From: a virus
Lineage: Duplodnaviria > Caudoviricetes
Virus record (IMG/VR): IMGVR_UViG_3300021963_000022
Reading direction: 5' to 3' (one strand)
Length of the DNA: 64,000 nt
In this document: positions 1-64,000 of the stretch, piece after piece
How the letters are laid out: every line of letters starts with the position of its first letter
Position numbering within the stretch: position 1 is the first letter of the stretch
Notes under the pieces: model-generated
What the model saw: the letters and a program-made list of their open reading frames with translations, nothing else
Told to the model about the DNA's origin: nothing
Databases searched by the model: none
Translations under genes and position numbers: made by a program

Positions 1-1
1 T

Positions 2-199
2 CCGCAAACATTAAATGCATTGATGCAAATTGGACTTGTTCCACAAAATACAGTTCTATTAGAACAAAAAGATATTATGTTGGAATTAACTAATAACACA
101 TTTACAAATAAAGATGCAGATAGTAATTCTGATGATTATTCAATATATACAGAAGAGGGTGAATCTGACAGCCCTAATAATCAGATTCCCTTGCAATAA
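2..199 (+). CDS. 3' end of a gene truncated by the window edge (acidic C-terminus)
   Basis: Frame 2 is open from the window start (PQTLNALMQIG...PNNQIPLQ) to TAA at 197-199. Confidence 0.6.
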   Translation, partial: PQTLNALMQIGLVPQNTVLLEQKDIMLELTNNTFTNKDADSNSDDYSIYTEEGESDSPNNQIPLQ

Positions 200-203
200 A
201 ATA

Positions 204-292
204 CACACCTTAGGACCGGTATTAAGTTACCGTAGTGTGGGCCGGCTGCTGGCCTGATTTACGAATTCGCTACTCGAAAATCTAAAGTGAGC
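204..292 (+). ncRNA. Putative structured RNA (multi-stem junction with possible pseudoknot), family unassigned
   Basis: Intergenic and GC-enriched; closing stem 206-213/282-289, hairpins 217-232, 240-254 and 256-282 identified by manual pairing. Confidence 0.45.
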
Positions 293-305
293 TTTTACCA
301 TTTCT

Positions 306-313
306 GATAAATA
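306..313 (+). promoter_or_regulatory. T4-like late promoter motif GATAAATA
   Basis: 7 nt before the ATG at 321; the same motif recurs before other late-type genes. Confidence 0.55.
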
Positions 314-320
314 TATATAT

Positions 321-1094
321 ATGAGAGCATCAGAACTAGAAGAATCCGCCGCCGATGAGTTGAAACGTAAACTCCCAAGTCTTAACAAGACTGATTACTC
401 AACCATCGACCACTTAATGAAACGTATCAGTAAGCGTTTTAACATTAGTGGTAAAAAACTACATGACTTGTTCGTTAGCAAGTACGGTGAAACACCTGAT
501 CATTGGATTAAAAAATACAAAGATAAGTTAGATGAGGCACAACTTGCAGGAAATCCTATATATGTAATATATGTTGACGGTAAACCAGCAACAAAATATG
601 TTGATTCTAATGAAGCAAAACAAGACCTTCAATTACTAAAAAACAAGTTTCCTAATAAAACTTTTGTAATAAAACAACAAAATGATACGACTCCAGGTGG
701 TACTAATCTTATAGGTGAAGGTGTTGAATCGTCTGACGATGAACAAAAGATTAAAGATTTTATTGAATGGTCTTATAAAAAAGTAAACTTACAAAAGCCT
801 TATCCCAAGTTTACATTCAGTAGAAATACAGAAGAAGCACAAGAAGGTCATCACACCGGTCGTCATACGCACGACGGTGAAAACAGTCAAATATGGGTGT
901 ATATTGAGAATCGAAATCTAGTAGATATATTCAGAACTATATTCCATGAGATTGTACATGAAAGACAAATGCAACTTAATATGATTGGTCCTGATGATAG
1001 TTATCCAGGAAGTCCCGTTGAAGCAATGGCTGACATGATGGCTGGCAAATATATCAAAATCTACGGTAAAGAGCATCCTGAGATATTCCAATGA
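321..1094 (+). CDS. Putative virion internal protein with C-terminal HExxH metallopeptidase-like domain
   Basis: N-terminal MRASELEE leader; FHEIVHERQ followed by EAMAD. Confidence 0.55.
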   Translation: MRASELEESAADELKRKLPSLNKTDYSTIDHLMKRISKRFNISGKKLHDLFVSKYGETPDHWIKKYKDKLDEAQLAGNPIYVIYVDGKPATKYVDSNEAKQDLQLLKNKFPNKTFVIKQQNDTTPGGTNLIGEGVESSDDEQKIKDFIEWSYKKVNLQKPYPKFTFSRNTEEAQEGHHTGRHTHDGENSQIWVYIENRNLVDIFRTIFHEIVHERQMQLNMIGPDDSYPGSPVEAMADMMAGKYIKIYGKEHPEIFQ

Positions 1095-2365
1095 GAGCTA
1101 GAGAGTTTTTAATAGAATATAACAGAAACACCATGGTAAAAATGATGGGTAAGCAATTACTCAAATCATTTGCTCAGGGTAATGATATTAGATTAGCAAA
1201 TCAACCTCAATTCAGAACACCCGAGAATACATATGATACTAATAAAATGGTTGACTTTGTATTAGCAACATTAGAACAAGCTGACCCTACAACAAACAAA
1301 ATATATACTCCATGGTTAGCACGTGAGTATGTTAAAACTAATATAAAAAGATTAGAAGATGCATCAGCACACGCAACTCCTGCACTATCATTATACGATA
1401 CTTATAAAAGAAGCGGTGCGTTCCCTAGTGAATACAAAGATATCATGCGTATCACGTATAATCAATTGCTTACTTTTATCAGATCATATGATGCACCACC
1501 TACAGAGTTAAAAGATAAGGGTCGATCAACACAAGTTTATAGTGATAGTGAAGTACGTGTTATTGTACCAGAAGATCAAACTGCCGCATGTTATTATGGT
1601 CAAGGAACTCGTTGGTGTACAGCGGCTACTAGGGGTACTAACTATTTCAATCAATACTCACGTCAGGGTAAATTGTATATATTGCTTCCAACTAATCCAA
1701 GAGATGAAGGTGAAAAGTATCAATTACATTTTGAATCAGATCAGTTTATGGATAAAGAAGATGACCCAGTAGATATTGGTTGGTTATTAAGAACTCGTTT
1801 CCCTAGTCTACTTCCATTCTTTTTAAAAAATGAACCTGAATTAAAAACGTTTGTTGTTTTTAGTGACAATGCTATATTAGAAAAGGTCGGTAAACAGATA
1901 CATGACTTTGCTATGGACCGTGTAAATGAAATTATGATGGATTGGGAAACTGATGATGAAAGTTTTCGTGATTGGCAAACAGAACAAGCAATTAACAAAG
2001 GTTATGTTGATGCAGAAGGTAATATAGATTGGGATTTAGTACATGACGATGATTCCATTAACAACTATAGTGATTACAACTATGAAGTTAAAGACTTCTA
2101 CAAACAAATGGATAGAGCATTAAGCGTCAGTCCTGCTGAAATGCGTGATATGGCAGCAGGTGTAGAACAATACCTGGATAATGGTCCACTTAAAATTACT
2201 GAGTTAGATAGTATATACGAAACTGAGCTTGAAGAAACTTTTGGAAAAACAAGGGGCGGTGGTAGTAATGACTATGGTATAGGTGATTGGATAATGGAAC
2301 ACCTACAAGTTCAAAAAGATGGAACGGTCAAATTCTGGCCTGGATCTAAACATACACAAAGTTAA
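1091..2365 (+). CDS. Putative virion internal protein, PcfJ-like central domain (tentative)
   Basis: MRAREFLIE leader; AACYYGQGTRWCTA motif; ATGA overlap with the upstream gene. Confidence 0.45.
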   Translation: MRAREFLIEYNRNTMVKMMGKQLLKSFAQGNDIRLANQPQFRTPENTYDTNKMVDFVLATLEQADPTTNKIYTPWLAREYVKTNIKRLEDASAHATPALSLYDTYKRSGAFPSEYKDIMRITYNQLLTFIRSYDAPPTELKDKGRSTQVYSDSEVRVIVPEDQTAACYYGQGTRWCTAATRGTNYFNQYSRQGKLYILLPTNPRDEGEKYQLHFESDQFMDKEDDPVDIGWLLRTRFPSLLPFFLKNEPELKTFVVFSDNAILEKVGKQIHDFAMDRVNEIMMDWETDDESFRDWQTEQAINKGYVDAEGNIDWDLVHDDDSINNYSDYNYEVKDFYKQMDRALSVSPAEMRDMAAGVEQYLDNGPLKITELDSIYETELEETFGKTRGGGSNDYGIGDWIMEHLQVQKDGTVKFWPGSKHTQS

Positions 2366-2390
2366 TCGGGTAATATTCCTTGCAAAATAG

Positions 2391-2419
2391 TTGACTTTCT
2401 TGCACTGTGCATGTATACT
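2391..2419 (+). promoter_or_regulatory. sigma70-type promoter
   Basis: TTGACT-17 nt-TATACT upstream of the dsbA-like and polymerase genes. Confidence 0.7.
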
Positions 2420-2441
2420 AACTACTTCACAAGGAGAAACT

Positions 2442-2708
2442 ATGTCAGATTACAACAGAACCTTTAATGGTGAAGCTAAAATCAAACTAACACAATTGGT
2501 CAATGAAGGCATGAGTGTATTGCATGAAATTGACACATTGAATGGTGGATTGAACGACACTATTAAGGCAGTCGCAGAAGAACTTGAAATCAAAGCTTCT
2601 ACACTAAAAAAAGCAATTAAGATTGCACATAAAGCATCATTAGGTCAAACAAACAAAGACCATGATGAACTCAACACTATCTTGGAAACTGTCGGCAAAA
2701 CTCTATGA
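2442..2708 (+). CDS. DsbA/GapR-like dsDNA-binding protein
   Basis: 88-aa helical protein (IKAVAEELEIKASTLKKAIKIAHK); SD AAGGAG before ATG 2442; adjacent to the polymerase. Confidence 0.6.
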   Translation: MSDYNRTFNGEAKIKLTQLVNEGMSVLHEIDTLNGGLNDTIKAVAEELEIKASTLKKAIKIAHKASLGQTNKDHDELNTILETVGKTL

Positions 2709-5422
2709 GTTATGTGGATGCAATACACGCAAAAGATGAGGACCGTATCTACGTTGTAGAGAGGGATAATAACGGCAAGCGTCAGTACAAAGAGTATCCC
2801 ACTAACTATGTATTGTATTATCCCGATCACAAAGGTAAGCAACGCAGTATCTATGGCGATCCTGTAACTAGATTTTCAACTAGGAAAAGAACTGAGTTTG
2901 AAAAAGAAAGACGAATTCACGGTAACAAGAAACTCTTTGAGAGTGATGTTAACGTTGTATTCCGCTGTCTTTCAGAAAACTATTTAGGTGTCGATGCTCC
3001 TAAACTTCATACTTGCTTCTTTGACATTGAGGTAGACTTTGATCCTGTCAAAGGATTCAGTCCAACAGCAGACCCATTTAATCCAGTTACAGCTATCAGT
3101 TGTTACTTAGATTGGCTTGACCAATGTATTACATTAGTTATTGCTCCTAAGCATATGACTAGTGAAACAGCCAATGATATTGTAAATCAATTTGAGAATA
3201 CAATGCTTTTCAATTCAGAGAAGGAAATGTTTGATGTTTTCTTTCAACTGATTGAAGATGCTGATGTATTAACTGGCTGGAACTCAGAGGGATATGATAT
3301 TCCCTATATGGTCAATCGTGTTACTAGAGTGATGAGTAAAGATGATACACGCAAATTCTGTTTGCTAGGTCAACTTCCTAAACCTCGTAAGTATGAACGA
3401 TTCGGTAAAGAAGAAACTACATATGATTTAGTAGGTCGTATTCACATGGACTATTTGCAGTTGTATAAGAAATACAACTATGAATCTCGTCACAGTTACA
3501 AACTTGACTCTATCGGTGAGATGGAAGTAGGTGAGAACAAAACTGTATATGAAGGTACTCTTGACCAATTGTATAACAAAGACTTTAAAAAGTTTATTGA
3601 ATACAATAGACAAGATACTATGTTGTTGGTGAAGATTCACAACAAACTTAAGTTTTTAGAATTAGCTAATCAACTTGCACATGAAAACACAGTACTGCTT
3701 CCAACAGTTATGGGTTCGGTAGCAATGATTGAGATGGCTATTTTTAATGAAGCCCATGAACGTGGGGTTGTTGTTCCAGATAAAAAACGAAAGGTTGAAA
3801 ATGCAGAAGATGTCCAACAGGCAGCAGGTGCCTTTGTTGCTACGCCCAAGAAGGGAATGCACGAATGGGTCGGAGCAGTCGATATTAACTCACTCTATCC
3901 CTCGGTTATTCGTGCCCTCAACATGGCAGGCGAAACCATTATTGCTCAAGTCAGACAAACAATAACTGACCAATACATGAGAGACAAAGGATCACGTCTT
4001 GCCAGCGAAAAGAAATATTTCAAAGAAGGTGATGATGCTGTAACTGGTAGTATCTTGTGGGAGAATTTGTTTGGTGCATTAGAGTACACAGCAATTATGA
4101 ACCAAGAACGTGGTACTATGCTTACAGTAGACTATGAAGATGGTCGTTCAGTGGAAATGTCGGCAGCAGAAATCTGGAAAATGATTTTTGATAGTCACAA
4201 TCCCTGGATGTTATCAGCTAATGGTACAATTTTTACTTATGAAAAAGAAGGCATCGTACCTGGTCTACTAACACGTTGGTACACAGAACGTAAAGTAATT
4301 CAAAAACAAGCTAAAGAAGCATATGGTACAGATATGTATGATTATTATGACAAGCGACAACTTGTTCGTAAAATTTTACTTAACTCAGCATATGGTGCAC
4401 TATTGAATGAACATTGCAGATTCTATGACAAGCGTATTGGTCAAAGTGTTACATTGAGTGGTCGTCAGATTGTTAAGCATATGATGAGTATAATCAATGA
4501 AACAGTTGAAGGTGTGTATTCACACGAAGGAGAAGCAATTGTATACGGTGATACTGATTCTTGCTATTTTACTGCGTTTCCTACGCTTAAAAAGCAAATC
4601 GAAAACAAAGAACTAGACTGGAACAAAGAGACTTGTATCGGATTATACGATGGTATCGCTGACCAAGCTAATGAAAGTTTCCCAGCATTTATGGAGAAAG
4701 CATTTCATGCTCCAAGAAAGAATGGAGCAATCATTAAAGCAGGTCGTGAACTAATCGGTGATCGTGCTATCTTTATTACTAAAAAGCGTTATGCTATCAA
4801 TATCTTTGATAAAGAAGGTAAGCGTAAAGATAAAGATGGTCAAGGTGGTGATATCAAAGCAATGGGTCTTGACTTGAAACGTGCGGACACACCTAAGTAT
4901 GTACAAGAATTCTTAATGAATGTATTGTCAATGGTACTACAGCAAGGTAAAGGTCGTGAGGAAGTTATTACAGTAGTTAAAGACTTTAAACGAAATCTAT
5001 CAGCACAAGATAGTTGGACTAAAGGTTCACCCAAAGGTGTTAACAAACTTACGATGTATGGTGAGCTGGAAGCTCACAGTAAAACTGGTAGAGCTAACAT
5101 GCCCGGTCACGTTCGTGCGGCTCTTAACTGGAATTATTTGCGTAGAGTTTACAACGATAACTACAGTCAGAAGATTGTTGATGGCATGAAAATTGTTGTT
5201 TGTAAACTAAAACAGAATCCAATGGGATTTACTAGCGTAGCTTACCCGACGGATGAACTTAGATTACCCAAATGGTTTTGTGAATTACCGTTTGATGATA
5301 ATGCAATGGAACAAACATTAGTTGATGAGAAGATTGACAACTTATTGGGTGTATTAGATTGGGATTTGCGTTCTAATACTGATACAAAATCTACATTTGA
5401 TGAATTATTTACATTTGGTTAA
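2705..5422 (+). CDS. Family B DNA polymerase (gp43-like) with 3'-5' exonuclease
   Basis: DINSLYPS, KILLNSAYG, YGDTDS, KKRY; exonuclease motifs FDIEV, GWNSEGYD, YNRQD. Confidence 0.97.
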   Translation: MSYVDAIHAKDEDRIYVVERDNNGKRQYKEYPTNYVLYYPDHKGKQRSIYGDPVTRFSTRKRTEFEKERRIHGNKKLFESDVNVVFRCLSENYLGVDAPKLHTCFFDIEVDFDPVKGFSPTADPFNPVTAISCYLDWLDQCITLVIAPKHMTSETANDIVNQFENTMLFNSEKEMFDVFFQLIEDADVLTGWNSEGYDIPYMVNRVTRVMSKDDTRKFCLLGQLPKPRKYERFGKEETTYDLVGRIHMDYLQLYKKYNYESRHSYKLDSIGEMEVGENKTVYEGTLDQLYNKDFKKFIEYNRQDTMLLVKIHNKLKFLELANQLAHENTVLLPTVMGSVAMIEMAIFNEAHERGVVVPDKKRKVENAEDVQQAAGAFVATPKKGMHEWVGAVDINSLYPSVIRALNMAGETIIAQVRQTITDQYMRDKGSRLASEKKYFKEGDDAVTGSILWENLFGALEYTAIMNQERGTMLTVDYEDGRSVEMSAAEIWKMIFDSHNPWMLSANGTIFTYEKEGIVPGLLTRWYTERKVIQKQAKEAYGTDMYDYYDKRQLVRKILLNSAYGALLNEHCRFYDKRIGQSVTLSGRQIVKHMMSIINETVEGVYSHEGEAIVYGDTDSCYFTAFPTLKKQIENKELDWNKETCIGLYDGIADQANESFPAFMEKAFHAPRKNGAIIKAGRELIGDRAIFITKKRYAINIFDKEGKRKDKDGQGGDIKAMGLDLKRADTPKYVQEFLMNVLSMVLQQGKGREEVITVVKDFKRNLSAQDSWTKGSPKGVNKLTMYGELEAHSKTGRANMPGHVRAALNWNYLRRVYNDNYSQKIVDGMKIVVCKLKQNPMGFTSVAYPTDELRLPKWFCELPFDDNAMEQTLVDEKIDNLLGVLDWDLRSNTDTKSTFDELFTFG

Positions 5423-5429
5423 ACTGGTA

Positions 5430-5458
5430 TTGACATTCGTAATAAAACCCATCATAAT
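5430..5458 (+). promoter_or_regulatory. sigma70-type promoter
   Basis: TTGACA-17 nt-CATAAT. Confidence 0.65.
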
Positions 5459-5506
5459 GACACATATTGCTATATTAAATATTAGCACAAATTACAAAGG
5501 AAAAAC

Positions 5507-6241
5507 ATGAAAGATATTTTAAAAGAGTTAGTATTATACACAAAAAAATTAGGTTTCATTAACCTAATCAAAATTACAGGTACAGATAAAGATGTTACTA
5601 TCAATGCTATTGCTGATAACAAAACAGTTATTGTTAATGGTTTGATGAAGCAACCTGTACCGGGCTTTGATGGTGTATTTGGTATGCCTAACTTAGGCAA
5701 ACTTGATACTATCTTAAACTTAGATGTATATGATGAACTAAGTAACATTACAGTACAACCTAAGATTGAAGATGACGGTACTAGTGTTCCCGGTACTATT
5801 CACTTTGAAACAGTAAACAAAGACTTTGTTAACGATTATCGTTTGATGAGTAAGTCAGTTGTATCAGAGCAAATCAAGTCAGTAATTTTCAATGGTACAG
5901 TTTGGAATGTTGAATTCGAACCAACTATTGTAGGTATTCAACGTTTACGCCGTCAGTCTCAAGCTAATAGCGAAGAAGAATCTTTTATGACAAAAACTGA
6001 GAACGGTGATCTAAAGATTTACTTTGGTGATCATAGTACACACTCGGGTAACTTTATTTTTCAACATTCAGTTAATGGAACACTAAATAAAAGTTGGAGG
6101 TGGCCTATTAAAGAATTCTTAGCAATCGTAGATTTACCCGGCGATAAGAAGATTCGTTTTAGTGACCAAGGTGCGTGTGAGATTGTTATCGACAATGGCA
6201 CAAGCGTATATCAATATCTTTTCCCAGCACAAACAAAATGA
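5507..6241 (+). CDS. Probable sliding clamp (gp45-like)
   Basis: 244 aa, two-lobed alpha/beta pattern, directly after the polymerase; called mainly from size and context. Confidence 0.6.
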   Translation: MKDILKELVLYTKKLGFINLIKITGTDKDVTINAIADNKTVIVNGLMKQPVPGFDGVFGMPNLGKLDTILNLDVYDELSNITVQPKIEDDGTSVPGTIHFETVNKDFVNDYRLMSKSVVSEQIKSVIFNGTVWNVEFEPTIVGIQRLRRQSQANSEEESFMTKTENGDLKIYFGDHSTHSGNFIFQHSVNGTLNKSWRWPIKEFLAIVDLPGDKKIRFSDQGACEIVIDNGTSVYQYLFPAQTK

Positions 6242-6972
6242 CAATTAAAAGTATTTCAGGCGGAGTGGGTGTAGTAGTTAACGGCGGAACACCCGCATAT
6301 CCCGTCATAGACATGAAAGAAGTTAGCGCCGGTCTAGTTAGATATAATACGGATCACCTAGAAGTTTTTGATGGTACTGCTTGGAAGCCTCTTGGTTGGT
6401 CTGATTGTAACGTTGATTTGTCTAATCCTGCTATGGATTTACTATCCTGGGTACGTGAGAAGATGATTGAAGAACAATCAAAGGATACTACTAGTGTATT
6501 GTCTCCTGAAGCTATTGACTTACTAACATGGGTCAAGGCTAAAAGACATGAAGAAGAAAATGGTGTAAGTTTAATTACACCTGAGATGGAAGAACTGTTT
6601 GCTTGGGTTAGACTTAAGAAACAGGAAGATGATATCTTAGCACGTAAACGTCAGGAAGAAGAAGCGCAGAAAAGAAAACAAGCTGATTTGCGTAGACTTA
6701 TGGAAGAAGAAGCTAGAAAATCAATGTTGATTAAACAGGAAATTAAACCCGTACCTGTTCTATTTCCAGAGCCTGTACAACAGCCTGTACAACCTGTACA
6801 AGAGTTTGAGCCTGAGGTGATTGAAGAAGTAGTATCTGAAGTAGTTGAAGAAGTTATTCCAGAAACAACTACAAAAGCAACACCCAAAACAAAGAAAAAG
6901 AAAAAGATTGAACCAGTAGTGGTTGTAGTTGAGAAACCAAAAGAGATTCCACCAGAAGACAGGATGTGGTAA
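6238..6972 (+). CDS. Hypothetical protein with three helical W-V-R/K repeats and an acidic/Pro-rich tail; paralog of the next gene
   Basis: LLSWVREK, LLTWVKAK, LFAWVRLK; shared RYN...EVFDG..W segment. Confidence 0.7.
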   Translation: MTIKSISGGVGVVVNGGTPAYPVIDMKEVSAGLVRYNTDHLEVFDGTAWKPLGWSDCNVDLSNPAMDLLSWVREKMIEEQSKDTTSVLSPEAIDLLTWVKAKRHEEENGVSLITPEMEELFAWVRLKKQEDDILARKRQEEEAQKRKQADLRRLMEEEARKSMLIKQEIKPVPVLFPEPVQQPVQPVQEFEPEVIEEVVSEVVEEVIPETTTKATPKTKKKKKIEPVVVVVEKPKEIPPEDRMW

Positions 6973-7340
6973 TGATAAAAAGTATTCAGACTAATGGTCC
7001 GTTCTTAAGTGTAGCAGGTGGCTATCCATCTGCTACATATATCAGTAATGGTAGTGGACCAGGTGTAGGTAATATGCGATATAACCCCAACAGTCAAAAC
7101 ATTGAAGTATTTGATGGCAGTATTTGGGTTATTATGCAATCTAGTAATGCTTATATTAGTTTAGACCATGAAGCAGTTATATTGTTAGAATGGGTACGTA
7201 AGAAGCGTGATGAGGATCTTGAAGTAGAACGATTAGCAGAAACTAATTCAACTATCAAGGACCTTGTAAATCAAGTTAAAGAAAAACAAGAACAAATTCG
7301 TATTGTTCAAGCACTCGTAAAAGAAGAAGTAAAAGTTTAA
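6972..7340 (+). CDS. Hypothetical protein, paralog of 6238..6972
   Basis: MRYNPNSQNIEVFDGSIW...LLEWVRKK. Confidence 0.7.
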   Translation: MIKSIQTNGPFLSVAGGYPSATYISNGSGPGVGNMRYNPNSQNIEVFDGSIWVIMQSSNAYISLDHEAVILLEWVRKKRDEDLEVERLAETNSTIKDLVNQVKEKQEQIRIVQALVKEEVKV

Positions 7341-8896
7341 TGGAACAAGTAAATCTATCAAATCATCACAAAGATGATTGGGCGTTATTCCTACCAGCAG
7401 TCAGTAGCTTCTATATCTCTGGCTTAGGTAAGCAACGTAAAGGTGAAGAGTATTTTGAACAATCTCGTATACCTGCAGGCTTTAACAATGATGTAGAAAA
7501 ACTAAACTTTCTTAATAGCAAAGAAGGTCTCTATTATTATAAATGGGGCTTGTACTCTGCTGGTCATGCTAACTTAGATACTACTAAAGACGATCCTAGT
7601 GAATCAATCATTAGAGAACGTGAAGCTGGTACATTCATGTTGGGCGACTCTGGTGGATTTCAAATTCTTAAAGGTCAATGGCCGGCTGATTGGAAAGATC
7701 CTAACTGTCCTAAAGCTTTAGAAAAACGTCAAATTGTTTTGAAGTGGATGGATACATACATGGACTATGGTATGTGTTTAGATGTACCTAGTCAATCATT
7801 CTTAAACAAACCTGCTATCAAACTTCATGGCATTCATAACATCGAAGAAGCTATTACTGCTACACATATTAATAACGAATACTTTATTAACAATCGTTCG
7901 GGTAAGTGTAAGTTCTTAAATGTATTGCAAGGTACTACACATACTGAAAGTGATTCATGGTACAACGAAATGAAAAAGTATTGTGATCCAAACATCTATC
8001 CAGACAATCACTTTAATGGTTGGGCGTTTGGTGGCCAGAATAAAATTGATGTTGACTTGATGTTACGTAGATTTGTTGATATTGTATATGACGGATTGTT
8101 ACAAGAAGGTAAACATGATTTGGTTCACTGTTTGGGTGTATCAATCTTAGAGTATGCTGTATTGTTTACTGATATTCAAAAAGCTATTCGTAAGTATCAT
8201 AACCCAAGTTTGAAGATTACGTTTGATTGTGCAAGCCCATTCTTTAGTGCGGCCAAAGGACTTGCTTACTTTAATACAAACATTGAACATAATCAGAAGT
8301 GGTCATATCAAATGGAAAAGACTGCTGAGAAGAAGTCTTATGCTACTGATAATCGGACGTTTATTGATGCTGTTTTGGCTGATGGTATCCATAAACAGTT
8401 TACAAATAGTCCAGTAACTGATAAACTACTTATTAGAGATTTGTGTTATAGAGGGATAGGATTCTTAGGACAACATAACAAAGAAACAAAAACTAGCTGG
8501 GATACACTTAGCTATACATTGTTACAAAGTCATAATGTCTATACTCATATCAATGCTGTGCAAGAAGCTAATCGTAGATATGAGCAAGGAATTCATCCAG
8601 CAATGGTTAGAAATAAAAATACAGGTTTAACCTTTGGTCAGTTGATTGATAGTATTTTTGCATGTAAAACTAAACAAGAAAGTTTAGATATCATTACACA
8701 GTATGAACTATTCTGGACGCAAATGCAATCAGGTAGTCAAGGATTTAGTGGTAAGAAAACTATCAATTCACGTACACAATATAAAGAACTTTTTACAGAA
8801 GAAGAATCAGATTCTGAACTATATTTGTTAGAAGATATTAAACCTAACAAATATTCTTCTAATGAAAAGTTTAACGAACTATTTACACTTGAATAA
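7340..8896 (+). CDS. dpdA: TGT-fold DNA 7-deazaguanine transglycosylase (DpdA-like)
   Basis: DSGGFQ, MCLDV, VLQG, GWAFGG, HCLG, TFDCAS and SHN occur in TGT order; no CxCxxC zinc motif seen. Confidence 0.8.
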   Translation: MEQVNLSNHHKDDWALFLPAVSSFYISGLGKQRKGEEYFEQSRIPAGFNNDVEKLNFLNSKEGLYYYKWGLYSAGHANLDTTKDDPSESIIREREAGTFMLGDSGGFQILKGQWPADWKDPNCPKALEKRQIVLKWMDTYMDYGMCLDVPSQSFLNKPAIKLHGIHNIEEAITATHINNEYFINNRSGKCKFLNVLQGTTHTESDSWYNEMKKYCDPNIYPDNHFNGWAFGGQNKIDVDLMLRRFVDIVYDGLLQEGKHDLVHCLGVSILEYAVLFTDIQKAIRKYHNPSLKITFDCASPFFSAAKGLAYFNTNIEHNQKWSYQMEKTAEKKSYATDNRTFIDAVLADGIHKQFTNSPVTDKLLIRDLCYRGIGFLGQHNKETKTSWDTLSYTLLQSHNVYTHINAVQEANRRYEQGIHPAMVRNKNTGLTFGQLIDSIFACKTKQESLDIITQYELFWTQMQSGSQGFSGKKTINSRTQYKELFTEEESDSELYLLEDIKPNKYSSNEKFNELFTLE

Positions 8897-8905
8897 GGAG
8901 ATAAC

Positions 8906-9118
8906 ATGCCATATCGTAGTAGAATCAGTATATTAAAAGAATCACATCGTTTGATTGATGAACAGATTATAGTAATGGAAGCTAACAACGCTGATCCGTT
9001 GAAGATTTCAGAAATGAAAAAACAAAGACTAATTTACAAAGACGAGATCCGAAGAATGGAACGTATTCAATGGGAACATGATCATGATACTGTCGACCTC
9101 AGCGATGATGACTATTAA
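8906..9118 (+). CDS. DUF465/YdcH-like small coiled-coil protein
   Basis: LKESHRLIDEQI...MKKQRLIYKDEI pattern. Confidence 0.65.
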   Translation: MPYRSRISILKESHRLIDEQIIVMEANNADPLKISEMKKQRLIYKDEIRRMERIQWEHDHDTVDLSDDDY

Positions 9119-9125
9119 ATCAACT

Positions 9126-9311
9126 ATGACTGCCGAAACCGAAGAATCTACTATTTCATTTAGAGGTGGTTCTGATGAAATGCTACGTATAGCAAAAGAT
9201 GGGTTTTATGTACGTGGAGTTCGGGTAAATCAGGATGACAAAGAAGCTGAAATAGTGTATAATACATTTCATCAGTGGTTAACATGGGCCTCACTTAACA
9301 GGAAATATTAA
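9126..9311 (+). CDS. Hypothetical protein
   Basis: ORF track; start refined to ATG 9126. Confidence 0.5.
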   Translation: MTAETEESTISFRGGSDEMLRIAKDGFYVRGVRVNQDDKEAEIVYNTFHQWLTWASLNRKY

Positions 9312-9763
9312 TGGAACAACATATTCAAGCAATGAATGAAAAACGTGTACGCATTAAGCATTATGCTAAACGTATGATTTTTGTAACATTTCAAAAAGAG
9401 GGTATTCATATGTACCCGGCAGCGGCAACAGATCCAGCACTCGCAACAGGTGATGAATATGATGTTAGCTTTTTAGGAACTCCACATCGTCACATCTTTC
9501 ATTTTAGTGTGGCGATTGAAGTATTTCACAATGACAGGGATATTGAATTCATTCAATTTAAACGCTGGTTAGAAAATCTCTACAAAGGCGGAACACTTGA
9601 ATTGAATTACAAGAGTTGTGAAATGATTAGTGATGACCTCTATGAGCAAATCGCTACTCGCTATCCCGATCGTAACATTGAGATTACTGTCAGTGAAGAC
9701 GGTGAGAACGGTGCAACGATTTATTATAATACAAGCAAACCTTATCAACAACTCGCTATTTAA
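9311..9763 (+). CDS. QueD-like T-fold protein (DpdL-like)
   Basis: LGTPHRHIF (LxxxHRHxF), DRDIEF, SCEM, SEDGENG. Confidence 0.7.
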   Translation: MEQHIQAMNEKRVRIKHYAKRMIFVTFQKEGIHMYPAAATDPALATGDEYDVSFLGTPHRHIFHFSVAIEVFHNDRDIEFIQFKRWLENLYKGGTLELNYKSCEMISDDLYEQIATRYPDRNIEITVSEDGENGATIYYNTSKPYQQLAI

Positions 9764-9774
9764 AGGAAAATACA

Positions 9775-9981
9775 ATGGCAAAACATACTTTTCAACCTAA
9801 TCCTCGTGTACGTCAAATTTTCGAGGATCTAGAAAAGTACTTGGCATTCTGCCAAGATTATGGCTACAAATATGACGAATCCTCATTATACGATATGCGT
9901 AGTTACGTATATCGTCAACACACTAAACAGTTATCTGGAAAGTGGGCTAAAGATTCATGGGCTGATGCAATCGTCCGATGA
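9775..9981 (+). CDS. Hypothetical protein
   Basis: ORF with SD AAGGA; overlaps the glycosyltransferase start. Confidence 0.6.
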   Translation: MAKHTFQPNPRVRQIFEDLEKYLAFCQDYGYKYDESSLYDMRSYVYRQHTKQLSGKWAKDSWADAIVR

Positions 9982-11156
9982 GAAAATTATTCTATATGGG
10001 TCTCGAACCTTACAAAGCACGTTACACTCTACAATTACAAGAGTGGAATGAACGTGTATTTAAACGTAGAGGTATTAACTATGTTATCGTGCCTGGCGAA
10101 ACATTAAGTGATGACCAAGCTATTGTTACAGGTCAAGTACTAGACGCACATGGACGTACATACTTTGGTATGAGTCAACTAATGAATCTAGTACGTATGA
10201 TGAAAGCAGGAGAGTGTAGTGACCAAGATATTATCTATTTTGAAGATATGTTTCAACCAGGTATTGAGAGTTTGCCGTATATACTTAAGCAAGTACCTAC
10301 TAATCTTCGTCCTCGTATATTTGTCCGTTGTCTTGCTCAGTCAATCGATCCGGATGATTTCGTACATGTATGGGGAATGAGTGAATTCATGGGTCTCTAT
10401 GAGAAGATGGTAGATAGTTTTGTTGATGGCGTACTAGCTACTAACGAAGAAATGATTATGCATATGAAGATTGCAGGCTGGAAGTCACCTCTATATAACA
10501 TTAGTGGTCTTGCATTCGGTAAGAATGAGGTGCGTAGTCGTGTATTAGGACCATTGAAACCCTTTGAAGAACGTACTATGCGTGTAGCATTTAGTGCAAG
10601 ATGGGATCAAGAAAAACAACCTGATTTCTATATGGACTTAATTGAAGCGTTTTATTCTAGGTCAAATAAAAAAATTGAATTCTGTGTATTCAGTGGTAGT
10701 AAGTTAAAAAGCAATAACGAAAGTTATATGGAACGTACTCGCAAACTACAGAGCGAGGGTAAACTTGTCATCTATGAAGACTTGGAAAAGAATGATTACT
10801 ATGACCTATTAAACGATACTAGAGTATTGTTTAACTGTGCTTTACAAGACTGGGTAAGTAATACAGTTAGCGAAGCAGACACATTAGGTTGTAATGTATT
10901 ATATCCGGCATATCGTAGTTTCCCGGAAACGTTTGCTAATGATAATACACGACTGTATGTTCCTTGGAGTATTGATGATGCTATGTCTAAATTGCAAAAT
11001 TTGTTAATGGCACCGCACAATTTTCAAGGTCGTATTAGTGATTATACTGATAAAACTATTGACCGTATCTGTGATATCATGGAAGGCAATGGAGAACAAT
11101 ATTTACGCATGGGTAGTGACTATCGTAAATACACAAGAGAAACAAAATACTCATAA
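9978..11156 (+). CDS. GT-B fold glycosyltransferase
   Basis: AFSARWDQEKQP and NCALQDWVSNTVSEADTLG (variant of the GT4 donor-binding E-x7-E region). Confidence 0.75.
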   Translation: MRKLFYMGLEPYKARYTLQLQEWNERVFKRRGINYVIVPGETLSDDQAIVTGQVLDAHGRTYFGMSQLMNLVRMMKAGECSDQDIIYFEDMFQPGIESLPYILKQVPTNLRPRIFVRCLAQSIDPDDFVHVWGMSEFMGLYEKMVDSFVDGVLATNEEMIMHMKIAGWKSPLYNISGLAFGKNEVRSRVLGPLKPFEERTMRVAFSARWDQEKQPDFYMDLIEAFYSRSNKKIEFCVFSGSKLKSNNESYMERTRKLQSEGKLVIYEDLEKNDYYDLLNDTRVLFNCALQDWVSNTVSEADTLGCNVLYPAYRSFPETFANDNTRLYVPWSIDDAMSKLQNLLMAPHNFQGRISDYTDKTIDRICDIMEGNGEQYLRMGSDYRKYTRETKYS

Positions 11157-11171
11157 CATAAAGGAAATAAC

Positions 11172-11366
11172 ATGAGCGCACATAACGATATTAACACACA
11201 TTTAGAAGCATACTTGACCGAACATGAAAAGTTTGATAAAGGTAATGCGGCTGCAGGAACACGTGCCCGTAAAGCATTAGCTGAGATGGCTAAGGCAATT
11301 AAAGCACGCCGTAATGAAATTACAGCAGAAAAAGCCGCACGTGCAGAAGCAAAAGCTAAGGCTTAA
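11172..11366 (+). CDS. Histone H1-like (Hc1-type) small basic protein
   Basis: KGNAAAGTRARKAL motif. Confidence 0.7.
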   Translation: MSAHNDINTHLEAYLTEHEKFDKGNAAAGTRARKALAEMAKAIKARRNEITAEKAARAEAKAKA

Positions 11367-11368
11367 TC

Positions 11369-11599
11369 ATGGCAACTCGCAAGAAAATTCAACTTGAAGA
11401 AGTTAGTTCATTGCCAGACTCAATACAAGTAGGTAGTCACTTAACTGTGTCTACCTACTCTGATGGTCGTACTGAATTGGAATGGGATTGGGATGCATTA
11501 GTTAAAGAGGTACGTGAAGCCTGCGCTAGTGTTGAACTTGCCAATACAAAGCCCGCAGTTAAAGCTAAATCAAAAAAATCAGTTGCTAAATCAAAGTGA
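11369..11599 (+). CDS. Hypothetical protein
   Basis: ORF track; basic termini. Confidence 0.55.
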   Translation: MATRKKIQLEEVSSLPDSIQVGSHLTVSTYSDGRTELEWDWDALVKEVREACASVELANTKPAVKAKSKKSVAKSK

Positions 11600-11611
11600 T
11601 AAATACTTGTG
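11594..11611 (+). promoter_or_regulatory. Late promoter motif within an 18-bp sequence repeated at 32106-32123
   Basis: AAGTGATAAATACTTGTG is identical at both sites. Confidence 0.6.
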
Positions 11612-11665
11612 TTACACAACGGTAACACAATGTCAAAACAAAACCATCACAAAGGAAGGTTATCT

Positions 11666-12352
11666 ATGAGTTATAATAAAACAAAAACAGATCCAGAGTT
11701 GGGTCAAAAAGTTCATCTACATCTATTAAATATGGGCGTAGAAACGCCAATTGACGATACAATTGATTTAGGTGATCGTAAGGATCGTATTGAAAAGATT
11801 GAAGGTCATTTCAAAGCTATTATGGAAACAATGGGTCTAGACCTAGATGATGATAGTCTTATTGAAACACCTAAACGTGTTGCCAAGATGTATGTAAATG
11901 AAATCTTTTGGGGACTTGATTATGAGGCATTCCCTAAATGTACAACAGTTAACAACAAGATGCAATACAACGAAATGGTTGTAGAGCGTAATGTTAATGT
12001 TCAATCTAACTGCGAACATCACTTTGTAGTGATTGATGGATTGGCTACTGTAGCTTATGTCCCTAAACAAAAAGTATTAGGGCTTAGTAAGATCAACCGT
12101 ATTGTAGAATATTTTAGCAAAAGGCCTCAAATACAAGAGAGGTTAACAGAGCAGATATTTCACACCTTACAGTTCATCCTTGAGACAGAAGATGTTGCAG
12201 TTATGATTGATGCACAACATTATTGTGTAAAATCACGTGGGGTAGAAGATACAGGTAGTAGTACTGTTACTTGTCGCCTAGGTGGAGGCTTTAAAACTGA
12301 TCCAGCGGCAAGACAAGAGTTCTTACAGATTGCTAATAAAGGTTGCAAATGA
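11666..12352 (+). CDS. folE: GTP cyclohydrolase I
   Basis: [38 protein letters not shown]; start after SD GGAAGG. Confidence 0.95.
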
Positions 12353-12540
12353 AATTTAAATTAGGTGATATGGTTAAAAAAGTGTCTGGTTCAGAATGGC
12401 ACGGTAAAGTAGTGGGTACATATTCAACTGAGTTAACGCCTGAAGGATATGCAGTTGAGAGTCATACAGAAAAAGGGTCTGTGCAAATATACCCCGCTAA
12501 GGCTCTTGAACTTTGGGAGATTAATAATGGGAATGCGTAA
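12349..12540 (+). CDS. R67/DfrB-type (type II, SH3-fold) dihydrofolate reductase homolog
   Basis: [33 protein letters not shown]...GSVQIYP closely follows the R67 core; ATGA overlap with folE. Confidence 0.85.
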
Positions 12541-12763
12541 ACAAATGGACTACAATAGTGTGCATCATCAAATCTATATGAGTGGTGTAGAACTTCATAG
12601 TAATTACAATGATGGATACAACCAGTTTGAAATCAAAAAAGATTTACATCGTATTAAATGGTTACTTGATGAGATTATGGCTGACGCACCTACATTTACA
12701 GGTGAAGATGAATTCTTAAAAGAACACGAACAAACCAAGATGTGGAGAACACTTTCAAAATGA
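12527..12763 (+). CDS. Hypothetical protein
   Basis: ORF track; start refined to ATG 12527. Confidence 0.55.
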
Positions 12764-13233
12764 TTTTTAATCACATTAAAGAACTAAAAGCACAAGGTAA
12801 AAAGATTGGCATTACTTTCAGTACATTTGATTTGCTTCACGCAGGTCACGTTGCTATGTTAAGTGAGGCGAAGAATCATTGCGATTATTTAATTTGTGGC
12901 TTGCAAACTGATCCAACCATTGATCGTCCTGATACAAAGAATAAACCCATTCAAAGTATTGTAGAACGACAGATCCAACTTGCGGCTTGTCGCTATGTTG
13001 ATGAGGTAGTTGTATATCAAACTGAACAGGACCTTATTGACCTACTACTTATTCTTCCCTTAGATGTTCGCATTTTGGGTGTAGAATATGCTGAAAAAGA
13101 GTTTACCGGAAGATATGAAGGTGGGGAACGAGGTATTGAACTTGTATTCAATGGTCGTGACCATAGTTTCAGTAGTTCAAGTTTAAGAAAACGGGTAGCT
13201 GATGCCCAGATTATTAACACTCTTAATAAATAA
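12760..13233 (+). CDS. Cytidylyltransferase-family nucleotidyltransferase (TagD/RfaE-like)
   Basis: TFDLLHAGH (HxGH) and RDHSFSSSSLR. Confidence 0.85.
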   Translation: MIFNHIKELKAQGKKIGITFSTFDLLHAGHVAMLSEAKNHCDYLICGLQTDPTIDRPDTKNKPIQSIVERQIQLAACRYVDEVVVYQTEQDLIDLLLILPLDVRILGVEYAEKEFTGRYEGGERGIELVFNGRDHSFSSSSLRKRVADAQIINTLNK

Positions 13234-13236
13234 CTA

Positions 13237-13302
13237 TAGCGGTCTTTGGACATCATCCCGCTTTACAAATTCTGCTGCCTATGCTATAATACAACATAGG
13301 AG
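13237..13302 (+). promoter_or_regulatory. Structured leader of queD: preQ1-I-riboswitch-like stem plus SD-sequestering hairpin, overlapping an extended -10 sigma70 promoter
   Basis: AGCGG 13238-42 / CCGCT 13258-62; CCTATG 13278-83 / CATAGG 13295-300; TTTACA 13262-67, 17 nt, TGnTATAAT. Confidence 0.5.
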
Positions 13303-13308
13303 AAATTC

Positions 13309-13791
13309 ATGGCAAACAAAAAATTCTTTTCAACAAAAACATACAGACAAATAGGTCCTGTCGCTTATCGTCAATGGCGTGCTGACAGTCATTGTAACTT
13401 AATTCATGGCTACGCTATGAGTTTTCACTTTGAGTTTGAAGCTGATACACTAGATGCCCGCAACTGGGTAACTGACTTCGGTGGACTACGACCTCTCAAA
13501 GACAAACTAGAAGAATGGTTTGACCATACTCTACTAGTCGCACAAGATGACCCAATGCGTGAACATCTATTAGAACTAGGTCGATTGAAGCTAGCAAAGA
13601 TTACAGAAGTAGAACGTACTGGCTGTGAAGGTATTGCTGACTTCTTATACGAATATGTTAATACAATCTTTTTACCTAACTGCGGTAGTGAAGAAGCAAA
13701 GCGTGTATGGTGCTGTAGAGTAGAGGTTCGTGAGACTGATAGCAATATGGCAGGTAGAGGTGGTCATAGAGAAGATGGGGAGTTTGCATAA
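13309..13791 (+). CDS. queD: 6-carboxy-5,6,7,8-tetrahydropterin synthase
   Basis: HCNLIHGY, DFGGL, FDHTLL, TGCEGIA, VEVRET. Confidence 0.9.
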   Translation: MANKKFFSTKTYRQIGPVAYRQWRADSHCNLIHGYAMSFHFEFEADTLDARNWVTDFGGLRPLKDKLEEWFDHTLLVAQDDPMREHLLELGRLKLAKITEVERTGCEGIADFLYEYVNTIFLPNCGSEEAKRVWCCRVEVRETDSNMAGRGGHREDGEFA

Positions 13792-14222
13792 TGTTTAGTG
13801 TAATTAAATTCTTTTGGTTAGTGAGTCGTTCATCCTGGAACATCATGAACCCCAATCTAAATCCGTTGCGACATGCACCTGTATATATCAAATATTTTCT
13901 TAGCATCCTACTGGGGTGTTTTTGGAGCCTAGCATTTGGAATCTACATTGGTGAACTGTTAACAATTGGCTACAATATGCTAGGTCACATTGCCATCATC
14001 AGCATGGTATTTGCTACTTGGGCTGTATTTCGTTCAGTAGAAAATACTTATGGTCCACGTGGTGGTACAGTAGATTGGTTACGCATGCCAGACTATAGTA
14101 GTCGGTGTGATGAACTTACTGAAGATCAGCGTTTTGCTAAAATCCAAGAATGGAACAATCGGAATGTTTGGAACGAACCTAAACATTCTGAAAAAGATAA
14201 AGAAACTTATTACGGAGCATAA
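13791..14222 (+). CDS. Hypothetical membrane protein
   Basis: Two hydrophobic segments; TAATG overlap with queD. Confidence 0.55.
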   Translation: MFSVIKFFWLVSRSSWNIMNPNLNPLRHAPVYIKYFLSILLGCFWSLAFGIYIGELLTIGYNMLGHIAIISMVFATWAVFRSVENTYGPRGGTVDWLRMPDYSSRCDELTEDQRFAKIQEWNNRNVWNEPKHSEKDKETYYGA

Positions 14223-14224
14223 AC

Positions 14225-14326
14225 GTGACCATTAATGAAATTATTGCTATAGTACTAATGGTAGCCGTAGTGGGCATAGTGCTATGGGATATGAACAGGA
14301 ACAAAGAAAATAAACCAAAGGAATAA
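14225..14326 (+). CDS. Small single-pass membrane protein (33 aa), below the ORF-track cutoff
   Basis: GTG start after GGAG; IIAIVLMVAVVGIVLW followed by a basic tail. Confidence 0.4.
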   Translation: MTINEIIAIVLMVAVVGIVLWDMNRNKENKPKE

Positions 14327-14361
14327 AGAATTCTACGCAGAGAATTTTAAAAGGAAAATAA

Positions 14362-15012
14362 ATGTTAGAAACAATTTGCGATACATTAGTTGAAGCATAT
14401 AGACGCAACTGGATTACTAGTCGTGATGGCAATGTAAGTATTCGTCATCACGACCGTGATCACTTTTACATCACTCCTAGTGGTGTCCGTAAGCAGACAA
14501 TGCAACCTGATCAGTTTAAAAAGATTGGCATTGAACAAGGCTACTATGACCAACCTCCTAAACCATACTATTCTTGGAAAGAACTGGCATATACAGACAT
14601 TAGTGAGAAGCTAAAACCTAGCGGAGAAATACCACTGCACTTCGGCTTACAACGAGAAATGGGGCAACACAGTGATGATGTAAGAGTTGTAGTTCATTTA
14701 CACCCTACTTATTGTATTGCGGCAATGCACGCCGGTATTGATTTAAGCACTATTAGCAAAGCGTTTCCAGAATTGAATCGCTACACTAAGGTAGCACCCA
14801 ATGTAGGAGACGTGCCTCCGATTAGTCAAGAGCTTGCAGACCAGTGCCATAAGATGTTACAATTAGACAATAAAGGCAATATTGTTTACGACATTGTAGG
14901 TATCAAAGGACACGGAGTTGTTGCTATAGATACAAGTCCATGGCGTGCTTTTGAACACATTGAACGATTAGAACATATTTGTCAAATCGTATTAGCATCA
15001 AATAAATTTTAA
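14362..15012 (+). CDS. Class II aldolase/adducin family protein
   Basis: SRDGNVS, ITPSG, PSGEIPLH, HLHPTY, GHGV. Confidence 0.88.
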   Translation: MLETICDTLVEAYRRNWITSRDGNVSIRHHDRDHFYITPSGVRKQTMQPDQFKKIGIEQGYYDQPPKPYYSWKELAYTDISEKLKPSGEIPLHFGLQREMGQHSDDVRVVVHLHPTYCIAAMHAGIDLSTISKAFPELNRYTKVAPNVGDVPPISQELADQCHKMLQLDNKGNIVYDIVGIKGHGVVAIDTSPWRAFEHIERLEHICQIVLASNKF

Positions 15013-15022
15013 GGAGAAAACT

Positions 15023-15712
15023 ATGTTTGAAACAACTTATGAAAATGGAACGTCATATCGTTCCGCAAGCGAAATCAATTCAGCAATGGGTCGTGTCTAT
15101 GGACATATGAGTCTTGCTGTTATTGTATCAATGTTTGTTAGTTACTTTGTAGGCACTAGTCCAGAGTTATTGGCATTCTTTTTTACAGGCTGGATTAAAT
15201 GGATTGTAATATTATCACCACTTGCGGCTATCTTTGGTGTTGCTATGGTACTAGCCAATAACCCAAGTAAAAGTGTAGCACAACTATGCTTACATGGTTT
15301 TGCGGCATTAATGGGATTGAGCTTTGCTACAATCTTTGCTGTATTCACTATGGGTAGTATTGTGTCAGCGTTTATGGGAGCCTCGATACTTTTTGGTGTA
15401 ATGAGTGGATATGGCTACTTTACCAAACAGAGTTTAGACAATGTTGGTAAGTTTATGTTTGTCGGCCTAATTGCTATCATTATTGCTAGTATTGTTAATA
15501 TCTTTATTGGTAGTACAGTTATGCAAATGGTTATCAGTGCATTAGCTATTATTATCTTTTTAGGACTAACTGCTTATGACACACAAAAGATCCGTGAAGA
15601 ACTTAGTATGGAAACTAGTGATAGTGCAGAAGTGCGAGGTGCATTAACATTATATATGGACTTCATTAACTTGTTTATTAACCTATTACAACTGTTTGGT
15701 GATAGAAAATAA
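15023..15712 (+). CDS. Bax inhibitor-1/YccA family membrane protein
   Basis: Multiple transmembrane helices; TAYDTQKI and ALTLYMDFINLF. Confidence 0.88.
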   Translation: MFETTYENGTSYRSASEINSAMGRVYGHMSLAVIVSMFVSYFVGTSPELLAFFFTGWIKWIVILSPLAAIFGVAMVLANNPSKSVAQLCLHGFAALMGLSFATIFAVFTMGSIVSAFMGASILFGVMSGYGYFTKQSLDNVGKFMFVGLIAIIIASIVNIFIGSTVMQMVISALAIIIFLGLTAYDTQKIREELSMETSDSAEVRGALTLYMDFINLFINLLQLFGDRK

Positions 15713-15722
15713 TTAACAAAAC

Positions 15723-15914
15723 ATGAACAGTTTGGAAAAAATCTGGTCTAGAGCAACAGGTCATCTAATGGGTAATACTGATGATGACCGACCCGATGTA
15801 CCTATTCTTACATTACGGGAAGCAAAAATTGCATTGTTCCTAAAGACTTTCTGGGTGGTACTACATGTGATAACATGTTGTTTTATTATAGCAAATACTT
15901 TACATCATTGGTAA
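15723..15914 (+). CDS. Hypothetical small membrane protein
   Basis: ORF track; hydrophobic C-terminus. Confidence 0.55.
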   Translation: MNSLEKIWSRATGHLMGNTDDDRPDVPILTLREAKIALFLKTFWVVLHVITCCFIIANTLHHW

Positions 15915-15917
15915 TAT

Positions 15918-16124
15918 ATGAACAAAAAAATCAAAGAACTAGCAGAACAATGCGGTTTTAGACCAGGTGATAGCATATACGATAGAAATCAATCATTTGA
16001 TATTGAGAAGTTTGCAGAACTTCTAATCAGAGATTGTGCAAAGCAAGTTAATCACATTTACAAACAAGGTGGCGGCACATGGGGTGAAGTCATTCTTAAA
16101 ACTTACAATATAAAAATCAAATGA
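15918..16124 (+). CDS. Hypothetical protein, KFAxLIxxC paralog family
   Basis: DIEKFAELLIRDC. Confidence 0.6.
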   Translation: MNKKIKELAEQCGFRPGDSIYDRNQSFDIEKFAELLIRDCAKQVNHIYKQGGGTWGEVILKTYNIKIK

Positions 16125-16969
16125 GTCATTTAAAAGTAGCAGAATTATTTTATAGCATTCAAGGTGAAGGTAGATACATGGGTGTACCTTCAGTATTTCT
16201 CAGAACATTTGGCTGTAACTTCAAGTGTGCTGGATTTGGTATGCCTAAAGGTGAACTAAGTCGTGAGGTAGAAGACATTGCCGCACGTTCACATTACTAT
16301 GATGATTATAAGAAACTTCCTTTAGTTTCTACAGGTTGTGACAGTTATGCAAGTTGGGATCCTAGATTTAAACATCTTAGTCCTGTACTAACAACAGATA
16401 GTATTGTAGATAGCATTATGGATATGATTCCGCACAAACGTTGGATGGATGAGCATCTTGTTATTACAGGCGGTGAACCTTTATTAGGTTGGCAACGTGC
16501 TTATCCTGACTTGCTTTCACATGAAAAGATGAGGAGTCTTAAAGAGATTACATTTGAAACAAATGGTACTCAAGAACTAAGCCAAGACTTTTCAATATAT
16601 CTACAACAGTGGAAGATAAACAGAGAAAAAAATGCACTTACCTTTAGTGTAAGTCCTAAACTAAGCATCAGTGGTGAGAAGTGGGAAGAAGCTATTCGCC
16701 CTGAGATTATTCATCAATATGAAAGTGTTGGCTTTGTTTATCTCAAGTTTGTTATTGCTACTAAAGAGGATGCACTTGAAGCTGATGACGCAGTAAAAGA
16801 GTTTCGTAGTAGAGGATTCAGAGGTCCTGTATACTTTATGCCATGCGGTGGTGTAGAGTCTGTGTACAACTTGAATGCAAAGAATGTAGCAATTGAAGCA
16901 ATGAATCGTGGTTATCGTTACAGTGATAGACTACAAGTACCTTTATTTAAGAATGAGTGGGGTACATGA
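16121..16969 (+). CDS. queE: 7-carboxy-7-deazaguanine synthase (radical SAM)
   Basis: ELFYSIQGEG, FLRTFGCNFKC...GCDS, ITGGEP, ETNGT, SVSPK. Confidence 0.9.
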   Translation: MSHLKVAELFYSIQGEGRYMGVPSVFLRTFGCNFKCAGFGMPKGELSREVEDIAARSHYYDDYKKLPLVSTGCDSYASWDPRFKHLSPVLTTDSIVDSIMDMIPHKRWMDEHLVITGGEPLLGWQRAYPDLLSHEKMRSLKEITFETNGTQELSQDFSIYLQQWKINREKNALTFSVSPKLSISGEKWEEAIRPEIIHQYESVGFVYLKFVIATKEDALEADDAVKEFRSRGFRGPVYFMPCGGVESVYNLNAKNVAIEAMNRGYRYSDRLQVPLFKNEWGT

Positions 16970-17151
16970 TGGCACAAATAGTAATTACAAGAACACAGTT
17001 TGAAAAACTGAAAGAAGTATTTGAGATGTATGATCTTGATAGAGTGATTTGGACAGAAGATTCAACTAATGGTATAGGTTCAACTACTACCATTGAGTTT
17101 GATCCTAAATCTACTGTTAAGATGGATATTACTGATTTAGAAAGTTGGTAA
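16966..17151 (+). CDS. Hypothetical protein
   Basis: ORF track; ATGA overlap with queE. Confidence 0.5.
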   Translation: MMAQIVITRTQFEKLKEVFEMYDLDRVIWTEDSTNGIGSTTTIEFDPKSTVKMDITDLESW

Positions 17152-17375
17152 TGCCATTAGATCAAGTTCAATCATATGACTATTTCTATGAAAAAATAAT
17201 AGGTACTGAACTTAAGTTTGCTTGGTTACCACAAACTTGTGATATATCGGGTAAGCGTATTTGGTTTAAATGGGGCTATCGCATTACTAGAATTATTACA
17301 GGTCCGGGCGAATCTATCTTTGAATATAGATGGCATGAAAAGAATACCCATATTATATGGAAGCTAACGAGGTAA
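17151..17375 (+). CDS. Hypothetical protein
   Basis: ORF track; KFAWLPQTC...W pattern. Confidence 0.55.
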   Translation: MPLDQVQSYDYFYEKIIGTELKFAWLPQTCDISGKRIWFKWGYRITRIITGPGESIFEYRWHEKNTHIIWKLTR

Positions 17376-17379
17376 ATAT

Positions 17380-17553
17380 ATGTATGAATTAAGATATCTT
17401 GTCCGAAAAGGTTGGGACGGACTAGAAAAAGTGTTACAATATAGAACACAAATTGAAGTAACTGATTATAGTACAACCACTGATAAAGGTAGTTTTACTA
17501 AAAAACGTGAATGGACTGAATGGAAAGATGTACCGGTAGTAAAAGATGAATGA
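17380..17553 (+). CDS. Hypothetical protein (57 aa), not in the ORF track
   Basis: MYELRYLVRKGWDGLEKVLQYR...WTEWKDVPVV, after SD GAGG; fills the gap between neighbours. Confidence 0.55.
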   Translation: MYELRYLVRKGWDGLEKVLQYRTQIEVTDYSTTTDKGSFTKKREWTEWKDVPVVKDE

Positions 17554-17767
17554 TAAACTAAAAGAACTGGTAGCGGAATGCTACAATCCTTATTCAGACT
17601 TTGATTATGAAAAGTTTGCTAATCTAATTATTGAAGATGTACTCAGTATTATGGGTGACCCTAAAAACTATAACAGATGCACATATACTAATTTTGATTT
17701 AAATACCGCTTTGTGTATATCAACAGAACTATCTGATAAAATTAAAAAACTTTATGAGAACGTATGA
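17546..17767 (+). CDS. Hypothetical protein, KFAxLI paralog family
   Basis: DYEKFANLIIEDV. Confidence 0.55.
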   Translation: MNDKLKELVAECYNPYSDFDYEKFANLIIEDVLSIMGDPKNYNRCTYTNFDLNTALCISTELSDKIKKLYENV

Positions 17768-19088
17768 TAAACGTATTGGCTTCTTAGTAAGCTATCAAAC
17801 ACTTATCCCGCACGGGGGTATAGGTCAATTTGCTAAAAGCTTTTGTGAATTGATGGATAAGCACAATATCAAAGTTGATATCATTACTGATAAAGAACCC
17901 AAAGATAATGAGTTTGTCAAATCACTTAAAGCAAACATAATTGCTCCCACTGATTCACTATCATATACTACTCATAGTAATATCTTTATGTACGGTGATA
18001 CATTTTGCTATGAAAGAATGGCTAACTTTCGTAATAGTATCATTAAAGCATTAGAGCATAACTTGTATGATGCATTTGTATGCAACACCTACGAAACTGT
18101 ACAAGTAGCAAGCACTATGGGACTTGAAGATTGTATTCAAATCATTGCTTATACACACTTAGAAAGTCAAATCTTTAACGATACTAAAAATCCTTTTTTA
18201 AACAATACCAATGTGATGATGCGTCAACAATTAAGCACAACAAACATTGATATAGGAACTCAAAGTAAATTTAATCAAGTACACTTAGATGAATCATCCT
18301 ATCATCTTCCTATACCTATTACTGAGCGTGGATTGCTTGAAGAACATCACAAACAACGTGAAGGTATACTATTTGTCGGTCGTTGGGAAGAAGGTAAAAA
18401 TCCTGAGTTGTTCTTAGACTTGATTGAACAAACAAAGTTGCCTGCAAAAGTAATGACTAGTGCAAACGGTGCAAAGAAGTTTGAAGATAGACTAAAGAAG
18501 ATCGGTGTACCATATGAAATCAAAGTGGGCATCATCGGTAAAGAGAAAGTTGACTTTATGACAAGTGCTAGAATTTCATTCAACCCTAGCATTGTTGAGA
18601 GTTATGGTATGGCATTCTACGAACAACATATTCAAATGCCTACATTAGTATTAGAGAATCAGCGTTGGACTAATAACTTTAATAAAGATTTCTTTTACAC
18701 TTGCACTAGGAAAGATATGGCAAGTAAAGCAAAAGAGTTGTATGATATTTTTGAAAAAGCAGAAAGATGGTATAACTTAGGATCATTGAAACACGCACAA
18801 GAACAAGAAGCTACAGTCTTTCACAAATGGAATACATGCTTTAATGATTTTGAGCCTAAACAATCCAACAGCAATACTGCTAAAATTTTACAAAATGAAA
18901 CCATTAAGTATAATGATTTTATTGAAGGATTGGGACGTAGTATAATTTGTATTGATGACTGCCGTTCTGCATTGACTAATAAACATAAGTTTCGTACAAT
19001 CTATACAGATGAAGATACTTACTTAACAAAGGATCCTAGCTTTGAACCAGTTGAAGAAACAAGTCAATCGCTATTTACATTCGCATGA
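17754..19088 (+). CDS. GT-B (GT4-like) glycosyltransferase
   Basis: PHGGIGQ, LFVGRWEEGKNP, FNPSIVESYGMAFYE. Confidence 0.85.
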   Translation: MRTYDKRIGFLVSYQTLIPHGGIGQFAKSFCELMDKHNIKVDIITDKEPKDNEFVKSLKANIIAPTDSLSYTTHSNIFMYGDTFCYERMANFRNSIIKALEHNLYDAFVCNTYETVQVASTMGLEDCIQIIAYTHLESQIFNDTKNPFLNNTNVMMRQQLSTTNIDIGTQSKFNQVHLDESSYHLPIPITERGLLEEHHKQREGILFVGRWEEGKNPELFLDLIEQTKLPAKVMTSANGAKKFEDRLKKIGVPYEIKVGIIGKEKVDFMTSARISFNPSIVESYGMAFYEQHIQMPTLVLENQRWTNNFNKDFFYTCTRKDMASKAKELYDIFEKAERWYNLGSLKHAQEQEATVFHKWNTCFNDFEPKQSNSNTAKILQNETIKYNDFIEGLGRSIICIDDCRSALTNKHKFRTIYTDEDTYLTKDPSFEPVEETSQSLFTFA

Positions 19089-19930
19089 AAAAAGTTTTAA
19101 TTACAGGTAGTTCAGGATATATCGGTTCACATCTATGTAAGATGCTAGCCGGTAAATACGAAGTTCATGGACTTGATATTAATCCACCACAAACATTTGT
19201 AGATAAATTCTATGACCAAAACATCAATCGACTATTTGAAGCTGAACACGAATATGATGCAGTAATTCATTTGGCTGCATTGGTTCGTGTAGGTGAGAGT
19301 GAACTTATGCCAATCAAGTATTATATTACTAACTTGAATGGTACTATGAACATACTTAATCGTGTGAAAACAAAAAACTTTATCTTTGCTAGTACTGGTG
19401 CCGCACAAGATTGTACTAGTGCCTATGGTATCAGTAAACTTGCCGCTGAAGGTGTTGTTAAAGAATTCTCTACTCACCATCGTCAACAAGATTATACTAT
19501 TTTTAGATTCTATAATGTTGTAGGCAGTGATGGGTTTCCACCAACAAACCCAGATGGATTAATGTATAAACTGTTTGAAGCGACCGACACAGGAGTATTT
19601 ACTATCTATGGTAATGACTATACAGAATCAACTGACGGTACATGTGTCAGAGACTATGTTCATGTGAATGAAATATGTGAAGCTTTGAAAGAAGCTATTG
19701 AAAACCCATCTAATCAAATAGAATGTTTAGGGCATGGTGTTGGTCATACAGTTAAAGAGATTGTTAATAAGTTTCAACAAGTTAATAATGTTGATTTTGA
19801 AGTGACGTACGGCCCAAGAAGAAAGGGTGACTTACCTAGTTCTGTACTAGAAAATGTATCACCCTATATGCGTAATCTCTATACAATGGATCAGTTACTT
19901 ACCTTTAGCGTCCCGGAAAAAACTGAGTAA
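19085..19930 (+). CDS. NAD-dependent NDP-sugar epimerase/dehydratase (GalE-like)
   Basis: LITGSSGYIGSH, YGISK (YxxxK), RFYNVVG, RDYVHV. Confidence 0.9.
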   Translation: MKKVLITGSSGYIGSHLCKMLAGKYEVHGLDINPPQTFVDKFYDQNINRLFEAEHEYDAVIHLAALVRVGESELMPIKYYITNLNGTMNILNRVKTKNFIFASTGAAQDCTSAYGISKLAAEGVVKEFSTHHRQQDYTIFRFYNVVGSDGFPPTNPDGLMYKLFEATDTGVFTIYGNDYTESTDGTCVRDYVHVNEICEALKEAIENPSNQIECLGHGVGHTVKEIVNKFQQVNNVDFEVTYGPRRKGDLPSSVLENVSPYMRNLYTMDQLLTFSVPEKTE

Positions 19931-21419
19931 AGAAATTACTATTAGCACCTGCATCGATGATAACAGGTTTACCTTGATATAATCCCCAGTTTGCTTTTCT
20001 ATTAAGATCACCTAACTCAACCTCATATGATGAACTTAAATCAACCAACTTGTTTGCGTATTCATTAGCAGTGTCAATCTGTTCTTCTGACTTGCCTTTC
20101 TTCTTCATATGAGCAATCAATTGTTGATAATTATATAGTTTACTCTTACCAGACATTGCAGTAGCCAATTGAACTATTTCATTTAATGAATCAACACCCA
20201 TCAGTTCAGCAAGTTGTTTCTCAGTAGCTTTTTGTGCTAACTCAGTGTGTATCCAAGTAGGTTCACGATTCTGTTTATCATAGTCAATCATAGGTATTAG
20301 TATACCAAGCTGACTAGCATATCCATCATCCAGTATATCTACTTCTACATTGTTTTGTACTAAACCCATTCTATTTTTAGCTATTTTAAGAACAGTAGGA
20401 CGACCTTCATATTCAATATCAGTAGCAATACGACTAGATCCACTACCAATACGTTTAGCACGTTCTAATGCATAACCTAGTCGTTGTTTGAATGTAGAGC
20501 CAGGGCTATATTGACTTGCATCCCAATCAGCTGGTAAGGGTGCTTCAGTTATTTCATTGTTCGTTTTTACGATAGGAGGAACCCAGTTGTATAGTTCTAT
20601 TCGTGGTGCACCGGATTCATCGTGATAATAATTCGCTTTAAACGAACCATCATATTTAATAACGTTTTGAATTTCTTTTGGATTGCCACCTGTTAATCTC
20701 TTAAATGCATCTATTGCTTTTTGTTTTGTTAAGCCAACTTTAGTGTCACCGGTATCACCAATCGGCAAGATTAAGCCATCAGGTGTAACACTCCATAATG
20801 TATATCCATCTGGATTGTCTCTCCTTGCTACTATTTGAACTTCATTTGGCTTATAGTAATTTTTAGAATTCAATGGTGGTTTAGCTAACTTACGTGAGAA
20901 CGTGCCTTTATTAGTAGGATCATCTCTCATTGTAGTTAATTCTAAACCACTATCATTAATCAATTTCAATAGACCTTCTGGTACTTTATTCATTAGTTCT
21001 TTACGTATCTGTATGCCTAAAACATATGGTTTCTTAACAGGGATACCTATACCTCTTGGATGATAGATACGTTCTTCTGTTTCTTGTTTATACATTGGAT
21101 TACTAGCAGTAGGACCAGTACCGTCTGCTTGATTATAGAATTGCATATAAGAGAATGGCATTACTTTGAATCCAGCTTGACGTAATGCATTCCTATCTAA
21201 CACAAGTTGAATACTGCCACCACCATATGGGAATCTATAATATTGATTTCTACTTGCACTGATTACTGGTATTTCCCAACCACCTTCTTCATCTGTATCA
21301 GATAAGTGCGGTTGTATTACACCTTTTCTGAGTATATTCCAGATTTGATTAGGTTGTGCTACACTATGATAAATGTAATCGCCACCAACTGCTTCAGCAA
21401 TAAATTCTTTTGCTCTCAT
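19905..21419 (-). CDS. Putative virion protein: N-terminal ART-like domain fused to a C-terminal protein-kinase-like domain
   Basis: MRAKEFIAE leader; YIYH..ISASR..ETEE; IGSGSSR, VLK, NVE, GDL..NWG, IDAG. Confidence 0.6.
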   Translation of the reverse strand: MRAKEFIAEAVGGDYIYHSVAQPNQIWNILRKGVIQPHLSDTDEEGGWEIPVISASRNQYYRFPYGGGSIQLVLDRNALRQAGFKVMPFSYMQFYNQADGTGPTASNPMYKQETEERIYHPRGIGIPVKKPYVLGIQIRKELMNKVPEGLLKLINDSGLELTTMRDDPTNKGTFSRKLAKPPLNSKNYYKPNEVQIVARRDNPDGYTLWSVTPDGLILPIGDTGDTKVGLTKQKAIDAFKRLTGGNPKEIQNVIKYDGSFKANYYHDESGAPRIELYNWVPPIVKTNNEITEAPLPADWDASQYSPGSTFKQRLGYALERAKRIGSGSSRIATDIEYEGRPTVLKIAKNRMGLVQNNVEVDILDDGYASQLGILIPMIDYDKQNREPTWIHTELAQKATEKQLAELMGVDSLNEIVQLATAMSGKSKLYNYQQLIAHMKKKGKSEEQIDTANEYANKLVDLSSSYEVELGDLNRKANWGLYQGKPVIIDAGANSNFFTQFFPGR

Positions 21420-21901
21420 TTTCTATTTAGTAAATAAGGACTGTTAAGTAATTTTGGAAACCAAGGAACATCTTCATAGTCTTTTAATATATTTCTTCTG
21501 TTTGGATTAAAATAGAAACCCTTTATCTTACCACGAACTGGCATAGAACCTTTAGGTACAACAATTACTTCTTCATATTCATCACCAAATGTTTGTGTAC
21601 CTTGACTAGAACTAAACATTTTATATTGATTAGCAATAGAAGGTCTATCCAATACAAGAATTACTGCATTACCATCATATGTTAGATTTAAATTATCAAT
21701 AAATTCATCTGATTCAGCATAATGCCTCGAACGAGTTGTACTAATTGTGGGAGCATTGGTTCTTGCTATAGTTGCTTGTTGAGGACGATAGCTTGCTTTT
21801 AATAAGCCCTTGTCTAGTATATGCAACATTGCCGCTGGTTGCGTAGCATGATAAAGATAATCATTACCCACTGCTTCTACTATGAACTCACTTGCTCTCA
21901 T
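21416..21901 (-). CDS. Putative virion protein, stand-alone ART-like domain
   Basis: MRASEFIVE leader; YLYHAT, ISTTRS, EYEE; paralogous to the N-terminus of the next gene. Confidence 0.55.
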   Translation of the reverse strand: MRASEFIVEAVGNDYLYHATQPAAMLHILDKGLLKASYRPQQATIARTNAPTISTTRSRHYAESDEFIDNLNLTYDGNAVILVLDRPSIANQYKMFSSSQGTQTFGDEYEEVIVVPKGSMPVRGKIKGFYFNPNRRNILKDYEDVPWFPKLLNSPYLLNRK

Positions 21902-23649
21902 TAGTGCTTCAATAGTAAGGTAGACAACACATCCTGTCTGTTAGCACTGATATCACCCTCACCTGGAGCAATGATAACGTTCCATTTCTTAATGTTGTTC
22001 TTCTCAGGAATGGACATCATTTCACTATAGCTGATGATGCTTTCTCGTTTTAGATTATATTGATTTGCTAATCTATCTTTTAATTCTTCTAGTGCTGCAC
22101 CATCACGTGGTTGCCATGCACCGTCTTCAGTCTTGTCTAAGTTACCCTTCTCATCTTTCTTCAATAAGTCATAGAACAACTTACTTGGAACAATACGACT
22201 ATTCTTAGTTATATCTAATTGAGGATCTTGTTGTTTAACTTGTTTCTCTTGGCTTGTGCTTGCACCTTCACTCCAATTAACAATAAAGTTACTTGGTTTT
22301 TGACCTAATGCCGCATCTGCTATCTTTGTGTAAGCATAAAACTTAACATCAGGGTGTGCTGCCGCTAGCTTAAACGCTAGGTCTTGATATTCTGGACTGA
22401 AGAAATCACCAGCATCATGCCAACGAATAGTTAGATTGTAACCACCTTTTTGTGCTTTCTTTTCTTCTTTTGTAATATCACTACTTAGTTGATTAAAGAA
22501 TCCATCAGGATCATTCAACAAGAAAGTTAAAATTCTTCCATCACTTAACCAAGGACCTTCAAACTGAACTTTACCGCCCTTCATAGCAAAGCAATCTATT
22601 TTGCATGAACCAGCACCTGGACATGTATTAACTACAATTAGTTCATTAGTGTTTTCATCTAGTGCTATACCAACTAGAGCGGCAAAACCAATATTATAGA
22701 ATTGCTCTAGTTCACCGTTACTATGTTTCATCTTCTCATTTTGTTTAAGAAGTTTAGCTGGACGAACACCTAATGCTTGTTTGATTTTATCAGTATCGTA
22801 TTTCTTACCTTCTTCATTGTAGTATTTGACTACACTTGAACGGTGAATATATGGTAGTTTATATTTGTCTGTCTTACCTTTTTCACGATTACGAATTCTA
22901 TCTAAGTAGTCATCTAGTTCTTGACCTTTTAGTTCACGTGTTTGCGCAGGTAGTTTTGTTGCTTCATCTAAGTCTCGATATTTCTGTCTAAATTCTTTTA
23001 CTGCTAACTGAGTTAGTCCCTCTACTGTGTGGAGTAATGCTTCTCTTGAAGCCTCTGGGAATCTATCCATTACAAATTGTGATATACTATTAGCCCATAA
23101 ATACGTTTTTTGGTCATTGTAAAAATCTTGAGGTGTTGGCAACGAAACATAATAATGTTTATTGTTTTTATATTCTTTCCATAATCTTGCATACTGAGAA
23201 GTATCAAGTGGCCCTGTAACTTTACTCATCATACGCTGAAAAGCAAGTTGGTCGTCCTTTGTTTTGATTATTTTTTTACCTAAGACTCTTAATACAATTG
23301 ATTTTAATTTATTGTATGCATCACCCATAAAGCCTTCGTCTACTTCTTGTTTATGATTTGTAGATTGTTTACTACGTTTATCACTATCAGGAAACATTAT
23401 AGAAATGCTTTTACTATAAGCCTTATCAATTGAGTCGGGATTTAATTTTTTAATTTTATTATTTCTAGCATCACTAGTATAATGTGCTAATTGTTCAGGA
23501 GACATTTTATCTAATTCTTCTGAGGACATCTCATCTATCTTTTCGTCATTAGATTGGGCAAGGAATTGATCCATGCTCATTACTTTAATACCCTTAGTTG
23601 CTCCGGGTAATTTGGGTGTTGCACCTTCAAACAATTCTTGGAAATTCAT
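21901..23649 (-). CDS. Protein with C-terminal GP88-like domain and a spacer carrying Glu processing sites
   Basis: Start refined to MNFQELFE (ATGA overlap); TCPGAGSCKIDCFA, RWHDAGDF, FYAYTK. Confidence 0.65.
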   Translation of the reverse strand: MNFQELFEGATPKLPGATKGIKVMSMDQFLAQSNDEKIDEMSSEELDKMSPEQLAHYTSDARNNKIKKLNPDSIDKAYSKSISIMFPDSDKRSKQSTNHKQEVDEGFMGDAYNKLKSIVLRVLGKKIIKTKDDQLAFQRMMSKVTGPLDTSQYARLWKEYKNNKHYYVSLPTPQDFYNDQKTYLWANSISQFVMDRFPEASREALLHTVEGLTQLAVKEFRQKYRDLDEATKLPAQTRELKGQELDDYLDRIRNREKGKTDKYKLPYIHRSSVVKYYNEEGKKYDTDKIKQALGVRPAKLLKQNEKMKHSNGELEQFYNIGFAALVGIALDENTNELIVVNTCPGAGSCKIDCFAMKGGKVQFEGPWLSDGRILTFLLNDPDGFFNQLSSDITKEEKKAQKGGYNLTIRWHDAGDFFSPEYQDLAFKLAAAHPDVKFYAYTKIADAALGQKPSNFIVNWSEGASTSQEKQVKQQDPQLDITKNSRIVPSKLFYDLLKKDEKGNLDKTEDGAWQPRDGAALEELKDRLANQYNLKRESIISYSEMMSIPEKNNIKKWNVIIAPGEGDISANRQDVLSTLLLKH

Positions 23650-24599
23650 TTCTTGAGGTTCCTGATTTTTTGTTCTGCAATCATTACTAGTTCTTGCATT
23701 TGTTGAATAGATTCGCAGTTCCATCTACGTAGTGCTTTATTGATTGGACTATCAGGATCACGTTTAGTTTTAGCACTTGCATGTGCTTTCTTCATGCCTC
23801 CCATTCTAGCACAGAATGATTTGCGACGGTTAGCGGCTTTGCTGCCTTTTTTGAGTTTACTAGGCTTTGTAGTTACGGCAGTCTTTAGTTTACTACCTGG
23901 ATTTTCTCTACGATATGATTTAACAGCTTTACTACTCATGCCGTCAGTCTTGTCACTCTTGTTGACTTTCTGCCAGTCTTCATCTATACTCATGTCTTGA
24001 TACATTGGTCTACCTAATGATCGATTAATTAAATACGTCTGAGCATCTTTAAGGCTGTTATGCTTCATTTGTTTTATAAATTTACCAACTTTTCTTCTAG
24101 TTGTAAAGGGAGGTTGACCTGTCTGACTATATATGTGTCCTATTTTTTGACCATTGTGTATAAATTCATAATCTTTCCATGGGTCTTTTGCTTCAGCTAA
24201 ACCTTGCTGGCCATACATGTCAAGTATTTGTTTAACATAGAAATTATAAAAACCACGACGGTCATTATATTCTCTGTCCCCTAGAACAGTTTTTAATGCT
24301 AGTATAGCATCACTTATTTCAGGGCCCTTCATTATTTTTAATGCGTCGGTAACAAGCGAATCAACACGTTGTGAGCCTTCTGCTACACCTTGTTCTTTTT
24401 TTGCAATGGCAATAGCAGCCTGTCGTTTAGGATTAGCATCTTCAGTTGCGGCATCTTTAAAATTCTGTGCAGAAGGTGCTCCCTTGCTACCAGGTTTACG
24501 CATCTTTTCGCCCGAACCACGCTTGATACGGGCACGTTTAGCGTGAATGTTTGCCCATAAACCTTTTTCACCTTCAGTTATAATTTCTGTAAATTTCAT
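23646..24599 (-). CDS. Mosaic basic virion-associated protein (DUF6321-like C-terminus)
   Basis: MKFTEIITE leader; GLWANIHAKR..., RRKSFCARM, PINKALRRWNC. Confidence 0.55.
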   Translation of the reverse strand: MKFTEIITEGEKGLWANIHAKRARIKRGSGEKMRKPGSKGAPSAQNFKDAATEDANPKRQAAIAIAKKEQGVAEGSQRVDSLVTDALKIMKGPEISDAILALKTVLGDREYNDRRGFYNFYVKQILDMYGQQGLAEAKDPWKDYEFIHNGQKIGHIYSQTGQPPFTTRRKVGKFIKQMKHNSLKDAQTYLINRSLGRPMYQDMSIDEDWQKVNKSDKTDGMSSKAVKSYRRENPGSKLKTAVTTKPSKLKKGSKAANRRKSFCARMGGMKKAHASAKTKRDPDSPINKALRRWNCESIQQMQELVMIAEQKIRNLKK

Positions 24600-24617
24600 A
24601 TTAGTATCCGTAAATAG

Positions 24618-24646
24618 TTGACTTTATTGCGTAAATATGTTACACT
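24618..24646 (+). promoter_or_regulatory. sigma70-type promoter for the uvsE operon
   Basis: TTGACT-17 nt-TACACT. Confidence 0.65.
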
Positions 24647-24654
24647 ATATCTAT

Positions 24655-24662
24655 TATTTATC
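24655..24662 (-). promoter_or_regulatory. Late promoter motif GATAAATA for the minus-strand virion-protein operon
   Basis: TATTTATC on the + strand, 55 nt upstream of the start at 24599. Confidence 0.5.
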
Positions 24663-24675
24663 ACTTTGGACCCTT

Positions 24676-25701
24676 ATGCACTCTTTTGACACCAACATCA
24701 AACGTATCGGTTTTGCTTGTAAATGGGCAGAAATAAACAAAAAAGGAGAGATTGTATCCGCTGAAGGTCTCAATACCGGCGGTACTACACAAGCATGGGC
24801 AAAGCGTAATAGCCGCAATGTAGTAGAAGAAAAGATTATGGATGTTGCTAAAAGTAATATTCTTAATACACATGCATTGGTTAAGAAAGTAGCTACATTA
24901 GACCCTGAATTGCGTATGTTGCGTCTTACTAGTGATATGCTTAGTTTTTACACTATGGATGAGTACAAAGACTTTTGGCATTCAACTGATGTACAGAATA
25001 GTTTAGCACGATGGTTTGCACCTATTGGTGAAACAGCAAGAGCTAATGATGTTCGTTTGTCATTTCACCCTGACCAATTTGTTGTTTTAGCGAGTGACCG
25101 TGAAGAAGTAGTAAATAAGAGTATAGAAGAATTTGAATATCATTGTGACATGGCTCGTTGGATGGGCTATGGTCAAAAGTTTCAAGATATGAAAATCAAT
25201 GTACATATCTCTGGTAGAAAAGGTCCTCAGGGTATCAGAGATGTTTATGATAGACTTAGCCCCGAGGCACGAAACACACTTACATTAGAGAATGAGGAAT
25301 ACACACATGGACTTACAGACTGCTTATCATTATCTGACCTCGTACCTACGGTCATGGACATTCACCATAACTGGATTCGTGAGGGAGAATATATTTCCCC
25401 AACTGATGATAGGGTTAAGATGGTTATTGATAGTTGGCGCGGTATTCGCCCTACTTTACATTACTCCGTTAGCCGTGAAGACTTACTTGTCGGCCATTCC
25501 GGATCACAGTTACCCTCTCATGGTGCGTTGATTGAGTCGGGATACAGTAAACAAAAGCTTCGGGCACATAGTGATTACTATTGGAACGAAGCAGTTAATG
25601 ATTGGGCATTAACGTTCCGTGAGAACTTTGACATGATGTGCGAGAGCAAAGCTAAAAACCTTGCTAGTTTTAAACTACACGAATATGACAACAGAAAATA
25701 A
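24676..25701 (+). CDS. uvsE: UV-damage endonuclease
   Basis: RIGFAC, LRLTSD, LSFHPDQF, TLEN, DIHH, AHSDY, ESKAKNLA. Confidence 0.9.
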   Translation: MHSFDTNIKRIGFACKWAEINKKGEIVSAEGLNTGGTTQAWAKRNSRNVVEEKIMDVAKSNILNTHALVKKVATLDPELRMLRLTSDMLSFYTMDEYKDFWHSTDVQNSLARWFAPIGETARANDVRLSFHPDQFVVLASDREEVVNKSIEEFEYHCDMARWMGYGQKFQDMKINVHISGRKGPQGIRDVYDRLSPEARNTLTLENEEYTHGLTDCLSLSDLVPTVMDIHHNWIREGEYISPTDDRVKMVIDSWRGIRPTLHYSVSREDLLVGHSGSQLPSHGALIESGYSKQKLRAHSDYYWNEAVNDWALTFRENFDMMCESKAKNLASFKLHEYDNRK

Positions 25702-26158
25702 TTCTGCTAATGGTGTTAGTAGCTATGATAGCACTAGCACTGGTAATATAATTCACTTCTTTAATAGGAATGTGAGTGAGTATCCTACCGAGGCAGGAGG
25801 ACCTAAGTTTGATATGATTCCTGTAACCAAACAAAAAGATATAATGATTAATCATGCTAGGATGTATGCCCAGCAAGAGTATGATCGTATCATGGAATTG
25901 GTTGCAGTACTAGAAAAACAAGCACAAGATATTAAACGTAGACTAAAAGTAACGGATGCAGTACATGCCGCAGAATATCAGTTTCAAATTATAATGGGTA
26001 ATACATACTGGTTAGTTTGGGAAAAAAGAAAAGAAAAGACATTGCTAGTACATCTTGGGCCTAATGATTGGTCAACCGGTATACCAGAATTCTATGAGTA
26101 TATTACTCAAGTTAAATACATGGGTGATCATACATGGATGGAAATAAAAGAGGAATAA
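25685..26158 (+). CDS. DUF2452-like protein
   Basis: AQQEYDRIMELVAVLEKQAQ..., YQFQIIMGNTYWL. Confidence 0.6.
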   Translation: MTTENNSANGVSSYDSTSTGNIIHFFNRNVSEYPTEAGGPKFDMIPVTKQKDIMINHARMYAQQEYDRIMELVAVLEKQAQDIKRRLKVTDAVHAAEYQFQIIMGNTYWLVWEKRKEKTLLVHLGPNDWSTGIPEFYEYITQVKYMGDHTWMEIKEE

Positions 26159-26159
26159 T

Positions 26160-26582
26160 ATGGGAATATTTGATAAATTGTTTGGTAAAAAGGAAGTTGC
26201 TCCTACAGTAGTAGAAACCCCTAAAGTTAAAAAACCTGCTAAAGAAAAAAAGCCAGAACCAACAATTAGTGCTAAAGAAAAAGCTACGCTTGCTGGTGAA
26301 CCTTATGTTAATATACTAGGATTAGAAATAGATCCTAATGATATTCATAATGGTGCATTTGAACTAGATTGGAATGATAAGTTTATTGTTAACCTTATTC
26401 GTGCAGGCTACAAACAAAAAGATACCGATACAGACAATGTTATAGTTGAACGCTGGTTTCAACATGTCTGTAGAAATATTGCACTAGAGATGTATGAACA
26501 AAATCAAGCTGATCCAACCAACCGGGATCTTCGCCCAATTCAAACAAGAGATTTGGGTAACGGACGTACTGAAGTGAGCTAA
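26160..26582 (+). CDS. Hypothetical protein
   Basis: ORF with SD GAGGA; FELDWNDKF motif. Confidence 0.65.
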   Translation: MGIFDKLFGKKEVAPTVVETPKVKKPAKEKKPEPTISAKEKATLAGEPYVNILGLEIDPNDIHNGAFELDWNDKFIVNLIRAGYKQKDTDTDNVIVERWFQHVCRNIALEMYEQNQADPTNRDLRPIQTRDLGNGRTEVS

Positions 26583-26599
26583 ATTTTTACCCATTTCAG

Positions 26600-26659
26600 T
26601 TGAGTTTCCTAATTTGTAGTGTATAATACAAATTGTGCAGAGAATAAGATTACTGCACA
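26600..26659 (+). promoter_or_regulatory. sigma70-like promoter plus leader hairpin
   Basis: TTGAGT-16 nt-TATAAT; TGTGCAG 26634-40 / CTGCACA 26653-59. Confidence 0.5.
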
Positions 26660-26683
26660 GACATTAACTTATAGGAGAAAAAA

Positions 26684-27883
26684 ATGTCAAAGTCTAAAAC
26701 TTTTAAATTCGCATGGGTACCAAACTCAAAAACAGTAACTAAGAAGGATCTTCCAAATAATGAATTGGATCAGAAACCCGGTTACATTGAGCAAAACAGT
26801 ATTACTAATCTGGTAGATACTTTTAAGAAAAGTGATTTCTTCAAACAACTGAAAGATTTCTTAAAAACTGATGACTACAAAAATGAGTGCAAAGGCAAGC
26901 CTCAAAAATATAGTCAAATGCCCAAACTAGAGCAAATTCCGATTCTATATCTTTTTACTGCACTAGCAGTTCAACGAAAGATTGATTGGGATCATTTGTT
27001 TAGAATTGTCACTACATGGGATTCTCGAAGACCTGCAACCGTTAACGTAATTCGTTTGCCAGGCACAAATACTTACTATATTACAGATGGTCAACACACC
27101 GTATTAGCTATTGCTATTCGTGCAATGCTAGGGTTGTTTGATGATGTTGACAAGAATGATTGGATGAACGTCAAAGTTAATTGTCAAGTTGTTGAAACGG
27201 CTGACTTCAGTTTTGCACGTGAACACTTCTTGGGTATTAACGGTGAAGATAAGCTGCCAATCATGCCGTTTGACACACATAAGATTCATGTGTTTGGAAG
27301 TCGTTTGGATAACAGTTCACAAGAAAAATATGTGTTAGCCGAAAGAAAACAATCTGCATTTGAGTTGTACAACTTGTATCCAGTACACCCGGAGAGCATG
27401 GATCGATTTAAGCCCGGAGCAGTTGTTCACACTAACTTGATTAAAAAGTTAGATGTTGATGATATCAAGTTCTTTGGTGAGAATCATAATACTTACTGGT
27501 TCCAAGAACCACTAGATTCTATTGAAATGCTTCCGTTTCAGGAATTGCGTAAGAAACTTATTAAAGAAGGTGCAGATTTCAATGCTCCTGAATTCAAAGA
27601 GTTTATGCGTGATTTGAATGCATTAGTAAAAGAAGTAGCCGGAGGATGGGCAGAGTTTAAAAATCTTACACAACAATTGTATCCTAAATACTACGTTAAA
27701 GCATTCGGTGATAAGCCGGCTGGTTGCCCGAAAGACGCATCACTTGTATTACTCATGCAGTTGTATGTCAAGGCCGGCGGCACATATCAATATGTTCCCG
27801 CTAGTTTAACAACACGTTATTGCGAGAATAGGACTCAGATGTTTAATCATTTGACTTCTGCTAAGAAGGAGTTGTTCAAATGA
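26684..27883 (+). CDS. ParB/Srx-like (DGQH) domain protein
   Basis: QRKIDWDH...YITDGQHT. Confidence 0.6.
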   Translation: MSKSKTFKFAWVPNSKTVTKKDLPNNELDQKPGYIEQNSITNLVDTFKKSDFFKQLKDFLKTDDYKNECKGKPQKYSQMPKLEQIPILYLFTALAVQRKIDWDHLFRIVTTWDSRRPATVNVIRLPGTNTYYITDGQHTVLAIAIRAMLGLFDDVDKNDWMNVKVNCQVVETADFSFAREHFLGINGEDKLPIMPFDTHKIHVFGSRLDNSSQEKYVLAERKQSAFELYNLYPVHPESMDRFKPGAVVHTNLIKKLDVDDIKFFGENHNTYWFQEPLDSIEMLPFQELRKKLIKEGADFNAPEFKEFMRDLNALVKEVAGGWAEFKNLTQQLYPKYYVKAFGDKPAGCPKDASLVLLMQLYVKAGGTYQYVPASLTTRYCENRTQMFNHLTSAKKELFK

Positions 27884-28305
27884 TAAGTATGGCATTATAT
27901 ATTGCTGAGATATACAACAAAGTTAAACCCGGTCGATCTAACAATCTTAAATCACGTATTACTTCTTACACTAAAGGAAATAACGAAGCATATATGCATC
28001 ATTGTTATTTTGCTGTTGAAGGTTATGAGGAGCACGTAAGAAATTGTGAAAGCTACCTTTTTCGTCAGCTATTTCCTTTTTTGGAAAACCCTAACGGAAG
28101 TCATAAACCAAGTGAGTATGTTGACCCAAAATACACAGAGGTAAACTTTGAATATGTTAAGAATATTGTAGAGGACCGTATCAGAAGTCACCCACTGAAG
28201 ATTAAACGGTTAAAACAACAGTTCTTGCCCATTACAAGGTATAACATCAAATCTTTAATGGAAGGTATTAACAACTTCCCTGATAAGTATTTGGAAGATA
28301 TCTAA
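27880..28305 (+). CDS. GIY-YIG/T5orf172-like nuclease-fold protein (tentative)
   Basis: LYIAE..KVKPGRSNNLKSRITSY...E pattern. Confidence 0.45.
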   Translation: MISMALYIAEIYNKVKPGRSNNLKSRITSYTKGNNEAYMHHCYFAVEGYEEHVRNCESYLFRQLFPFLENPNGSHKPSEYVDPKYTEVNFEYVKNIVEDRIRSHPLKIKRLKQQFLPITRYNIKSLMEGINNFPDKYLEDI

Positions 28306-28306
28306 C

Positions 28307-28335
28307 TTGACAACAATTAGTGATGTGTGTATAAT
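28307..28335 (+). promoter_or_regulatory. sigma70 consensus promoter
   Basis: TTGACA-17 nt-TATAAT. Confidence 0.75.
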
Positions 28336-28367
28336 CTACACATATCACTCAACTTTATATACAAAAA

Positions 28368-29387
28368 ATGAAATATGCTCTCATAGATACTGCAAACACT
28401 TTTTTTCGTGCCCGTCACGTTGCGTCATATAACAGTGATGCATGGGAAAAAGTGGGCATGGCTCTACATCTAACACTTGCAAGTGTCAATCAAGTCGTAC
28501 GCAAGTACGGTGTTGACCATGTAGTCTTCTGCTTAGAGGGCAGAAGCTGGCGCAAAGACGTTTATGGTCCTTACAAAAAGAATCGTATTGTTGATGCACA
28601 ATCAGTTACTGAAGAAGAAAAAGAAGAAAACGAGATGTTCTGGGATACGTATGAGAAATTCACTACGTTTATCAAAGAGAAAACAAATGTATCGGTACTT
28701 AGGCATGAACGTGCTGAAGCAGATGACATGATTGCCCGATTCATTCACTTACACCCAAATGACACGCATTATATTATTAGCACTGATTCCGATTATGTTC
28801 AGCTTATTACTGATAAAGTGTTCCAGTACAATGGAGTCACAAATCAACTTATCAAACCCGAGGGATACTTTGACGACAAGGATCGATTGATTGTTGATAA
28901 GAAAACTAAAGAGCCTAAACTACTCGAAGATCCTGAGTACTTATTATTTAAAAAAATAGTTAGGGGAGACGCAGGAGACAACGTATTCACCGCATATCCC
29001 CGAGCACCCGAAAAAGGTAGTAAGAATCGTGTGGGTATTCGTGAAGCATTTGAAGACCGTAATCTGCAAGGCTTCAAGTGGAATAATTTTATGTTGCAAC
29101 GCTGGTTAGATCATAACGGTGAAGAACAACGAGTACGTGAATGTTATGAGCGAAACAAAATGCTTATTGACTTAAAGTCACAACCCGAGGACCTTAAGGT
29201 TTTATTTGATGACCGCATTAAAGAGTCTGTACGTATTGAAACTACTGCACAAGTAGGAATGCACTTTATGAAATTTTGTGGTAAATATGAACTTACTAAG
29301 ATTTCAGAACAAGCAGAGACATATTCCAAATGGCTGAATAGCTCATATAAAGGTGTATTACAACTATCAACTAAGGTTACTGCATGA
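28368..29387 (+). CDS. rnh: RNase H / 5'-3' exonuclease (T4 Rnh, FEN family)
   Basis: LIDTAN, FCLEG, EADD, ISTDSD, GDAGDNV. Confidence 0.88.
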   Translation: MKYALIDTANTFFRARHVASYNSDAWEKVGMALHLTLASVNQVVRKYGVDHVVFCLEGRSWRKDVYGPYKKNRIVDAQSVTEEEKEENEMFWDTYEKFTTFIKEKTNVSVLRHERAEADDMIARFIHLHPNDTHYIISTDSDYVQLITDKVFQYNGVTNQLIKPEGYFDDKDRLIVDKKTKEPKLLEDPEYLLFKKIVRGDAGDNVFTAYPRAPEKGSKNRVGIREAFEDRNLQGFKWNNFMLQRWLDHNGEEQRVRECYERNKMLIDLKSQPEDLKVLFDDRIKESVRIETTAQVGMHFMKFCGKYELTKISEQAETYSKWLNSSYKGVLQLSTKVTA

Positions 29388-29614
29388 GTAAGAAAACTAA
29401 AAAACTTGCCAAACAAGCAGGCTTTGTATTTTGGAAAAATGAATCATGGGGTCCAGGCAAAGGAAAGATTGATTGGTCAAGTGACTATGATAAAGAGTTT
29501 AAGGTTTATACTAAACTTGTAGTAGAAGAAACAGTTAAATGGGTTAACGATAATGTTGGTTTAATTACTGATGAAGCACGTAAAGACTTACATAAACATT
29601 TAGGTATAAAATGA
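29384..29614 (+). CDS. Hypothetical protein (divergent member of the KFAxLI family)
   Basis: KLAKQAGF...EFKVYTKLVVEET. Confidence 0.5.
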   Translation: MSKKTKKLAKQAGFVFWKNESWGPGKGKIDWSSDYDKEFKVYTKLVVEETVKWVNDNVGLITDEARKDLHKHLGIK

Positions 29615-29838
29615 CATTTACATTTCCTGACAAAACTATCAAAACGATTCGCAAAAGTGATCCTGATTTTACGATTATTAACGGGATAACTATGGCTCCG
29701 CGTGCCGGATTTGAAATTGCAAAAGAATGCCCTAGAGAATATAGGATGATTATCAGCACATGTATTAATAATGGATGGCTCAATCCTATAGCCTTTCTGA
29801 AAGAATCAGAATATACTTGGGAAAAATTAGGAAAATAA
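29611..29838 (+). CDS. Hypothetical protein
   Basis: ORF track; tandem overlaps with neighbours. Confidence 0.55.
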   Translation: MTFTFPDKTIKTIRKSDPDFTIINGITMAPRAGFEIAKECPREYRMIISTCINNGWLNPIAFLKESEYTWEKLGK

Positions 29839-29839
29839 C

Positions 29840-30100
29840 ATGAATGATGATGAAAAAGAAATTAAGTTTAATGTTGATGGTTACAGCCGAGAGCATATCC
29901 GAATGCTTGATACCATGTGGAGTAAAAAAACTACGGAAGAATATCAGGAATGGTTAAATGGTTTAACCACAAAAGAATTAGAAATGGCACTACAACTTAG
30001 CACAATACTATTGATGGAAATTATAGAACGTGATAAAATGAGTGACATTTCAGTAGCTAAGAACTACTTGAAGAAGTTTACATTAAAAGGAACACAATGA
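29840..30100 (+). CDS. Hypothetical protein
   Basis: ORF track. Confidence 0.55.
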   Translation: MNDDEKEIKFNVDGYSREHIRMLDTMWSKKTTEEYQEWLNGLTTKELEMALQLSTILLMEIIERDKMSDISVAKNYLKKFTLKGTQ

Positions 30101-30552
30101 ACTTAAAAGCTAAACCTATTATTAAAAATCAATACTGGGTAGTCACTGATGGTGAGAAAAAAGTAGGTAATGTTATTGCTGAAGGGAGTGGCTATGAGTT
30201 GAAGCTAGGGAAGAATTCACAACACTTTACAACTACTAAAGCTATTGAAAAGACTGCTAGTATTGAATTTGAGAACGTAAAGAAAGTAGTTAATCCTGAA
30301 CTACCTTTTTCAGTATTCCCCACTACGTCAAACAGGGTATATAACAGTGTATTAGATGTAAAACGTAAACTACATTTATTTACTGAAACACCTAAAAGCA
30401 AATGTTATCATGTTGCAGGTTGGTTTGCACTTAAACAAGATATTGAGTATGAAACAGTTTTTTGCCCAAAATATATATTTGTACAGCGTTATCCTTACAT
30501 CGGTCCGTTTAAAACTGAATCAGAAGCAAAAAGTAGCATAAATAGTATATGA
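30097..30552 (+). CDS. Hypothetical protein
   Basis: ORF track; ATGA overlap. Confidence 0.6.
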   Translation: MNLKAKPIIKNQYWVVTDGEKKVGNVIAEGSGYELKLGKNSQHFTTTKAIEKTASIEFENVKKVVNPELPFSVFPTTSNRVYNSVLDVKRKLHLFTETPKSKCYHVAGWFALKQDIEYETVFCPKYIFVQRYPYIGPFKTESEAKSSINSI

Positions 30553-30749
30553 TTCAAATTAAGCGTTTTATTGATAAAATAGCAGGTATTGACAGCAGGC
30601 AAGGTAAAGATGTAGTTTTACCTATATCTGATGCACGTGCATTACGTGATGAGATTACAAAATTGTTATTAGATCAAAAAGAAAACGCTACAACTTCAGT
30701 ACAAAATAATGAAACTATTGAAGTTGTGATGAGAGGTGGTAGTTTTTAA
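30549..30749 (+). CDS. Hypothetical protein
   Basis: ORF track. Confidence 0.55.
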   Translation: MIQIKRFIDKIAGIDSRQGKDVVLPISDARALRDEITKLLLDQKENATTSVQNNETIEVVMRGGSF

Positions 30750-31042
30750 TGAGTAGAACACAACCAAAAGTATTATTAGAGCATGTTGATAAAGAAACAT
30801 ACAAATCCGATCAAATTGTAGAAGCATCAGGAATTTGGGCTGTATTTTATGACGAACAACCTATCAATCTAAAAAGTCAGCACTACCTGGATAGTGAAGC
30901 TGTACCTAAGTATAAAAAGACAAGTTTTAGTAATCCAGGTCATGCACGTAATTTGTGCCGTAAACTTAACAAACAATTTAAAACAGACAAATTTTCTGTA
31001 GTGTTTATGAATAACGGTACCAAAGTGTACCCAGATGACTAA
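30749..31042 (+). CDS. Hypothetical protein
   Basis: ORF track; KYKKTSFSNPGHA motif. Confidence 0.6.
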   Translation: MSRTQPKVLLEHVDKETYKSDQIVEASGIWAVFYDEQPINLKSQHYLDSEAVPKYKKTSFSNPGHARNLCRKLNKQFKTDKFSVVFMNNGTKVYPDD

Positions 31043-31430
31043 GCCAAGTTATAAAGAACTTATCACAGAAACTGTACTTAACCAGTTAAAAGACAAAAAC
31101 TGGTCACAAGAAGAAGCAATGAAAAAATGGTGGATGACCGTGCGTAGTGACCGCGGTCTTCGCCTAACCGACATGGGTGATATGTGCTTCCGTTATGCTG
31201 ATTTAGAATTCTATGAGTATAAGCTAACAATGGACAAAGAACAAAGTATGTATTTTAATATACTTGAACTTAGTAAGAAAATAAAATGTCCTTATTATCT
31301 CGGTGTAAATAAAATTGAAGGAAAAAAGAGTGAGCCATATATAAGATTGTATGATAGTAGAATTGCTATTATGATTAGTTTATATGGAAATATCATGGAT
31401 TACTTAAAATCATTGAAAGAAAGAACATGA
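31035..31430 (+). CDS. Hypothetical protein
   Basis: ORF track. Confidence 0.6.
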   Translation: MTKPSYKELITETVLNQLKDKNWSQEEAMKKWWMTVRSDRGLRLTDMGDMCFRYADLEFYEYKLTMDKEQSMYFNILELSKKIKCPYYLGVNKIEGKKSEPYIRLYDSRIAIMISLYGNIMDYLKSLKERT

Positions 31431-31594
31431 CAGAAGAAAAGAAAAGTAAAAACCCGTTTATCAATTTAGCTAATGCCGCTAAGAAAGATAGTAAACATCC
31501 CGGTTTAGGTAAAGCTCCTAAATCACAAGGACCTAAGCCAACTAGAGGTTCAGGTGGTGCAACGATGGTAAGAAGAAGTGGACGTGGTGGTTAA
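31427..31594 (+). CDS. Small basic, Gly-rich protein (55 aa), not in the ORF track
   Basis: MTEEKKSKNPFINLAN...RRSGRGG; ATGA overlap. Confidence 0.55.
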   Translation: MTEEKKSKNPFINLANAAKKDSKHPGLGKAPKSQGPKPTRGSGGATMVRRSGRGG

Positions 31595-31675
31595 CATAGT
31601 GTCAACGAAACACTATACTACCGCGTTATATATATACACAATACAATATTGTGTTTAACCTAAAGGAAACTTAAA

Positions 31676-31921
31676 ATGAAAACATTAGCAATCGCCCTAA
31701 TCGCTACATTGTCAGTAGCAACAGCAATGGCTCAGGCTCCTGCCGCTAAGCCAGCAACACCTGCTAAAGCAGAAGCACCAAAAGAAGAAATGAAGTTAGC
31801 TAAGAAGAAAGCTGACAAAGACGCAGAAGCAAAGGCTAAGAAAGACGCTACTAAAAGCCCTGCCAAAGCAGAAGCTACATCGGCTGCACCTGCTAAGCCA
31901 GAAGCCAAACCAGCCAAGTGA
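31676..31921 (+). CDS. Small exported Ala/Lys/Pro-rich protein
   Basis: Signal-peptide-like MKTLAIALIATLSVATAMA; PAK repeats; SD AAGGA. Confidence 0.7.
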   Translation: MKTLAIALIATLSVATAMAQAPAAKPATPAKAEAPKEEMKLAKKKADKDAEAKAKKDATKSPAKAEATSAAPAKPEAKPAK

Positions 31922-31961
31922 AGTAGATGATGACTATGAACCTGATACATCTGATTCAGAT

Positions 31962-32096
31962 ATGCATCGTGGTTACGGTCGTCCTAGACTAACTAATCTT
32001 TGGGATGATGATTCTGAATTACCCGATCATATTACTAAACGACTAGAACAAATTAGAGACCAAGCTCTACAAAAATATAGAGAAGTTATGTTATAA
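31962..32096 (+). CDS. Small ORF of uncertain start (frame open from 31800)
   Basis: MHRGYGRPRL...ALQKYREVML; no SD before the ATG. Confidence 0.35.
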   Translation: MHRGYGRPRLTNLWDDDSELPDHITKRLEQIRDQALQKYREVML

Positions 32097-32105
32097 TCTA
32101 TATAC

Positions 32106-32123
32106 AAGTGATAAATACTTGTG
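32106..32123 (+). promoter_or_regulatory. Late promoter motif (second copy of the 18-mer)
   Basis: AAGTGATAAATACTTGTG. Confidence 0.6.
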
Positions 32124-32181
32124 AAGTTAGGGGTTCTTCATAAAAACCCACTTTTAAACACACACATATAGGAGATATAAA

Positions 32182-32469
32182 ATGTTTAACACAGCAACTT
32201 ACGCCCTTATTGACGGCGTTTCAGACTTCAAAAAGAAATTCGTAGAATCAACAGTTCAACACGATGGCATCAAAACAGCATTGAATGGTTTTATTGATGC
32301 ACAAACAAAATACACTAAAGCAGCCGCAGACGCAGGAATGCAATCAGCAATGGCTTTAGGCATGATTTTCACAAGTAAAGATTTTTACACAGAATTAGCA
32401 GACCAGTATAAAGCAATGGTTCCTGCTTTCAATAGTATTAAGTCTGCAAAATCTACAAAGGCTAAGTAA
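32182..32469 (+). CDS. Hypothetical helical protein (weakly phasin-like)
   Basis: 95 aa, amphipathic and Ala-rich; SD AGGAG. Confidence 0.5.
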   Translation: MFNTATYALIDGVSDFKKKFVESTVQHDGIKTALNGFIDAQTKYTKAAADAGMQSAMALGMIFTSKDFYTELADQYKAMVPAFNSIKSAKSTKAK

Positions 32470-32470
32470 T

Positions 32471-32638
32471 ATGAAGAAAATTCTAGGAATGCTAGTAGTG
32501 TTCCTAGGTTTCTCTACAGACACCTATGGCACTGAGTTAGAAAAATATATAGTCGGCCGAAATCCACAAGATATAGGCGACATTGAGCGATTGACCTACG
32601 AGTTCCATCGCAAACAATCAGATTGGAGATTTCTATGA
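32471..32638 (+). CDS. DUF3563-like small protein (55 aa)
   Basis: ELEKYIVGRNPQDIGDIERLTYEF. Confidence 0.5.
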   Translation: MKKILGMLVVFLGFSTDTYGTELEKYIVGRNPQDIGDIERLTYEFHRKQSDWRFL

Positions 32639-32870
32639 ACACACTTAAAAAACTATTTCAAAGCCTATTAGAGGCAATTCAGTCTATCAAAGACTACAAA
32701 GCGAGTAAGATGAAATGAATTTCATTAACGACCTAATTATGCTAATTAAATGGGCTAAAGAAGGTTGGGAAGTTCATCCAATCATTGACAATGAATTTAA
32801 GGGTTGGATATGATTAATTGGTGGCCTGTATCAGATGAAGAATGGGAGCAATTAAATTTTCCCGAAAGAT

Positions 32871-32899
32871 TTGAACAACCTAAAAAAATGTCATATACT
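32871..32899 (+). promoter_or_regulatory. sigma70-like promoter
   Basis: TTGAAC-17 nt-TATACT. Confidence 0.5.
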
Positions 32900-32929
32900 A
32901 TATGAACATTAACACACAAAGGAAATATA

Positions 32930-33202
32930 ATGTCAGACTTTACACCAAAACTACCCGAAGTTAAATTCAATAAAAATGGCTACGAAATTCGTACCGATAT
33001 TTTATCAATGGCTAAAGACCTAGTAGGTCAAGAGTATCATGCTAAATATATGGGATGGGAAGTCAGTGCCGAGCGTGATAAAAAAACTGGACAAATTGTT
33101 AACAAAGTGAACATGCCGGAGTTTCCAGGTCTAGACAAAATCCTAGAAACTGCTGAAAAAATGTACGGTTTTGTTAATCAAAGTACTAATACTAAAAAGT
33201 AA
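32930..33202 (+). CDS. Hypothetical protein
   Basis: NGYEIRTDILSMAK; SD AAGGA. Confidence 0.65.
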   Translation: MSDFTPKLPEVKFNKNGYEIRTDILSMAKDLVGQEYHAKYMGWEVSAERDKKTGQIVNKVNMPEFPGLDKILETAEKMYGFVNQSTNTKK

Positions 33203-33223
33203 TACTTTTAGTTCTCAAAAAAT

Positions 33224-33247
33224 GCCCCGTTTTTGGGGCTTTTTTTT
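33224..33247 (+). terminator. Rho-independent terminator insulating the first early island
   Basis: GCCCC-GTTTTT-GGGGC followed by T8 and preceded by an A-run. Confidence 0.8.
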
Positions 33248-33256
33248 ACCCAAAAT

Positions 33257-33300
33257 TTGACAATAAATGGATCTTCTGCTACAATAGAATCTTAGACAGT
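33257..33300 (+). promoter_or_regulatory. 44-bp early promoter cassette, copy 1
   Basis: TTGACAATAAAT-N11-TACAATAGAATCTTAGACAGT. Confidence 0.9.
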
Positions 33301-33317
33301 TAGATAAAGGAAACGAA

Positions 33318-33653
33318 ATGACTACATTCATCAAAGGCAATTTCTACGGTACTGAGTACGTTGATTACACAAACCCAGTTGACGGTACTACAAAGTTTGT
33401 AGCCCGTTTCAAATATGTTCGTGGTACTAAAGCAAGTTTCCTTACATTCCTTACAAAGAACTTTACAGTTGAGGAATACTTTGGTCGCTTAGAAAAGGGT
33501 GAAGCACCCCTTGAAATCGTTGGATCCAAGGGTTTTATTCAACCCCATATCAAAAAGATGTTGAAAGCACAGGGTTACCCAGTTTCCAAAGCAGGATTTG
33601 AGCAATTAGTCCAAGATAATGTTGCAAAAACGCAACAAAGATTGGCCGCTTAA
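33318..33653 (+). CDS. Early hypothetical protein
   Basis: ORF directly behind cassette 1 with SD. Confidence 0.7.
   Translation: MTTFIKGNFYGTEYVDYTNPVDGTTKFVARFKYVRGTKASFLTFLTKNFTVEEYFGRLEKGEAPLEIVGSKGFIQPHIKKMLKAQGYPVSKAGFEQLVQDNVAKTQQRLAA
33620..33637 (+). promoter_or_regulatory. Inverted-repeat operator candidate TGTTGC-AAAAAC-GCAACA
   Basis: Identical 18-mer at 49280-49297; both copies lie just upstream of a cassette -35. Confidence 0.55.
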
Positions 33654-33655
33654 AT

Positions 33656-33699
33656 TTGACAATAAATGGATTTGGGTATATAATAGAATCTTAGACAGT
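33656..33699 (+). promoter_or_regulatory. 44-bp early promoter cassette, copy 2
   Basis: TTGACAATAAAT-N11-TATAATAGAATCTTAGACAGT. Confidence 0.9.
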
Positions 33700-33716
33700 T
33701 AGATAAAGGAAACAAA

Positions 33717-33929
33717 ATGTCATACGGAATGTTTAGCGAAGAAGGCAACAAACAAATTGCCGATATCATTGAATTCCACAAAAATTACAAAAGCGACTGG
33801 GCCACAGTCTACCAAAATTTGCGTGACCTGGCTGATAGTGACTACGAGAAATTTGGCGAAGCAATGGATACTGAAGTCCGTGAAATTGTCTACACAAAAT
33901 TGGGTTTTAAGTCAGATTTCTATATTTGA
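33717..33929 (+). CDS. Early hypothetical protein
   Basis: Behind cassette 2; stop TGA lies inside the next -35. Confidence 0.65.
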   Translation: MSYGMFSEEGNKQIADIIEFHKNYKSDWATVYQNLRDLADSDYEKFGEAMDTEVREIVYTKLGFKSDFYI

Positions 33930-33969
33930 CAATAAATGGTTTCGGGTGTATAATAGAATCTTAAACAGT
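33926..33969 (+). promoter_or_regulatory. 44-bp early promoter cassette, copy 3
   Basis: TTGACAATAAAT-N11-TATAATAGAATCTTAAACAGT. Confidence 0.9.
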
Positions 33970-33988
33970 TAAACAACAGGAGTTAGAA

Positions 33989-34255
33989 ATGAAAGCATTG
34001 CAAAAATTCATTGACCAGAAGAATCACTGGAATAGTATTTTCAAAGGTGAGCAGTACGAAATCACCACTCATGCTGGTCGTCAGCGTGTTGCGGACATGA
34101 TTGATTCGGCTCTTAGCCCAGAGAATCTTACATGTGATGGTGAATTGCCCCGTGCAGAAGTTAACCGTCGCTGGAAAGAGTTGATGACTGCCGCTAAACA
34201 ATTGAAACAGTTGGACCCGTCTGTTAAGTTTTACGAATACGAATCTGAAATTTAA
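33989..34255 (+). CDS. Early hypothetical protein
   Basis: LSPENLTCDGE motif; SD AGGAG. Confidence 0.7.
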   Translation: MKALQKFIDQKNHWNSIFKGEQYEITTHAGRQRVADMIDSALSPENLTCDGELPRAEVNRRWKELMTAAKQLKQLDPSVKFYEYESEI

Positions 34256-34265
34256 GGAGAAGACA

Positions 34266-35009
34266 ATGCCTGGATTTGCTAATGTAACAAACATGACTAG
34301 CCGTCAAATTCAACGCATGGGTCATGCAGATGATACCGGTAGTGATTACTATCGTATCAAAACTAAAACACAAAAAGTTTCGGTAAATCATAATGCCGAT
34401 GATGTATGGAGTGCGGCATGTGCGGCACAACGTATCAACGGTAGTTATATCAAGTTAAGTAGAATTTCAGAAACACCGGATGTTACTAAGTTATCCAATC
34501 GTATGATTGTTGAACAACTGTTAGCTGATCCATTCATCATGACCGATGAGGATCGTGAGCAAGGTAAAAAGGTTCGTGCATTCTATCAGGCATTGACTTT
34601 CAAAATCTTGCAAGGTAAACAACTAAATGAGTTTGATAACAATGCAATGTTGATTGCCAATCGTGATATTATTACTAGCACCTATGATATTGCAGTTATT
34701 GCTAGTTTGCCATCATGCTATGAGCGTGGTGTTGAACGTCAATCAGTAGACCAGCGTGTCAATTTTGCACGTGGCGGATATATTAGTACTGTTGGTAACA
34801 AGATATCACTTACTGTTGAAGTATTGAAATCAATCTATTCACAAAAGTGGATGACACATTACATTACCGGTATTACTAGTGATGACCAAGTAGTGTTCTT
34901 TGCTTATAAAAGTGAATTGCCAGCTGGTAAGATGTTTGAAATTTATGGTACTGTTAAAAGTCATAGAGATAACACTACTCAACTTAATCGTGTGAAGGTT
35001 AATGTATGA
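34266..35009 (+). CDS. Hypothetical protein with probable C-terminal OB fold
   Basis: YISTVGNKISLTVEV...GTVKSH...TQLNRV. Confidence 0.55.
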   Translation: MPGFANVTNMTSRQIQRMGHADDTGSDYYRIKTKTQKVSVNHNADDVWSAACAAQRINGSYIKLSRISETPDVTKLSNRMIVEQLLADPFIMTDEDREQGKKVRAFYQALTFKILQGKQLNEFDNNAMLIANRDIITSTYDIAVIASLPSCYERGVERQSVDQRVNFARGGYISTVGNKISLTVEVLKSIYSQKWMTHYITGITSDDQVVFFAYKSELPAGKMFEIYGTVKSHRDNTTQLNRVKVNV

Positions 35010-35230
35010 ATATTCTATTTAAAGAATTTGCCGAAAAAGCTGATATTGTGTTTGGTGTTGACAAGAATGGTGATCCAGAGGTAATATGTGCTACAACTGA
35101 TATTGAAAAATTCGCACAATTGATTGTTCAGGAATGCAATCGTTATGCATGTAGTGCATGGGAACATGGTCCGTTGTTAGGTAGAGATTTGTTAATACAT
35201 TTTGGAATGGTGGAGTTGAATGATGAATAA
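35006..35230 (+). CDS. Hypothetical protein, KFAxLIxxC family
   Basis: DIEKFAQLIVQEC. Confidence 0.6.
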   Translation: MNILFKEFAEKADIVFGVDKNGDPEVICATTDIEKFAQLIVQECNRYACSAWEHGPLLGRDLLIHFGMVELNDE

Positions 35231-35453
35231 TGATGTTGAAAAACTTTTTAAACAAGCCAAGGGTTATGTTGAAGTAGACGGTGAAGGTAATCGTTCTACA
35301 TATACATATGATTTTGATCCTGATCAATTTGTTAGTTTGATTATAGAAAATTGTATTCAAACACTAGTCAATCATGGCTATACAGATGCGGCAACTCTGT
35401 TAAAAACAGAGAATGCTGAGGATTGGAAAAAATACGAATTTCCAAATATTTAA
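35220..35453 (+). CDS. Hypothetical protein, KFAxLIxxC family
   Basis: DPDQFVSLIIENC. Confidence 0.6.
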   Translation: MMNNDVEKLFKQAKGYVEVDGEGNRSTYTYDFDPDQFVSLIIENCIQTLVNHGYTDAATLLKTENAEDWKKYEFPNI

Positions 35454-35468
35454 TTAACGGAGAGTAAA

Positions 35469-35897
35469 ATGGGACTTGATATGTATGCTTATGTTGCCAG
35501 CAAGAAAGGTCAACAAAATGAGTATTATGACACTGCAGAGTTTGATCAAACAGTTAATGAATTTGTAAGTACAACTGTTACTAAGCCATACGAGATTGCT
35601 TATTGGCGTAAGCATCCTAACTTGCATGGTTGGATGGAACAGCTTTGGCGAAGCAAGGGTATGCCAGGTACAGGTAATAAAGATGCTACATTTAATGGCA
35701 TTGAGTTAGAACTAACTTGGGATGATTTGGATAAACTTGAACAAGCTATTCGTCATGGTCAACTTCCGAATACAACGGGTTTCTTCTTTGGCAATCCTGC
35801 AGACAATCATTACTATGAACAAGACCTTGAGTTTGTGAACAACGCTAAGGCAGAAGTGTTCTTAGGATTAAAAGTATTTTATAACAGTAGCTGGTAA
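35469..35897 (+). CDS. Phage hypothetical protein (MGLD..YWRK family)
   Basis: MGLDMY, AYWRKHPNLHGWM, GFFFG. Confidence 0.7.
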   Translation: MGLDMYAYVASKKGQQNEYYDTAEFDQTVNEFVSTTVTKPYEIAYWRKHPNLHGWMEQLWRSKGMPGTGNKDATFNGIELELTWDDLDKLEQAIRHGQLPNTTGFFFGNPADNHYYEQDLEFVNNAKAEVFLGLKVFYNSSW

Positions 35898-36010
35898 TGT
35901 ATATTACAAACAAATATCAGTCAGTGAGGTTACCATATAGCCCTGAGATGTTAGAGTGGCTATTGGTAACTTACCCTCATTCTAAATACTACATTGTAGA
36001 AGGAAAATAA
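35897..36010 (+). CDS. Small hypothetical protein (37 aa)
   Basis: MYITNKYQSVRLPYSPEMLEWLL...; TAATG overlap. Confidence 0.4.
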   Translation: MYITNKYQSVRLPYSPEMLEWLLVTYPHSKYYIVEGK

Positions 36011-36011
36011 A

Positions 36012-36536
36012 ATGGCAATACTATATCGTATTAAACCAGCAGATAAAAAATCAGTAGAAGCATTCTATGATGTTTATAAAAAAATGCCTGATGGCATTAT
36101 CCGTGGTTGGAGTGTAACCGAACTATATCGTTGGGGTCAAGGGTTTGTAGAAGATGAATCCGAGTTACCATATAGCGATGATCGGTATCATTCTGTCGAT
36201 CCTACAATTGGTTGGGGTTGTGAACTCGAGGACCTTTGTGCAGTAGACTTTGAGTTTGATGAATCCTTCACCGATGAAGAAAAAGAAGAAATTGAAGAAC
36301 TTTGGGCAAATGGCGACCCGAATGATGAATATGAACGTAGTGGTGCGGCATGGCTATATGACTATAGTGATTGGGAAGTAGAAGAAGATACTATTACTAT
36401 TTTGGGTCCGTTTGTTGTTGACAAAATTGATGAGGACGTGTATAATGAGAGCATAGAAACACTAGAACTTAAACCCCGTCCACCTTTTGTCGCAACAACA
36501 GCGTGGCCCTTTTCAACAGCACAGAAAGAAGATTAA
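36012..36536 (+). CDS. Acidic hypothetical protein
   Basis: ORF track; C-terminal AWPF. Confidence 0.65.
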   Translation: MAILYRIKPADKKSVEAFYDVYKKMPDGIIRGWSVTELYRWGQGFVEDESELPYSDDRYHSVDPTIGWGCELEDLCAVDFEFDESFTDEEKEEIEELWANGDPNDEYERSGAAWLYDYSDWEVEEDTITILGPFVVDKIDEDVYNESIETLELKPRPPFVATTAWPFSTAQKED

Positions 36537-37871
36537 ATGTCCGCTTCATGGATTAACAAACTGAATGAATCAGATAGTCGCCTGCACAAGGAAGATGTTA
36601 TTAAACAAGCATTAGAGGCAAGTGTCCTCGGTAGCACAAATGCTCAGATTTTTTTGGGTCTGACTAAGGCTTGTTACAATCCCTACGTTACATTTGGTGT
36701 ACGTAAAGTCCCTGATACTGTAGGCATTATTGATGCTGAAAATCCTTGGAGTGATTTTAATACATTGCTTACACTATTGTCACACCGTGATTTGTCAGGC
36801 AATGCCGCACTTGATGCTATCAATGAAATGAGTGAACGATTTGATAGTAGTGAATGGAATACATTTTGTGCCCCTATCATTCGTAGGGATTTACGTGCTG
36901 GAGTATCTGAAAAAACAATCAATAAAATCTGTAAAAAAACAGAATACGAGATTCCTGTATTTGGTTGTCAACTAGCAACTAATAGTGAAGGTCGTCCTGA
37001 GATGAAGGGCACTAAACGTTTAGAGCCTAAGTTAGATGGTGTGCGTGTATTGATGTTTGTAATACCCGGAGCAAGTGAGGGTGTCACTACTGTTTGTTAT
37101 AGCCGTAATGGTAAAGTGTTTGATAACTTTACACACATTGAAGAACAAATTAGTAGTAACTGGATTAAAATTGCTAGAGGTCATCAGAACGCATTGATTA
37201 ACGGATTTGTATTAGATGGCGAAGTGATCGGTAATACATTCCAAGAACTAATGCGACAAGCACGCCGTAAGACTGATGTACAAGCAGATGATAGTGTGTT
37301 TAATATCTTTGATATTATTCCTTTAAGTGATTTCCGTGAAGGACATTGGAATGCTCAACTACGTAAACGTATTGCTATACTTGAACACATTCGCCACGTA
37401 GTTGACACTATGCCTAACGTTGAACTACTACCACACATTATGGTTGACTTAGATACAGCCGCAGGTAAGGATCAACTTGAACGTTATGCTAAAGACAATG
37501 TGAACGCAGGGTTTGAAGGCATTATGATTAAAGAATTAGAAGCTCCATATATCTGTAAGCGTAGTACTGACTGGATGAAGTGGAAGCCAACGTTAACTGT
37601 AGACTTGGAGGTCGTAGGTGTTGAAGAAGGTACTGGTAGAAACTTAGGAAGACTTGGAGCATTAGTTTGTCATGGAGTTGACGACGGGAAAGAAATTACA
37701 GTCAATGTAGGTAGTGGCTTTAGTGATGGTGATAGGGATGACTATTGGACTAATCGTAATCTGGTCATTGGTCGAACTGCTGAAGTCTTATGTGATGTAA
37801 TTACACAGAACCAAGATGGTACTTACAGTTTGCGTTTCCCTCGCTTTGTTCGTTTTAGGGATGACAAATGA
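36537..37871 (+). CDS. lig: ATP-dependent DNA ligase
   Basis: EPKLDGVR, LDGE, FDI, EGIMIK, WMKWK, VGSGF, LRFPRF. Confidence 0.95.
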   Translation: MSASWINKLNESDSRLHKEDVIKQALEASVLGSTNAQIFLGLTKACYNPYVTFGVRKVPDTVGIIDAENPWSDFNTLLTLLSHRDLSGNAALDAINEMSERFDSSEWNTFCAPIIRRDLRAGVSEKTINKICKKTEYEIPVFGCQLATNSEGRPEMKGTKRLEPKLDGVRVLMFVIPGASEGVTTVCYSRNGKVFDNFTHIEEQISSNWIKIARGHQNALINGFVLDGEVIGNTFQELMRQARRKTDVQADDSVFNIFDIIPLSDFREGHWNAQLRKRIAILEHIRHVVDTMPNVELLPHIMVDLDTAAGKDQLERYAKDNVNAGFEGIMIKELEAPYICKRSTDWMKWKPTLTVDLEVVGVEEGTGRNLGRLGALVCHGVDDGKEITVNVGSGFSDGDRDDYWTNRNLVIGRTAEVLCDVITQNQDGTYSLRFPRFVRFRDDK

Positions 37872-38050
37872 ATGAACTAGAAACTGCATTAAAAGACCAT
37901 AACTGGGGTCATGAAGGATACACTACAAGACCTAAAGTAGACCAGTTAATGAAAAGTCACAGTGATCCTGCTGAGGCTAAACAACTTTGGGAGCAATATT
38001 GCCCTTGGAGTAATACTAATGGTGGCTATGTCAAATGGACGAAGAAATGA
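37868..38050 (+). CDS. Hypothetical protein
   Basis: ORF track; ATGA overlap. Confidence 0.5.
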   Translation: MNELETALKDHNWGHEGYTTRPKVDQLMKSHSDPAEAKQLWEQYCPWSNTNGGYVKWTKK

Positions 38051-38298
38051 ATGATTTAAAATTTACAACTGCAAGCGATTATATGAATATCGGTACTAAA
38101 TTTGATGATCTAATGTATCATGCAGGACTAACCGCACAGGGTTGCTGGGATGAAATGGATGAATATGACCGTAATGCTATACAAAAGTTCGCCGAGTTGA
38201 TTGTTCGGGAATGTGTTGAAATTAACAAGCAAGAACTGTCATTTAATGCATTTGAACGATTGATGAATAAATACCAAGATCATTTCGGAGTTGAATAA
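38047..38298 (+). CDS. Hypothetical protein, KFAxLIxxC family
   Basis: IQKFAELIVREC. Confidence 0.6.
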   Translation: MNDLKFTTASDYMNIGTKFDDLMYHAGLTAQGCWDEMDEYDRNAIQKFAELIVRECVEINKQELSFNAFERLMNKYQDHFGVE

Positions 38299-38537
38299 TG
38301 GCAAGTCTATCAGAATATTTTAAGATACATCGATATCAATCAAAATACAATATCGGTGATCGTGTTACAGGCAAATGGAACAAGATTCCTTTTGTGGGTA
38401 CAGTGGGCAATGATACTGAAATCAATCAGATTGAAGGCCCTCGTATTAGTGTGCATTTAGATTTACCAATCAAGTATCAGAACAAATTTCATACAATTAT
38501 ATTTGTTAAGCATAAGGATGTTAAATATTTCAAATGA
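38298..38537 (+). CDS. Hypothetical protein (SH3-like pattern)
   Basis: IGDRVTGKWNKIPFVGTV. Confidence 0.5.
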   Translation: MASLSEYFKIHRYQSKYNIGDRVTGKWNKIPFVGTVGNDTEINQIEGPRISVHLDLPIKYQNKFHTIIFVKHKDVKYFK

Positions 38538-39379
38538 TACGACATGATTGGACACAACCATTACCAAAATCTGAGATTTTAGATTTGTCCAATAATGTAT
38601 GCTATGATAAGTTTTTAGACAGAAACGTTGAACATAGCGTATCTACCTATCCGGATGATGCAGAAGCATATAGATTGTTATCTCAATACTATAGTATTTC
38701 TCCTTATAACATAGCTATAGGTTATGGGTCATCTGATATAATACTACGTATCTTAAAATTATATCAAGGTAACTCTTTAAAGATTGTTAGCCCAACTTGG
38801 CAACTGGCTCAACTATATGCACATCATATAGGGTATGAGATTAAAGATGATGCAGATATTTTATACATAGCAAACCCTAACGGCTTGACCGGTAAAGCCT
38901 TATCTAAAAATGAAATCTTGTCCCTATTACCCACTTACAAGTTAGTCATAGTAGATGAAGCCTATTGTGATTTTAGTGATTGCTCTGTACTGGATACTTC
39001 TATTACTGCTGACAATTTAATTGTAGTGAAAACACTAAGCAAAACGATAGCATCTCCTGGATTAAGATTTGGATACTGCTTTTCTAATTCAGATATAATT
39101 AATAGAATACAAAACGTAAGACCAGGCTATGTAACTACAAATGCTACTATACCTGCTCTTAACAAACTGTTACCTCAAATAGGTATGCATATTAGTCGTA
39201 TGTTAGAAACTAGAAACTACATTGAGGATAAGTATGATGTAGTACCTTCTGAAGGAAATTATGTATTGTTTAAAACTAGATATAGTTTACCTGTTAAGAT
39301 GAAGGAAGTTAACGAGTTGTTTAGAATGTCGTTAACTGATATTGATACATTCAAGAAATTCGAAAATGAACTCAGATGA
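38534..39379 (+). CDS. PLP-dependent aminotransferase class I/II (HisC/CobD-like)
   Basis: IANPNGLTG, IVDEAY, KTLSK..ASPGLRFGY. Confidence 0.88.
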   Translation: MIRHDWTQPLPKSEILDLSNNVCYDKFLDRNVEHSVSTYPDDAEAYRLLSQYYSISPYNIAIGYGSSDIILRILKLYQGNSLKIVSPTWQLAQLYAHHIGYEIKDDADILYIANPNGLTGKALSKNEILSLLPTYKLVIVDEAYCDFSDCSVLDTSITADNLIVVKTLSKTIASPGLRFGYCFSNSDIINRIQNVRPGYVTTNATIPALNKLLPQIGMHISRMLETRNYIEDKYDVVPSEGNYVLFKTRYSLPVKMKEVNELFRMSLTDIDTFKKFENELR

Positions 39380-40169
39380 GTTAAGACGCCTGCAAGAACA
39401 GGGTGCGGTTGATTTATATTCTGCATTACGTAGTGTAGAAATCAATCCTACGGAACTATGTAACAGAGCCTGTTCCTTCTGTCCTCGAGTTGATCCTAAT
39501 ATCTACAAGAATCAGAAAAAACATATTGATCCCGATCTATGTACACTATTAGGTGAGCAGTTATCAACATTTGGGTTTGATGGCAGGATAGGCTTTGTGG
39601 GTTTTGGTGAACCATTGTTACATCCTAATATAGCAGAATGTGTGCGTAATATCAAACAATCATGCCCAACAGCTAAATGGATAGAGATTAATACAAACGG
39701 TGATTTGTTAACTAGAGACATTGCTATTGATCTTGCTAATGCAGGATGTACTACTATAACAGTTAGTATGTATGACACAGATGCTACTACTTATTTTATT
39801 GAAATGTTAGATGGTGTAAAGATAGAGCTAGTGTTAAAACATCAATATGATATTGCTAACATAAAAATAATTAATAGGATAGATATCATACAACAGACCA
39901 AGGTACTAAACATATCTCGTCCTTGTTACATCCCGTTTTATAAAATATTTGTTGATTGGAATGGAGATTACTTACTATGCCAACAAGATTGGGGCAAAAC
40001 TACCAATGTGTATAACATAAAGAATACCCCGGTCATTGACTATTGGTTATCCAAATTGACTGAGTATAGAACGAATCTATCAATGGGTAATAGGATACAA
40101 AATCCATGTGACAAATGTGACATTGACGGGACTGTATATGGGAAATCTAGTTTTGATTTGTTCGTATAA
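39366..40169 (+). CDS. Radical SAM/SPASM(twitch) domain protein
   Basis: CNRACSFC, GFGEPLLHP, INTNG, C..PF...WNGDYLLC, PCDKC. Confidence 0.9.
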   Translation: MNSDELRRLQEQGAVDLYSALRSVEINPTELCNRACSFCPRVDPNIYKNQKKHIDPDLCTLLGEQLSTFGFDGRIGFVGFGEPLLHPNIAECVRNIKQSCPTAKWIEINTNGDLLTRDIAIDLANAGCTTITVSMYDTDATTYFIEMLDGVKIELVLKHQYDIANIKIINRIDIIQQTKVLNISRPCYIPFYKIFVDWNGDYLLCQQDWGKTTNVYNIKNTPVIDYWLSKLTEYRTNLSMGNRIQNPCDKCDIDGTVYGKSSFDLFV

Positions 40170-40233
40170 TGTGTGTCCAAACTAGTAGATGTTATACCAC
40201 AGTTGAGTTATAATAGATTCTAGAGGAATAAAA

Positions 40234-40365
40234 ATGACTTTAAACGAAGGCATATATTTTATCGCCGGTATATATTTGGGTGGATGGTTAGTTCGTCCAC
40301 TAGTAGATATAGTTAAGAAAATTTACCAGAACGCTAAGGAGGCACAAAATGGTAACAATAGTTAA
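40234..40365 (+). CDS. Small membrane protein (43 aa)
   Basis: SD GAGG; IYFIAGIYLGGWLV hydrophobic segment. Confidence 0.4.
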   Translation: MTLNEGIYFIAGIYLGGWLVRPLVDIVKKIYQNAKEAQNGNNS

Positions 40366-41848
40366 ACACGAATGGCATCAACATGATCGTCAATATGCTA
40401 TTGAAATTGATGAAGCACTATTAAGTGAAATCTATCCTGACAAGGAAGAAGATGAGATTAAAGTAATACTAGATGGTATTAGTGATGGTACATATGATTA
40501 TGAAGATGTTATTAATGATGCCTACGAGAATGATGTAGAGATTGAATGGGAGTTTCAATATGATGATTGTTGGACTGACCGTAAAGGTGGATACGATGTT
40601 ACCTACGAACTAGGTGATGAGTCTAGTTGGGTAATTGAGCCTGAACCGGCGCCACACACTCACAAATGCACTAAGTGTAAGTGGACTGGTTACAGTTATG
40701 ATGCTGACTGGGAATGGCCAGAAGATGATGAGACAGGAAAACTAGAAGCTAAGAAAGTATGCCCATACTGTGAGAGCGATACCTCTTTAACAGAAGCCGG
40801 TGTTGCAGACGAAGTAGCACGTAAAGAACGTGAAGCACGTTGGTCTAAGGAAGCGGCAGAGGAAGAAATTCCTTGTTTTAGTTGCGGTGCTATGCACAAA
40901 GAAAGTGAACTACCTGAAATCAAAGAGAGTGGTTACTATTGTCCTGATTGCAATGAAAGTTGGATTATGATGGAAGATCGGCCGACAGATGAAGAACCAG
41001 TTGATGAAGCTGATTTAGAAGCTGACTTGGAAGAGTTAAAACGAGAATTTGAACAACTAACAGTAGATAATCCTCCTGCTAAATGGCCATTTGAAAATTC
41101 TACATTGGAAGAAGATGAAAAAGATAGTAATCCTCCTGCACACTGGCCCACACCAAATAGTGATTTTGTAGAGACTGCTAAGTGGCCCTTTGAAAACGAC
41201 ACAGAAGATAACGACTCATTAAAAGAAAGTTATCCTGAAGATAGTTACACTATTCGTATCTGGGGTCGCACACGTGAGATTGGCGTACACAAGATTAAGA
41301 AACAACAATATGATTATTGGAGTGATGAGGATCACGAAGATGATTTAAGTGATGCTCTTAATGAGAGCTACGATTACGATGAAAATAATACTCCTAAAGC
41401 GGCACGATTTGATAGTCCTTACTATGAGTATCAGGACAAGATTTCATTCTGGGGCTTTGACCAAGATGATACTCACATGACTATTGAGAATAGTGAGGGT
41501 GAGATAATCTACGAAGGTGATTTGGAATCATTTGTTAGTGAAGCAAATGATGAAGATAGTTATTATGATGCTGTAGAAGAACAAGAAGAACTATATCCAC
41601 ATTACTTAGGTAAAGGTTATTGGTTGTATTGGACTCAAGGTGGTAAAGGCAGTTGTATTCAAACAACTATTGAGGGTGTGTTTGAGCCTAAGAAACTTAA
41701 AGTGTTGAACTGGGATGTTGAAGGTACTAGTGTTGTTACACGGTTAGTTTATAATGGTGTAGAACTTAATGACGAGGGTATGGATAGTGAACATGATAAC
41801 TGGCGTGGCCAGTGGAGTACATTTAGTGTACACCACAACACAAAATAA
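40349..41848 (+). CDS. Very acidic multidomain protein with Zn ribbons and WP(F) repeats
   Basis: CTKC/CPYC and CFSC/CPDC pairs; PPAKWPFEN, PPAHWPT, TAKWPFEN. Confidence 0.7.
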   Translation: MVTIVKHEWHQHDRQYAIEIDEALLSEIYPDKEEDEIKVILDGISDGTYDYEDVINDAYENDVEIEWEFQYDDCWTDRKGGYDVTYELGDESSWVIEPEPAPHTHKCTKCKWTGYSYDADWEWPEDDETGKLEAKKVCPYCESDTSLTEAGVADEVARKEREARWSKEAAEEEIPCFSCGAMHKESELPEIKESGYYCPDCNESWIMMEDRPTDEEPVDEADLEADLEELKREFEQLTVDNPPAKWPFENSTLEEDEKDSNPPAHWPTPNSDFVETAKWPFENDTEDNDSLKESYPEDSYTIRIWGRTREIGVHKIKKQQYDYWSDEDHEDDLSDALNESYDYDENNTPKAARFDSPYYEYQDKISFWGFDQDDTHMTIENSEGEIIYEGDLESFVSEANDEDSYYDAVEEQEELYPHYLGKGYWLYWTQGGKGSCIQTTIEGVFEPKKLKVLNWDVEGTSVVTRLVYNGVELNDEGMDSEHDNWRGQWSTFSVHHNTK

Positions 41849-41850
41849 TT

Positions 41851-42075
41851 ATGACACATGATTTAGTAGGTAAGAAGTATACGTTTGATGATGGTAATGT
41901 CATTGAAGTAATTCAAGTCAAAGAACGTAATATCAATGAAGACGGTGCTGTGTTATATGTTACATATTACATATATCAAGGTAGAAGCCTTCCTAGAAAA
42001 CTAGTAATGCATATGCCCGAGTTTGTTAACACATACGGGCACTTGTTTGGTTATCCCAATGAATACAATCAGTAG
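41851..42075 (+). CDS. Hypothetical protein
   Basis: ORF track. Confidence 0.55.
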   Translation: MTHDLVGKKYTFDDGNVIEVIQVKERNINEDGAVLYVTYYIYQGRSLPRKLVMHMPEFVNTYGHLFGYPNEYNQ

Positions 42076-42085
42076 ACATATTTTA

Positions 42086-42094
42086 GATAAATAC
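42086..42094 (+). promoter_or_regulatory. Late promoter motif GATAAATAC
   Basis: 4 nt before the ATG at 42099. Confidence 0.5.
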
Positions 42095-42098
42095 TAGG

Positions 42099-43589
42099 AT
42101 GTATAAAAAATATTTGTCCCTATCTTCCCTAACACTGTTAGTAGCACTAGCATTAAGTACAGTAGCAGCCTACTATAGTATTATTGGTTTAACTGCTATC
42201 TTTGCTGGTGCGGTTATTCCTGTTATTATAATGGGAGGTATACTAGAAATAGGCAAGATTACTACTACGGTATGGTTACGAAAATATTGGAATCGTTGTG
42301 GCTTCCTACTTAAACTCTATCTTGTACCTGCTGTTATTGCATTAGCATTACTTACTAGCATGGGTATATTTGGCTTCCTAAGTAAAGCACATATGGATCA
42401 AGGAATTACAACAGGGGATATACAAGCCAAAATTGCAATCTACGATGAGAAGATTAAAGTATCACAGGACACTATAGATGTTAATCGCAAAGCACTTAAA
42501 CAACTTGATGAGGCAGTGGACCAAGTTATGGGCCGCTCGACTTCAGAAGCGGGTGCAGATAAAGCCGTTGCTATACGCAAAACTCAAGCAAAGGAAAGGA
42601 CTAGACTCCTTACGGAAATTGCGTCCGAACAGAAAACAATTACTAGAATACGAGAAGAACGAGCGCCCATTGCGGCTGAAGTACGCAAGGTCGAAGCGGA
42701 AGTTGGCCCTATCAAATACATTGCCGCATTGATTTACGGAGACAATGCCGACAATAATATGTTAGAGTCGGCCGTACGTTGGGTTATTATTTTACTTGTA
42801 ATTGTATTTGACCCACTTGCTATCGCTTTAGTATTAGCTGCCAATGCAAGTAGAGAATGGGATAAAGAGGAGGGTGACAGCCCTCTAGGGACCGAAACAC
42901 CAACGACTCCCACTGTCACTGAACCAGCATATGAGCCTGATGATGGGCCTTTAACAGAAGAACAAATTGAAGAAATACAAGATTCTGCGGAACCACCTAT
43001 AGGCGAGGTAGTAACTAAAGACGAATTGTTTCCTGAAGAATCTGTCTTAGACAAACATCCTTACCTAGCCAAACCGTTTGTTCATTTTGAAAATCTAGAA
43101 CCTATTGTAGGAAAAAAAGAACCTGAACCAAAGAAATTTGACATAGATAATATAACAGTTGATTCTACTGAGATAATTGTTGCTACTATAAAAGAACCTG
43201 ATATTGTGACAACTGAATATTCAGTTACAGGAGATTACATCGAAGTTGAAGGTAAACAGATGCACAAAAGGATAGCAGGAGACTTATATCCCGACATGTT
43301 AAAAATTGTAGTAGATGGTGAGAATTCAATTAGTGTTAATTTTGGTACTGCATTCCCTAAATATGCAAAGCGAGGTGACCTGTTTACCCGTGTAGATTCA
43401 TTACCAAATCGTGTATACAAATTTGACGGATCACGTTGGTTAGAAGTTAACAAAGAAAATAGCATATCATATCTGACACAAACTAAGTATGTTGAATATC
43501 TTATCAACAAAATTGCAACAGGTGAATATGATCCTGAGTTATTAACTGACGCAGAAAATCAAGCCATCACAGAATTCATAAAAAAATAA
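42099..43589 (+). CDS. Membrane protein with periplasmic coiled coil and acidic tail
   Basis: Three N-terminal hydrophobic helices, a coiled coil, a fourth helix (IVFDPLAI), then a Pro/Glu-rich region. Confidence 0.7.
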   Translation: MYKKYLSLSSLTLLVALALSTVAAYYSIIGLTAIFAGAVIPVIIMGGILEIGKITTTVWLRKYWNRCGFLLKLYLVPAVIALALLTSMGIFGFLSKAHMDQGITTGDIQAKIAIYDEKIKVSQDTIDVNRKALKQLDEAVDQVMGRSTSEAGADKAVAIRKTQAKERTRLLTEIASEQKTITRIREERAPIAAEVRKVEAEVGPIKYIAALIYGDNADNNMLESAVRWVIILLVIVFDPLAIALVLAANASREWDKEEGDSPLGTETPTTPTVTEPAYEPDDGPLTEEQIEEIQDSAEPPIGEVVTKDELFPEESVLDKHPYLAKPFVHFENLEPIVGKKEPEPKKFDIDNITVDSTEIIVATIKEPDIVTTEYSVTGDYIEVEGKQMHKRIAGDLYPDMLKIVVDGENSISVNFGTAFPKYAKRGDLFTRVDSLPNRVYKFDGSRWLEVNKENSISYLTQTKYVEYLINKIATGEYDPELLTDAENQAITEFIKK

Positions 43590-43632
43590 CACATGATATA
43601 CTTTGATAAGTATTTCATATCTACCTTAAATA

Positions 43633-44832
43633 ATGACAGAAGAAACCAAATTAAAACATTGTAGCTTTTGCGGCAACAGTAAAGAAGCAGTTAAAAAATT
43701 AGTTGTAGGTGAGAATGTAGCTATATGTAGTGATTGTGTAGAGCTATGTCAAGACCTTATTGCTGATGAAGTAGGCGACACCAAAGAAGAATTACAACCC
43801 GAATATGATGCTGAAACTATTAAAAAGTTTTTAGATGAGCATGTTATTGGGCAAGATTCAGCTAAGATGGTTATGAGTGTTGCTATTGCAAATCACTATA
43901 AACGTATTACTAATCCTCCAAAGAACTTAGAGATTCAAAAGGGAAATGTTCTTATAGTAGGACCTACGGGTTCAGGTAAAACATTATTAGCTAAAACAGC
44001 TGCCAAGTATCTAAACGTCCCTTTCATAGTAGCTGACGCAACTAGCTTAACAGAAGCAGGTTATGTCGGTGATGATGTAGAATCAATGATTAGTATGCTA
44101 TTGAATGCCGCCGGTGGTGACAAAGACTTAGCAGAACGTGGAATCGTATTTGTTGATGAAATTGACAAGATTGCACGTAAGGGTGAAAGTACTAGTATTA
44201 CCCGTGACGTATCCGGAGAGGGAGTTCAACAAGCATTACTAAAGTTAGTTGAAGGTACTGTATGTCGTATTCCTAATAGTGGTGGAAGAAAACATCCTGG
44301 ATCTGATATGTCTGAGATTAATACTAAAAATATCTTATTCATTGCAGGTGGTGCGTTTGTTGGATTAAAAGAACTTATCACCAATCGTGTTAATGGTACA
44401 AGCATTGGATTTAATGCTAGTGTTAAAGACACTAGAATTGAAGGTGACATGCGTGATGTTCGCCCGGATGATTTAACTAAATTTGGTATGATTCCTGAAT
44501 TTATTGGACGTTTTACTACTACTGTCAGCATTGACAATCTTAATAAAGAACAATTAATAAGGGTCTTAACTGACGTTAAGAACAATTACATTAGCCAATA
44601 TAAATATCTATTTGAGTTAGATAATATTACACTAGAATTTACTGACAATGCGTTGGATCAAATTGCAGAAAACACTATCTCTCTTAAAACAGGGGCACGT
44701 GGACTTCATACTGAGATTGAAAGAGTATTGATGCCACATATGTTTAAAGTAAGAACGTATGCTAAAAACGGGATTAAAACACTAAATATAGATAGAGTTG
44801 ATGTAATTACACCAAAACCATTGTATGAGTAA
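43633..44832 (+). CDS. clpX: ATP-dependent Clp protease ATP-binding subunit
   Basis: CSFCG/CSDC zinc finger, GPTGSGKT, RDVSGEGVQQALLK, IGF loop, TGARGL. Confidence 0.95.
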   Translation: MTEETKLKHCSFCGNSKEAVKKLVVGENVAICSDCVELCQDLIADEVGDTKEELQPEYDAETIKKFLDEHVIGQDSAKMVMSVAIANHYKRITNPPKNLEIQKGNVLIVGPTGSGKTLLAKTAAKYLNVPFIVADATSLTEAGYVGDDVESMISMLLNAAGGDKDLAERGIVFVDEIDKIARKGESTSITRDVSGEGVQQALLKLVEGTVCRIPNSGGRKHPGSDMSEINTKNILFIAGGAFVGLKELITNRVNGTSIGFNASVKDTRIEGDMRDVRPDDLTKFGMIPEFIGRFTTTVSIDNLNKEQLIRVLTDVKNNYISQYKYLFELDNITLEFTDNALDQIAENTISLKTGARGLHTEIERVLMPHMFKVRTYAKNGIKTLNIDRVDVITPKPLYE

Positions 44833-45046
44833 AAAAGGCAGACGAATTTTTGTTACAGACGGAAATGTAGATAAAGCTCTACGCAAGTTTAAGAAAAAGA
44901 TAACCGAATTAGGTTTACTTCAAGAAGTCCGTGACCGCCAAGAATTTGTCAAACCTACTGTCAAACGTAAAATAGCAAAAAGCCAAGCTGTTCGCAGGTG
45001 GAAAAAGCACTTGCGTGACCAATCATTACCACCAAAACAGTTTTAA
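44825..45046 (+). CDS. rpsU: 30S ribosomal protein bS21
   Basis: VDKALRKFKKK...EVRDRQEFVKPTVKRK. Confidence 0.88.
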   Translation: MSKKGRRIFVTDGNVDKALRKFKKKITELGLLQEVRDRQEFVKPTVKRKIAKSQAVRRWKKHLRDQSLPPKQF

Positions 45047-45094
45047 CCTAAATACTATATTTTTTTACGTATTTGTGTTATAATAAATACATAT

Positions 45095-45155
45095 TGTAGA
45101 TGCCGATGGTCGGGTCTACACATAGTCATCTTGCTTAATAGGAGAAAAACATGAC
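45095..45155 (+). promoter_or_regulatory. ROSE-like RNA thermometer in the hsp20 5' UTR
   Basis: Hairpin 45095-45120; TCTTGCT 45129-35 pairs SD AGGAGA 45140-45 with a bulged G; GTCAT 45125-29 pairs ATGAC 45151-55. Confidence 0.7.
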
Positions 45156-45588
45156 AAAAACTTTAACCCTTCGTTCCCTCGACATTCCGTCAATTCACAA
45201 ATTTGGTATCGGTTTCGATAATATGTTTGATGAACTAATGCGAATTAACAATCAACAATCACTTAACTATCCCCCATACAACATTATAAAAACATCAGAA
45301 GATACCTTTTATATTGAAGTAGCAGTGGCTGGTTTCGGTGAAGGTGAAGTTGAAATTAACATTGACAATCAAGTGTTAGTTATCAAAGGTAAAAAAGAAG
45401 CAGAAATTATTGCTGAATATTTACATCAAGGGATCAGTAACAGGGACTTCATGCGTGAATTTACTTTAGCAGAACATGTTGAAGTAGTTAATGCTGTCAA
45501 TATGAATGGTATTCTTACTATCTATTTGGAGCGCAAACTCCCTGAAGAAAAGAAACCCAAGTCTATTGCAATTTCTTACACTAAATAA
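45151..45588 (+). CDS. Small heat-shock protein (Hsp20/IbpA-like)
   Basis: YPPYNI, EVAVAGF, YLHQGIS.R.F.REF.L, NGILTI. Confidence 0.93.
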   Translation: MTKTLTLRSLDIPSIHKFGIGFDNMFDELMRINNQQSLNYPPYNIIKTSEDTFYIEVAVAGFGEGEVEINIDNQVLVIKGKKEAEIIAEYLHQGISNRDFMREFTLAEHVEVVNAVNMNGILTIYLERKLPEEKKPKSIAISYTK

Positions 45589-45612
45589 TATAATAGTGTT
45601 TCGTTAAATAAA

Positions 45613-45636
45613 AGTGTGCGAGGAAACTTGCACACT
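45613..45636 (+). terminator. 10-bp GAAA-tetraloop hairpin between hsp20 and clpS (terminator or stabiliser)
   Basis: AGTGTGCGAG-GAAA-CTTGCACACT; U-tail is weak. Confidence 0.55.
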
Positions 45637-45653
45637 ACTTCAAGGTATAAATC

Positions 45654-45959
45654 ATGGCACAGACCGAATCAAAAATTAAAATTAAACCTAATCTTAAATT
45701 ACCAGAACCATCTATGTTCAAGGTAATTTATATGAATGATGAACATACTAGTATGGATTTCGTAGTGCGTAGTTTAGTAGATCATTTCGGTCACAATACT
45801 GATACTGCCGCACATATTACTACAGGTATACATGAGCAGGGCAGTGCTGTCGTAGCAGTTCTACCGTATGAAATTGCAGAACAAAAGGGTATTGAGGTAA
45901 CACTTGATGCACGTAACGAGGGATTTCCGTTACAAGTAAAGATTGAGCCAGAAGTTTAA
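45654..45959 (+). CDS. clpS: N-end-rule adaptor
   Basis: FKVIYMNDEHTSMDFV, IHEQGSAVV, EIAEQK. Confidence 0.9.
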   Translation: MAQTESKIKIKPNLKLPEPSMFKVIYMNDEHTSMDFVVRSLVDHFGHNTDTAAHITTGIHEQGSAVVAVLPYEIAEQKGIEVTLDARNEGFPLQVKIEPEV

Positions 45960-46651
45960 ACTTCTATTTCTATTCGTTTTGGCCAATATGGATTTTTGTT
46001 AAAACAAGCGTTATTAACATAGTTGATACCGTTAATATTGGTATCAACCATTTTGTTTGAGTTACCATATATCCAAGTAACTATCTTGTTTTCTGTATCA
46101 TTAATTAGAGCAGAGTTCAATCCAACGTAATCAGGTAAATTAGGTTCTTCCCCGTAGAATAAGTCAGCACAGGGAACACAACTAGACACAATTACAATCT
46201 TTTTTACATCCACGTGTAATTGCAATTTTTCTATAGTTGTGTGTAGATAGTCTTGATCACCGTGTGAGTGATACCCAAGACGTATTTCATCGTCGGGATC
46301 TATCGGGGTATAGTTGCCATACCAACCGTTAACTGCAACTAATGCTATACCATCTACGATAACAACATTGTTATGAAGATATACAACATTTTTTATTTTA
46401 CTGGCTATCTTAGCTATTTGGTCTATCCTAGATGCTTGTAACATTAATGACCCTATCTCCATAGAACCGTCAATGAAGAATACTCCATGATACTGGGCAC
46501 TTAAATGTTCTAAAGTTTCTTCTAAAACTTTAAAATCATCGGTTATATTGCCTGCTACAATACAAAATAAACTAGTTGGTTTTCCTTCCCAATCTAGTTT
46601 ATATTTGTAAGATAGTTCTAGGTCGCTAATTATATCGAAACCTACCACCAT
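45956..46651 (-). CDS. Degenerate calcineurin-like phosphoesterase
   Basis: ISDLEL, VAGNI, DGSME in place of DxH, GD, GNHE. Confidence 0.55.
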   Translation of the reverse strand: MVVGFDIISDLELSYKYKLDWEGKPTSLFCIVAGNITDDFKVLEETLEHLSAQYHGVFFIDGSMEIGSLMLQASRIDQIAKIASKIKNVVYLHNNVVIVDGIALVAVNGWYGNYTPIDPDDEIRLGYHSHGDQDYLHTTIEKLQLHVDVKKIVIVSSCVPCADLFYGEEPNLPDYVGLNSALINDTENKIVTWIYGNSNKMVDTNINGINYVNNACFNKNPYWPKRIEIEV

Positions 46652-46659
46652 GCAGTTTA

Positions 46660-46998
46660 TTACTGGGTAGCTTTTGGTGCTTTGGGTTTTGCTGGGGCTT
46701 TTTTAGCAACAGCTGGGGCTTTTGGCTTTGCTGGGGCTTTTGGCTTTGCTGGGGCTTTTGGCTTTTTAGATATCGGTGCTTGCTCAACTACCCCTGCAGG
46801 TACTACAGCTTCTGGAACAACTACAACGGTTTCAACAGCTGGTGCAGAATTGACAACCAAAGGAATTGGTGTAGTAGCTGCCGGCTCCGGTACTTTGTAC
46901 GGGGCTGACACGTTTGCCTCAGTTGTTTCTACAGGTTTGGCTTCAGGAACACCAAATAATTTTTTCAAAAAGTTTAACATAATTTTCTCCTTATACAT
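46660..46998 (-). CDS. Low-complexity protein with C-terminal KPKAPA repeats (H1-like tail)
   Basis: KKPKAPAKPKAPAKPKAPA. Confidence 0.6.
   Translation of the reverse strand: MYKEKIMLNFLKKLFGVPEAKPVETTEANVSAPYKVPEPAATTPIPLVVNSAPAVETVVVVPEAVVPAGVVEQAPISKKPKAPAKPKAPAKPKAPAVAKKAPAKPKAPKATQ
46683..46760 (-). repeat. 18-bp tandem coding repeat (TTTGGCTTTGCTGGGGCT-like) encoding KPKAPA
   Basis: Visible near-perfect tandem copies. Confidence 0.8.
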
Positions 46999-47054
46999 CT
47001 ATTTACTCTAGGAAAACCATAAAGATAAAATTTATAATCATAAATACAAGTACT

Positions 47055-47546
47055 ATGTTTCACGGATCACCTACTCTAAAAGAACTAATGGCTTTGCCAT
47101 TACCCACTATGCGTGAGCAAAAACGTCTAATGTTTAGGCCCTCACAATGGCAAGTTTCACACGTTTATACACTGATAAACGATAATGTTTTTCATAATAT
47201 GTTAAAAAAACCGGAACTCATACTAAAATCAAGATGTAGAAAATATTGGGGAATGTGTATAGGATCACATGACAAGTTAAAAAACGGTAGTTATTGTAAG
47301 ATTGAACTTATGGACAAGTGGATTAGTCCACAATGGATGATAGCTACATTGGCACATGAAATGGTTCATCAATATCAATGGGATATAGCAGGGCCTGAAC
47401 GTGAGGCAGAGGGATTAAATGCTATTATGAGTCATGGTCCAAGTTTCTTTCAGTTTCGTGATTTATTAAAAGAACACAATATCCCATTAAAAACGGCGCA
47501 TTCTCAGCGCCGTTGGTATAAGCATCAAAGCTTGTTCAAATGCTAA
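47055..47546 (+). CDS. SprT-like zinc metalloprotease
   Basis: TLAHEMVHQ and HGPSF. Confidence 0.82.
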   Translation: MFHGSPTLKELMALPLPTMREQKRLMFRPSQWQVSHVYTLINDNVFHNMLKKPELILKSRCRKYWGMCIGSHDKLKNGSYCKIELMDKWISPQWMIATLAHEMVHQYQWDIAGPEREAEGLNAIMSHGPSFFQFRDLLKEHNIPLKTAHSQRRWYKHQSLFKC

Positions 47547-48626
47547 TTACTTTTTGATATTAGGATTGTCTACTACATTCCCGTTAACATCAACAAGAAT
47601 AACATCTTTAGTACCCTTCTTACCGATAGCACGATTCAATACAGATGCCATTGGTCTGATACCTCGAATACCCAAAGCCTTACTTAAACGACCTTTGTTA
47701 TTACGTAATAACCAAACCATCATGTGACTTGTAGGGATATCTTCTTTACGAGTAATAACAGCATGACATTCAATACTAATGTTGTTCTCCACCTGATGAT
47801 AATGTTTAGGCTCAAAGTCTTGGATAACAATGCCACCATGAGGATTAATGTCACTACCAAAAATAGCACTCATTGCTTCTTCTTCAGTAGGTTCAATAAC
47901 AATCTCTTTACTTAGGAAATAACTTTTACCGTCAGGTTGTAATATAAGTTTAACTACTTTATCTTTTACTAATTTATCAATTATTTCACGTGCTTTGGCC
48001 CCAAACAATGAATCAGCAGATTCCCATGTTTCAGCACTTAGTTCTTTGATAGATACAGGTAATCTGCTCTTAGAGCTAGCTAATACAATATCTGCTTTCT
48101 TACGTTCAGCAACGTCAGAACCAGTTGGATATACTTGGTCAACGTTCTTAATTGTCATTGTTTTTCCACGTGGGTCTTTAAAAGTAACATTGATTAGTCC
48201 ATACTTCTCAACCATACTTGCTAAGTATGAAGCAATTTCAGCTTCATTGCCTACACCAGCACTCTTTTCACCCTGTTGACCTGCATCTTTAATAATAACT
48301 TGTACAGGGCTACCGTCACCAAAAACGACACCACCTAAGCTACTCTTGGCCGCTGCCGAATACTCTGGACCTGCATCTGGTAAATACTTTTTCAATATAG
48401 CCAAAACATCTTGTAGCAACGATGACCTAAACTCACCCTTTTTAGCACCGTCTGGTATCTGTGTAACTACGCCGATTACATTACCATTAGGTTTTAAGTC
48501 TTCATACCCTGCTTGACGTAATACTTGTTCAACCTGTGCCTTTGTAACGGGCGATGGTTCTTGCGAGTTCACTACTGTCGGGGCTTTTGCTTCAACCAAA
48601 GTGTTTGCAAATTCAATGTATCTCAT
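47547..48626 (-). CDS. Putative virion protein with PD-(D/E)xK restriction-endonuclease-like domain
   Basis: MRYIEF..LVE leader; GNEAE...KADIVL...VSIK. Confidence 0.55.
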   Translation of the reverse strand: MRYIEFANTLVEAKAPTVVNSQEPSPVTKAQVEQVLRQAGYEDLKPNGNVIGVVTQIPDGAKKGEFRSSLLQDVLAILKKYLPDAGPEYSAAAKSSLGGVVFGDGSPVQVIIKDAGQQGEKSAGVGNEAEIASYLASMVEKYGLINVTFKDPRGKTMTIKNVDQVYPTGSDVAERKKADIVLASSKSRLPVSIKELSAETWESADSLFGAKAREIIDKLVKDKVVKLILQPDGKSYFLSKEIVIEPTEEEAMSAIFGSDINPHGGIVIQDFEPKHYHQVENNISIECHAVITRKEDIPTSHMMVWLLRNNKGRLSKALGIRGIRPMASVLNRAIGKKGTKDVILVDVNGNVVDNPNIKK

Positions 48627-48675
48627 ATATAATATCTCAAATAGTTGATGAAGTGCTAATTATAGCACCGATTTA

Positions 48676-48684
48676 GTATTTATC
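48676..48684 (-). promoter_or_regulatory. Late promoter motif GATAAATAC
   Basis: GTATTTATC on the + strand, upstream of 48626. Confidence 0.5.
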
Positions 48685-48708
48685 GCAAATTTTTAATAAA
48701 GGAAAGAT

Positions 48709-49305
48709 ATGAGTTTAGTGCCTATCGTTGTTGAGACTACAAGTAAAGGTGAACGTAGTTACGACATTTATTCACGTTTGATGCGTGACCGTGTAATTTT
48801 GCTTGAAGGCGAAGTACATGACCAAATGGCAAATTTAATTGTTGCCCAACTATTGTTCTTAGAAAGTGAAGATAGTCATAAAGATATTTCAATGTATATC
48901 AATAGTCCAGGTGGTTCAGTTACTGCTGGTATGGCAATCTATGATTGTATGCAATTTGTTAGCCCTGATGTACAAACAATTGTTATGGGTCAAGCCTGTT
49001 CAATGGGTAGTTTGCTTGGTCAAGCAGGAGCTAAAGGTAAGCGTTTTATCCTGCCCAATGCACGACATATGATTCACCAGCCCTCAGGTGGCGCACGTGG
49101 TCAAGCTACTGATATGGAAATTCAGGTTAAAGAGATTTTAGCCATGAAAAAGACATTGACACAAATCTATGTAGACCATAATAGTGCAGGAAAATCGTTT
49201 GAGGAGCTTGCAAAAGACATGGAACGTGACTATTTTATGAGTGCAAGTGAGGCCGTAGCATATGGCCTAGCTGATAAAGTGTTGCAAAAACGCAACATGT
49301 CCTAA
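48709..49305 (+). CDS. clpP: ATP-dependent Clp protease proteolytic subunit
   Basis: YDIYSRL, YINSPGG, ACSMG (catalytic Ser), MIHQP (His), MERD (Asp). Confidence 0.96.
49280..49297 (+). promoter_or_regulatory. Inverted-repeat operator candidate, copy 2
   Basis: TGTTGCAAAAACGCAACA. Confidence 0.55.
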
Positions 49306-49307
49306 AT

Positions 49308-49351
49308 TTGACAATAAATGGGTTTGGGTATACAATAGAATCTTAGACAGT
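49308..49351 (+). promoter_or_regulatory. 44-bp early promoter cassette, copy 4
   Basis: TTGACAATAAAT-N11-TACAATAGAATCTTAGACAGT. Confidence 0.9.
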
Positions 49352-49368
49352 TAAATAAAGGACAGTAA

Positions 49369-49635
49369 ATGACTAAGAAAATTTCTATCAAAGTATTTGG
49401 TGACCCAGGACACGCTTGGGCACGTTTCCCCAAAGCTAAGTTGGTTAGTCTTGGTATTGCCGACAAGATTACTCCCTACAGCTATCAAAATGGTACTAAT
49501 GCTTTCCTTGAGGAAGACTGTGACCTGTCAACATTGTTGGCGGCTCTTAAAGCCAAGGGTTATGAAATAAAATTCAACGAAAGCTTTACCAATAAACAAA
49601 GCAAAATCCGTGGTTATTGCTCATACAGAATTTGA
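49369..49635 (+). CDS. Early hypothetical protein (DPGHAW motif)
   Basis: GDPGHAW...FLEEDCD; stop lies inside the next -35. Confidence 0.7.
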   Translation: MTKKISIKVFGDPGHAWARFPKAKLVSLGIADKITPYSYQNGTNAFLEEDCDLSTLLAALKAKGYEIKFNESFTNKQSKIRGYCSYRI

Positions 49636-49675
49636 CAATAAATGGTTTTGGGTCTATAATAGAGTCTTATTCAGT
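49632..49675 (+). promoter_or_regulatory. 44-bp early promoter cassette, copy 5
   Basis: TTGACAATAAAT-N11-TATAATAGAGTCTTATTCAGT. Confidence 0.88.
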
Positions 49676-49690
49676 CAAAAGGAGTTAGCA

Positions 49691-49978
49691 ATGGGTTTAC
49701 GATACGATACACTGGGCGAAATGATTACTCTAAATGAGCAAGAAAAACGTCAAGTCCGCATGTATGGCGTTACCGAAGCAGGTATGCGTCAGGCTGTAGA
49801 ACAAAGTATTACTTTTCGTCATTCTGGTCCTGCTATGATGGCCGCTAGTCTCATGTCCGATGCACAGGAAATGATTAATACCGAGTACGGTGACATTGAC
49901 TATATGCGAGCCGAAGACGCCCGGCAAGCCCTGAACCGTGCAAAATGGATACTTTTTGAGTATTGCGACAAACGTTAA
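49691..49978 (+). CDS. Early hypothetical protein
   Basis: Start refined to ATG 49691 after AGGAG. Confidence 0.65.
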   Translation: MGLRYDTLGEMITLNEQEKRQVRMYGVTEAGMRQAVEQSITFRHSGPAMMAASLMSDAQEMINTEYGDIDYMRAEDARQALNRAKWILFEYCDKR

Positions 49979-49981
49979 AAT

Positions 49982-50025
49982 TTGACAATAAATGATTTTG
50001 GGTATATAATAGAATCTTAAACAGT
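49982..50025 (+). promoter_or_regulatory. 44-bp early promoter cassette, copy 6
   Basis: TTGACAATAAAT-N11-TATAATAGAATCTTAAACAGT. Confidence 0.9.
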
Positions 50026-50041
50026 CAACTAAAGGACACAA

Positions 50042-50302
50042 ATGAAACAAGTTACAGCAATCAAAGTTATCCAAAAAGATGCAGAATTTTTGGGTATGAG
50101 TTTTATCTCAATGGTTAAGTTTATTGAAACTAACCCATTAGCACAAACCGCTAAGACTTTGGAAGCCTTCAAGGTTCTTAACCCTGGCTTTGTTTTTCCC
50201 AAGAAAACCGTCAAAAACTTGATGACCGGCAAACTTGTTCAAATTGATGCGGATACCCCCAACTGTTGCAACCCCGCTAGCGAGACTTACTGGTCTATGT
50301 AA
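50042..50302 (+). CDS. Early hypothetical protein
   Basis: KNLMTG...TPNCCNPASETYWSM. Confidence 0.7.
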   Translation: MKQVTAIKVIQKDAEFLGMSFISMVKFIETNPLAQTAKTLEAFKVLNPGFVFPKKTVKNLMTGKLVQIDADTPNCCNPASETYWSM

Positions 50303-50303
50303 T

Positions 50304-50347
50304 TTGACAATAAATGGGCATTGTGCTATAATAGAATCTTAGACAGT
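50304..50347 (+). promoter_or_regulatory. 44-bp early promoter cassette, copy 7
   Basis: TTGACAATAAAT-N11-TATAATAGAATCTTAGACAGT. Confidence 0.9.
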
Positions 50348-50364
50348 AAAGAAAAGGACTACAA

Positions 50365-50637
50365 ATGCGTACACCAACTATCATCGACGGATTCAAAAAC
50401 TCACAGAAATTCCGTGTAATTTTTAAGGGTGACGGATCCGAAAACGATATCGGTATGTATATGACCATCAAGCAAATGACCGAGCAATTTGCTACTGTTA
50501 CGGCCCGTACAGTTTGCTGGGAAGCATTGCTGAAATTGTCTTACATGCGTTACATGGAAAAGAAACATGGCGGACTTGTGCCCGTAGGTCTGTGTGCTAC
50601 TATTCGTGGCAAACAGGTTCAAGTTGATTTAGTTTAA
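50365..50637 (+). CDS. Early hypothetical protein
   Basis: Behind cassette 7 with SD. Confidence 0.65.
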   Translation: MRTPTIIDGFKNSQKFRVIFKGDGSENDIGMYMTIKQMTEQFATVTARTVCWEALLKLSYMRYMEKKHGGLVPVGLCATIRGKQVQVDLV

Positions 50638-50645
50638 GGATTTAT

Positions 50646-50849
50646 ATGGCGTATACTGTTTTCAAACACAATAAAGAATTCGGGCCACGTAAAGGTCTCG
50701 AAGGACCCTTTCACTACCCAAATGGTCAAGTGTTGTATTATGACAACAAACAAGGTGAGTATTACGACCCACTGACCGACTTCTACGTACCGGACGAGGA
50801 CGTGGCCCAGCTTCAAAATATGATTTTTGATGCACTACGAAAAGGTTGA
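50646..50849 (+). CDS. Early hypothetical protein
   Basis: GLEGPF..NG.VLYYD...GEYYDP.TD; stop lies inside the next -35. Confidence 0.65.
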   Translation: MAYTVFKHNKEFGPRKGLEGPFHYPNGQVLYYDNKQGEYYDPLTDFYVPDEDVAQLQNMIFDALRKG

Positions 50850-50889
50850 CAATAAATCACTTTGGGTATATAATAGAATCTTAAACAGT
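50846..50889 (+). promoter_or_regulatory. 44-bp early promoter cassette, copy 8
   Basis: TTGACAATAAAT-N11-TATAATAGAATCTTAAACAGT. Confidence 0.9.
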
Positions 50890-50908
50890 TAAATAAAGGA
50901 CTTACAAA

Positions 50909-51406
50909 ATGGCTACTCGTTCTACAATCGCATTAGAATTCGCTGATGGTACTATCGGTCAGGTATATTGTCACTGGGATGGTTACTTGGCTCACAACGG
51001 TAAAATGTTGATGGAGTACTATTCTAATCCCTTTATCTTGCGTGACTTGATTGACCTCGGTGACTTGTCAAGTTTGCGTCCACAAATTGGTACAAAACAT
51101 CCCTTCAGTCACTATGATGTGGAAGACATGACATTGGTTGAATATTCTCATTTGTATAAAGACATGACTACATTCTATGGTCGTGATCGTGGTGAAGTAG
51201 CTTGCGAGGCTCGCTATTACAATGATATCAATGATTATTTTAATAAGTGCGAACATCAGGAATATGACTATATCCTGCGCAACATTGATGGCAAAGCTGT
51301 TTGGTTTGTTTGTGACCACGACGGAGCCTTTGTTACGTTAGAGTCCGCAATTAAAGACGAAGAAGATCGTATTGCACAAGAAGAAACAGACGAGGTAGCT
51401 TATTAA
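50909..51406 (+). CDS. Early phage protein (YCHWDGY family)
   Basis: MATRSTI...VYCHWDGY. Confidence 0.7.
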   Translation: MATRSTIALEFADGTIGQVYCHWDGYLAHNGKMLMEYYSNPFILRDLIDLGDLSSLRPQIGTKHPFSHYDVEDMTLVEYSHLYKDMTTFYGRDRGEVACEARYYNDINDYFNKCEHQEYDYILRNIDGKAVWFVCDHDGAFVTLESAIKDEEDRIAQEETDEVAY

Positions 51407-51407
51407 T

Positions 51408-51737
51408 ATGGAAGCAGTAGTAGAAACAACAGTATGGAATGATAGCAACAATGCTAATCATACTTACTTGCTCGACGGTAGCAAAATGGTTGCATACATC
51501 AAGGTTGGTTCTACTACTCCTGTATATTTTAAAAACCCGATCACAATCGACAAGCGTGGTCGTAAGTTTGTAACAGCTAAACCCAATCCTTTCAAGGCAG
51601 TTAAAGAAAAGAGTACAATTATCAAAGTGACCGGCAGTAAAGGTAATATATATTCTATTGACACCGAAGATAAAACATGCACATGCCCTGGATTTATGTA
51701 TCGTGGTAATTGTAAACATATTATGGAGTTAGTATGA
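51408..51737 (+). CDS. SWIM zinc-finger protein
   Basis: CTCPGFMYRGNCKH. Confidence 0.8.
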   Translation: MEAVVETTVWNDSNNANHTYLLDGSKMVAYIKVGSTTPVYFKNPITIDKRGRKFVTAKPNPFKAVKEKSTIIKVTGSKGNIYSIDTEDKTCTCPGFMYRGNCKHIMELV

Positions 51738-51871
51738 AATACATTATCAATTGGTCACAAAGTTATACATCATGGGTGACACATGCTGAAAAACTTTTAG
51801 AGTTAAGAATTGAACTAAGTGGTCTAAAAGACGCAAAAAAAGTAATTGAGAATATTAAAAAGAATTTATGA
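51734..51871 (+). CDS. Small hypothetical protein (45 aa)
   Basis: ATGA overlaps on both sides. Confidence 0.45.
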   Translation: MKYIINWSQSYTSWVTHAEKLLELRIELSGLKDAKKVIENIKKNL

Positions 51872-52716
51872 AGATAGCATTGTGTAGTGACTTACACTTA
51901 GAATTCGAAGATATCAACCTCATCAATATAGAAAATGCTGAGGTTCTTATCCTTTCAGGTGACATTATGTTAGCGGAAGATTTACATAATCATCCTCCTA
52001 CTGTAGTTAGCCCATACGAATCTTATACTGAATTAGGTACAAGACAAAAAGCCGCACAACGATTCCGTAATTTTCTCAGTAGAGTAAGCAATGAGTTCCC
52101 TCATGTTGTTTATGTTGCAGGTAACCATGAATTCTATCACGGCAGATGGAATCAAAGTTTAGAACATCTACGTACTGAATGTGCCAGATATCCTAACGTT
52201 TACTTTTTGGAACGTGAGATTAAGGTTATCAATGAAGTGTCCTTTATTGGTGCTACACTATGGACTGATTGTAATAAAAGTGACCCATTAACATTACATG
52301 CATTATCCGACATGATGAATGATTACCGTGTCATTCGTAATGATGATTTAAATTACAGTAAATTACGTCCTGCACATACTGTAAAACGTCACCAAGAAAC
52401 ACTAGGTTATTTGAAAGCAGTTCTTCCTGATATTAAATACAATAAGATTGTATTTGTTGGGCATCATGCTCCCAGTGCAATGAGTACCCATGATAGATAT
52501 AAACACAACGTTCATTCTATAATGAATGGTGGTTATCATAGTGAATTGAGTGAGTTCATTTTAAATCATCCTGAGATTGTATTATGGACACACGGTCACA
52601 TGCATGACCCATTTGATTACATGATTGGAACAACAAGAGTGGTTTGTAATCCACGCGGGTATTTAGGGGCTGACCCGCAAGCAGAAGTTTTTAAATTAAA
52701 ATTTATTGATATATGA
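51868..52716 (+). CDS. Calcineurin-like metallophosphoesterase
   Basis: SDLH, SGD, AGNHE, GHH, HGHMH. Confidence 0.92.
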   Translation: MKIALCSDLHLEFEDINLINIENAEVLILSGDIMLAEDLHNHPPTVVSPYESYTELGTRQKAAQRFRNFLSRVSNEFPHVVYVAGNHEFYHGRWNQSLEHLRTECARYPNVYFLEREIKVINEVSFIGATLWTDCNKSDPLTLHALSDMMNDYRVIRNDDLNYSKLRPAHTVKRHQETLGYLKAVLPDIKYNKIVFVGHHAPSAMSTHDRYKHNVHSIMNGGYHSELSEFILNHPEIVLWTHGHMHDPFDYMIGTTRVVCNPRGYLGADPQAEVFKLKFIDI

Positions 52717-53420
52717 ACCATTTATTTGTTATTAGTAGTGCAATTAACACAAAGTTTGGTGTGTTTGATAGTAACCAAAGATTGCTTCAAACTTACCGAA
52801 CCTTTAAGTCGGTGTATGACAGAGTGCCAGGTGCTAGATTAGCAGTGATTGAGTCTAGCGGCTACCCTTTAGACAAGGAAATTGTTGACGCATTACACGG
52901 AGTAGTACATTGCTTAGTCGATATGAGCAAGAGCCCTGAGGTATACAGGATTCATAGCAGTACACCTAATTGGGATATTGTAAAAAACGCATGTGAGATT
53001 ATGTGTTTTAGTGAGGGGTTTAAGCTGATGGATAAAACCGGAGTGCTTGACGGTATTGATAGGATACATAAGTTGTCAGGAAGATACTTATTGACTGATG
53101 ATTTTGACCTATCTGTGTATGAGAAGTATCCAGATAAAATTATCATTACAGAAAAACTTCCCACACCATTTGGGGAACGTGTTAATATTCCACATCAATA
53201 TGTATCTAGATTATGGTCATGGCCTGTTCAACACCATGAACGAATTAAACAGTTTTATTTTGATGCTATCATTGAGTTAAAGGATCGTATTACCAACGGA
53301 AAATATGCTGATATTGAGCACCTTATGTACCTTCTGATTCCTCAGGACCTTATACAAGAGATTCCTGTAATAGGTGTTGAAGGATTGATCGGTGGAAATA
53401 GACGTTATGTTAGAAATTAA
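52713..53420 (+). CDS. Hypothetical protein (KLSGRY motif, possibly glycosyltransferase-related)
   Basis: VISSAI...ESSG...HKLSGRY...IEH. Confidence 0.45.
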   Translation: MNHLFVISSAINTKFGVFDSNQRLLQTYRTFKSVYDRVPGARLAVIESSGYPLDKEIVDALHGVVHCLVDMSKSPEVYRIHSSTPNWDIVKNACEIMCFSEGFKLMDKTGVLDGIDRIHKLSGRYLLTDDFDLSVYEKYPDKIIITEKLPTPFGERVNIPHQYVSRLWSWPVQHHERIKQFYFDAIIELKDRITNGKYADIEHLMYLLIPQDLIQEIPVIGVEGLIGGNRRYVRN

Positions 53421-53443
53421 TGGCTATATTGCTAACAAAAATC

Positions 53444-53495
53444 GGTTACCTAGGTAACCATATATCTTGAGATTTATTCGTAGTAGTGTTATAAT
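53444..53495 (+). promoter_or_regulatory. Perfect 16-bp palindrome next to a sigma70 promoter
   Basis: GGTTACCTAGGTAACC 53444-59; TTGAGA 53467-72, 17 nt, TATAAT 53490-95. Confidence 0.6.
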
Positions 53496-53538
53496 TCATG
53501 TACGTTGTGAAAACAACGAAATATTTAAAAGGAAAAAT

Positions 53539-53781
53539 ATGATGATTACTAAAAGCGAACGCCTAGTACAGGCACTTTCAAAAGGTGAGCAACTCACCGC
53601 AGCCCAAATTAAGTCACGATTTGGTATTGCTAATCCAACTGCTACTGTGAGCGATTTACGCTTGCGTGGTGGATTTGCAGTCTATGCAAACGAGACTAAA
53701 GGTACTGTGAAGTATCGTTTGGGTACTCCTAGTCGTGCAGTGGTTGCTGCCGGCTATCGTGCATTGTCACAAACTGTTTAA
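53539..53781 (+). CDS. Winged-HTH-like DNA-binding protein
   Basis: LTAAQIKSRFGIANPTATVSDLR...KYRLG. Confidence 0.65.
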   Translation: MMITKSERLVQALSKGEQLTAAQIKSRFGIANPTATVSDLRLRGGFAVYANETKGTVKYRLGTPSRAVVAAGYRALSQTV

Positions 53782-53799
53782 TCAACAGTAAAAGGTTTA

Positions 53800-53830
53800 G
53801 CGGGCACCTGAAGCCCGTTCAAAATTTTTA
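53800..53830 (+). terminator. Hairpin after the wHTH gene
   Basis: CGGGC-7 nt-GCCCG; displaced T-run. Confidence 0.4.
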
Positions 53831-53851
53831 ATATCTGTCTAAGGAGTTTCT

Positions 53852-54364
53852 ATGAGTTTGTTTCACAAGATTATGAATAAGTTAGGCAGATACCGCCTTA
53901 TCCCAGATCGTAGAACAGGTGCTGACTATATGCACCGTTATTATCTTTTTCTCAAAGACCGTATTTGTTTCCCCTTTAATGTCACATTACACAAGATTGT
54001 TCGTAGTGATGATCCTATTATGCATGATCATCCCTGGGCTTACATAACTATTATATTGAAAGGTGGTTATTGGGAGCATACACCTGTGTTTAATAATGAT
54101 GGCAAAATTCTTACAGAATTTCAAACATGGCGTGGTCCTGGTAGTATCATTAAACGTAGTGCAGGTGAATATCACTGGCTTGAACTTGATGAAAATGTAG
54201 GTCCTGTAACAACACTATTTTTTATGGGGAAGCAACAACGTGAATGGGGATTTTTAGTACAAACTAAAAAAGGCATACATCGTTGGATTAAACATACGGA
54301 CTATCTAAGTGATTGGAAATCCTATCACGAAAAATATGTAGTAGCTAAGTCAAAGAAAATATAA
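53852..54364 (+). CDS. Cupin-fold protein
   Basis: MHDHPW...ILKGGYWE...YHWL. Confidence 0.7.
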   Translation: MSLFHKIMNKLGRYRLIPDRRTGADYMHRYYLFLKDRICFPFNVTLHKIVRSDDPIMHDHPWAYITIILKGGYWEHTPVFNNDGKILTEFQTWRGPGSIIKRSAGEYHWLELDENVGPVTTLFFMGKQQREWGFLVQTKKGIHRWIKHTDYLSDWKSYHEKYVVAKSKKI

Positions 54365-54594
54365 TGTTCATATCACTAACAAATGCTAACGAAGCACACA
54401 AAGGCAATAAAATTGCAATAAACATTGACCTAATTGCTACTGTTTATAACACGGCCAATCTTGTTAAAAAACAAGATGGTATTATTGAAAACGTTACTTA
54501 CGTATTTTGCCCTCCTCATGGTACATGGGAAGTAGAAGAAACAGTTGAAGAAGTAATTTCAGAATTAAATAACTATCGATGGAATAAAAAATGA
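54364..54594 (+). CDS. Small FlbD-like protein (tentative)
   Basis: MFISLT...IAINIDLIATV...VEETVEEV. Confidence 0.4.
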   Translation: MFISLTNANEAHKGNKIAINIDLIATVYNTANLVKKQDGIIENVTYVFCPPHGTWEVEETVEEVISELNNYRWNKK

Positions 54595-54872
54595 ATGAAG
54601 AAACTAGAGAAGTATTATTGATTCTACAGGAAGAATGTGCGGAAGTAGCTCAAGCTATTAGTAAATGTTTTCGTTTTGGACCCGATCAAATGAAACCAGG
54701 TAAAGATTTTACAAACATAAATATGCTAGAAGAAGAAATTGGAGATCTATTTGCTATGGTAGAGTTGTTAACTGATTTGAACATTGGTGTGACAGTTACG
54801 GGAGTTCAAACAGCTAAGATGAAAAAGTTTGAAAAACTAAAGCAGTGGTCTAATCTGGAGATTAACAAATGA
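54591..54872 (+). CDS. MazG-like nucleotide pyrophosphohydrolase
   Basis: LQEECAEV...LEEEIGDL. Confidence 0.78.
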   Translation: MNEETREVLLILQEECAEVAQAISKCFRFGPDQMKPGKDFTNINMLEEEIGDLFAMVELLTDLNIGVTVTGVQTAKMKKFEKLKQWSNLEINK

Positions 54873-55213
54873 TTGAGATTATAGTGTGTTTGGTTGTAGG
54901 ATATATTATCGGCAATGTGCATACAATCTGGAAGTTACGTAAGATACTAAAAGATGAAAGAATTGATATTTTACCTACTTCTATTGAATTAGAAAAATCA
55001 AAAACTCTAGTACGTAAACTGAATATAGAAGAAATAGATAACATGCTATATCTATACGATAAAGAAACGGATGATTTTATTTGTCAAGCAAATTCTATTG
55101 AAGATTTAGCAAAGTCTTGTAATGAATATAAGAACATTACTGTTGCTACGGTAATACACGACACTAAAATTTTTATCTTTACTAACGGAAAGTATCAAGA
55201 GTATAACGGATGA
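54869..55213 (+). CDS. Hypothetical protein with N-terminal membrane anchor
   Basis: ORF track. Confidence 0.55.
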   Translation: MIEIIVCLVVGYIIGNVHTIWKLRKILKDERIDILPTSIELEKSKTLVRKLNIEEIDNMLYLYDKETDDFICQANSIEDLAKSCNEYKNITVATVIHDTKIFIFTNGKYQEYNG

Positions 55214-55749
55214 AAGTTAATATTAAACCTTTTCCCAAGAAAGGTGGTCGCAGAAAAATCAATGTTCAAATTGAACGACATGATACATGGAGCTTAGACC
55301 ACACTCTTGCAATTATAATCTATCCTGCATTAATTCAGCTTAAAGCTACTAAGCATGGTGTTCCTAGTGGCTTAGTAGATGATGTAGGTGGGGAAGATTG
55401 GAGTCAACAAGAATGTTTTGATTTCTATAAAGAAACACACAATGAATCATGGGAAATCGCTGCCAAACGCTGGGACGAAATACTAGACAAAATGATCTGG
55501 TCATTTCAGCAATTAGCCGAAGATGATTACTCAAAATTCTATCATCACGGTAAGGGTGAATATGATTGGTTGAAGACTGATAAACTATATCCAAACCCTA
55601 TTACAGGTAAGGATGAAGCAACTTGGCAAATGGTTGACAAGAATCCCAATGAACATTGGTATGACCATGTTGGTCATCAATTGCATGAGACACGTATCCA
55701 AGAAGGTTTAGAACTATTTGGTAAGTATTACAGAAGTTTGTGGGATTAA
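55210..55749 (+). CDS. Phage hypothetical protein
   Basis: HDTWSLDHTLA.II.P, WDEILDKMIWSF, GLELFGKYY. Confidence 0.7.
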   Translation: MKVNIKPFPKKGGRRKINVQIERHDTWSLDHTLAIIIYPALIQLKATKHGVPSGLVDDVGGEDWSQQECFDFYKETHNESWEIAAKRWDEILDKMIWSFQQLAEDDYSKFYHHGKGEYDWLKTDKLYPNPITGKDEATWQMVDKNPNEHWYDHVGHQLHETRIQEGLELFGKYYRSLWD

Positions 55750-55750
55750 G

Positions 55751-55990
55751 ATGTTTGATAAAATGGTAGATCAATTAAGAATACAGACATTAGGTAAAGG
55801 TAAAAAAGATTTTAAGATTAGTAAACAAGAGTTTGCTGATTTTTGCAAAGAGTTTCTATTTGAACAGATTAAAGGTGAGTACAAATTAGGTGAAGCTTTT
55901 TGTAAAAAATATGACGAACCAAATTATGTACTAAGTATTTTACCCGATCATAGTGCGAAGGCACATATTAAAAAATTCTACGTTAAATGA
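55751..55990 (+). CDS. Hypothetical protein
   Basis: Start refined to ATG 55751. Confidence 0.55.
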   Translation: MFDKMVDQLRIQTLGKGKKDFKISKQEFADFCKEFLFEQIKGEYKLGEAFCKKYDEPNYVLSILPDHSAKAHIKKFYVK

Positions 55991-56487
55991 AACAAAAATT
56001 TATAGACTATTATATGGATATAGCTGACCTAACTAGTAAGCTAAGTTCAGCTATCAGATTAAATGTAGGTGCTGTAATCGTTAAAGGCAATAAGATTCTA
56101 GGTACAGGTTACAACGGTATGCCAACTGGATGGACTAACGAATGTGAATATAAAGAATACATGCCGGGTGATACTTGGGATGGACAATTATATCCATTTG
56201 AAGAATATGATAGTTCTGTAGAAAGTAATCGTAGATATCGTTTAGTTACTAAGGATGAGGTATTACATGCAGAAATGAATGCAATTGCTAAAGTGTCCGC
56301 AAGTACAGAATCTAGCGAAGATGCTACATTGTTTGTTACACATGCACCATGCATACATTGTGCAAAAGCTATCTATCAATCTGGTATCAAAAATGTGTTT
56401 TATAGAGAAGCATACAGAGATACTAAAGGACTAGAGTTTCTTGAACAAGGTGGAGTAATTGTTAACAGATACCCAACACAAGATTGA
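55987..56487 (+). CDS. cd: dCMP deaminase
   Basis: GYNG, HAEMNAI, PCIHC. Confidence 0.92.
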   Translation: MKQKFIDYYMDIADLTSKLSSAIRLNVGAVIVKGNKILGTGYNGMPTGWTNECEYKEYMPGDTWDGQLYPFEEYDSSVESNRRYRLVTKDEVLHAEMNAIAKVSASTESSEDATLFVTHAPCIHCAKAIYQSGIKNVFYREAYRDTKGLEFLEQGGVIVNRYPTQD

Positions 56488-56659
56488 TCTCAATATAGGG
56501 TACGGTGGTCTTGGTCCTATAGTGGAATGGGCTAAAGAAAACTGTACAAATAATTGGAACTATGAGATAATAGAATCAGCTGGTAAAGATGCCGGTATCT
56601 ATCGTTTTTACTTTGTAGAAGAAATAGATTACATAAAATTTACATTATGGAAAACATGA
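56459..56659 (+). CDS. Hypothetical protein
   Basis: ORF track; start uncertain. Confidence 0.4.
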   Translation: MLTDTQHKIDLNIGYGGLGPIVEWAKENCTNNWNYEIIESAGKDAGIYRFYFVEEIDYIKFTLWKT

Positions 56660-56895
56660 GATACATAACTTTCTTCAGACAAAATAACGACTTTACTGAT
56701 ATAATAGCCGACCCCACTATTAAAAAAGCAATAGACGAAAAGATATCATTCCTTAATCATTTGATTTTAGGTATAACTGATGATGATAAAATATTCAGCT
56801 ACATTACATTAAAATACGGTGATAACATAGTCACTAACAATATTAAAGACTACAGACCTATACCACATGTAGACTATACACCCATACGTAGATGA
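56647..56895 (+). CDS. Hypothetical protein
   Basis: ORF track. Confidence 0.5.
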   Translation: MENMRYITFFRQNNDFTDIIADPTIKKAIDEKISFLNHLILGITDDDKIFSYITLKYGDNIVTNNIKDYRPIPHVDYTPIRR

Positions 56896-57263
56896 AAATG
56901 GAAACAGTAATTCTTCAACTTCTTATCTTACTTTATATCAAACACTGGTACATTGATTTTGTTAATCAGAACGATGCTGAGATAGCTAGTAAAGGTATCT
57001 ATGGTGACAAACTAGGTATATTACATAGTGCCAAGCATGGCATTCTCACAGCACTATGTGTATTTTTTGTCACTGGATATATGTATTTGATTTACGCAAT
57101 CATTTTAGGTGTGATTGACTTTGTTGCACATTATCATATTGATTGGGTCAAATCAAATTATGGTAACAATAACATCAAAACTAAAGAGTTTTGGAATCAT
57201 TTAGGATTAGACCAACTAGCTCACCAATTGGTTTATCTATTCATTGCTTACATGATAAGTTAA
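56892..57263 (+). CDS. DUF3307 membrane protein
   Basis: KHWYIDF..Q, HSAKHG, HYHIDW.K, GLDQLAH. Confidence 0.75.
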   Translation: MKMETVILQLLILLYIKHWYIDFVNQNDAEIASKGIYGDKLGILHSAKHGILTALCVFFVTGYMYLIYAIILGVIDFVAHYHIDWVKSNYGNNNIKTKEFWNHLGLDQLAHQLVYLFIAYMIS

Positions 57264-57505
57264 GTACTTGGTTTTCTAGTATAATCAACTAAATTAAAAT
57301 CTTCGCCAGAACCCACTAAACAAGTGATATCACCTTTAGTAGTGATTATAGACCAAGATTTAGTATTTGGATTAATCCACAAAGACATTATACTACGAGC
57401 TTGGTCTGCTGTTTTGCCAATCAACAGTGGGCTCTCTCTGTATTTCTCTTTGAGTTTACCTACAATTTCTTTTGTATCTGAACAATAAAGTTCAGCGGTA
57501 ATCAT
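57260..57505 (-). CDS. Hypothetical protein
   Basis: Start refined to ATG 57505 (SD GGAG; avoids a 56-nt overlap with the cyclase gene). Confidence 0.5.
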   Translation of the reverse strand: MITAELYCSDTKEIVGKLKEKYRESPLLIGKTADQARSIMSLWINPNTKSWSIITTKGDITCLVGSGEDFNLVDYTRKPST

Positions 57506-57515
57506 CTCTCCGGCG

Positions 57516-59567
57516 TTACTTTGTAGTGGCACGATAGACGCCATCCCAATCAGTAGGTAAATTGTTTTCACGTAGTTCTCCTATTCTTTCTATCATTATA
57601 TCATAATAGTCATCCATATGCGAATCAAATTCACCCTTTAGTTGGTCTATCATATGCAATGCCTGATCCCATTTCTGTTCACGGTAATAATCTATCATCA
57701 AATCATGTATCTCACGTGCTGATAGATATTCTGTAATAGTACTAGGATCAGTCTTTAATGGTGTGTAGATATTCAATCCAATTGTCTTACCCTTTACAGC
57801 AATACAATCTAACTCTAATGTAAAGATTTCATCTTTAACTTGCTCATTAGTATTAGGACCAATGATACATAACACACCATATCCTTTAGTCTGGCCTTCT
57901 AGCCTAGCCGCAGTAGATACACTATCACCTAATACGTCATAACCAAACTTAGTTTTAGCACCAATGTTACCGATCAATGTTTCACCTGTGTTAACACCGG
58001 CACCCATACCAACTGGTGGACGACCACTCGCTGTTAACTCTTTATTGAATTCTTCAATAGCATCAATCATTTGCATTGCAGTTATAACCGCTGTTACTGC
58101 ATGTTTAGGATCGTCTAATGGTGCACCATGTACATGTAAACTTGCATCACCGATGAACTTAATTAATGTACCATCGTTCTTTAATACAGGAACACTTAAT
58201 GCAGTCATGTAGTCATTCATAATCTGTGTCAAGCCTTCAACGTCATCTCCGAATGACTCGCCTAAACTAGTGAATCCACGCAAATCAGTCATAACAATAG
58301 ATAATTCTCTACGTTCTCCTCCTAACTTAATTAGTGAAGGATCTTTCTGTAATCTTTCAACTATAGTTGGATTGACATAACTTCCAAACTGTTTCTTAAT
58401 TTGTTGTTTCTGTAAGAATTCACTTACAAACTTGACAGTATAAGCATGAAGATAAACCAAACCAATCCCAGTAACAGGGGCGGTAATATCATAGAGCCAT
58501 AGATTGGATGTGAATAGATACGATGCAATAAAATGACTAGAACCAAGAACAATAATAACTGGAATAAAAGCATATGTCCACCTTGATAATAATATAACTA
58601 ATAAACCTAAAGCTAGTATAGCGATAAGTTCCACACCATCAGCATAATCAGGACGCACAATAACAACATTGTTAAGCATCGTTCCTATTATACTAGCTTG
58701 AACATCATGTGGCCATACTGATCCTTTACTTGTCGGTACAGGATTGTTTAATCCACTCGCAGTTAAGCCCACTATAACAATAGCACCACCAAAGTCTTTT
58801 GGTAGATCCATTAAACTTACTGGTTTGCTTTGTTGACTGTAATCAATCCAAATACGTCCTAAATTATCAGTAATAATAGTACCAAACTTTGGTATACGCA
58901 TTTTTTCTACACCATTCTCGTTAAGCTTAACTTGGAATGTTGTATCTCCTGCGGCCACTCTTAGTACTTCCATACTTAAACTTGGGTAGAGTTTACCATC
59001 TACACTAGCAATCAATGGGATACGTCTATTGACACCATCTATCTCTGGTAATGTATTAGCTGTACCTACACCATATGCACTGTTTTCTAATAGAGGAACG
59101 TTAGCAATGATTCCTGGATACTGAACTATTCTATCTAACCATTCAGGAGCTAATACTGCTGCACCTGGATTACGTGGAATATTCTTTGTTTTGTCACTAG
59201 GTATATTAGGAAGAATAACAGGATACTGTTTCATAATATATGCTAACTTACCATCTTGACCACTTCTATCACTATCAGGCATTAGTACGTTGAATACAAC
59301 AAGACCTGCATTACGTTTGTATAAGTCTTCTATTATTTTAGCGTATTCGTTGCGTGGTAATGGCCACTGACCATACTTGTCCAATGTTGCTTCATCTACA
59401 TTGACTGTGTAGATGTTGTTTTCTGTTGGAGCTTTATTAGTGATAAGAGTATCAAAATATCTTAATCTAACTGATTCTATGAATTGAGAATCTGCTACAC
59501 GAACCGAAAGAACTAGTACTAGCGTTAGTAGCGCCGACCAGGGACTGAGAATTATTTTTTTAATCAT
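57516..59567 (-). CDS. CHASE2-sensor class III adenylate/guanylate cyclase
   Basis: N-terminal helix, CHASE2 (WPLPR, DGVNRR, VWPH), three transmembrane helices, TDLRGFT, IKFIGDA, GVNTG, YDVLGD..AARLE. Confidence 0.92.
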   Translation of the reverse strand: MIKKIILSPWSALLTLVLVLSVRVADSQFIESVRLRYFDTLITNKAPTENNIYTVNVDEATLDKYGQWPLPRNEYAKIIEDLYKRNAGLVVFNVLMPDSDRSGQDGKLAYIMKQYPVILPNIPSDKTKNIPRNPGAAVLAPEWLDRIVQYPGIIANVPLLENSAYGVGTANTLPEIDGVNRRIPLIASVDGKLYPSLSMEVLRVAAGDTTFQVKLNENGVEKMRIPKFGTIITDNLGRIWIDYSQQSKPVSLMDLPKDFGGAIVIVGLTASGLNNPVPTSKGSVWPHDVQASIIGTMLNNVVIVRPDYADGVELIAILALGLLVILLSRWTYAFIPVIIVLGSSHFIASYLFTSNLWLYDITAPVTGIGLVYLHAYTVKFVSEFLQKQQIKKQFGSYVNPTIVERLQKDPSLIKLGGERRELSIVMTDLRGFTSLGESFGDDVEGLTQIMNDYMTALSVPVLKNDGTLIKFIGDASLHVHGAPLDDPKHAVTAVITAMQMIDAIEEFNKELTASGRPPVGMGAGVNTGETLIGNIGAKTKFGYDVLGDSVSTAARLEGQTKGYGVLCIIGPNTNEQVKDEIFTLELDCIAVKGKTIGLNIYTPLKTDPSTITEYLSAREIHDLMIDYYREQKWDQALHMIDQLKGEFDSHMDDYYDIMIERIGELRENNLPTDWDGVYRATTK

Positions 59568-59628
59568 ATGTTAGAATGTTTTCTAAGTCTGTCATTTTGT
59601 TTCCTTTGTAATAAATGTGTTTATTATT

Positions 59629-62600
59629 TTAAGTTGATGAATAACCTGCGGCTGCTAATTCAAATCTAGCAGTACCAACACCTGCAGTATCACCGGCTAC
59701 GACACCTGTATTACTTACTTTGTTGGTTATTGATGTTAGGCCAAGACCATATCCAAATATAGCTTTATCAGAGCCATAACCTGCGGCTGCTAAATTAGCC
59801 CTAGCAGTGCCTACACCGGTAGTATCAGTAGCTACAACTCCTGTGTTTGATACTTTGTTGGTTATTGATACATAAGCACCTGACGGTACTGTTACATGAC
59901 CATATCCAAATATAGCCTTGTCAGTACCATAACCTGCGGCTGCTAATCCACTTCTAGCAGTCCCTACACCTGAGGTATCAGTAGCAACTACACCGGTATT
60001 TGATACTAGGTTGGTTATTGAAGTGGACGGGCTGAACCCATATCCAAATATAGCTTTATCAGTACCATAACCTGCGGCTGCTAATAAAGTTCTTGCAGTA
60101 CCAACACCTGCGGTATCAGTTGCCACTACACCTGTGCTTGATACTAGATTGGTCATTGACACGTATTCGAAGGTTTCGCCATATCCAAAAATAGCTTTAT
60201 TACCACCATAACCTGCGGCTGCAAGACGATGCCTAGCAGTACCAACACCTGTTGTATTACTAGCAACCACGCCTGTATTTGATACTAGATTGGTTATTGA
60301 TTGATTCAAGGCAGAGTTATTACCACCATATCCAAATATAGCTTTATCACCACCATAACTTGCTGCCGCCAATCCATATCTACCAGTACCAACACCAGTA
60401 GTGTCTGTAGCAACTACACCGGTGTTTGATACTAGATTGGTCATTGAGACACCATCACCAGCAGACCCATATCCAAATATAGCTCTTTGAGTAGGAAGAG
60501 AAGCCGTACTAGTATCATTAATCGTCACAGTACTACTTGTGGCAACTATGGTACCACTGGTACTATCGGTTCTTAATGACACTGTAAATGTTTCTGCTCC
60601 TTCTGTTGTTGCATCATCTGTTGTAGTTACAGTAAATGAACCGGCATTAGAGGTTATTGTAAATGAACCTGAACTGGCTGAAAAATCATTTGCCGCAGTT
60701 GAGATATTATTAATTGACCAGTAATATGTTCCATTAATAATATTTGTTCCACCAACATTAAATGTCAATGTACTTACCTCATTAACACTTGAAGATGCCG
60801 GTGTTATGGTGTAAGTAGGTGTCAAACTAATATCATTAATTGTCACCGGAATACTTGTGGCAACTATATCACCACTAACACTACCGATTCGTAACGACAC
60901 CGTAAATGTTTCTGCTCCTTCAGTTAATTGATCGGCTGTCGGTGTTACTGTAAATGAACCGGCATTAGATGTAATTGTAAAAGATCCAGAGCTTGTTTCA
61001 AAATCACCGACATTTGAATTTATTGTCCAGTAATATGTTCCATTGATAATACCTATTCCACCTGCATTAAATGTCAATGCTGAACCTTCATTAACACTTA
61101 AAGATAGCGGTGTTATAACATAAATAGGCGGGTCCGATGTAGTAAATGTTATTGAGCCTGAGCTTGTAAATGTATAATATCTATATCCGTCACGTTGTAT
61201 TGTTGATACTGTACCGGTCGTTACTGATGCCGGTGCATATGAGTCCAAGTATCGAAGGACAACAGCTCCGGCAGCTCCGTTGAAACCATCGTAAGGTGCA
61301 CCGCCAGAACGTCCGCCGCCTCCGCCGCCACCGCTATTAGGAGACCCTGAACATCCTAATATAGTACCAGTATTGATATGAAAAATAGTAGCTTGACCAC
61401 CTCCGCCAATTCCACCGAGACCTGTTCCAGTACTAGTATTAGATTGTGCTCCACCACCGCCACCGCCGTAATATTTACCATCAAAGGCCTGCAATCCTGG
61501 ACCACCGTTGCCGGTGCCATCAAGAGGAGTGCCAGTACTATCCGATCCTGCCCCGCCCGCTCCACCACCGCCTCCGGTATCAACAGTCTGACCGGTGCCG
61601 CCATCATATCCTTGACCAATAGTGCCGGCACCGCCAGCTGCATAACCACTAACAGACGAGCCGCCACCGCCTGAACCACCTGCGCTTCCACTTTGGATAC
61701 TACCACCTCCACCTCCCCCTATAGCAGTAATAGATCCAAATACAGAATTGGATCCATTATTGCCAGGTTGAGTTGAATCTACTGACCCAGTACCACCTTC
61801 ACCAACTATCACTGTAATAGGTACACCGGGTGTAATGCTATATCCTGTTCCCGTCAAGAAGCCACCACCACCACCGCCACCGCCACCGCCGTAGCCACCA
61901 CCACCACCGCCGGCTACAACTACATAATCAATTGTTGTTGGTATTGTAGTTGATGTAACGACAGAAACTGAATTACTAGGAACACTAGTGCCTATACTAT
62001 TAGTAGCAGTTACTGTAAATGTATAAGTTGTGTCAAGGGTCAAATCACTAAACACTGTGCTACCACCATCTATACAATTGACAGTATTAATAATCCCTAA
62101 CGGATATTGAACATTGCCGGGAAGACGAGTTATACTATATGTAGTGATCGGTGAATTTCCATTACTGATTGGAGCAAGAAAATCAACTGTAGCTGTAGTA
62201 GCATTAATTAATGTTGCACTTAATATGATAGGAGCAGAAGGAGCAGTAGTAGTTCCTGCTATCGCCCCTACTACATCCCTAGCTGGAGAAGCTGGTAATA
62301 CATTTACCCAATTAGTACCACTACCTATTTGAGTTGGACTACTACGAGGGATGATATTGCTTAATCCCAGTATACCACCAGAATTAGAGCCCCAACTCCA
62401 CAATGTGCCGTCAGATTTAACACCTACAACAGAAGAATATCCTGCATTTACAATAGACCAATTGGTGTCGCTACCTATCTGAGTTGGACTACTTCTTTCG
62501 ATAGAAATTGAATTCAATCCGGTTTGGCCATGCCTAGAATCCCCACATACCCACAACGTACCGTCTGTTTTTATTAAAAAATTAGTATCTGATCCAGTCG

Positions 62601-63999
62601 ACTGGGTTTTAGATATTCTAGCCCATGTAGTTAATGAGCCAACTTGTACTGGACTACTTCTAGAGATTGTAGTATTATCACCTAAGGTACCAAATGTATT
62701 ATCTCCCCAAGACCATAATGTACCGTTTGTTTTAATTGCCAATACATTCTGCGTATTACCACCTATACTGATCCAATCAGTATCAGCACCGACTTGAACT
62801 GGACTACTTCTAGCTATTGTATTGTTTGTACCCAACTGACCAGCAGAATTATCTCCCCATGCCCATAATGTTCCATTTGTTTTTAGTGCAAAAGTAGAAT
62901 ATGGACCACTAAACACACTAGACCAATTTGTGTCAGACCCTAATTGCACTGGGCTACTTTTGTTTGTACTATTTGAGTTGCTTATTCCGGATATAGATAT
63001 AGGCTCGCCCCATACCCATAATGTACCATCTGTTTTAACAGCAAGTGAAACTGCGTCCTGACTTACTGCTGTCGCAGAAACTACTCTCCAATTAGTCAAG
63101 CTGCCAACTTGTACTGGACTACTTCTAGTCACATTATCGTTAACACCTAATTGACCAACACCATTGGGACCCCATGCCCACAATGTACCATCTTTTTTCG
63201 TTGCTAACACATGTTTATATCCTACACTAATAGTAGACCAAGTACTAGCACTACCGACTTGAACTGGACTACTTCTAGCTATTATATTATTTGTACCCAT
63301 TTGTCCGTTTGCATTCAGTCCCCAAGTATACAATTCGGTAGTGGGTATATTAGTTGTAACACTATTACTTGCACTACTAGGTAAGCTTTCACCGACACTA
63401 TTTGTTGCAGTAACTGTAAATGTATAAGTTGATTGTGGATTTAATCCAACTACAGTAATTGGTCCGAGCACAGTTGAGTAAGCTTTGATATTATCCGGAG
63501 TACTTGTTACCGTATATTGTACGATATCACTCCCGTTATCAGATAATGGTCTAGTAAATGATACACTGACTGTACTTATACCTGTAACTGTTGCGACTAC
63601 ATTTGTAGGAGCTGATGGTTTAGCTGCGGTACCTTTAATAAGCATTGCGGTACCTCCTGTGAATTCAGAACTAGCTCTTAACCAGTTAGTGTCACTACCA
63701 ATTTGTACCGGACTACTTCTGCTAACTACATCACCGAGTCCTAATTGACCAACACCATTGGGACCCCATGACCATATTGTACCATCAGTCTTGATGGCTT
63801 TTGTTGTACGGCCGGCACTAACCACAGTCCAGCTACTTGTACCAAGTTGAGTCGGGCTACTACGATGCACTGTATCATTTAATCCCAATACTCCGAATGC
63901 ATTCTCCCCCCATGTCCATAATGAACCATTATTTTTAATAGCGGCTGCATTGTATCTTCCTCTTGATATTTTTACCCACGTAGTTTCTGAACCTATTTG
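59629..63999 (-). CDS. Large adhesin/tail-fibre-like protein (RCC1 repeats, FN3, Gly-rich, Calx-beta-like, C-terminal six-repeat propeller); 5' end lies beyond the window
   Basis: Frame stays open from 63888 to the window end (QIGSETTWVK...); SSPVQVG..W repeats; YTFTVTATN FN3 motifs. Confidence 0.85.
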   Translation of the reverse strand, partial: QIGSETTWVKISRGRYNAAAIKNNGSLWTWGENAFGVLGLNDTVHRSSPTQLGTSSWTVVSAGRTTKAIKTDGTIWSWGPNGVGQLGLGDVVSRSSPVQIGSDTNWLRASSEFTGGTAMLIKGTAAKPSAPTNVVATVTGISTVSVSFTRPLSDNGSDIVQYTVTSTPDNIKAYSTVLGPITVVGLNPQSTYTFTVTATNSVGESLPSSASNSVTTNIPTTELYTWGLNANGQMGTNNIIARSSPVQVGSASTWSTISVGYKHVLATKKDGTLWAWGPNGVGQLGVNDNVTRSSPVQVGSLTNWRVVSATAVSQDAVSLAVKTDGTLWVWGEPISISGISNSNSTNKSSPVQLGSDTNWSSVFSGPYSTFALKTNGTLWAWGDNSAGQLGTNNTIARSSPVQVGADTDWISIGGNTQNVLAIKTNGTLWSWGDNTFGTLGDNTTISRSSPVQVGSLTTWARISKTQSTGSDTNFLIKTDGTLWVCGDSRHGQTGLNSISIERSSPTQIGSDTNWSIVNAGYSSVVGVKSDGTLWSWGSNSGGILGLSNIIPRSSPTQIGSGTNWVNVLPASPARDVVGAIAGTTTAPSAPIILSATLINATTATVDFLAPISNGNSPITTYSITRLPGNVQYPLGIINTVNCIDGGSTVFSDLTLDTTYTFTVTATNSIGTSVPSNSVSVVTSTTIPTTIDYVVVAGGGGGGYGGGGGGGGGGFLTGTGYSITPGVPITVIVGEGGTGSVDSTQPGNNGSNSVFGSITAIGGGGGGSIQSGSAGGSGGGGSSVSGYAAGGAGTIGQGYDGGTGQTVDTGGGGGAGGAGSDSTGTPLDGTGNGGPGLQAFDGKYYGGGGGGAQSNTSTGTGLGGIGGGGQATIFHINTGTILGCSGSPNSGGGGGGGRSGGAPYDGFNGAAGAVVLRYLDSYAPASVTTGTVSTIQRDGYRYYTFTSSGSITFTTSDPPIYVITPLSLSVNEGSALTFNAGGIGIINGTYYWTINSNVGDFETSSGSFTITSNAGSFTVTPTADQLTEGAETFTVSLRIGSVSGDIVATSIPVTINDISLTPTYTITPASSSVNEVSTLTFNVGGTNIINGTYYWSINNISTAANDFSASSGSFTITSNAGSFTVTTTDDATTEGAETFTVSLRTDSTSGTIVATSSTVTINDTSTASLPTQRAIFGYGSAGDGVSMTNLVSNTGVVATDTTGVGTGRYGLAAASYGGDKAIFGYGGNNSALNQSITNLVSNTGVVASNTTGVGTARHRLAAAGYGGNKAIFGYGETFEYVSMTNLVSSTGVVATDTAGVGTARTLLAAAGYGTDKAIFGYGFSPSTSITNLVSNTGVVATDTSGVGTARSGLAAAGYGTDKAIFGYGHVTVPSGAYVSITNKVSNTGVVATDTTGVGTARANLAAAGYGSDKAIFGYGLGLTSITNKVSNTGVVAGDTAGVGTARFELAAAGYSST
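59632..60490 (-). repeat. Six near-identical coding repeats (AIFGYG-loop-SITNLVSNTGVVATDTTGVGTAR..LAAAGYG)
   Basis: Protein- and DNA-level repeats visible. Confidence 0.85.
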
Positions 64000-64000
64000 C

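Follow-up and report, generated by a model that had tools for sequence, protein, structure and literature searches.

Multi-part proteins with a T4-like head-loading tag probably supply an enzyme kit packed in the head of a freshwater jumbo phage

Genes and genomic setting

The DNA analysed here (hereafter the window) is a stretch of 64,000 nucleotides from an uncultured jumbo myovirus found in freshwater, on the RaK2/XacN1-like branch of the T4 superfamily; its DNA polymerase is 43-49% identical to those of RaK2, XaC1 and Phosso. Seven of its genes, in three units, start with a short N-terminal tag, and all seven N-termini proposed in the initial annotation were found where it had placed them (Table 1). 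These genes are set among replication and nucleotide-metabolism genes, outside the head module, and most of them are missing a Shine-Dalgarno sequence, in contrast to the T4 ip genes. The window also encodes ClpX (43633-44832), a ClpP-like protein (48709-49305) and a radical-SAM/SPASM protein (39342-40169).

The head module is present in a relative with a complete genome of 352 kb (G001), where the T4 order is kept: portal, small core protein, acidic protein, S77 protease, scaffold and gp23-like capsid protein. In particular, the protease and the capsid protein match Peptidase_S77 (PF03420, E 8.8e-28) and gp23 (PF07068, E 9.8e-100) in Pfam. An S77 protease is also encoded by every cultured phage searched, namely XacN1, Slicko01, PA5oct, Mendera and T4. 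The gp21-type protease and the T4-like head module were observed in relatives only.

Table 1. Positions of the tagged genes, their modules and the upstream motifs in the window (a slash marks a predicted cut)
Feature	Position	Strand	Description
GATAAATA motif	306..313	+	late-promoter-like; ends 7 nt before ATG at 321
Protein 1, leader	321..344	+	MRASELEE
Protein 1, body	345..1094	+	N-module residues 9-72, to LDE/A at 536/537, matches phrog_10346; C-module HExxH
Protein 2, leader	1091..1117	+	MRAREFLIE
Protein 2, body	1118..2365	+	conserved GTRWCTA core, residues ~39-228
Protein 3, C-part	19905..20543	-	kinase-like module, starts APLPADWD
Protein 3, N-part	20544..21419	-	leader MRAKEFIAE 21393-21419; ART-like module ending ...EITE (Glu292)
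Protein 4	21416..21901	-	leader MRASEFIVE 21875-21901; minimal ART-fold domain
Protein 5	21901..23649	-	leader MNFQELFE 23626-23649; variable N-modules; LDE/A (next residue 22962); GP88
Protein 6	23646..24599	-	leader MKFTEIITE 24573-24599; basic module phrog_16028
Protein 6, junctions		-	QGVAE/G (next residue 24377); middle module; IDE/D (next residue 23978); basic DUF6321 module
GATAAATA motif	24655..24662	-	55 nt upstream of four-gene unit
Protein 7	47547..48626	-	leader MRYIEFANTLVE 48591-48626; variable linker; core matching phrog_12709
GATAAATA motif	48677..48684	-	upstream of gene 7; overlaps -35 of sigma-70-like promoter

A promoter-like word upstream of the three units

The word GATAAATA had been reported ahead of all three units, and it is indeed present at each of them. 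Its count in the window shows no enrichment (6 found, 5.75 expected). However, ATAAATA is rarer there than expected (15 against 32.6), and all six copies of GATAAATA sit upstream of genes on the same strand. In G001, it is located 15-29 nt or 3-7 nt ahead of the starts of baseplate (including baseplate wedge), sheath, tube, adaptor and virion genes. Every tag cluster of that genome has the word upstream, in one case 56 nt before a protein starting with MRISEILTE, which matches the arrangement of the four-gene unit. From this association with virion genes we infer that GATAAATA may be the counterpart in this lineage of the T4 late promoter TATAAATA.

Gene 7 is also preceded by a sigma-70-like promoter of the extended -10 type, TTGCGA-N18-TG-TATAAT (48688-48659, minus strand), overlapping its GATAAATA, and this promoter region is conserved in four orthologous loci. 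In parallel, homologues of the protein 7 core in phages Mendera and Vibrio D479 carry no leader and are located among replication genes. The description of the seven genes as late is therefore uncertain for gene 7, while the position of the word before all three units and before the virion genes of G001 is consistent with it. At the first unit, the spacing to the ATG given in Table 1 is only 7 nt, a point against the pathway proposed below.

The N-terminal tag

The window was scanned in six frames with a strict form of the tag, M[RKN]xxE[FLIMV]x(1-3)E, at ATGs followed by 15 open codons. The pattern was found at 6 of the 1,169 open ATGs, all six of which are true gene starts (proteins 1 to 6), and at none of the other 1,163; the matches expected by chance are 0.36 over all ATGs and 0.03 over the 105 gene starts. 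The seventh tag, MRYIEFANTLVE, fits a looser pattern only and is kept in orthologues down to 50% identity. The tag is 8-12 residues long, with the consensus M-R-A-x-E-F-I-T-E, and position 9 is Glu in 98-99% of homologues. Its ends in the seven proteins (IAE, IVE, LIE, LEE, LFE, ITE and LVE) correspond to the gp21 cleavage motif, (I/L)-x-Glu.

The same tag is found at the head of 104 of the best 120 of 588 homologues of the kinase-like module and of 75 of 148 representatives of the ART-like module (50%-identity clusters), and it is present in only 9 of the 478 genes of G001. In XacN1 and in Alishewanella phage Slicko01, it directly precedes the same kinase-like domain. In an alignment of 50 sequences with a mean identity of 24%, E5 and E9 of the tag are among the few near-invariant columns, and the codons vary synonymously within the tag (GAA/GAG, TTT/TTC, GCA/GCT). 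Selection on the tag is at the peptide level, since it heads many homologues and its codons vary synonymously. This bears on the idea that the tag plays no part in sorting and is either a 5' recombination cassette common to these genes or a context for translation start, maintained through gene conversion between paralogues. In the absence of a Shine-Dalgarno sequence, the first codons might indeed matter for initiation; however, the synonymous variation, the conservation of amino acids among representatives of 50%-identity clusters and in distant groups of phages, and the termination of the tag in a protease-type site all speak against such an origin, which we regard as very improbable.

The modular cargo

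The proteins behind the tag are diverse, and the domains initially assigned to them fared unequally. The GP88 domain of protein 5 was confirmed (PF17338, 93.3 bits against a cut-off of 24.4). The start of this protein, at 23649, falls within a longer open reading frame (21901-23724) and is confirmed by four orthologues that begin with MNF[TK]ELFE right after the upstream stop.

The ART fold of protein 4 and of the N-terminal part of protein 3 is supported by structural modelling. Indeed, the model of protein 4 has a pLDDT of 85.5, with residues 1-11 of the leader below 50, so that the tag is outside the fold, and the ART superfamily represents nearly all of the top ~45 Foldseek matches in the PDB. 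Tpt1/KptA, DarT, cholera toxin A1 and PARPs are among the top matches, in a list that is uniform at modest scores (probability 0.9-1.0, E 4e-3 to 0.05, TM about 0.4-0.5). The residues that the alignment shows as near-invariant, Y17-H18, S54..R57 and E108-x-E110, are candidates for a catalytic triad of the H-Y-E or R-S-E type.

A kinase-like nature of the C-terminal part of protein 3 is plausible. The module returned 588 homologues, and 43 sequences show no variation in the glycine-rich loop, the beta3 Lys, the alphaC Glu, the catalytic D..N and a DFG-like D-x-G. The model has a pLDDT of 69.6 with a weak N-lobe, and its fold matches (Rio, Bud32 and other kinases) are weak and non-significant (Foldseek E at least 0.12, best VIA Z 4.7), most rows being kinases; the Atlas lead is Phage_T7_kinase, in 11% of one cluster.

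The peptidase and nuclease assignments are only leads. For protein 1, the HExxH motif is the sole basis of the term peptidase, as this part gave no Pfam match at E 0.1 or better and no PDB sequence match. Protein 7 gave no Pfam match either, and the suggestion of a restriction-endonuclease-like nuclease comes from weak language-model leads (Atlas feature, 0.86-0.87) from its core to the HinP1I, HaeIII and MspI families. Protein 6 carries a DUF6321 module (PF19846, 43.2 bits against a cut-off of 28.5), and in pelagiphage Eistla its two basic modules are small genes of their own, placed between those for the scaffold and the capsid. Protein 2 shares 31% identity with gp279 of PA5oct over 210 aa (E 2e-22); gp279 starts with MKLFEVFTLYE, adjoins the terminase gene and is annotated as 'structural protein, ESI-MS/MS'. 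The tagged proteins gp333 and gp104 of the same phage are virion proteins by ESI-MS/MS as well. In PA5oct, only 3 of 6 proteins with tag-like starts are positive by mass spectrometry against a background of 93 of 461, a difference that is not significant (binomial p ~0.1).

Could these proteins function solely in assembling the head or condensing the DNA, the tag being a propeptide of the prohead core and the products being expelled or kept in the capsid rather than acting as effectors? In T4, gp21 also cleaves the core proteins gp67, gp68 and gp22, and these are mostly expelled (PMC9026906). Tag-like starts occur at the gp67/68 position adjoining the portal gene in PA5oct (gp333) and in G001 (a 74-aa protein), and protein 6 consists mostly of basic, low-complexity modules. 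On the other hand, the cargo found behind the tag includes the ART fold, the kinase-like domain, GP88, amidoligase, GH19 and M48 peptidase, some with Tat signals, and T4 itself offers a precedent for an injected ART in Alt. Because a role restricted to the head makes little sense of enzymes and Tat signals, we consider this explanation unlikely.

Predicted junctions between modules

The claimed junctions EITEA, LDEA, VAEG and IDED are all present. The motif [ILV]xE is common (1-8 sites per protein, some within folded domains), and thus it is the comparison with relatives, and not the mere presence of the motif, that allows these sites to be read as junctions. Orthologues gain, lose or exchange modules exactly at ITE/A, LAE/A, LDE/A, VNE/A, IDE/D and VAE/G. 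In particular, some orthologues of protein 3 end at the Glu292 junction and others go on with a different module, while in orthologues of protein 5 the N-terminal modules are joined or lost exactly at LDE/A or VNE/A. Among the best 120 of the 588 homologues of the kinase-like domain, [ILV]-x-E stands directly before the domain in 119, with Glu at P1 in 119/120 and I, L or V at P3 in 119/119, regardless of the module upstream. Internal Tat signals tell the same story: a Tat signal requires a free N-terminus, and in related polyproteins 6 of 6 such signals start 0-2 residues after phi-x-E, against a background of 14%.

The tag could also address another machine, as a degron for a phage ClpXP, a substrate site for the radical-SAM/SPASM protein or a secretion signal, and the window does encode ClpX, ClpP-like and radical-SAM/SPASM proteins. 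However, internal junctions follow the phi-x-E rule too, and a terminal degron offers no explanation for that. ClpX was found only in G001 and PA5oct, whereas the S77 protease is present in G001 and every cultured phage searched. A radical-SAM/SPASM homologue was not found in G001, XacN1, Slicko01, PA5oct or T4, a weak negative. A signal of this kind is therefore improbable.

Comparison with known head-delivered proteins

The T4 leader invoked in the initial annotation was read from the T4 record (NC_000866), where IPII and IPIII start with MKTYQEFIAE/A; protein 3 of the window has MRAKEFIAE/A. Packaging in T4 requires no more than the first 10 residues, and targeting and processing depend on those that align with F, I and E of the tag (PMC9026906). 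Both systems show a tag of ~10 residues (MKTYQEFIAE in T4, MRAKEFIAE here) ending in (I/L)-x-Glu and followed by unrelated cargo, genes scattered outside the head module and, here in relatives, a T4-order head module with an S77 protease. T4 internal proteins are small and basic, whereas the predicted cargo described here consists of large enzymatic proteins of several modules, between which more cuts are predicted. The phage belongs to a distant jumbo branch, and its tagged genes mostly have no Shine-Dalgarno sequence and have GATAAATA as putative promoter word.

T4 Alt is an ART whose short N-terminal propeptide is removed by the head protease and which is delivered with the DNA (PMC9026906, PMC9503650). 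Proteins 3 and 4 are similarly predicted to combine an ART fold with a short propeptide. They are much smaller than Alt, conserve Y-H, S..R and E-x-E, and come closest in fold to Tpt1/KptA and DarT rather than to Alt/VIP2; a sequence relation of the two proteins to Alt was not found.

Polyvalent proteins (Iyer et al. 2017, PMC5512222) are effectors of several domains that shuffle fast, are presumed to travel in the virion and bring together ARTs, peptidases and further enzymes. The multi-module architecture is shared. Polyvalent proteins are thought to be freed by their own metallopeptidase or anchored via MuF or portal fusions, whereas here a short N-terminal tag and head-protease junctions are predicted to sort and cut; a Pfam search detected no MuF among the seven proteins. 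Finally, in phiKZ, 201phi2-1 and SPN3US many head-internal proteins are cut after Glu by a diverged gp21 relative of the gp175/gp245 type (PMC9026906, PMC5694885). Processing after Glu by a gp21-related protease is predicted here as well. The proteins of those phages differ in their S/A/G-x-E logo, their long propeptides and the lack of a shared 9-residue N-terminal tag.

Proposed pathway and implications

As the tag of the seven genes is almost identical to the head-loading tag of T4, the phage probably packs in its head an enzyme kit cut from multi-part proteins. During prohead assembly, the tag would carry each protein into the scaffolding core, where a gp21-type prohead protease would cut after the Glu that ends the tag and after the (I/L/V)-x-Glu joints, a step for which comparison with relatives argues strongly. 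One polyprotein would then give several separate products within the head, including two ART-fold domains, a small kinase-like domain, GP88, basic DUF6321-type modules resembling DNA-binding ones, and others. These products may remain with the DNA and be ejected with it into the next host. Taken as a whole, this account, in which seven GATAAATA-driven genes combine a capsid-targeting-like tag with head-protease junctions on modular cargo that is packaged, cut and ejected, appears fairly likely from our analysis. Points that weigh against it are the position of the genes amid replication and nucleotide-metabolism genes, their usual lack of Shine-Dalgarno sequences, the commonness of [ILV]xE, the sigma-70-like promoter and untagged core homologues of gene 7, and the non-significant mass-spectrometry count in PA5oct.

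A broader proposal is more tentative, and we would place it somewhat below an even chance. The tag and the (I/L/V)-x-Glu joints may define a 'capsid polyprotein' system across a lineage of uncultured T4-superfamily jumbo phages, in which modules are shuffled in frame at protease sites, cleaved in the prohead and injected as an effector kit predictable from sequence. Some of the modules would bear Tat signals active only after cleavage, leading to re-export to the periplasm of the new host. If this is true, an enzyme injected by a phage would be re-exported to the periplasm of its new host by means of a Tat signal exposed by cleavage.

A portable N-terminal tag

All seven tagged N-termini proposed in the initial annotation were found where it had placed them, the start of gene 5 being necessarily 23649, within a longer open reading frame, as four orthologues agree. 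Upon scanning ATGs followed by 15 open codons in six frames with the pattern M[RKN]xxE[FLIMV]x(1-3)E, derived from that annotation's description, the strict tag was found at six of 1,169 open ATGs, each a true gene start, against an expectation from composition of 0.36 over all ATGs and 0.03 over the 105 gene starts. Protein 7, which begins MRYIEFANTLVE, matches a looser pattern only; in its orthologues MRYxEFxxxL[VA]E is kept down to 50% identity and the residues after it diverge. The capsid-targeting sequence of T4, used by diverse T-even internal proteins, is established (PMC9026906, PMC3012670). In the T4 record, IPII and IPIII start MKTYQEFIAE↓A (the arrow marks the known or, for the other phages, predicted cut point), and MRAKEFIAE↓A of the window has EFIAE↓A in common with them.

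The tag recurs well beyond the window. IMG/VR relatives carry protein 3 orthologues 75-91% identical, and among these genomes is the complete 352-kb G001, in which the nine-residue register fits only 9 of 478 called genes, including the tagged genes from the strict-pattern scan. For the C-terminal module of protein 3, 588 homologues were retrieved, and the strict tag starts 104 of the best 120; in tagged homologues this kinase-like module comes straight after the tag or behind another module, for example GNAT. For protein 4, a word index gave only 8 homologues and a full profile search was used; the ART-like module profile gathered 1,259 cluster representatives, the best 148 of which bear the strict tag in 75 cases and the loose tag in 94, and many of the untagged ones among these 148 are fragments or hold the domain internally. 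In the consensus, M-R-A-x-E-F-I-T-E, positions 5 and 9 are occupied by Glu in 84-99% of sequences; these two are among eleven near-invariant columns in a 50-sequence alignment of 24% mean identity. Protein 4 was modelled with confidence apart from its first 11 residues, which lie outside the fold with pLDDT below 50. A cassette conserved at the nucleotide level alone is contradicted by the synonymous codon variation within the tag, among both paralogues and relatives. These comparisons indicate that selection acts on the tag as a peptide, which can move from one protein to another.

A Shine-Dalgarno-like word was seen at one of the seven tagged genes in the window and one of nine in G001, versus 170 of 425 other G001 genes. 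The ip genes of T4 differ in this respect, as they have strong Shine-Dalgarno sequences whereas the tagged genes of the window mostly have none.

Module junctions and internal Tat signals

The tag ends in an (I/L)-x-Glu site of the type cut by the gp21 prohead protease, and the initial annotation had placed similar sites at domain junctions. As [ILV]xE is frequent (1-8 sites per protein), the motif by itself is no proof, and the junction reading is carried by comparison among relatives. Orthologues of protein 3 end after ...NN, go on past ITE↓A with the kinase-like module, or have a different module beyond LAE↓A or VSE↓A. In protein 5 orthologues the tag module passes to the GP88 module at LDE↓A or VNE↓A, with 0, 1 or 2 inserts, and in those of protein 6 differing middles meet DUF6321 at IDE↓D, VAE↓G or MAE↓D. 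Across the 120 homologues of the kinase-like domain, the preceding residue is Glu in 119, P3 is I, L or V in 119 of 119, and what lies upstream is the tag itself or some other module. The same tag-module layout, with their own tag variants, is found in XacN1 ORF170 and in five tandem genes of Alishewanella phage Slicko01, thus extending the system to a 141-kb cultured myovirus.

Internal Tat signals follow a phi-x-E site by 0-2 residues in six of six cases (background 14%), three in polyproteins of close relatives and three in the wider family. A Tat signal is functional only at a free N-terminus; the Tat-bearing modules are therefore probably released by cleavage at the junction. The position of these signals also hints that some injected cargo may be re-exported to the host periplasm after cleavage.

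Locations of features in the window and in related loci (L002, Slicko01; L003 and L005, relatives)
Feature	Location	Strand	Remarks
Tagged starts, mostly without Shine-Dalgarno word	321, 1091, 21419, 21901, 24599, 48626	+ (first two), - (others)
GATAAATA close to starts	306-321 and 42086-42099
GTP cyclohydrolase I-like, QueD-like and radical-SAM (QueE-like) genes	11609-16969	+	GATAAATA of the first gene at 11598
ClpX	43633-44832	+	zinc finger and AAA domain; also found in G001 and PA5oct
Palindrome GTGCTATAATTAGCAC	48626-48700	-
ClpP-like protein	48709-49305	+
FN3/RCC1 protein	59629-63999	-	extends beyond window edge
Slicko01 tandem genes, variant tag MKIxxLYESLLEE	L002 56-3609		five genes: three ART-like, one kinase-like family
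Internal Tat signal LAE↓AISRRDLLK...	L003:6001-7527		then Peptidase_M48 domain
Internal Tat signal VNE↓ADISRRGFLK...	L003:4112-6001		protein 5 orthologue; GP88 further downstream (residues 347-518)
Internal Tat signal VLE↓DLTRRGFLG...	G001 198995-199861 = L005:9264-10130		then GH19 domain

Head protease and a putative late-promoter word

G001 encodes, in T4 order, a portal, a 74-aa protein starting MKLFEMFDQ, an acidic protein, a Peptidase_S77 that is the gp21-type protease, a scaffold-like protein and a gp23-type capsid protein with a candidate propeptide site, LAE↓S. All genomes searched for the S77 protease have it (G001, XacN1, Slicko01, PA5oct, Mendera and T4). This constancy bears on the proposals that the tag serves the phage ClpXP as a degron or a radical-SAM/SPASM enzyme as a substrate mark, both of which have candidate partners in the window: the ClpX and radical-SAM/SPASM genes gave no match in several tag-bearing phages, which makes both proposals unlikely, and neither explains the internal junction rule. 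The degron and the radical-SAM maturase were left as unsupported readings.

The initial annotation had also described a common word, GATAAATA, before the transcription units of the tagged genes. It does stand 5' of all three, and all six copies in the window precede same-strand genes. As an enriched word in the window it was rejected (6 found, 5.75 expected) and was retained as a positional signal; ATAAATA is rarer there than expected (15 found, 32.6 expected). In G001 it occurs 51 times, versus 14-25 for each variant with another first base, and lies mostly 15-29 nt, or just 3-7 nt, ahead of the start codon. It precedes all four tag clusters. Ten genes behind it were sampled, and seven could be recognised as coding for parts of the virion, namely baseplate wedge, tail sheath, tail tube, head-tail adaptor, a tail-fibre-like protein and two virion structural proteins. 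The late promoter of T4 is TATAAATA, and by analogy GATAAATA may be its counterpart in this lineage. Two copies in the window lie close to starts; the two spacing classes are seen genome-wide in G001, and the 3-7-nt class would yield leaderless or near-leaderless late mRNAs.

Gene 7 is the weak member of the tagged set, and its assignment to the late genes is uncertain. GATAAATA precedes it, but the word overlaps the -35 of a conserved promoter-like site (TTGCGA-N18-TG-TATAAT). In Mendera and Vibrio phage D479, homologues of the protein 7 core have no tag and lie among replication genes. The nuclease identity proposed for protein 7 is a language-model lead only. Between the promoter-like site and the gene 7 start, and including the TG-TATAAT element, is a conserved palindrome, GTGCTATAATTAGCAC, which may act as an operator or form a hairpin in the 5' UTR.

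Identity of the proposed cargo

The enzymatic identities first suggested for the cargo fared differently. An ART fold in the N-terminal part of protein 3 and in protein 4 is supported by the model (pLDDT 85.5), whose top 45 PDB matches are almost all ART-superfamily proteins; tblastn of the protein 3 ART-like part against cultured phages gave no match. GP88 and DUF6321 each stand above their own Pfam cut-off. Kinase-type motifs form an invariant series in the C-module of protein 3, but the model of this module retrieved nothing at E 0.001 or better in Foldseek (best VIA-align Z 4.7). As the fold matches, mainly small kinases, are below significance, a kinase remains a plausible lead. The peptidase assigned to protein 1 has the HExxH motif and nothing beyond it, with no match to PDB sequences. 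Amidoligase, GH19 and M48 domains occur on tagged proteins of relatives.

Genomic setting

The window is densely coding, for the most part on the + strand, with a G+C of 33-44% per 2-kb window, and a search of cultured phages for near-identical DNA gave no match. Its family-B DNA polymerase shares 43-49% identity with the enzymes of Phosso, XaC1, RaK2, K64-1 and Atu_ph07, all of them jumbo myoviruses. DNA ligase, a flap nuclease, ClpX, a ClpP-like protein, radical-SAM enzymes and a giant RCC1/FN3 protein are also encoded. The last of these exceeds 1,419 aa, combines FN3, RCC1-repeat, glycine-rich and Calx-beta domains and probably serves as a fibre or adhesin. A GTP cyclohydrolase I-like gene with its own GATAAATA, together with QueD-like and QueE-like genes, suggests a 7-deazaguanine DNA-modification pathway.

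Proposed packaging and delivery

Over residues 39-228, protein 2 shares 31% identity (E 2e-22) with PA5oct gp279, which starts MKLFEVFTLYE, is encoded next to the terminase and carries the annotation of a virion protein found by ESI-MS/MS; relatives of protein 2 were sought in IMG/VR and none was found. Six annotated PA5oct genes have tag-like starts, and mass spectrometry detected the products of three of these: gp333 (which adjoins the portal), gp279 and gp104. This compares with a background of 93 of 461 (20%; p about 0.1, non-significant), a suggestive enrichment of tagged proteins in virions. The XacN1 virion proteome paper makes no mention of ORF170 and ORF171. The two basic modules of protein 6 are stand-alone small genes between the scaffold and capsid genes of pelagiphage Eistla.

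From these sequence relationships, capsid targeting plus protease processing of the tagged proteins appears likely, with appreciable room for doubt, and their ejection and host-directed roles are held with lower confidence. In the most serious rival, targeting and cleavage are real and the proteins might act in head assembly only, with no delivery; that the cargo is enzymatic and Tat-bearing, as well as the precedent of T4 Alt, argues otherwise. Head-packaged ARTs and polyvalent effectors have been predicted earlier (PMC5512222, PMC9503650); our literature searches turned up nothing on polyproteins of the RaK2/XacN1-like jumbo branch that combine a near-T4 tag with several enzymatic modules and head-protease joints.

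If the reading of targeting, cleavage and delivery is right, it would widen the three-protein paradigm of T4 to enzymatic polyproteins cleaved to parts within the capsid, and would link the fast in-frame module shuffling of this genome to protease sites. The predicted minimal ART and minimal kinase, with hundreds to thousands of homologues each, would be candidate take-over or counter-defence enzymes, and, judging by the internal Tat signals, there may be a so far unreported route that leads from the capsid through the cytoplasm to the periplasm. A nine-residue peptide would then reveal, by sequence alone, the proteins delivered with the DNA in many uncultured freshwater jumbo phages, an 'injectome' that can otherwise be seen only through culture.

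Follow-up and report, generated by a model that had tools for sequence, protein, structure and literature searches.

A stretch of 64,000 nucleotides of phage DNA (here the window), part of an approximately 350-kb genome, carries, next to the phage's own DNA polymerase and sliding clamp genes, a locus that we read as a 7-deazaguanine DNA-modification module that is coupled to the replication fork and belongs to the QueC-less DpdA3/DpdL type, with glycosylation of the DNA as a probable further step; for this reading as a whole, the chances are about even. Its core steps, i.e., synthesis of 7-carboxy-7-deazaguanine (CDG), decarboxylation by DpdL, and a base swap by a clamp-docked DpdA, are highly probable, and the placement of a sugar on phage DNA, comprising both glycosyltransferase (GT) steps, is evenly balanced. 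If the reading is true, phage DNA may bear a sugar-decorated base that is absent from the literature searched. The carrier is a widespread freshwater jumbo phage, and the gene order of the module is kept in approximately 40 IMG/VR loci examined. The features are as follows:

2705..5422, + strand: family B DNA polymerase (PolB; PF00136, E 1e-40), ending in ...STFDELFTFG, the reference clamp-docking tail
5507..6241, + strand: PCNA/gp45-like sliding clamp (AF2 pLDDT 91.8; Foldseek)
7340..8896, + strand: long-form DpdA, a TGT-fold DNA guanine transglycosylase and distant DpdA3 relative of 518 aa, by predicted fold and Asp motifs
9311..9763, + strand: DpdL, a QueD paralogue and proposed CDG decarboxylase (motif LGTPHRHIF)
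9775..9981, + strand: 68-aa ORF between DpdL and GT, conserved in 68 related loci
9978..11156, + strand: putative GT (9978-type, GT-B/GT4-like; PF00534, E 3.5e-3, below the Pfam threshold)
11666..12352, + strand: FolE, GTP cyclohydrolase I (PF01227, E 5e-62; NF006824, E 5.6e-96)
12760..13233 (ORF from 12742), + strand: HIGH-motif nucleotidyltransferase, RfaE domain II/TagD-like (PF01467, E 7.7e-12; TIGR02199, E 6.2e-23; phrog_7878, E 2.6e-31)
13309..13791, + strand: QueD, CPH4 synthase of the phage CxxxHGY subtype (PF01242, E 1.4e-15; phrog_2389, E 6.7e-41)
14362..15012, + strand: class II aldolase/epimerase family protein (PF00596, E 4.9e-28)
16121..16969, + strand: QueE, radical-SAM CDG synthase (phrog_2076, E 1.1e-53; QueE NCBIfam models)
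17754..19088, + strand: putative GT (17754-type, GT4-like), predicted to be clamp-tethered and DNA-acting (PF00534, E 4.8e-5, below the Pfam threshold), ending in ...SQSLFTFA
19085..19930, + strand: GalE-like UDP-hexose 4-epimerase, short form of 281 aa (TIGR01179, E 3.5e-47; PF01370, E 2.4e-30)

The nine genes named in an earlier note on this DNA are all present at the starts it gave and are co-oriented on the + strand; DpdL (9311-9763), the published marker, and the sliding clamp (5507-6241) had been overlooked.

Predicted precursor synthesis and base exchange

The chemistry by which FolE, QueD, and QueE make CDG is established, and their family assignments are observed here; in this phage, the three enzymes would turn GTP into CDG. 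The FolE frame is open from a GTG at 11609, the start called in its relatives being 11666, and an R67-type DHFR-like ORF lies downstream of it. QueD is 70% identical to QueD of phage ACP17 and shares the CxxxHGY motif with that of phiST, and QueE is 48% identical to its counterpart in phage BUCT-ZZ01. As previously noted, the window lacks QueC and QueF, neither of which was found by Pfam scan of 60 window ORFs, including nearly all ORFs of at least 100 aa; QueC was likewise not found in five large related contigs or in the complete genomes of BUCT-ZZ01, PA5oct, Phosso, and ACP17, all of which carry the same module.

The motif of the QueD paralogue conforms to the published DpdL definition LxxxHRHxF (PMC10516641), and tblastn matched the protein to DpdL of ACP17 (55%, E 8e-39), phiST (34.7%, E 2e-8), and PA5oct (62%). 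The motif and the homology to phiST and ACP17 DpdL thus place the locus in the published QueC-less DpdA3/DpdL type, known from the Cellulophaga phage phiST and also predicted in the Acidovorax phage ACP17 (Cui et al., NAR 2023, PMC10516641), with which it shares FolE, QueD with CxxxHGY, QueE, DpdL, a divergent TGT-fold DpdA, the lack of QueC, and a position beside DNA polymerase. The window DpdL is homologous to that of phi13:1 and phi19:2 as well; the DNA of these two phages and of phiST has been proven to contain 2'-deoxy-7-deazaguanosine (dDG) (PMC10516641), and, by analogy with phiST, the proposed decarboxylase DpdL would convert CDG to 7-deazaguanine. The earlier view of a QueC-less pathway that ends at CDG or DG is supported; contrary to what had been suggested, such an endpoint falls within the known set, dDG and dCDG having been published in 2023 (PMC10516641).

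None of the sequence models in Pfam, PHROG, NCBIfam, or the PDB matched the DpdA gene. Its AF2 model (pLDDT 91.5) yielded 184 Foldseek matches in the PDB at E ≤ 0.001, and the 50 matches listed are all tRNA-guanine transglycosylases; BFVD and AFDB concur with a TGT fold, so the original "DpdA/TGT-like" call is right by predicted fold, not by sequence models. The protein has the aspartate motifs DSGGFQ and SFD, and its invariant residues are D103, S104, and G106 within GDSGGFQ together with D148 and D296. By hhalign, it scored 96.3% with ACP17 DpdA3, 93.4% with a 416-aa protein of BUCT-ZZ01, and 60.5% with phiST DpdA3. At 518 aa versus 259 aa it is longer than the phiST enzyme, and it has a polymerase-like C-terminal tail. 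DpdA would exchange guanine in phage DNA for 7-deazaguanine.

The sliding clamp and a tail shared with the polymerase

Foldseek returned at least 500 PDB matches to the clamp model at E ≤ 0.001 (best E 2.7e-11), the 50 listed all being PCNA or PCNA-containing complexes (TM 0.58-0.69); an atlas feature gave the lead to this gene. The clamp adjoins PolB in 80 loci as well as in PA5oct and Phosso, and 75 homologues retain the PolB tail. Among the 333 window ORFs, an ending of LFx[FL] plus 0 to 3 residues is limited to three, namely, PolB (FDELFTFG), DpdA (...KFNELFTLE, with the core FNELFTLE), and the 17754-type GT (SLFTFA). Across lineages, the tail co-varies with that of each phage's own PolB, for DpdA in four lineages and for the 17754-type GT in two, the window counted in both: elsewhere, the endings are TLDDFFS (PolB), SLDSFFD (DpdA), and SLEDFFND (GT) in BUCT-ZZ01, SLDDLFE (PolB) and TLDELFE (DpdA) in ACP17, and SLESLFG (PolB) and SLEELFG (DpdA) in X1. 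The GT tail recurs in all 16 homologues at the loci and in 119 of 120 close homologues. Conservation in DpdA is patchier: PA5oct DpdA has no PolB-like tail, and the majority of DpdA homologues in IMG/VR loci have another, acidic tail instead (...DSDDAMSEILGE), which is also that of 40 of the 120 closest database homologues. Both tail and clamp are present in the window, and DpdA would dock on the clamp via this tail.

Because the 17754-type GT has the polymerase's clamp-docking tail, we predict that it is tethered to the clamp and has DNA as its substrate. It would modify newly made DNA in the manner of T4 alpha-glucosyltransferase on gp45; the T4 enzyme, which acts on 5-hydroxymethylcytosine DNA and binds the gp45 clamp, is the precedent (Sommer et al. 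2004; PMC13216743). The proposed likeness lies in a clamp-associated GT-B enzyme that decorates a noncanonical base after its incorporation, in a large phage whose polymerase belongs to family B; clamp binding here is read from the tail sequence.

Glycosyltransferases and sugar-handling genes

Both window proteins match Glycos_transf_1 below threshold only and are termed GTs on sequence features: GT4 Ex7E/Dx7E motifs were found (ESYGMAFYE as Ex7E in the 17754-type), and homologues of the 17754-type carry PF00534. The 9978-type matched ACP17 ASD50404.1 (97.8%) and PA5oct EST35_0317 (96.7%) by hhalign and is 64% identical to its BUCT-ZZ01 relative; further relatives, including by HMM check, occur in Phosso, X1/BUDD, and BCSR5. 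It adjoins DpdL, mostly along with DpdA, in ACP17, PA5oct, Phosso, Xanthomonas X1/BUDD, and cyanophage BUCT-ZZ01 and lies approximately 3 kb from DpdL in Burkholderia BCSR5, so that the co-occurrence with DpdA/DpdL that the earlier note proposed to examine is borne out in at least seven phage lineages. The 68-aa ORF, which has no Pfam match, is always positioned between DpdL and GT in the 68 related loci. The 9978-type GT would either glycosylate the base or the DNA or serve as a missing factor of the DpdL branch.

Two phages allow closer comparison. In PA5oct, a Pseudomonas jumbo phage (Wroclawvirus), the order PolB, clamp, long DpdA (34% identity), 9978-type GT, DpdL (62%), and QueE is the same, whereas near the cluster a phosphoribosyltransferase and a short Rossmann protein replace the 17754-type GT and the RfaE-like nucleotidyltransferase. 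PA5oct DNA is restriction-resistant, and the study that describes it, which named no DpdA, DpdL, or GT, ascribes the resistance pattern to a modified G within a GA and/or GG motif (PMC12191111). The Synechococcus phage BUCT-ZZ01 (ON615601.1, Kyanoviridae), an unrelated 156-kb T4-like cyanophage and not a jumbo phage, holds in one unannotated block QueE, QueD, FolE, a 17754-type GT (38% identity), a DpdA-like protein, DpdL, and a 9978-type GT; the sampled cluster includes a phosphoribosyltransferase and no homologue of the window's epimerase or nucleotidyltransferase. No paper on its DNA chemistry was found in a literature search.

The nucleotidyltransferase, present in 32 related loci, is predicted to activate a sugar- or polyol-phosphate, and the GalE-like epimerase stands immediately 3' of the 17754-type GT in related loci; the sugar donor of this GT would come from, or be remodelled by, these two enzymes. 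The aldolase, found in 7 related loci versus 30 to 55 for core genes, is accessory to the cluster. The same gene block contains a Bax1-I membrane protein and one other membrane protein. Overall, the sugar genes look module-linked rather than incidental. They also set the window apart from the phiST system, which has no GT: the module includes one or two GT4-like GTs along with an epimerase and a nucleotidyltransferase, and PMC10516641 mentions none of these.

Alternative readings and the sugar acceptor

A DpdL that yields plain 7-deazaguanine leaves C7 without a hydroxyl, amine, or carboxyl group for a conventional O- or N-glycoside. The locus might then serve a plain phiST-type dDG/dCDG genome, with the GTs, nucleotidyltransferase, epimerase, and aldolase as auxiliary genes for host envelope glycans, virion or other proteins that merely share the early/replication block. 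We consider this rather unlikely, though it accounts for several facts: dDG replacement is complete in phiST, which has no GT, a nearby GT is also missing from several DpdL lineages (the 9978-type was not found within 7 kb of DpdL in five other lineages), GT4, GalE, and RfaE/TagD-like enzymes are classically those of envelope glycans, and the block contains membrane proteins. It does not explain, however, why the 9978-type GT stands beside DpdL/DpdA in six unrelated lineages and close by in a seventh, or why an envelope enzyme should have a tail that matches and co-varies with the polymerase.

Less probable still is that the 9978-type GT, maybe with the nucleotidyltransferase, acts before insertion, either with the free base or an intermediate of the DpdL branch at the nucleotide level as its substrate or as a required DpdA partner, the final base being dDG or a small derivative with no sugar. 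In E. coli, no dDG was formed by DpdA plus DpdL from phiST and ACP17, and a need for further enzymes is suggested by the authors (PMC10516641); in ACP17 and PA5oct, dpdA and dpdL directly flank the GT gene, the 9978-type GT had no clamp tail in any lineage compared, and the phosphoribosyltransferases of PA5oct and BUCT-ZZ01 hint at nucleotide-level steps. Yet phiST needs no such GT, the window has no phosphoribosyltransferase, and the clamp-tailed GT with its adjacent epimerase is left unexplained. A locus with no DNA modification, in which FolE, QueD, and QueE serve pterin/folate metabolism (perhaps with pterin glycosides) or the queuosine of tRNA, and tRNA is the substrate of the TGT-fold enzyme, would suit the use of FolE and PTPS-family enzymes in pterin synthesis, the DHFR-like ORF after FolE, and the GT-B pteridine glycosyltransferases of cyanobacteria. 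It is very improbable given a DpdL homologue of proven dDG phages, a DpdA with a polymerase-like tail beside PolB and clamp, the restriction resistance attributed to modified G in PA5oct (PMC12191111), and a window with no tRNA genes.

That a glycosylated deazapurine may be made, as first suggested, is in line with the linkage of the GTs to the module and the clamp tail of the 17754-type; it is something we infer, because C7 would offer a sugar no evident O or N attachment point if the product of DpdL is plain 7-deazaguanine. A hydroxymethyl-pyrimidine (hmC-type) acceptor is unlikely, since no thymidylate-synthase-type hydroxymethylase was found in BUCT-ZZ01 or ACP17; the homologues in this phage's relatives score as ordinary thymidylate synthases.

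Genes of the QueC-less DpdA/DpdL locus

All nine genes that the earlier note had named from the sequence were present, on the plus strand and co-oriented, whereas two others, encoding DpdL (9311-9763) and a sliding clamp (5507-6241), had been overlooked. Family-level matches were obtained for all three of FolE, QueD, and QueE, as well as for the PF01467 nucleotidyltransferase, the class II aldolase, and the GalE-like epimerase. The remaining features discussed here are as follows.

2705-5422, family B DNA polymerase (PolB)
5507-6241, sliding clamp, directly 3' of the polymerase gene
7340-8896, plus strand, DpdA (518 residues)
9311-9763, DpdL, a QueD paralogue
9978-11156, plus strand, GT-B/GT4-like glycosyltransferase (9978-type GT)
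17754-19088, plus strand, second GT-B/GT4-like glycosyltransferase (17754-type GT)

For DpdA, sequence models were silent. Neither the protein nor its 57 homologues matched the Pfam families TGT (PF01702) and DpdA (PF23859), and DpdA found no match in PHROGs, in NCBIfam, in a phmmer search of the PDB, or in a PDB search with the 57-sequence profile. The earlier call of a DpdA/TGT-like protein at 7340 was settled by the fold search alone. The AlphaFold2 model, computed from the 57-sequence alignment (pLDDT 91.5), displays the (β/α)8 fold of tRNA-guanine transglycosylases (TGT); Foldseek returned 184 PDB matches at E ≤ 0.001, of which the 50 listed were without exception tRNA-guanine transglycosylases with a probability of 1.0. 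Matches in BFVD and AFDB comprised TGT-domain proteins, phage proteins annotated as queuine tRNA-ribosyltransferases, and DpdA3 of the Cellulophaga phage phiST (probability 0.98). Atlas features gave leads at 0.93 and 0.89, and hhalign aligned the protein with DpdA3 of the Acidovorax phage ACP17 at 96.3%. Residues D103, S104, and G106 (GDSGGFQ), D148, and D296 (ISFD) are invariant in the 57 homologues; the Asp motifs align with those of the DpdA proteins of ACP17 and the Synechococcus phage BUCT-ZZ01, and their correspondence to D102/D280 of TGT is one of motif likeness, not of residue-level superposition. As the 57 homologues miss the Pfam models likewise, these proteins constitute a divergent subfamily. 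It is established that DpdA-family enzymes put 7-deazaguanines into DNA; base exchange by the present DpdA is predicted.

The product of 9311-9763 contains LGTPHRHIF, which fits the DpdL signature LxxxHRHxF, whereas the QueD signature is CxxxHGH. The core HRH(I/L)F is common to the DpdL proteins of the window, ACP17, Phosso, BUCT-ZZ01, and phiST, and tblastn with DpdL matched ACP17 (55%, E = 8e-39) as well as phiST (CGPG_00067), phi13:1, and phi19:2 (E = 2e-8). DpdL co-occurs with FolE, QueD, QueE, and DpdA, without QueC. It is a paralogue of QueD proposed to decarboxylate 7-carboxy-7-deazaguanine (CDG), and in the DNA of phiST, phi13:1, and phi19:2 the replacement of dG by 2'-deoxy-7-deazaguanosine (dDG) is proven (PMC10516641). 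Decarboxylation by the founding DpdL is unproven, and DpdA plus DpdL of phiST or ACP17 yielded no dDG in E. coli (PMC10516641); among the 7-deazaguanine DNA pathways, the one through DpdL is the most poorly understood. QueD of the window has the motif CxxxHGY, as do the QueD proteins of phiST, ACP17, and BUCT-ZZ01. A nonfunctional QueD was rejected on this ground, since the phiST enzyme with the same motif supports dDG synthesis.

In agreement with the earlier note, QueC and QueF were found in none of 60 window ORFs searched against Pfam (nearly all ORFs of at least 100 residues). QueC was also absent from five related IMG/VR contigs (101-264 kb, at most 69% complete) and from the complete genomes of BUCT-ZZ01, PA5oct (a Pseudomonas jumbo phage), Phosso, and ACP17, which are more distant carriers that all possess DpdL and the 9978-type GT. 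These absences place the locus in the published QueC-less DpdA3/DpdL class, of which its core is a member with a DpdA too divergent to match the Pfam models. A pathway end at CDG or 7-deazaguanine is already-known chemistry. The only weak QueC match in the related contigs corresponded to a PP-loop protein of the TilS type (PF01171, ATP_bind_3) that is missing from the window. In relatives, the gene of this 202-residue ATPase (L084:1468-2076, E = 8e-35) precedes PolB, a position taken in the window by an unrelated 424-residue ORF (1091-2365). In the Xanthomonas phage X1, the deazaguanine cluster includes a gene (L104:6591-7124) whose annotation is PAPS-reductase family. Both the TilS-like ATPase and the PAPS-reductase gene product might conceivably be carboxylate-activating analogues of QueC.

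Several smaller genes accompany the pathway. Right after FolE, a 63-65-residue ORF (12343-12540, plus strand) gives a match to dihydrofolate reductase of the R67 type (type II; PF06442, E = 3.6e-22), an odd companion for a phage FolE that is also called in near-identical contigs. Between the 9978-type GT and FolE lies a 64-residue protein resembling the chlamydial histone H1-like Hc1 (11172-11366, plus strand; PF07432, E = 4.2e-13), which is kept in 39 related loci. The cluster further holds a Bax1-I membrane protein (15023-15712, plus strand; PF01027, E = 4e-53), whose gene is shifted or missing in relatives, and a 143-residue hydrophobic protein (13791-14222, plus strand). Genes for a small phosphoribosyltransferase were seen in the deazaguanine clusters of PA5oct (L001:11946-12380; PF00156, E = 2e-11) and BUCT-ZZ01 (L094:4093-4554, annotated as xanthine-guanine phosphoribosyltransferase), suggestive of a branch at the nucleotide level; the window has no homologue. 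In the Vibrio phage Bakedbeans, the DpdL match covers the C-terminal third of the 383-residue annotated protein gp176 (L100:6221-7372), a possible fusion. DpdL is followed by a macro-domain ("Appr-1-p processing") protein in the Rhizobium phage RHph_I1_18 (L097:7408-8232) and by proteins of 285-290 residues in Ahp1 and D479.

Glycosyltransferases linked to DpdA and DpdL

Against Pfam Glycos_transf_1, the two putative glycosyltransferases scored 17.4 and 23.4 bits, under the gathering score of 26.4, and their homologues are annotated with PF00534. GT4-type Ex7E/Dx7E motifs were located in both (ESYGMAFYE in the 17754-type GT; DWVSNTVSE in the 9978-type GT, with Ex7E in its ACP17 and PA5oct counterparts), and Atlas features linked them to GT4 clusters at 0.97. 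In about 40 IMG/VR loci with 73-79% DpdA identity, the gene order is constant (PolB, clamp, DpdA, DpdL, a small ORF, the 9978-type GT, FolE, nucleotidyltransferase, QueD, QueE, the 17754-type GT, and GalE), with the aldolase and the Bax1-I gene as variable inserts.

The co-occurrence of the 9978-type GT with DpdA across phage genomes, raised by the earlier note as a check, was borne out by linkage to DpdA/DpdL in ACP17, PA5oct, Phosso, X1, the Burkholderia phage BCSR5, and BUCT-ZZ01. The gene between dpdA and dpdL is a 9978-type GT in ACP17 (hhalign 97.8%) and PA5oct (96.7%); it follows DpdL in Phosso, precedes DpdA/DpdL in X1, and is separated from DpdL by about 3 kb in BCSR5. BUCT-ZZ01, a T4-like cyanophage, encodes a homologue with 64% identity, and its cluster reads QueE, phosphoribosyltransferase, QueD, FolE, 17754-type GT, DpdA-like protein, DpdL, and 9978-type GT. 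The association has exceptions: within 7 kb of DpdL, no 9978-type GT was found in phiST, RHph_I1_18, Ahp1, D479, or Bakedbeans. A 17754-like GT of X1 (26% identity) was rejected as part of the module, being encoded elsewhere in the X1 genome and devoid of the C-terminal tail described below. The paper defining DpdL nowhere mentions a glycosyltransferase (PMC10516641). The locus shows a GT4-like enzyme to be a recurrent, hitherto unremarked companion of DpdA/DpdL and, by this recurrence, a concrete candidate for the component that the DpdL branch is missing.

Sliding clamp and C-terminal tails

The AlphaFold2 model of the 5507-6241 product (pLDDT 91.8) is a two-domain sliding clamp of the PCNA fold. 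Of at least 500 Foldseek matches in the PDB at E ≤ 0.001, the 50 listed were all PCNA or PCNA-containing complexes, with TM scores of 0.58-0.69. The clamp did not match Pfam gp45, and PDB sequence searches (single-sequence for the clamp and both GTs, profile for the clamp) returned nothing useful.

Three of the 333 window ORFs, and no others, end in LFx[FL] followed by zero to three residues, namely, PolB (FDELFTFG), DpdA (FNELFTLE), and the 17754-type GT (SLFTFA). In BUCT-ZZ01, the corresponding ends are TLDDFFS (PolB), SLDSFFD (DpdA), and SLEDFFND (GT); PolB and DpdA end in SLDDLFE and TLDELFE in ACP17 and in SLESLFG and SLEELFG in X1. The tails thus vary among lineages and agree inside each lineage, and the sampled loci contained no further ORF with the lineage motif. 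An (S/E)LF-type end is present in 119 of 120 close homologues of the 17754-type GT. Among DpdA proteins, the pattern has gaps: that of PA5oct is without a PolB-like tail, as are most homologues in the IMG/VR loci (see below). The tails read as clamp-interaction peptides like those of the cognate polymerase, and by this sequence likeness they would put DpdA and the 17754-type GT on replicating DNA. A prediction of the clamp trimer with residues 400-444 of this GT scored 0.31, the mark being 0.34, a result that speaks neither for binding nor against it. Experimentally, the T4 α-glucosyltransferase binds the gp45 clamp (PMC13216743), and the tails described here point to a T4-like, replisome-coupled modification line. 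The clamp tail of the polymerase on DpdA, and on a second glycosyltransferase, in several lineages would offer a simple account of the full replacement of G by DpdA3-type enzymes.

In place of the PolB-like ...FNELFTFE, most DpdA homologues of the IMG/VR loci bear a second conserved acidic tail (...DSDDAMSEILGE; for loci L002-L081, ...IEDSDDAMSEILGE), and 40 of the 120 closest database homologues likewise end in ...DSDDAMSEILGE. Some QueD homologues of the IMG/VR loci end in ...NEDLF(A/V/D).

Proposed modification, distribution, and genome setting

On established knowledge, FolE, QueD, and QueE would make CDG, from which DpdL may generate 7-deazaguanine for a DpdA presumed to act at the replication fork. 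The 17754-type GT would then glycosylate the DNA, drawing on a donor that the GalE-like epimerase and the nucleotidyltransferase would shape, and the 9978-type GT may add a sugar or be the missing factor of the DpdL branch. As to the acceptor, hydroxymethyl-pyrimidines are unlikely, because thymidylate synthases are ordinary or absent: the homologues from related contigs, PA5oct, and Phosso have the scores of ordinary ThyA (258-419 bits), and none was found in BUCT-ZZ01 and ACP17. Plain dDG, without an O or N handle at C7, presents a chemical difficulty for glycosylation. A sugar would need a C-glycoside, formed at the nucleophilic, electron-rich C7 of dDG, attachment to a CDG-derived side chain, or another position. 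We propose only tentatively, and at less than even confidence, that the product is a glycosylated 7-deazaguanine, a base not described in the literature searched, with the sugar set at the fork by a GT4 enzyme working alongside DpdA, both of them tethered to the clamp.

Of the eight known 7-deazaguanine DNA bases, none bears a sugar (PMC10516641). The literature searched yielded no recurrent GT companion, no second clamp-tailed GT with epimerase and nucleotidyltransferase, no polymerase-like DpdA tails, no glycosylated deazaguanine, and no newer work on DpdL. If the proposal holds, glycosylated deazaguanine would be the purine counterpart of the glucosyl-hmC of T4, would occur abundantly in fresh waters, and might explain the modified G in the DNA of PA5oct (PMC12191111), whose DpdA, GT, and DpdL core is common with the window. 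Cultured phages with the same module are PA5oct, ACP17, X1, and BUCT-ZZ01, the last growing on Synechococcus elongatus PCC 7942. Such DNA would be of relevance to restriction evasion, to modification-dependent defences such as END nucleases, and to the quality with which it is sequenced.

The window belongs to a large phage genome and encodes a family B polymerase; the jumbo phages Phosso, Atu_ph07, RaK2, and Vibrio 2.275.O, at 42-49% amino acid identity, are its nearest relatives in culture. A megablast search of the locus against 50,697 phage records gave no match; near-identical DNA occurred in runs of 12 studies, most of them on metagenomes of fresh water, lakes, estuaries, and drinking water, and contigs of up to 345-360 kb bear proteins of the locus. 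The DpdA family is abundant in metagenomes, with more than 6,500 homologues.

Other window genes encode a ligase, a 5'-3' exonuclease, UvdE, ClpX/ClpP, and a dCMP deaminase. ClpX (43633-44832), Hsp20 (45151-45588), a SprT-like protease (47055-47546), and ClpP (48709-49305) are clustered at 43633-49305. At 38534-40169 (plus strand), a fragment-like class I/II aminotransferase ORF (PF00155, E = 1.7e-17) overlaps the start of a radical-SAM/SPASM protein (PF04055, PF13186), and the two may form a second pair that modifies small molecules or peptides. The minus-strand stretch 57516-63999, where G+C rises up to 0.40-0.44, encodes a 683-residue CHASE2-adenylate/guanylate cyclase and a protein of more than 1,400 residues with RCC1 repeats, fn3, a glycine-rich domain, and Calx-beta; they could belong to the phage, as a fibre and signalling genes, or represent host-like DNA that was acquired.

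Follow-up and report, generated by a model that had tools for sequence, protein, structure and literature searches.

Why would a phage with genes for 7-deazaguanine DNA modification keep a second QueD-like enzyme directly coupled to a glycosyltransferase? This question is raised by a DNA stretch of 64,000 nucleotides (the window) from an uncultured giant phage of the Caudoviricetes (IMG/VR record IMGVR_UViG_3300021963_000022). A preliminary description, based on the sequence alone, had pointed to a 150-aa QueD-like protein with the motif LxxxHRHxF, followed by a 68-aa ORF whose stop overlaps the start of a GT-B glycosyltransferase. This observation proved to be correct, as the three ORFs exist as described. 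The ORF at 9311-9763 (+, 150 aa) contains LGTPHRHIF, DRDIEF, SCEM and EDGENG, and carries Leu55 where QueD has its catalytic Cys. The ORF at 9775-9981 (+, 68 aa) ends in a TGA that overlaps the ATG of the ORF at 9978-11156 (+, ATGA at 9978-9981), which encodes a 392-aa protein, hereafter GT1. A megablast search of the region against phage records found no match. A sigma-70-like promoter candidate (ATGACA-17-TATAAT, 11 of 12) occurs at 9235-9263 (+), about 48 nt upstream of the start of the 150-aa ORF, and is the best match in 7000-12000, although the total number of such sites is no higher than in shuffled sequences and it can only be taken as a lead. No terminator-like site was detected on the + strand between 9311 and 11156.

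The first step was to establish the identity of the 150-aa protein. No PTPS hit was obtained in either Pfam or NCBIfam (no PF01242 hit even at E values up to 1), which indicates that its QueD-like character could not be shown by a simple domain scan, and a small hhalign comparison with phage QueD profiles gave only 51% probability over the C-terminal 44 columns, too weak to be used. The relationship was revealed instead by structure prediction. The AF2 model (pLDDT 89.2) is a T-fold whose best PDB matches are the PTPS of P. horikoshii (2dj6, Z 11.8, rmsd 2.1 A over 97 residues) and E. coli QueD (3qn0, Z 11.1; also solved as 4ntk), with T-fold proteins filling the top 23 rows and a Foldseek match to E. 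coli QueD at E 1.8e-4. In this regard, Hutinet et al. (2023, NAR 51:9214, PMC10516641) had defined the DpdL family by the motif LxxxHRHxF in place of the CxxxHGH of QueD, and proposed it as the decarboxylase of 7-carboxy-7-deazaguanine (CDG), so that the facts cited in the preliminary description were accurate. Our protein is a clear member of this family: it is 55% identical to DpdL of Acidovorax phage ACP17 (ASD50405, E 1.5e-48), 62% to the PA5oct homologue and 34-35% to DpdL of Cellulophaga phage phiST (gp040, E 1e-15), and it hits phrog_17812 at E 7.6e-36. Within the motif (L55-GTP-H59-R60-H61-I-F63), L55, H59, H61 and F63 are invariant in nine phage homologues and in 25 diverse homologues. 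Across the nine phage homologues the invariant residues are H33, H59, H61, H73 (nearly invariant in a wider alignment), S102-C103-E104 and E129, and the zinc-binding His triad occupies the same positions as in QueD/PTPS. A clade-specific N-terminal helix of about 20 aa, conserved in most of the clade, is an additional trait of this DpdL. The decarboxylase activity of the family remains a proposal, since it has never been demonstrated for any member.

A similar situation was found for GT1, which scores below the Pfam gathering threshold for Glycos_transf_1 (17.4 versus 26.4 bits), although some family members pass it (27.7 bits for the member P0160). Its AF2 model (pLDDT 94.4) is nevertheless a clear GT-B fold with two Rossmann-like domains, which matches solved GT4-type enzymes over 314-347 aligned residues at Z 24-27, including sucrose-phosphate synthase (6kih, Z 26.9), BshA (6n1x, Z 25.7) and PglH (6eji, Z 24.8). 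A profile search of PDB sequences finds mainly GT4 enzymes, including all the hits with E below 0.1. The canonical GT4 diphosphate-binding residues R208 and K213 and the motif D/E-x7-E are invariant or nearly so across 98 diverse members. In GT1 this motif is D291-x7-E299, which aligns with the Y-E...L-E-A of GlgM, the first Glu being Asp. Altogether, GT1 is predicted to be a GT4-like, probably retaining, NDP-sugar glycosyltransferase with its donor-binding residues intact. With respect to the retaining GT4 enzymes (BshA, MshA, PglH/WlaC, GlgM, sucrose-phosphate synthase), sequence identity is only 8-13%, and the N-terminal acceptor domain has its own set of invariant residues (R15, Q67, D90, D127, E142). 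The fold searches place GT1 within the general GT4/GT5/GT20 group and do not single out any acceptor class. Phage DNA glycosyltransferases, which also show a GT-B fold and hypermodify DNA bases with UDP-sugars, score lower than many small-molecule GT4 enzymes (Z 21.3 for T4 AGT, 1y6f; Z 18.9 for the 5-hydroxycytosine glycosyltransferase of phage HY126, 9iqz, PMC13326640), and the T4 alpha- and beta-glucosyltransferases and the HY126 enzyme act on hydroxylated pyrimidines. The 68-aa basic protein encoded between DpdL and GT1, translationally coupled to GT1 through the ATGA overlap, is a real gene, kept between them in 74 of 80 and 34 of 75 related loci, but it gave no hit in Pfam, PHROGs, a tblastn search of phages or the ESM Atlas, and no homologue was found outside the clade.

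The surroundings of the pair match the context of the published DpdL proteins, with FolE, QueD, QueE and a DpdA but without QueC. FolE (GTP cyclohydrolase I) is encoded at 11609-12352 (+; PF01227, E 5e-62), a separate QueD/PTPS-type CPH4 synthase at 13309-13791 (+; PF01242, E 1.4e-15; TIGR03367, E 1.2e-8), which alignment to E. coli QueD shows to be an atypical C-x3-HGY variant, and the radical-SAM CDG synthase QueE at 16121-16969 (+), assigned through the equivalog models TIGR03365, TIGR03963 and TIGR04322 at E 1e-13 to 1e-14, all below their cut-offs. As this QueD lacks two of the three zinc histidines and DpdL lacks the Cys, we considered whether both proteins could complement each other as a heteromer, which seems unlikely because QueD homologues of this type (counted regardless of their HGY residues) occur in 125 phage records, many of which are not among the DpdL phages and carry QueC. 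A long DpdA-type (TGT-like) DNA transglycosylase of 518 aa is found at 7340-8896 (+). Its motifs DSGGxQ (103-108), M145..D148, HxLGVG (263-266) and D296 correspond to the catalytic motifs of TGT (D103-SGG-x-Q108, D148, L265-G266 and D296 being invariant), and the only PDB sequence hits of its profile, aligned on these motifs, are TGT, although with a weak E value (0.41). This protein is 34% identical to PA5oct QCG76197 and weakly linked to ACP17 ASD50403 (E 0.005), which in turn matches X1 WEM34307 (annotated as queuine tRNA-ribosyltransferase) and ZZ01 UTS52034. The homologues of ACP17, X1 and ZZ01 match the DpdA2 of Vibrio phages, with the ACP17 member about 34% identical over 250 aa to those of VH7D and nt-1. 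Its C-terminal tail NELFTLE resembles the DELFTFG of PolB. A second GT-B-like glycosyltransferase, GT2, occurs at 17754-19088 (+; Glycos_transf_1, E 4.8e-5), also with a PolB-like tail (SLFTFA) present in 33 of 35 homologues, and it is 38% identical to BUCT-ZZ01 UTS52035, which lies between FolE and DpdA. A GalE-like NAD-dependent sugar-nucleotide 4-epimerase follows at 19085-19930 (+; PF01370, E 2.4e-30; TIGR01179 galE, E 3.5e-47). Two optional members of the cluster are a small nucleotidyltransferase at 12742-13233 (+; RfaE-domain-II/TagD-like; PF01467, E 7.7e-12; TIGR02199, E 6e-23), present in 42 of 80 loci, and a class II aldolase/epimerase-like protein at 14362-15012 (+; PF00596, E 4.9e-28), present in only 9 of 80. 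A phmmer search of the window detected no QueC-like, phosphoribosyltransferase, MazG or DpdA3 genes. Looking at complete relatives in place of the window's own whole genome, no QueC above cut-off was found in two CheckV-complete relatives (352 and 524 kb), nor in PA5oct, ACP17 or ZZ01.

Is the coupling between DpdL and GT1 a peculiarity of this phage? GT1 founds a large and almost purely viral family (at least 8000 clusters at 90% identity and 794 at 50%), and it lies within 3 kb of DpdL in 151 of 155 metagenomic loci (78 of 80 and 73 of 75 in two sets of IMG/VR loci). Most of these loci come from one broad clade of related freshwater phages, and the number of truly independent lineages is consequently about ten, not 155. 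The linkage holds for four of five GT1 relatives at 30-39% identity, which have DpdL within 1.5 kb, and at 50% identity 6 of 7 GT1 clusters have DpdL within 3 kb. Among cultured phages it was found in BUCT-ZZ01, ACP17, Xanthomonas phage X1 and BUDD, PA5oct-like phages, Sinorhizobium phage Phosso and BCSR5. Paride is also a GT1-positive cultured phage. The genes abut or overlap in ZZ01, ACP17, Phosso and the locus L092, whereas gene order differs between lineages (DpdA-GT1-DpdL versus DpdA-DpdL-GT1), which argues against frozen synteny. GT1 usually sits with a long DpdA-type transglycosylase and a GalE-like epimerase, the latter carried by 53 of 75 other loci, in most of them directly after GT1 or DpdL, and an epimerase-domain gene also follows DpdL in PA5oct. 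On the other hand, five DpdL phages examined in full, with working positive controls, have neither GT1 nor the long DpdA. One of them is phiST, whose DNA contains plain dDG (PMC10516641) and whose DpdL is accompanied by DpdA3, a kinase and MazG. GT1-negative DpdL phages also include RHph_I1_18 and Vibrio D479. DpdL thus occurs without GT1 in several lineages, but GT1 almost never occurs without DpdL.

The interpretation offered in the preliminary description was partly supported by these data. The functional coupling of the glycosyltransferase to DpdL, which it had claimed, is strongly supported by a linkage conserved across very distant phages. Of its two alternatives for the role of the pair, competition for CDG is disfavoured by the asymmetric distribution, which fits GT1 working downstream of DpdL and not in parallel with it, whereas an undescribed reaction on a deazapurine (or pterin) intermediate remains possible and, for a deazapurine, is our preferred reading. 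We propose, with moderate confidence, that FolE, QueD and QueE make CDG, where the pathway would stop in the absence of QueC, that DpdL, a QueD-derived T-fold enzyme, decarboxylates CDG to 7-deazaguanine (DG), and that GT1 takes a UDP-hexose, with a 4-epimer supplied by the linked GalE-like enzyme, and attaches it to the DpdL product. The long DpdA would put the base into DNA and GT2, where present, would extend or add sugar on the DNA. Our analysis establishes the identity and predicted fold of DpdL, GT1 and DpdA, the intact donor site of GT1, the deep conservation of the DpdL-GT1-DpdA(-GalE) linkage, the absence of QueC in the genomes examined and the asymmetric distribution of both genes. 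By contrast, the decarboxylation of CDG by DpdL, the use of DG or dDG as acceptor by GT1, the glycosylated atom and the stage at which GT1 acts (free base or nucleotide, or DNA) are all inferred, and no computation could fix either the acceptor atom or the sugar. A C-glycoside at C7 is the most DNA-compatible option, whereas N2 has a natural-product precedent. We lean slightly to a soluble substrate, because GT1 never carries the PolB-like tail that DpdA and GT2 carry (0 of 161).

Several data agree with this proposal. Hutinet et al. could not obtain dDG in E. coli from ACP17 dpdL plus dpdA and suggested that other enzymes are needed (PMC10516641), and the ACP17 GT1 gene sits between those two genes, if our inference of which gene was called dpdA is right. 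PA5oct DNA, of unknown chemistry, resists restriction enzymes whose sites contain G (PMC12191111), and the DNA of the PA5oct group is known to carry an unidentified modified G. A hydroxymethyl-pyrimidine acceptor is unlikely, as no thymidylate-synthase-family gene is shared by the GT1 phages: one ThyA-family gene, scoring well above the thymidylate-synthase cut-off, occurs in some of them and none in ACP17 or ZZ01. A precedent is HuiG of the huimycin pathway (PMC7439116; bioRxiv 10.64898/2026.04.15.718813), a GT4-type enzyme encoded beside FolE, QueD and QueE homologues that N-glycosylates the 2-amino group of a preQ0-derived 7-deazapurine. It belongs to a bacterial secondary-metabolite pathway that includes QueC, and its product is a free small molecule. 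The tubercidin pathway, also without QueC, removes the C7 carboxyl of CDG after the action of a phosphoribosyltransferase, and phosphoribosyltransferase genes sit in the PA5oct and BUCT-ZZ01 clusters as well, although its decarboxylase is of the UbiD type, not a T-fold protein, and no DNA is involved. Some issues, however, weigh against our proposal. There is no chemical evidence for a sugar on DNA in any of these phages, DG has no hydroxyl or amine at C7, so that the reaction has no enzymatic precedent in DNA, and known C-glycosyltransferases are inverting enzymes of the glycosyltransferase family GT1 (a family name unrelated to our label), not GT4. Moreover, GT1 proteins are acidic (median pI 5.8) and lack the PolB-like tail, which does not indicate action on DNA, but if GT1 acts on the free base, DpdA would have to accept a bulky glycosylated base.

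Among the alternatives, all of them unlikely in our view, the one that survives best is that GT1 has nothing to do with the DNA base and glycosylates a host envelope component, a phage protein or another metabolite, being close to DpdL only because both are early or replication-module genes. GT4 enzymes most often build glycans and small-molecule glycosides, GT1 is acidic and tailless, and the cluster lies in the replication module next to PolB in several lineages. Nevertheless, the adjacency survives down to 21-30% GT1 identity across unrelated phage families, with changed gene order and overlapping or abutting reading frames, and GT1 was found next to deazaguanine genes in every informative context but was absent from all five DpdL phages that use a different DpdA. 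Almost equally unlikely is that GT1 and DpdL are alternative branches from CDG, with GT1 forming a glycosyl ester or other conjugate of CDG or dCDG. CDG does offer a carboxylate, whereas DG offers no obvious acceptor, both enzymes would be co-expressed, and QueC is absent. In such a case, however, GT1 should sometimes occur without DpdL in FolE-QueD-QueE phages, and only one short-contig lineage lacks DpdL nearby. Glycosyl esters are also labile, which makes them poor as a genome-wide modification. Less likely still is that the pair works on pterins, with DpdL acting as a PTPS-like enzyme on the dihydroneopterin triphosphate made by FolE and GT1 making a pterin glycoside, like the cyanobacterial tetrahydrobiopterin glucosyltransferase. 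DpdL keeps the PTPS/QueD fold and an intact zinc site, FolE is always nearby, and the solved tetrahydrobiopterin alpha-glucosyltransferase (BGluT, 5zer) is among the fold matches of GT1, but at Z 23.6 it ranks only tenth, roughly level with the GT4 rows around it and about 3 below the top match. Moreover, DpdL lacks the Cys needed for PTPS/QueD chemistry, the conserved partners QueE and a DNA transglycosylase are deazaguanine-specific, phiST contains dDG with the same DpdL, and no sepiapterin-reductase-type gene is conserved in the clusters examined. Finally, a non-catalytic or regulatory GT1, for example a scaffold for DpdL or DpdA, is very unlikely in spite of its sub-threshold Pfam score and of the accessory protein DpdB needed by bacterial DpdA, given its conserved donor-binding residues and the co-located sugar-nucleotide epimerase.

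7-Deazaguanine modifications are a major way for phages to evade restriction, and none of the eight derivatives known carries a sugar. DNA glycosylation is not known outside pyrimidines, and the papers searched added no exception. What was already known is the DpdL family and its proposed role. What is new is that this unvalidated enzyme comes in two genomic architectures, one with DpdA3 and a kinase, as in phiST, which gives plain dDG, and another with a long, polymerase-tailed DpdA, a dedicated GT4-like glycosyltransferase and usually a GalE-like epimerase, whose product has never been analysed. As a more tentative possibility, the cultured phages PA5oct, ACP17, BUCT-ZZ01, X1 and Phosso, some of them therapy-relevant like the PA5oct group, and a very abundant clade of freshwater giant phages may carry in their DNA a sugar-bearing 7-deazaguanine, with a hexose attached by GT1 to the otherwise bare DG ring, most plausibly as a C7 C-glycoside. 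To our knowledge, and within the papers searched, this would be the first glycosylated purine reported in natural DNA and a new type of reaction for a GT4 enzyme. It would also explain why DpdL plus DpdA alone failed to reconstitute the modification in E. coli, with GT1 as a concrete candidate for the missing enzyme of the DpdL pathway.

The three ORFs of the preliminary description are exactly as it gave them. ORF 9311-9763 encodes a 150-aa protein with the sequences LGTPHRHIF, DRDIEF, SCEM and EDGENG, ORF 9775-9981 encodes a 68-aa protein whose TGA overlaps the ATG of the next gene (ATGA), and ORF 9978-11156 encodes a 392-aa protein, hereafter GT1. The observation is thus confirmed. The window is phage DNA with 35-38% G+C, which carries a family-B DNA polymerase (PolB, 2705-5422), FolE (11609-12352), a QueD/PTPS (13309-13791) and QueE (16121-16969). 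An identical copy of the 392-aa protein sits on a contig of 348 kb, whereas close relatives sit on IMG/VR contigs of 352 and 524 kb that CheckV rates complete, indicating that this is an uncultured giant phage. Other genes of the region include a 64-aa homologue of the chlamydial histone H1-like protein Hc1 (11172-11366; PF07432, E 4e-13) lying directly after GT1 and present in 44 of 80 related loci, and a membrane protein of the Bax1-inhibitor/YccA family (15023-15712; PF01027, E 4e-53) embedded among the deazaguanine genes and present in 16 of 80 related loci. A conserved 244-aa protein (5507-6241; phrog_12062) occurs between PolB and the DpdA-like gene in 71 of 80 loci of this clade, and PA5oct has a 248-aa 'structural protein' at the same position.

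The 150-aa protein is a DpdL. No Pfam PTPS hit was obtained, but it matches phrog_17812 at E 7.6e-36, and a tblastn search found homologues in 28 phage records, among them Acidovorax phage ACP17 (55% identity) and Cellulophaga phage phiST gp040 (35%). The phiST and ACP17 proteins were named DpdL by Hutinet et al. in 2023 (PMC10516641), who defined the family by an LxxxHRHxF motif replacing the CxxxHGH of QueD, found 100% dDG in phiST DNA and proposed DpdL as the CDG decarboxylase. In our protein the motif reads L55-x3-H59-R-H61-x-F63. Across nine phage homologues H33, L55, H59, H61, F63, H73, S102-C103-E104 and E129 are invariant, and all of them but H73, which is nearly invariant, stay so in 25 further diverse homologues. 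An AF2 model built on 25 sequences (pLDDT 89.2) is a T-fold whose best matches are the P. horikoshii PTPS 2dj6 (Z 11.8, rmsd 2.1 A, 97 residues) and the E. coli QueD 3qn0 (Z 11.1), the next rows being all PTPS, QueF, FolB, FolX, urate oxidase or GTP cyclohydrolase. An N-terminal amphipathic helix of about 20 residues is conserved in this clade and absent from the cultured-phage homologues. In Vibrio phage Bakedbeans (gp176, positions 6221-7372 of the locus examined) the DpdL domain is the C-terminal third of an annotated 383-aa protein whose first 260 residues or so have no Pfam hit, which may reflect a fusion or a miscalled start. In this regard, the preliminary description was correct both in identifying a QueD-like protein of this type and in naming DpdL as the proposed CDG decarboxylase.

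The separate QueD of the cluster (13309-13791) also shows some peculiarities. This protein, like those of ACP17, BUCT-ZZ01, phiST and RHph_I1_18, has a C-x3-H-G-Y motif, and in alignment with E. coli QueD it has an aromatic residue where the first zinc His lies, so that two of the three zinc ligands of canonical QueD are missing. Homologues occur in 125 phage records, many of them with QueC.

GT1 is a real GT-B enzyme by its predicted structure, and probably an active one as inferred from sequence conservation. The family is very large, with at least 8000 clusters scored at 90% identity, and with 794 clusters at 50% identity when E values up to 1e-3 are considered (217 up to 1e-30), whereas the ESM Atlas assigns its neighbours almost entirely to viruses. 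An AF2 model from 98 diverse members (pLDDT 94.4, pTM 0.92) matches retaining GT4, GT5 and GT20 enzymes over the full length, such as sucrose-phosphate synthase 6kih (Z 26.9), BshA 6n1x (Z 25.7) and PglH 6eji (Z 24.8), with MshA, PimA and GlgM also among the matches. Further down the same list we find tetrahydrobiopterin glucosyltransferase 5zer (Z 23.6), T4 alpha-glucosyltransferase 1y6f (Z 21.3) and the 5-hydroxycytosine DNA glycosyltransferase of phage HY126, 9iqz (Z 18.9). A family profile hits mainly GT4 enzymes among PDB sequences, including all hits with E below 0.1. In those alignments the invariant R208 and K213 fall on the GT4 diphosphate-binding G-R-x4-K, and D291-x7-E299 falls on the E-x7-E motif, so the donor site is intact. 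The N-terminal acceptor domain has its own invariant set (R15, Q67, D90, D127 and E142, with conserved aromatic residues), although the fold does not reveal the acceptor. One GT1 relative (P0160, positions 1888-3855 of its locus) is 655 aa long and carries about 290 extra C-terminal residues with no Pfam hit.

The neighbouring 518-aa gene (7340-8896) is identified as a DpdA, despite having no Pfam or NCBIfam hit. It is 34% identical to PA5oct QCG76197, which links weakly to ACP17 ASD50403 (E 0.005), which in turn matches X1 WEM34307, annotated as queuine tRNA-ribosyltransferase, and BUCT-ZZ01 UTS52034. The five proteins share DSGGxQ, an Asp of A-M-S-F-D-E type, HxLGVG and a later invariant Asp, and the only PDB sequences found by their profile are TGT, aligned on exactly these motifs, albeit with an E value of only 0.41. 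Moreover, the ACP17 protein is about 34% identical over its first 255 residues to the DpdA2 of Vibrio phages nt-1, VH7D, phi-ST2 and phi-Grn1, and the VH7D DpdA2 was validated experimentally (PMC10516641).

The main result of this work is the linkage of these genes. In 80 IMG/VR loci found with GT1, DpdL is next to it in 78 and the gene of the 68-aa protein (s68) in 74, with a core order PolB - g5507 (the gene of the 244-aa protein) - DpdA - DpdL - s68 - GT1 - (GalE-like) - FolE - QueD - QueE - (GT2), where GT2 is a second glycosyltransferase. In 75 further loci found with a profile of more distant GT1 proteins, DpdL is present in 73, DpdA in 68 and the GalE-like epimerase in 53, and several different orders are observed: DpdA-DpdL-GT1-Epim, DpdA-GT1-DpdL-Epim and QueE-FolE-GT2-DpdA-DpdL-GT1-Epim-QueD. 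Four of five contexts of GT1 relatives at only 30-39% identity have DpdL within 1.5 kb, with QueD, QueE, FolE or DpdA alongside, the exception lying on contigs of 3 and 5.5 kb. Among cultured phages, GT1 and DpdL are adjacent or within a few kb in Synechococcus phage BUCT-ZZ01, Acidovorax ACP17 (in the order 424-aa DpdA, GT1, DpdL, QueE), Xanthomonas X1 and BUDD, the PA5oct group of Pseudomonas giant phages, Sinorhizobium phage Phosso (469 kb) and Burkholderia BCSR5. At 50% identity, 6 of 7 GT1 clusters in our loci have DpdL within 3 kb, to which ACP17, PA5oct with Phosso, and BCSR5 add three more lineages. The genes abut or overlap in ZZ01, ACP17, Phosso and L092, a contig of 7.9 kb. In the latter, a DpdA-like/DpdL/GT1/radical-SAM cluster (76-7866) lies beside RES-domain, resolvase and Rep-like genes, and the module may therefore also travel on non-phage mobile elements.

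Not every DpdL phage follows this pattern. Profile searches over the whole records of five DpdL phages (RHph_I1_18, Ahp1_CNU-2021, Bakedbeans, D479 and phiST) found neither GT1 nor the long DpdA, whereas the same searches found both in PA5oct, ACP17, ZZ01, X1 and a complete metagenomic relative. Instead, phiST and D479 carry DpdA3 beside a nucleotide-kinase-like gene. In Vibrio phage D479 (positions 7004-9100 of its locus) the arrangement of DpdL, a 67-aa gene, a DpdA3-like gene (27% identical to phiST gp042, E 9e-9) and a dNMP kinase mirrors that of phiST and supports a distinct architecture without GT1. DpdL occurs, then, with either of two sets: DpdA3 and a kinase, whose product in phiST is plain dDG, or a long DpdA2-related enzyme plus GT1 and usually a GalE-like epimerase, whose product is a matter of inference. 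DpdL without GT1 is common, but GT1 without DpdL is almost unseen. This asymmetry fits GT1 acting on the DpdL product, and does not fit a competition of GT1 with DpdL for CDG, one of the options advanced in the preliminary description, whose interpretation was consequently supported only in part.

Other observations constrain the possible chemistry. No QueC above cut-off was found in two complete relatives, PA5oct, ACP17 or ZZ01, so phage-encoded synthesis stops at CDG. The GalE-like enzyme (TIGR01179, E 3.5e-47) points to a UDP-hexose or UDP-HexNAc 4-epimer as donor. PA5oct has a short epimerase-domain gene and a phosphoribosyltransferase right after DpdL (7645-8609 of its locus; QCG76201, QCG76202), and ZZ01 has a phosphoribosyltransferase next to QueE (4093-4554 of its locus). 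These phosphoribosyltransferase genes (PF00156) lie inside the deazaguanine clusters, and a nucleotide-level (tubercidin-like) branch may exist in some of these phages, although the window has no such gene. A further clue comes from the C-terminal ends of the proteins. PolB (FDELFTFG, 5390-5422), the DpdA-like protein (FNELFTLE, 8870-8896) and GT2 (SQSLFTFA, 19062-19088) end in a similar acidic-Leu-Phe tail, and the same is true of ACP17 PolB and DpdA (LDDLFE and LDELFE), X1 DpdA, and ZZ01 DpdA and GT2. The motif is present in 101 of 113 PolB, 33 of 35 GT2 and, by the strict pattern, 31 of 143 DpdA proteins, but in 0 of 161 GT1, 1 of 155 DpdL, 0 of 96 epimerase, 0 of 75 QueE and 0 of 111 FolE proteins. 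This suggests tethering of DpdA and GT2, but not GT1, to the sliding clamp, in which case DpdA and GT2 would work on DNA at the fork. GT1, which is acidic (median pI 5.8), would more likely work, like DpdL, on a soluble substrate, although action on DNA is not excluded.

Altogether, we propose that GTP is converted to H2NTP by FolE, to CPH4 by QueD and to CDG by QueE, that CDG is converted to DG by DpdL, that GT1 adds a hexose from a UDP-sugar either before or after insertion of the base into DNA by the long DpdA, and that GT2 optionally adds further sugar on DNA. Since DG has no exocyclic group at C7, the acceptor would have to be either the nucleophilic C7, giving a C-glycoside sitting in the major groove like all other 7-deazaguanine modifications, or a heteroatom such as N2. 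N2 glycosylation of a 7-deazapurine base by a GT4-type enzyme has a precedent in huimycin biosynthesis, and a QueC-less route that decarboxylates CDG has one in tubercidin biosynthesis. Our data establish the family membership of the proteins, the intact donor site of GT1 and the conserved linkage, whereas the reactions themselves, from the decarboxylation by DpdL to the acceptor and sugar used by GT1 and the insertion by DpdA, are all inferred. A hydroxymethyl-pyrimidine acceptor is not shared by these phages, as a thymidylate-synthase-family gene is present once in some GT1 phages, scoring far above the cut-off of that family, and absent from ACP17 and ZZ01.

Full-text literature searches found no report of a glycosylated 7-deazaguanine in DNA, and no mention of a glycosyltransferase in the DpdL paper. 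On the other hand, PA5oct DNA resists restriction enzymes whose sites contain G and is targeted by a modification-dependent nuclease, its modification being chemically undefined (PMC12191111). The 150-aa protein adds to a family that was already known, though still unvalidated. What is new is the DpdL-GT1-long-DpdA(-GalE) module, which differs from the phiST-type 7-deazaguanine DNA modification system in having a long DpdA2-related enzyme and a dedicated glycosyltransferase in place of DpdA3 and a kinase, and which is very widespread in environmental giant phages and present in cultured ones. A sugar-bearing deazaguanine is the most economical reading of this module: that GT1 acts in the pathway on the DpdL product seems to us about as likely as not, and that a glycosylated purine actually resides in the DNA of these phages remains a more tentative possibility.
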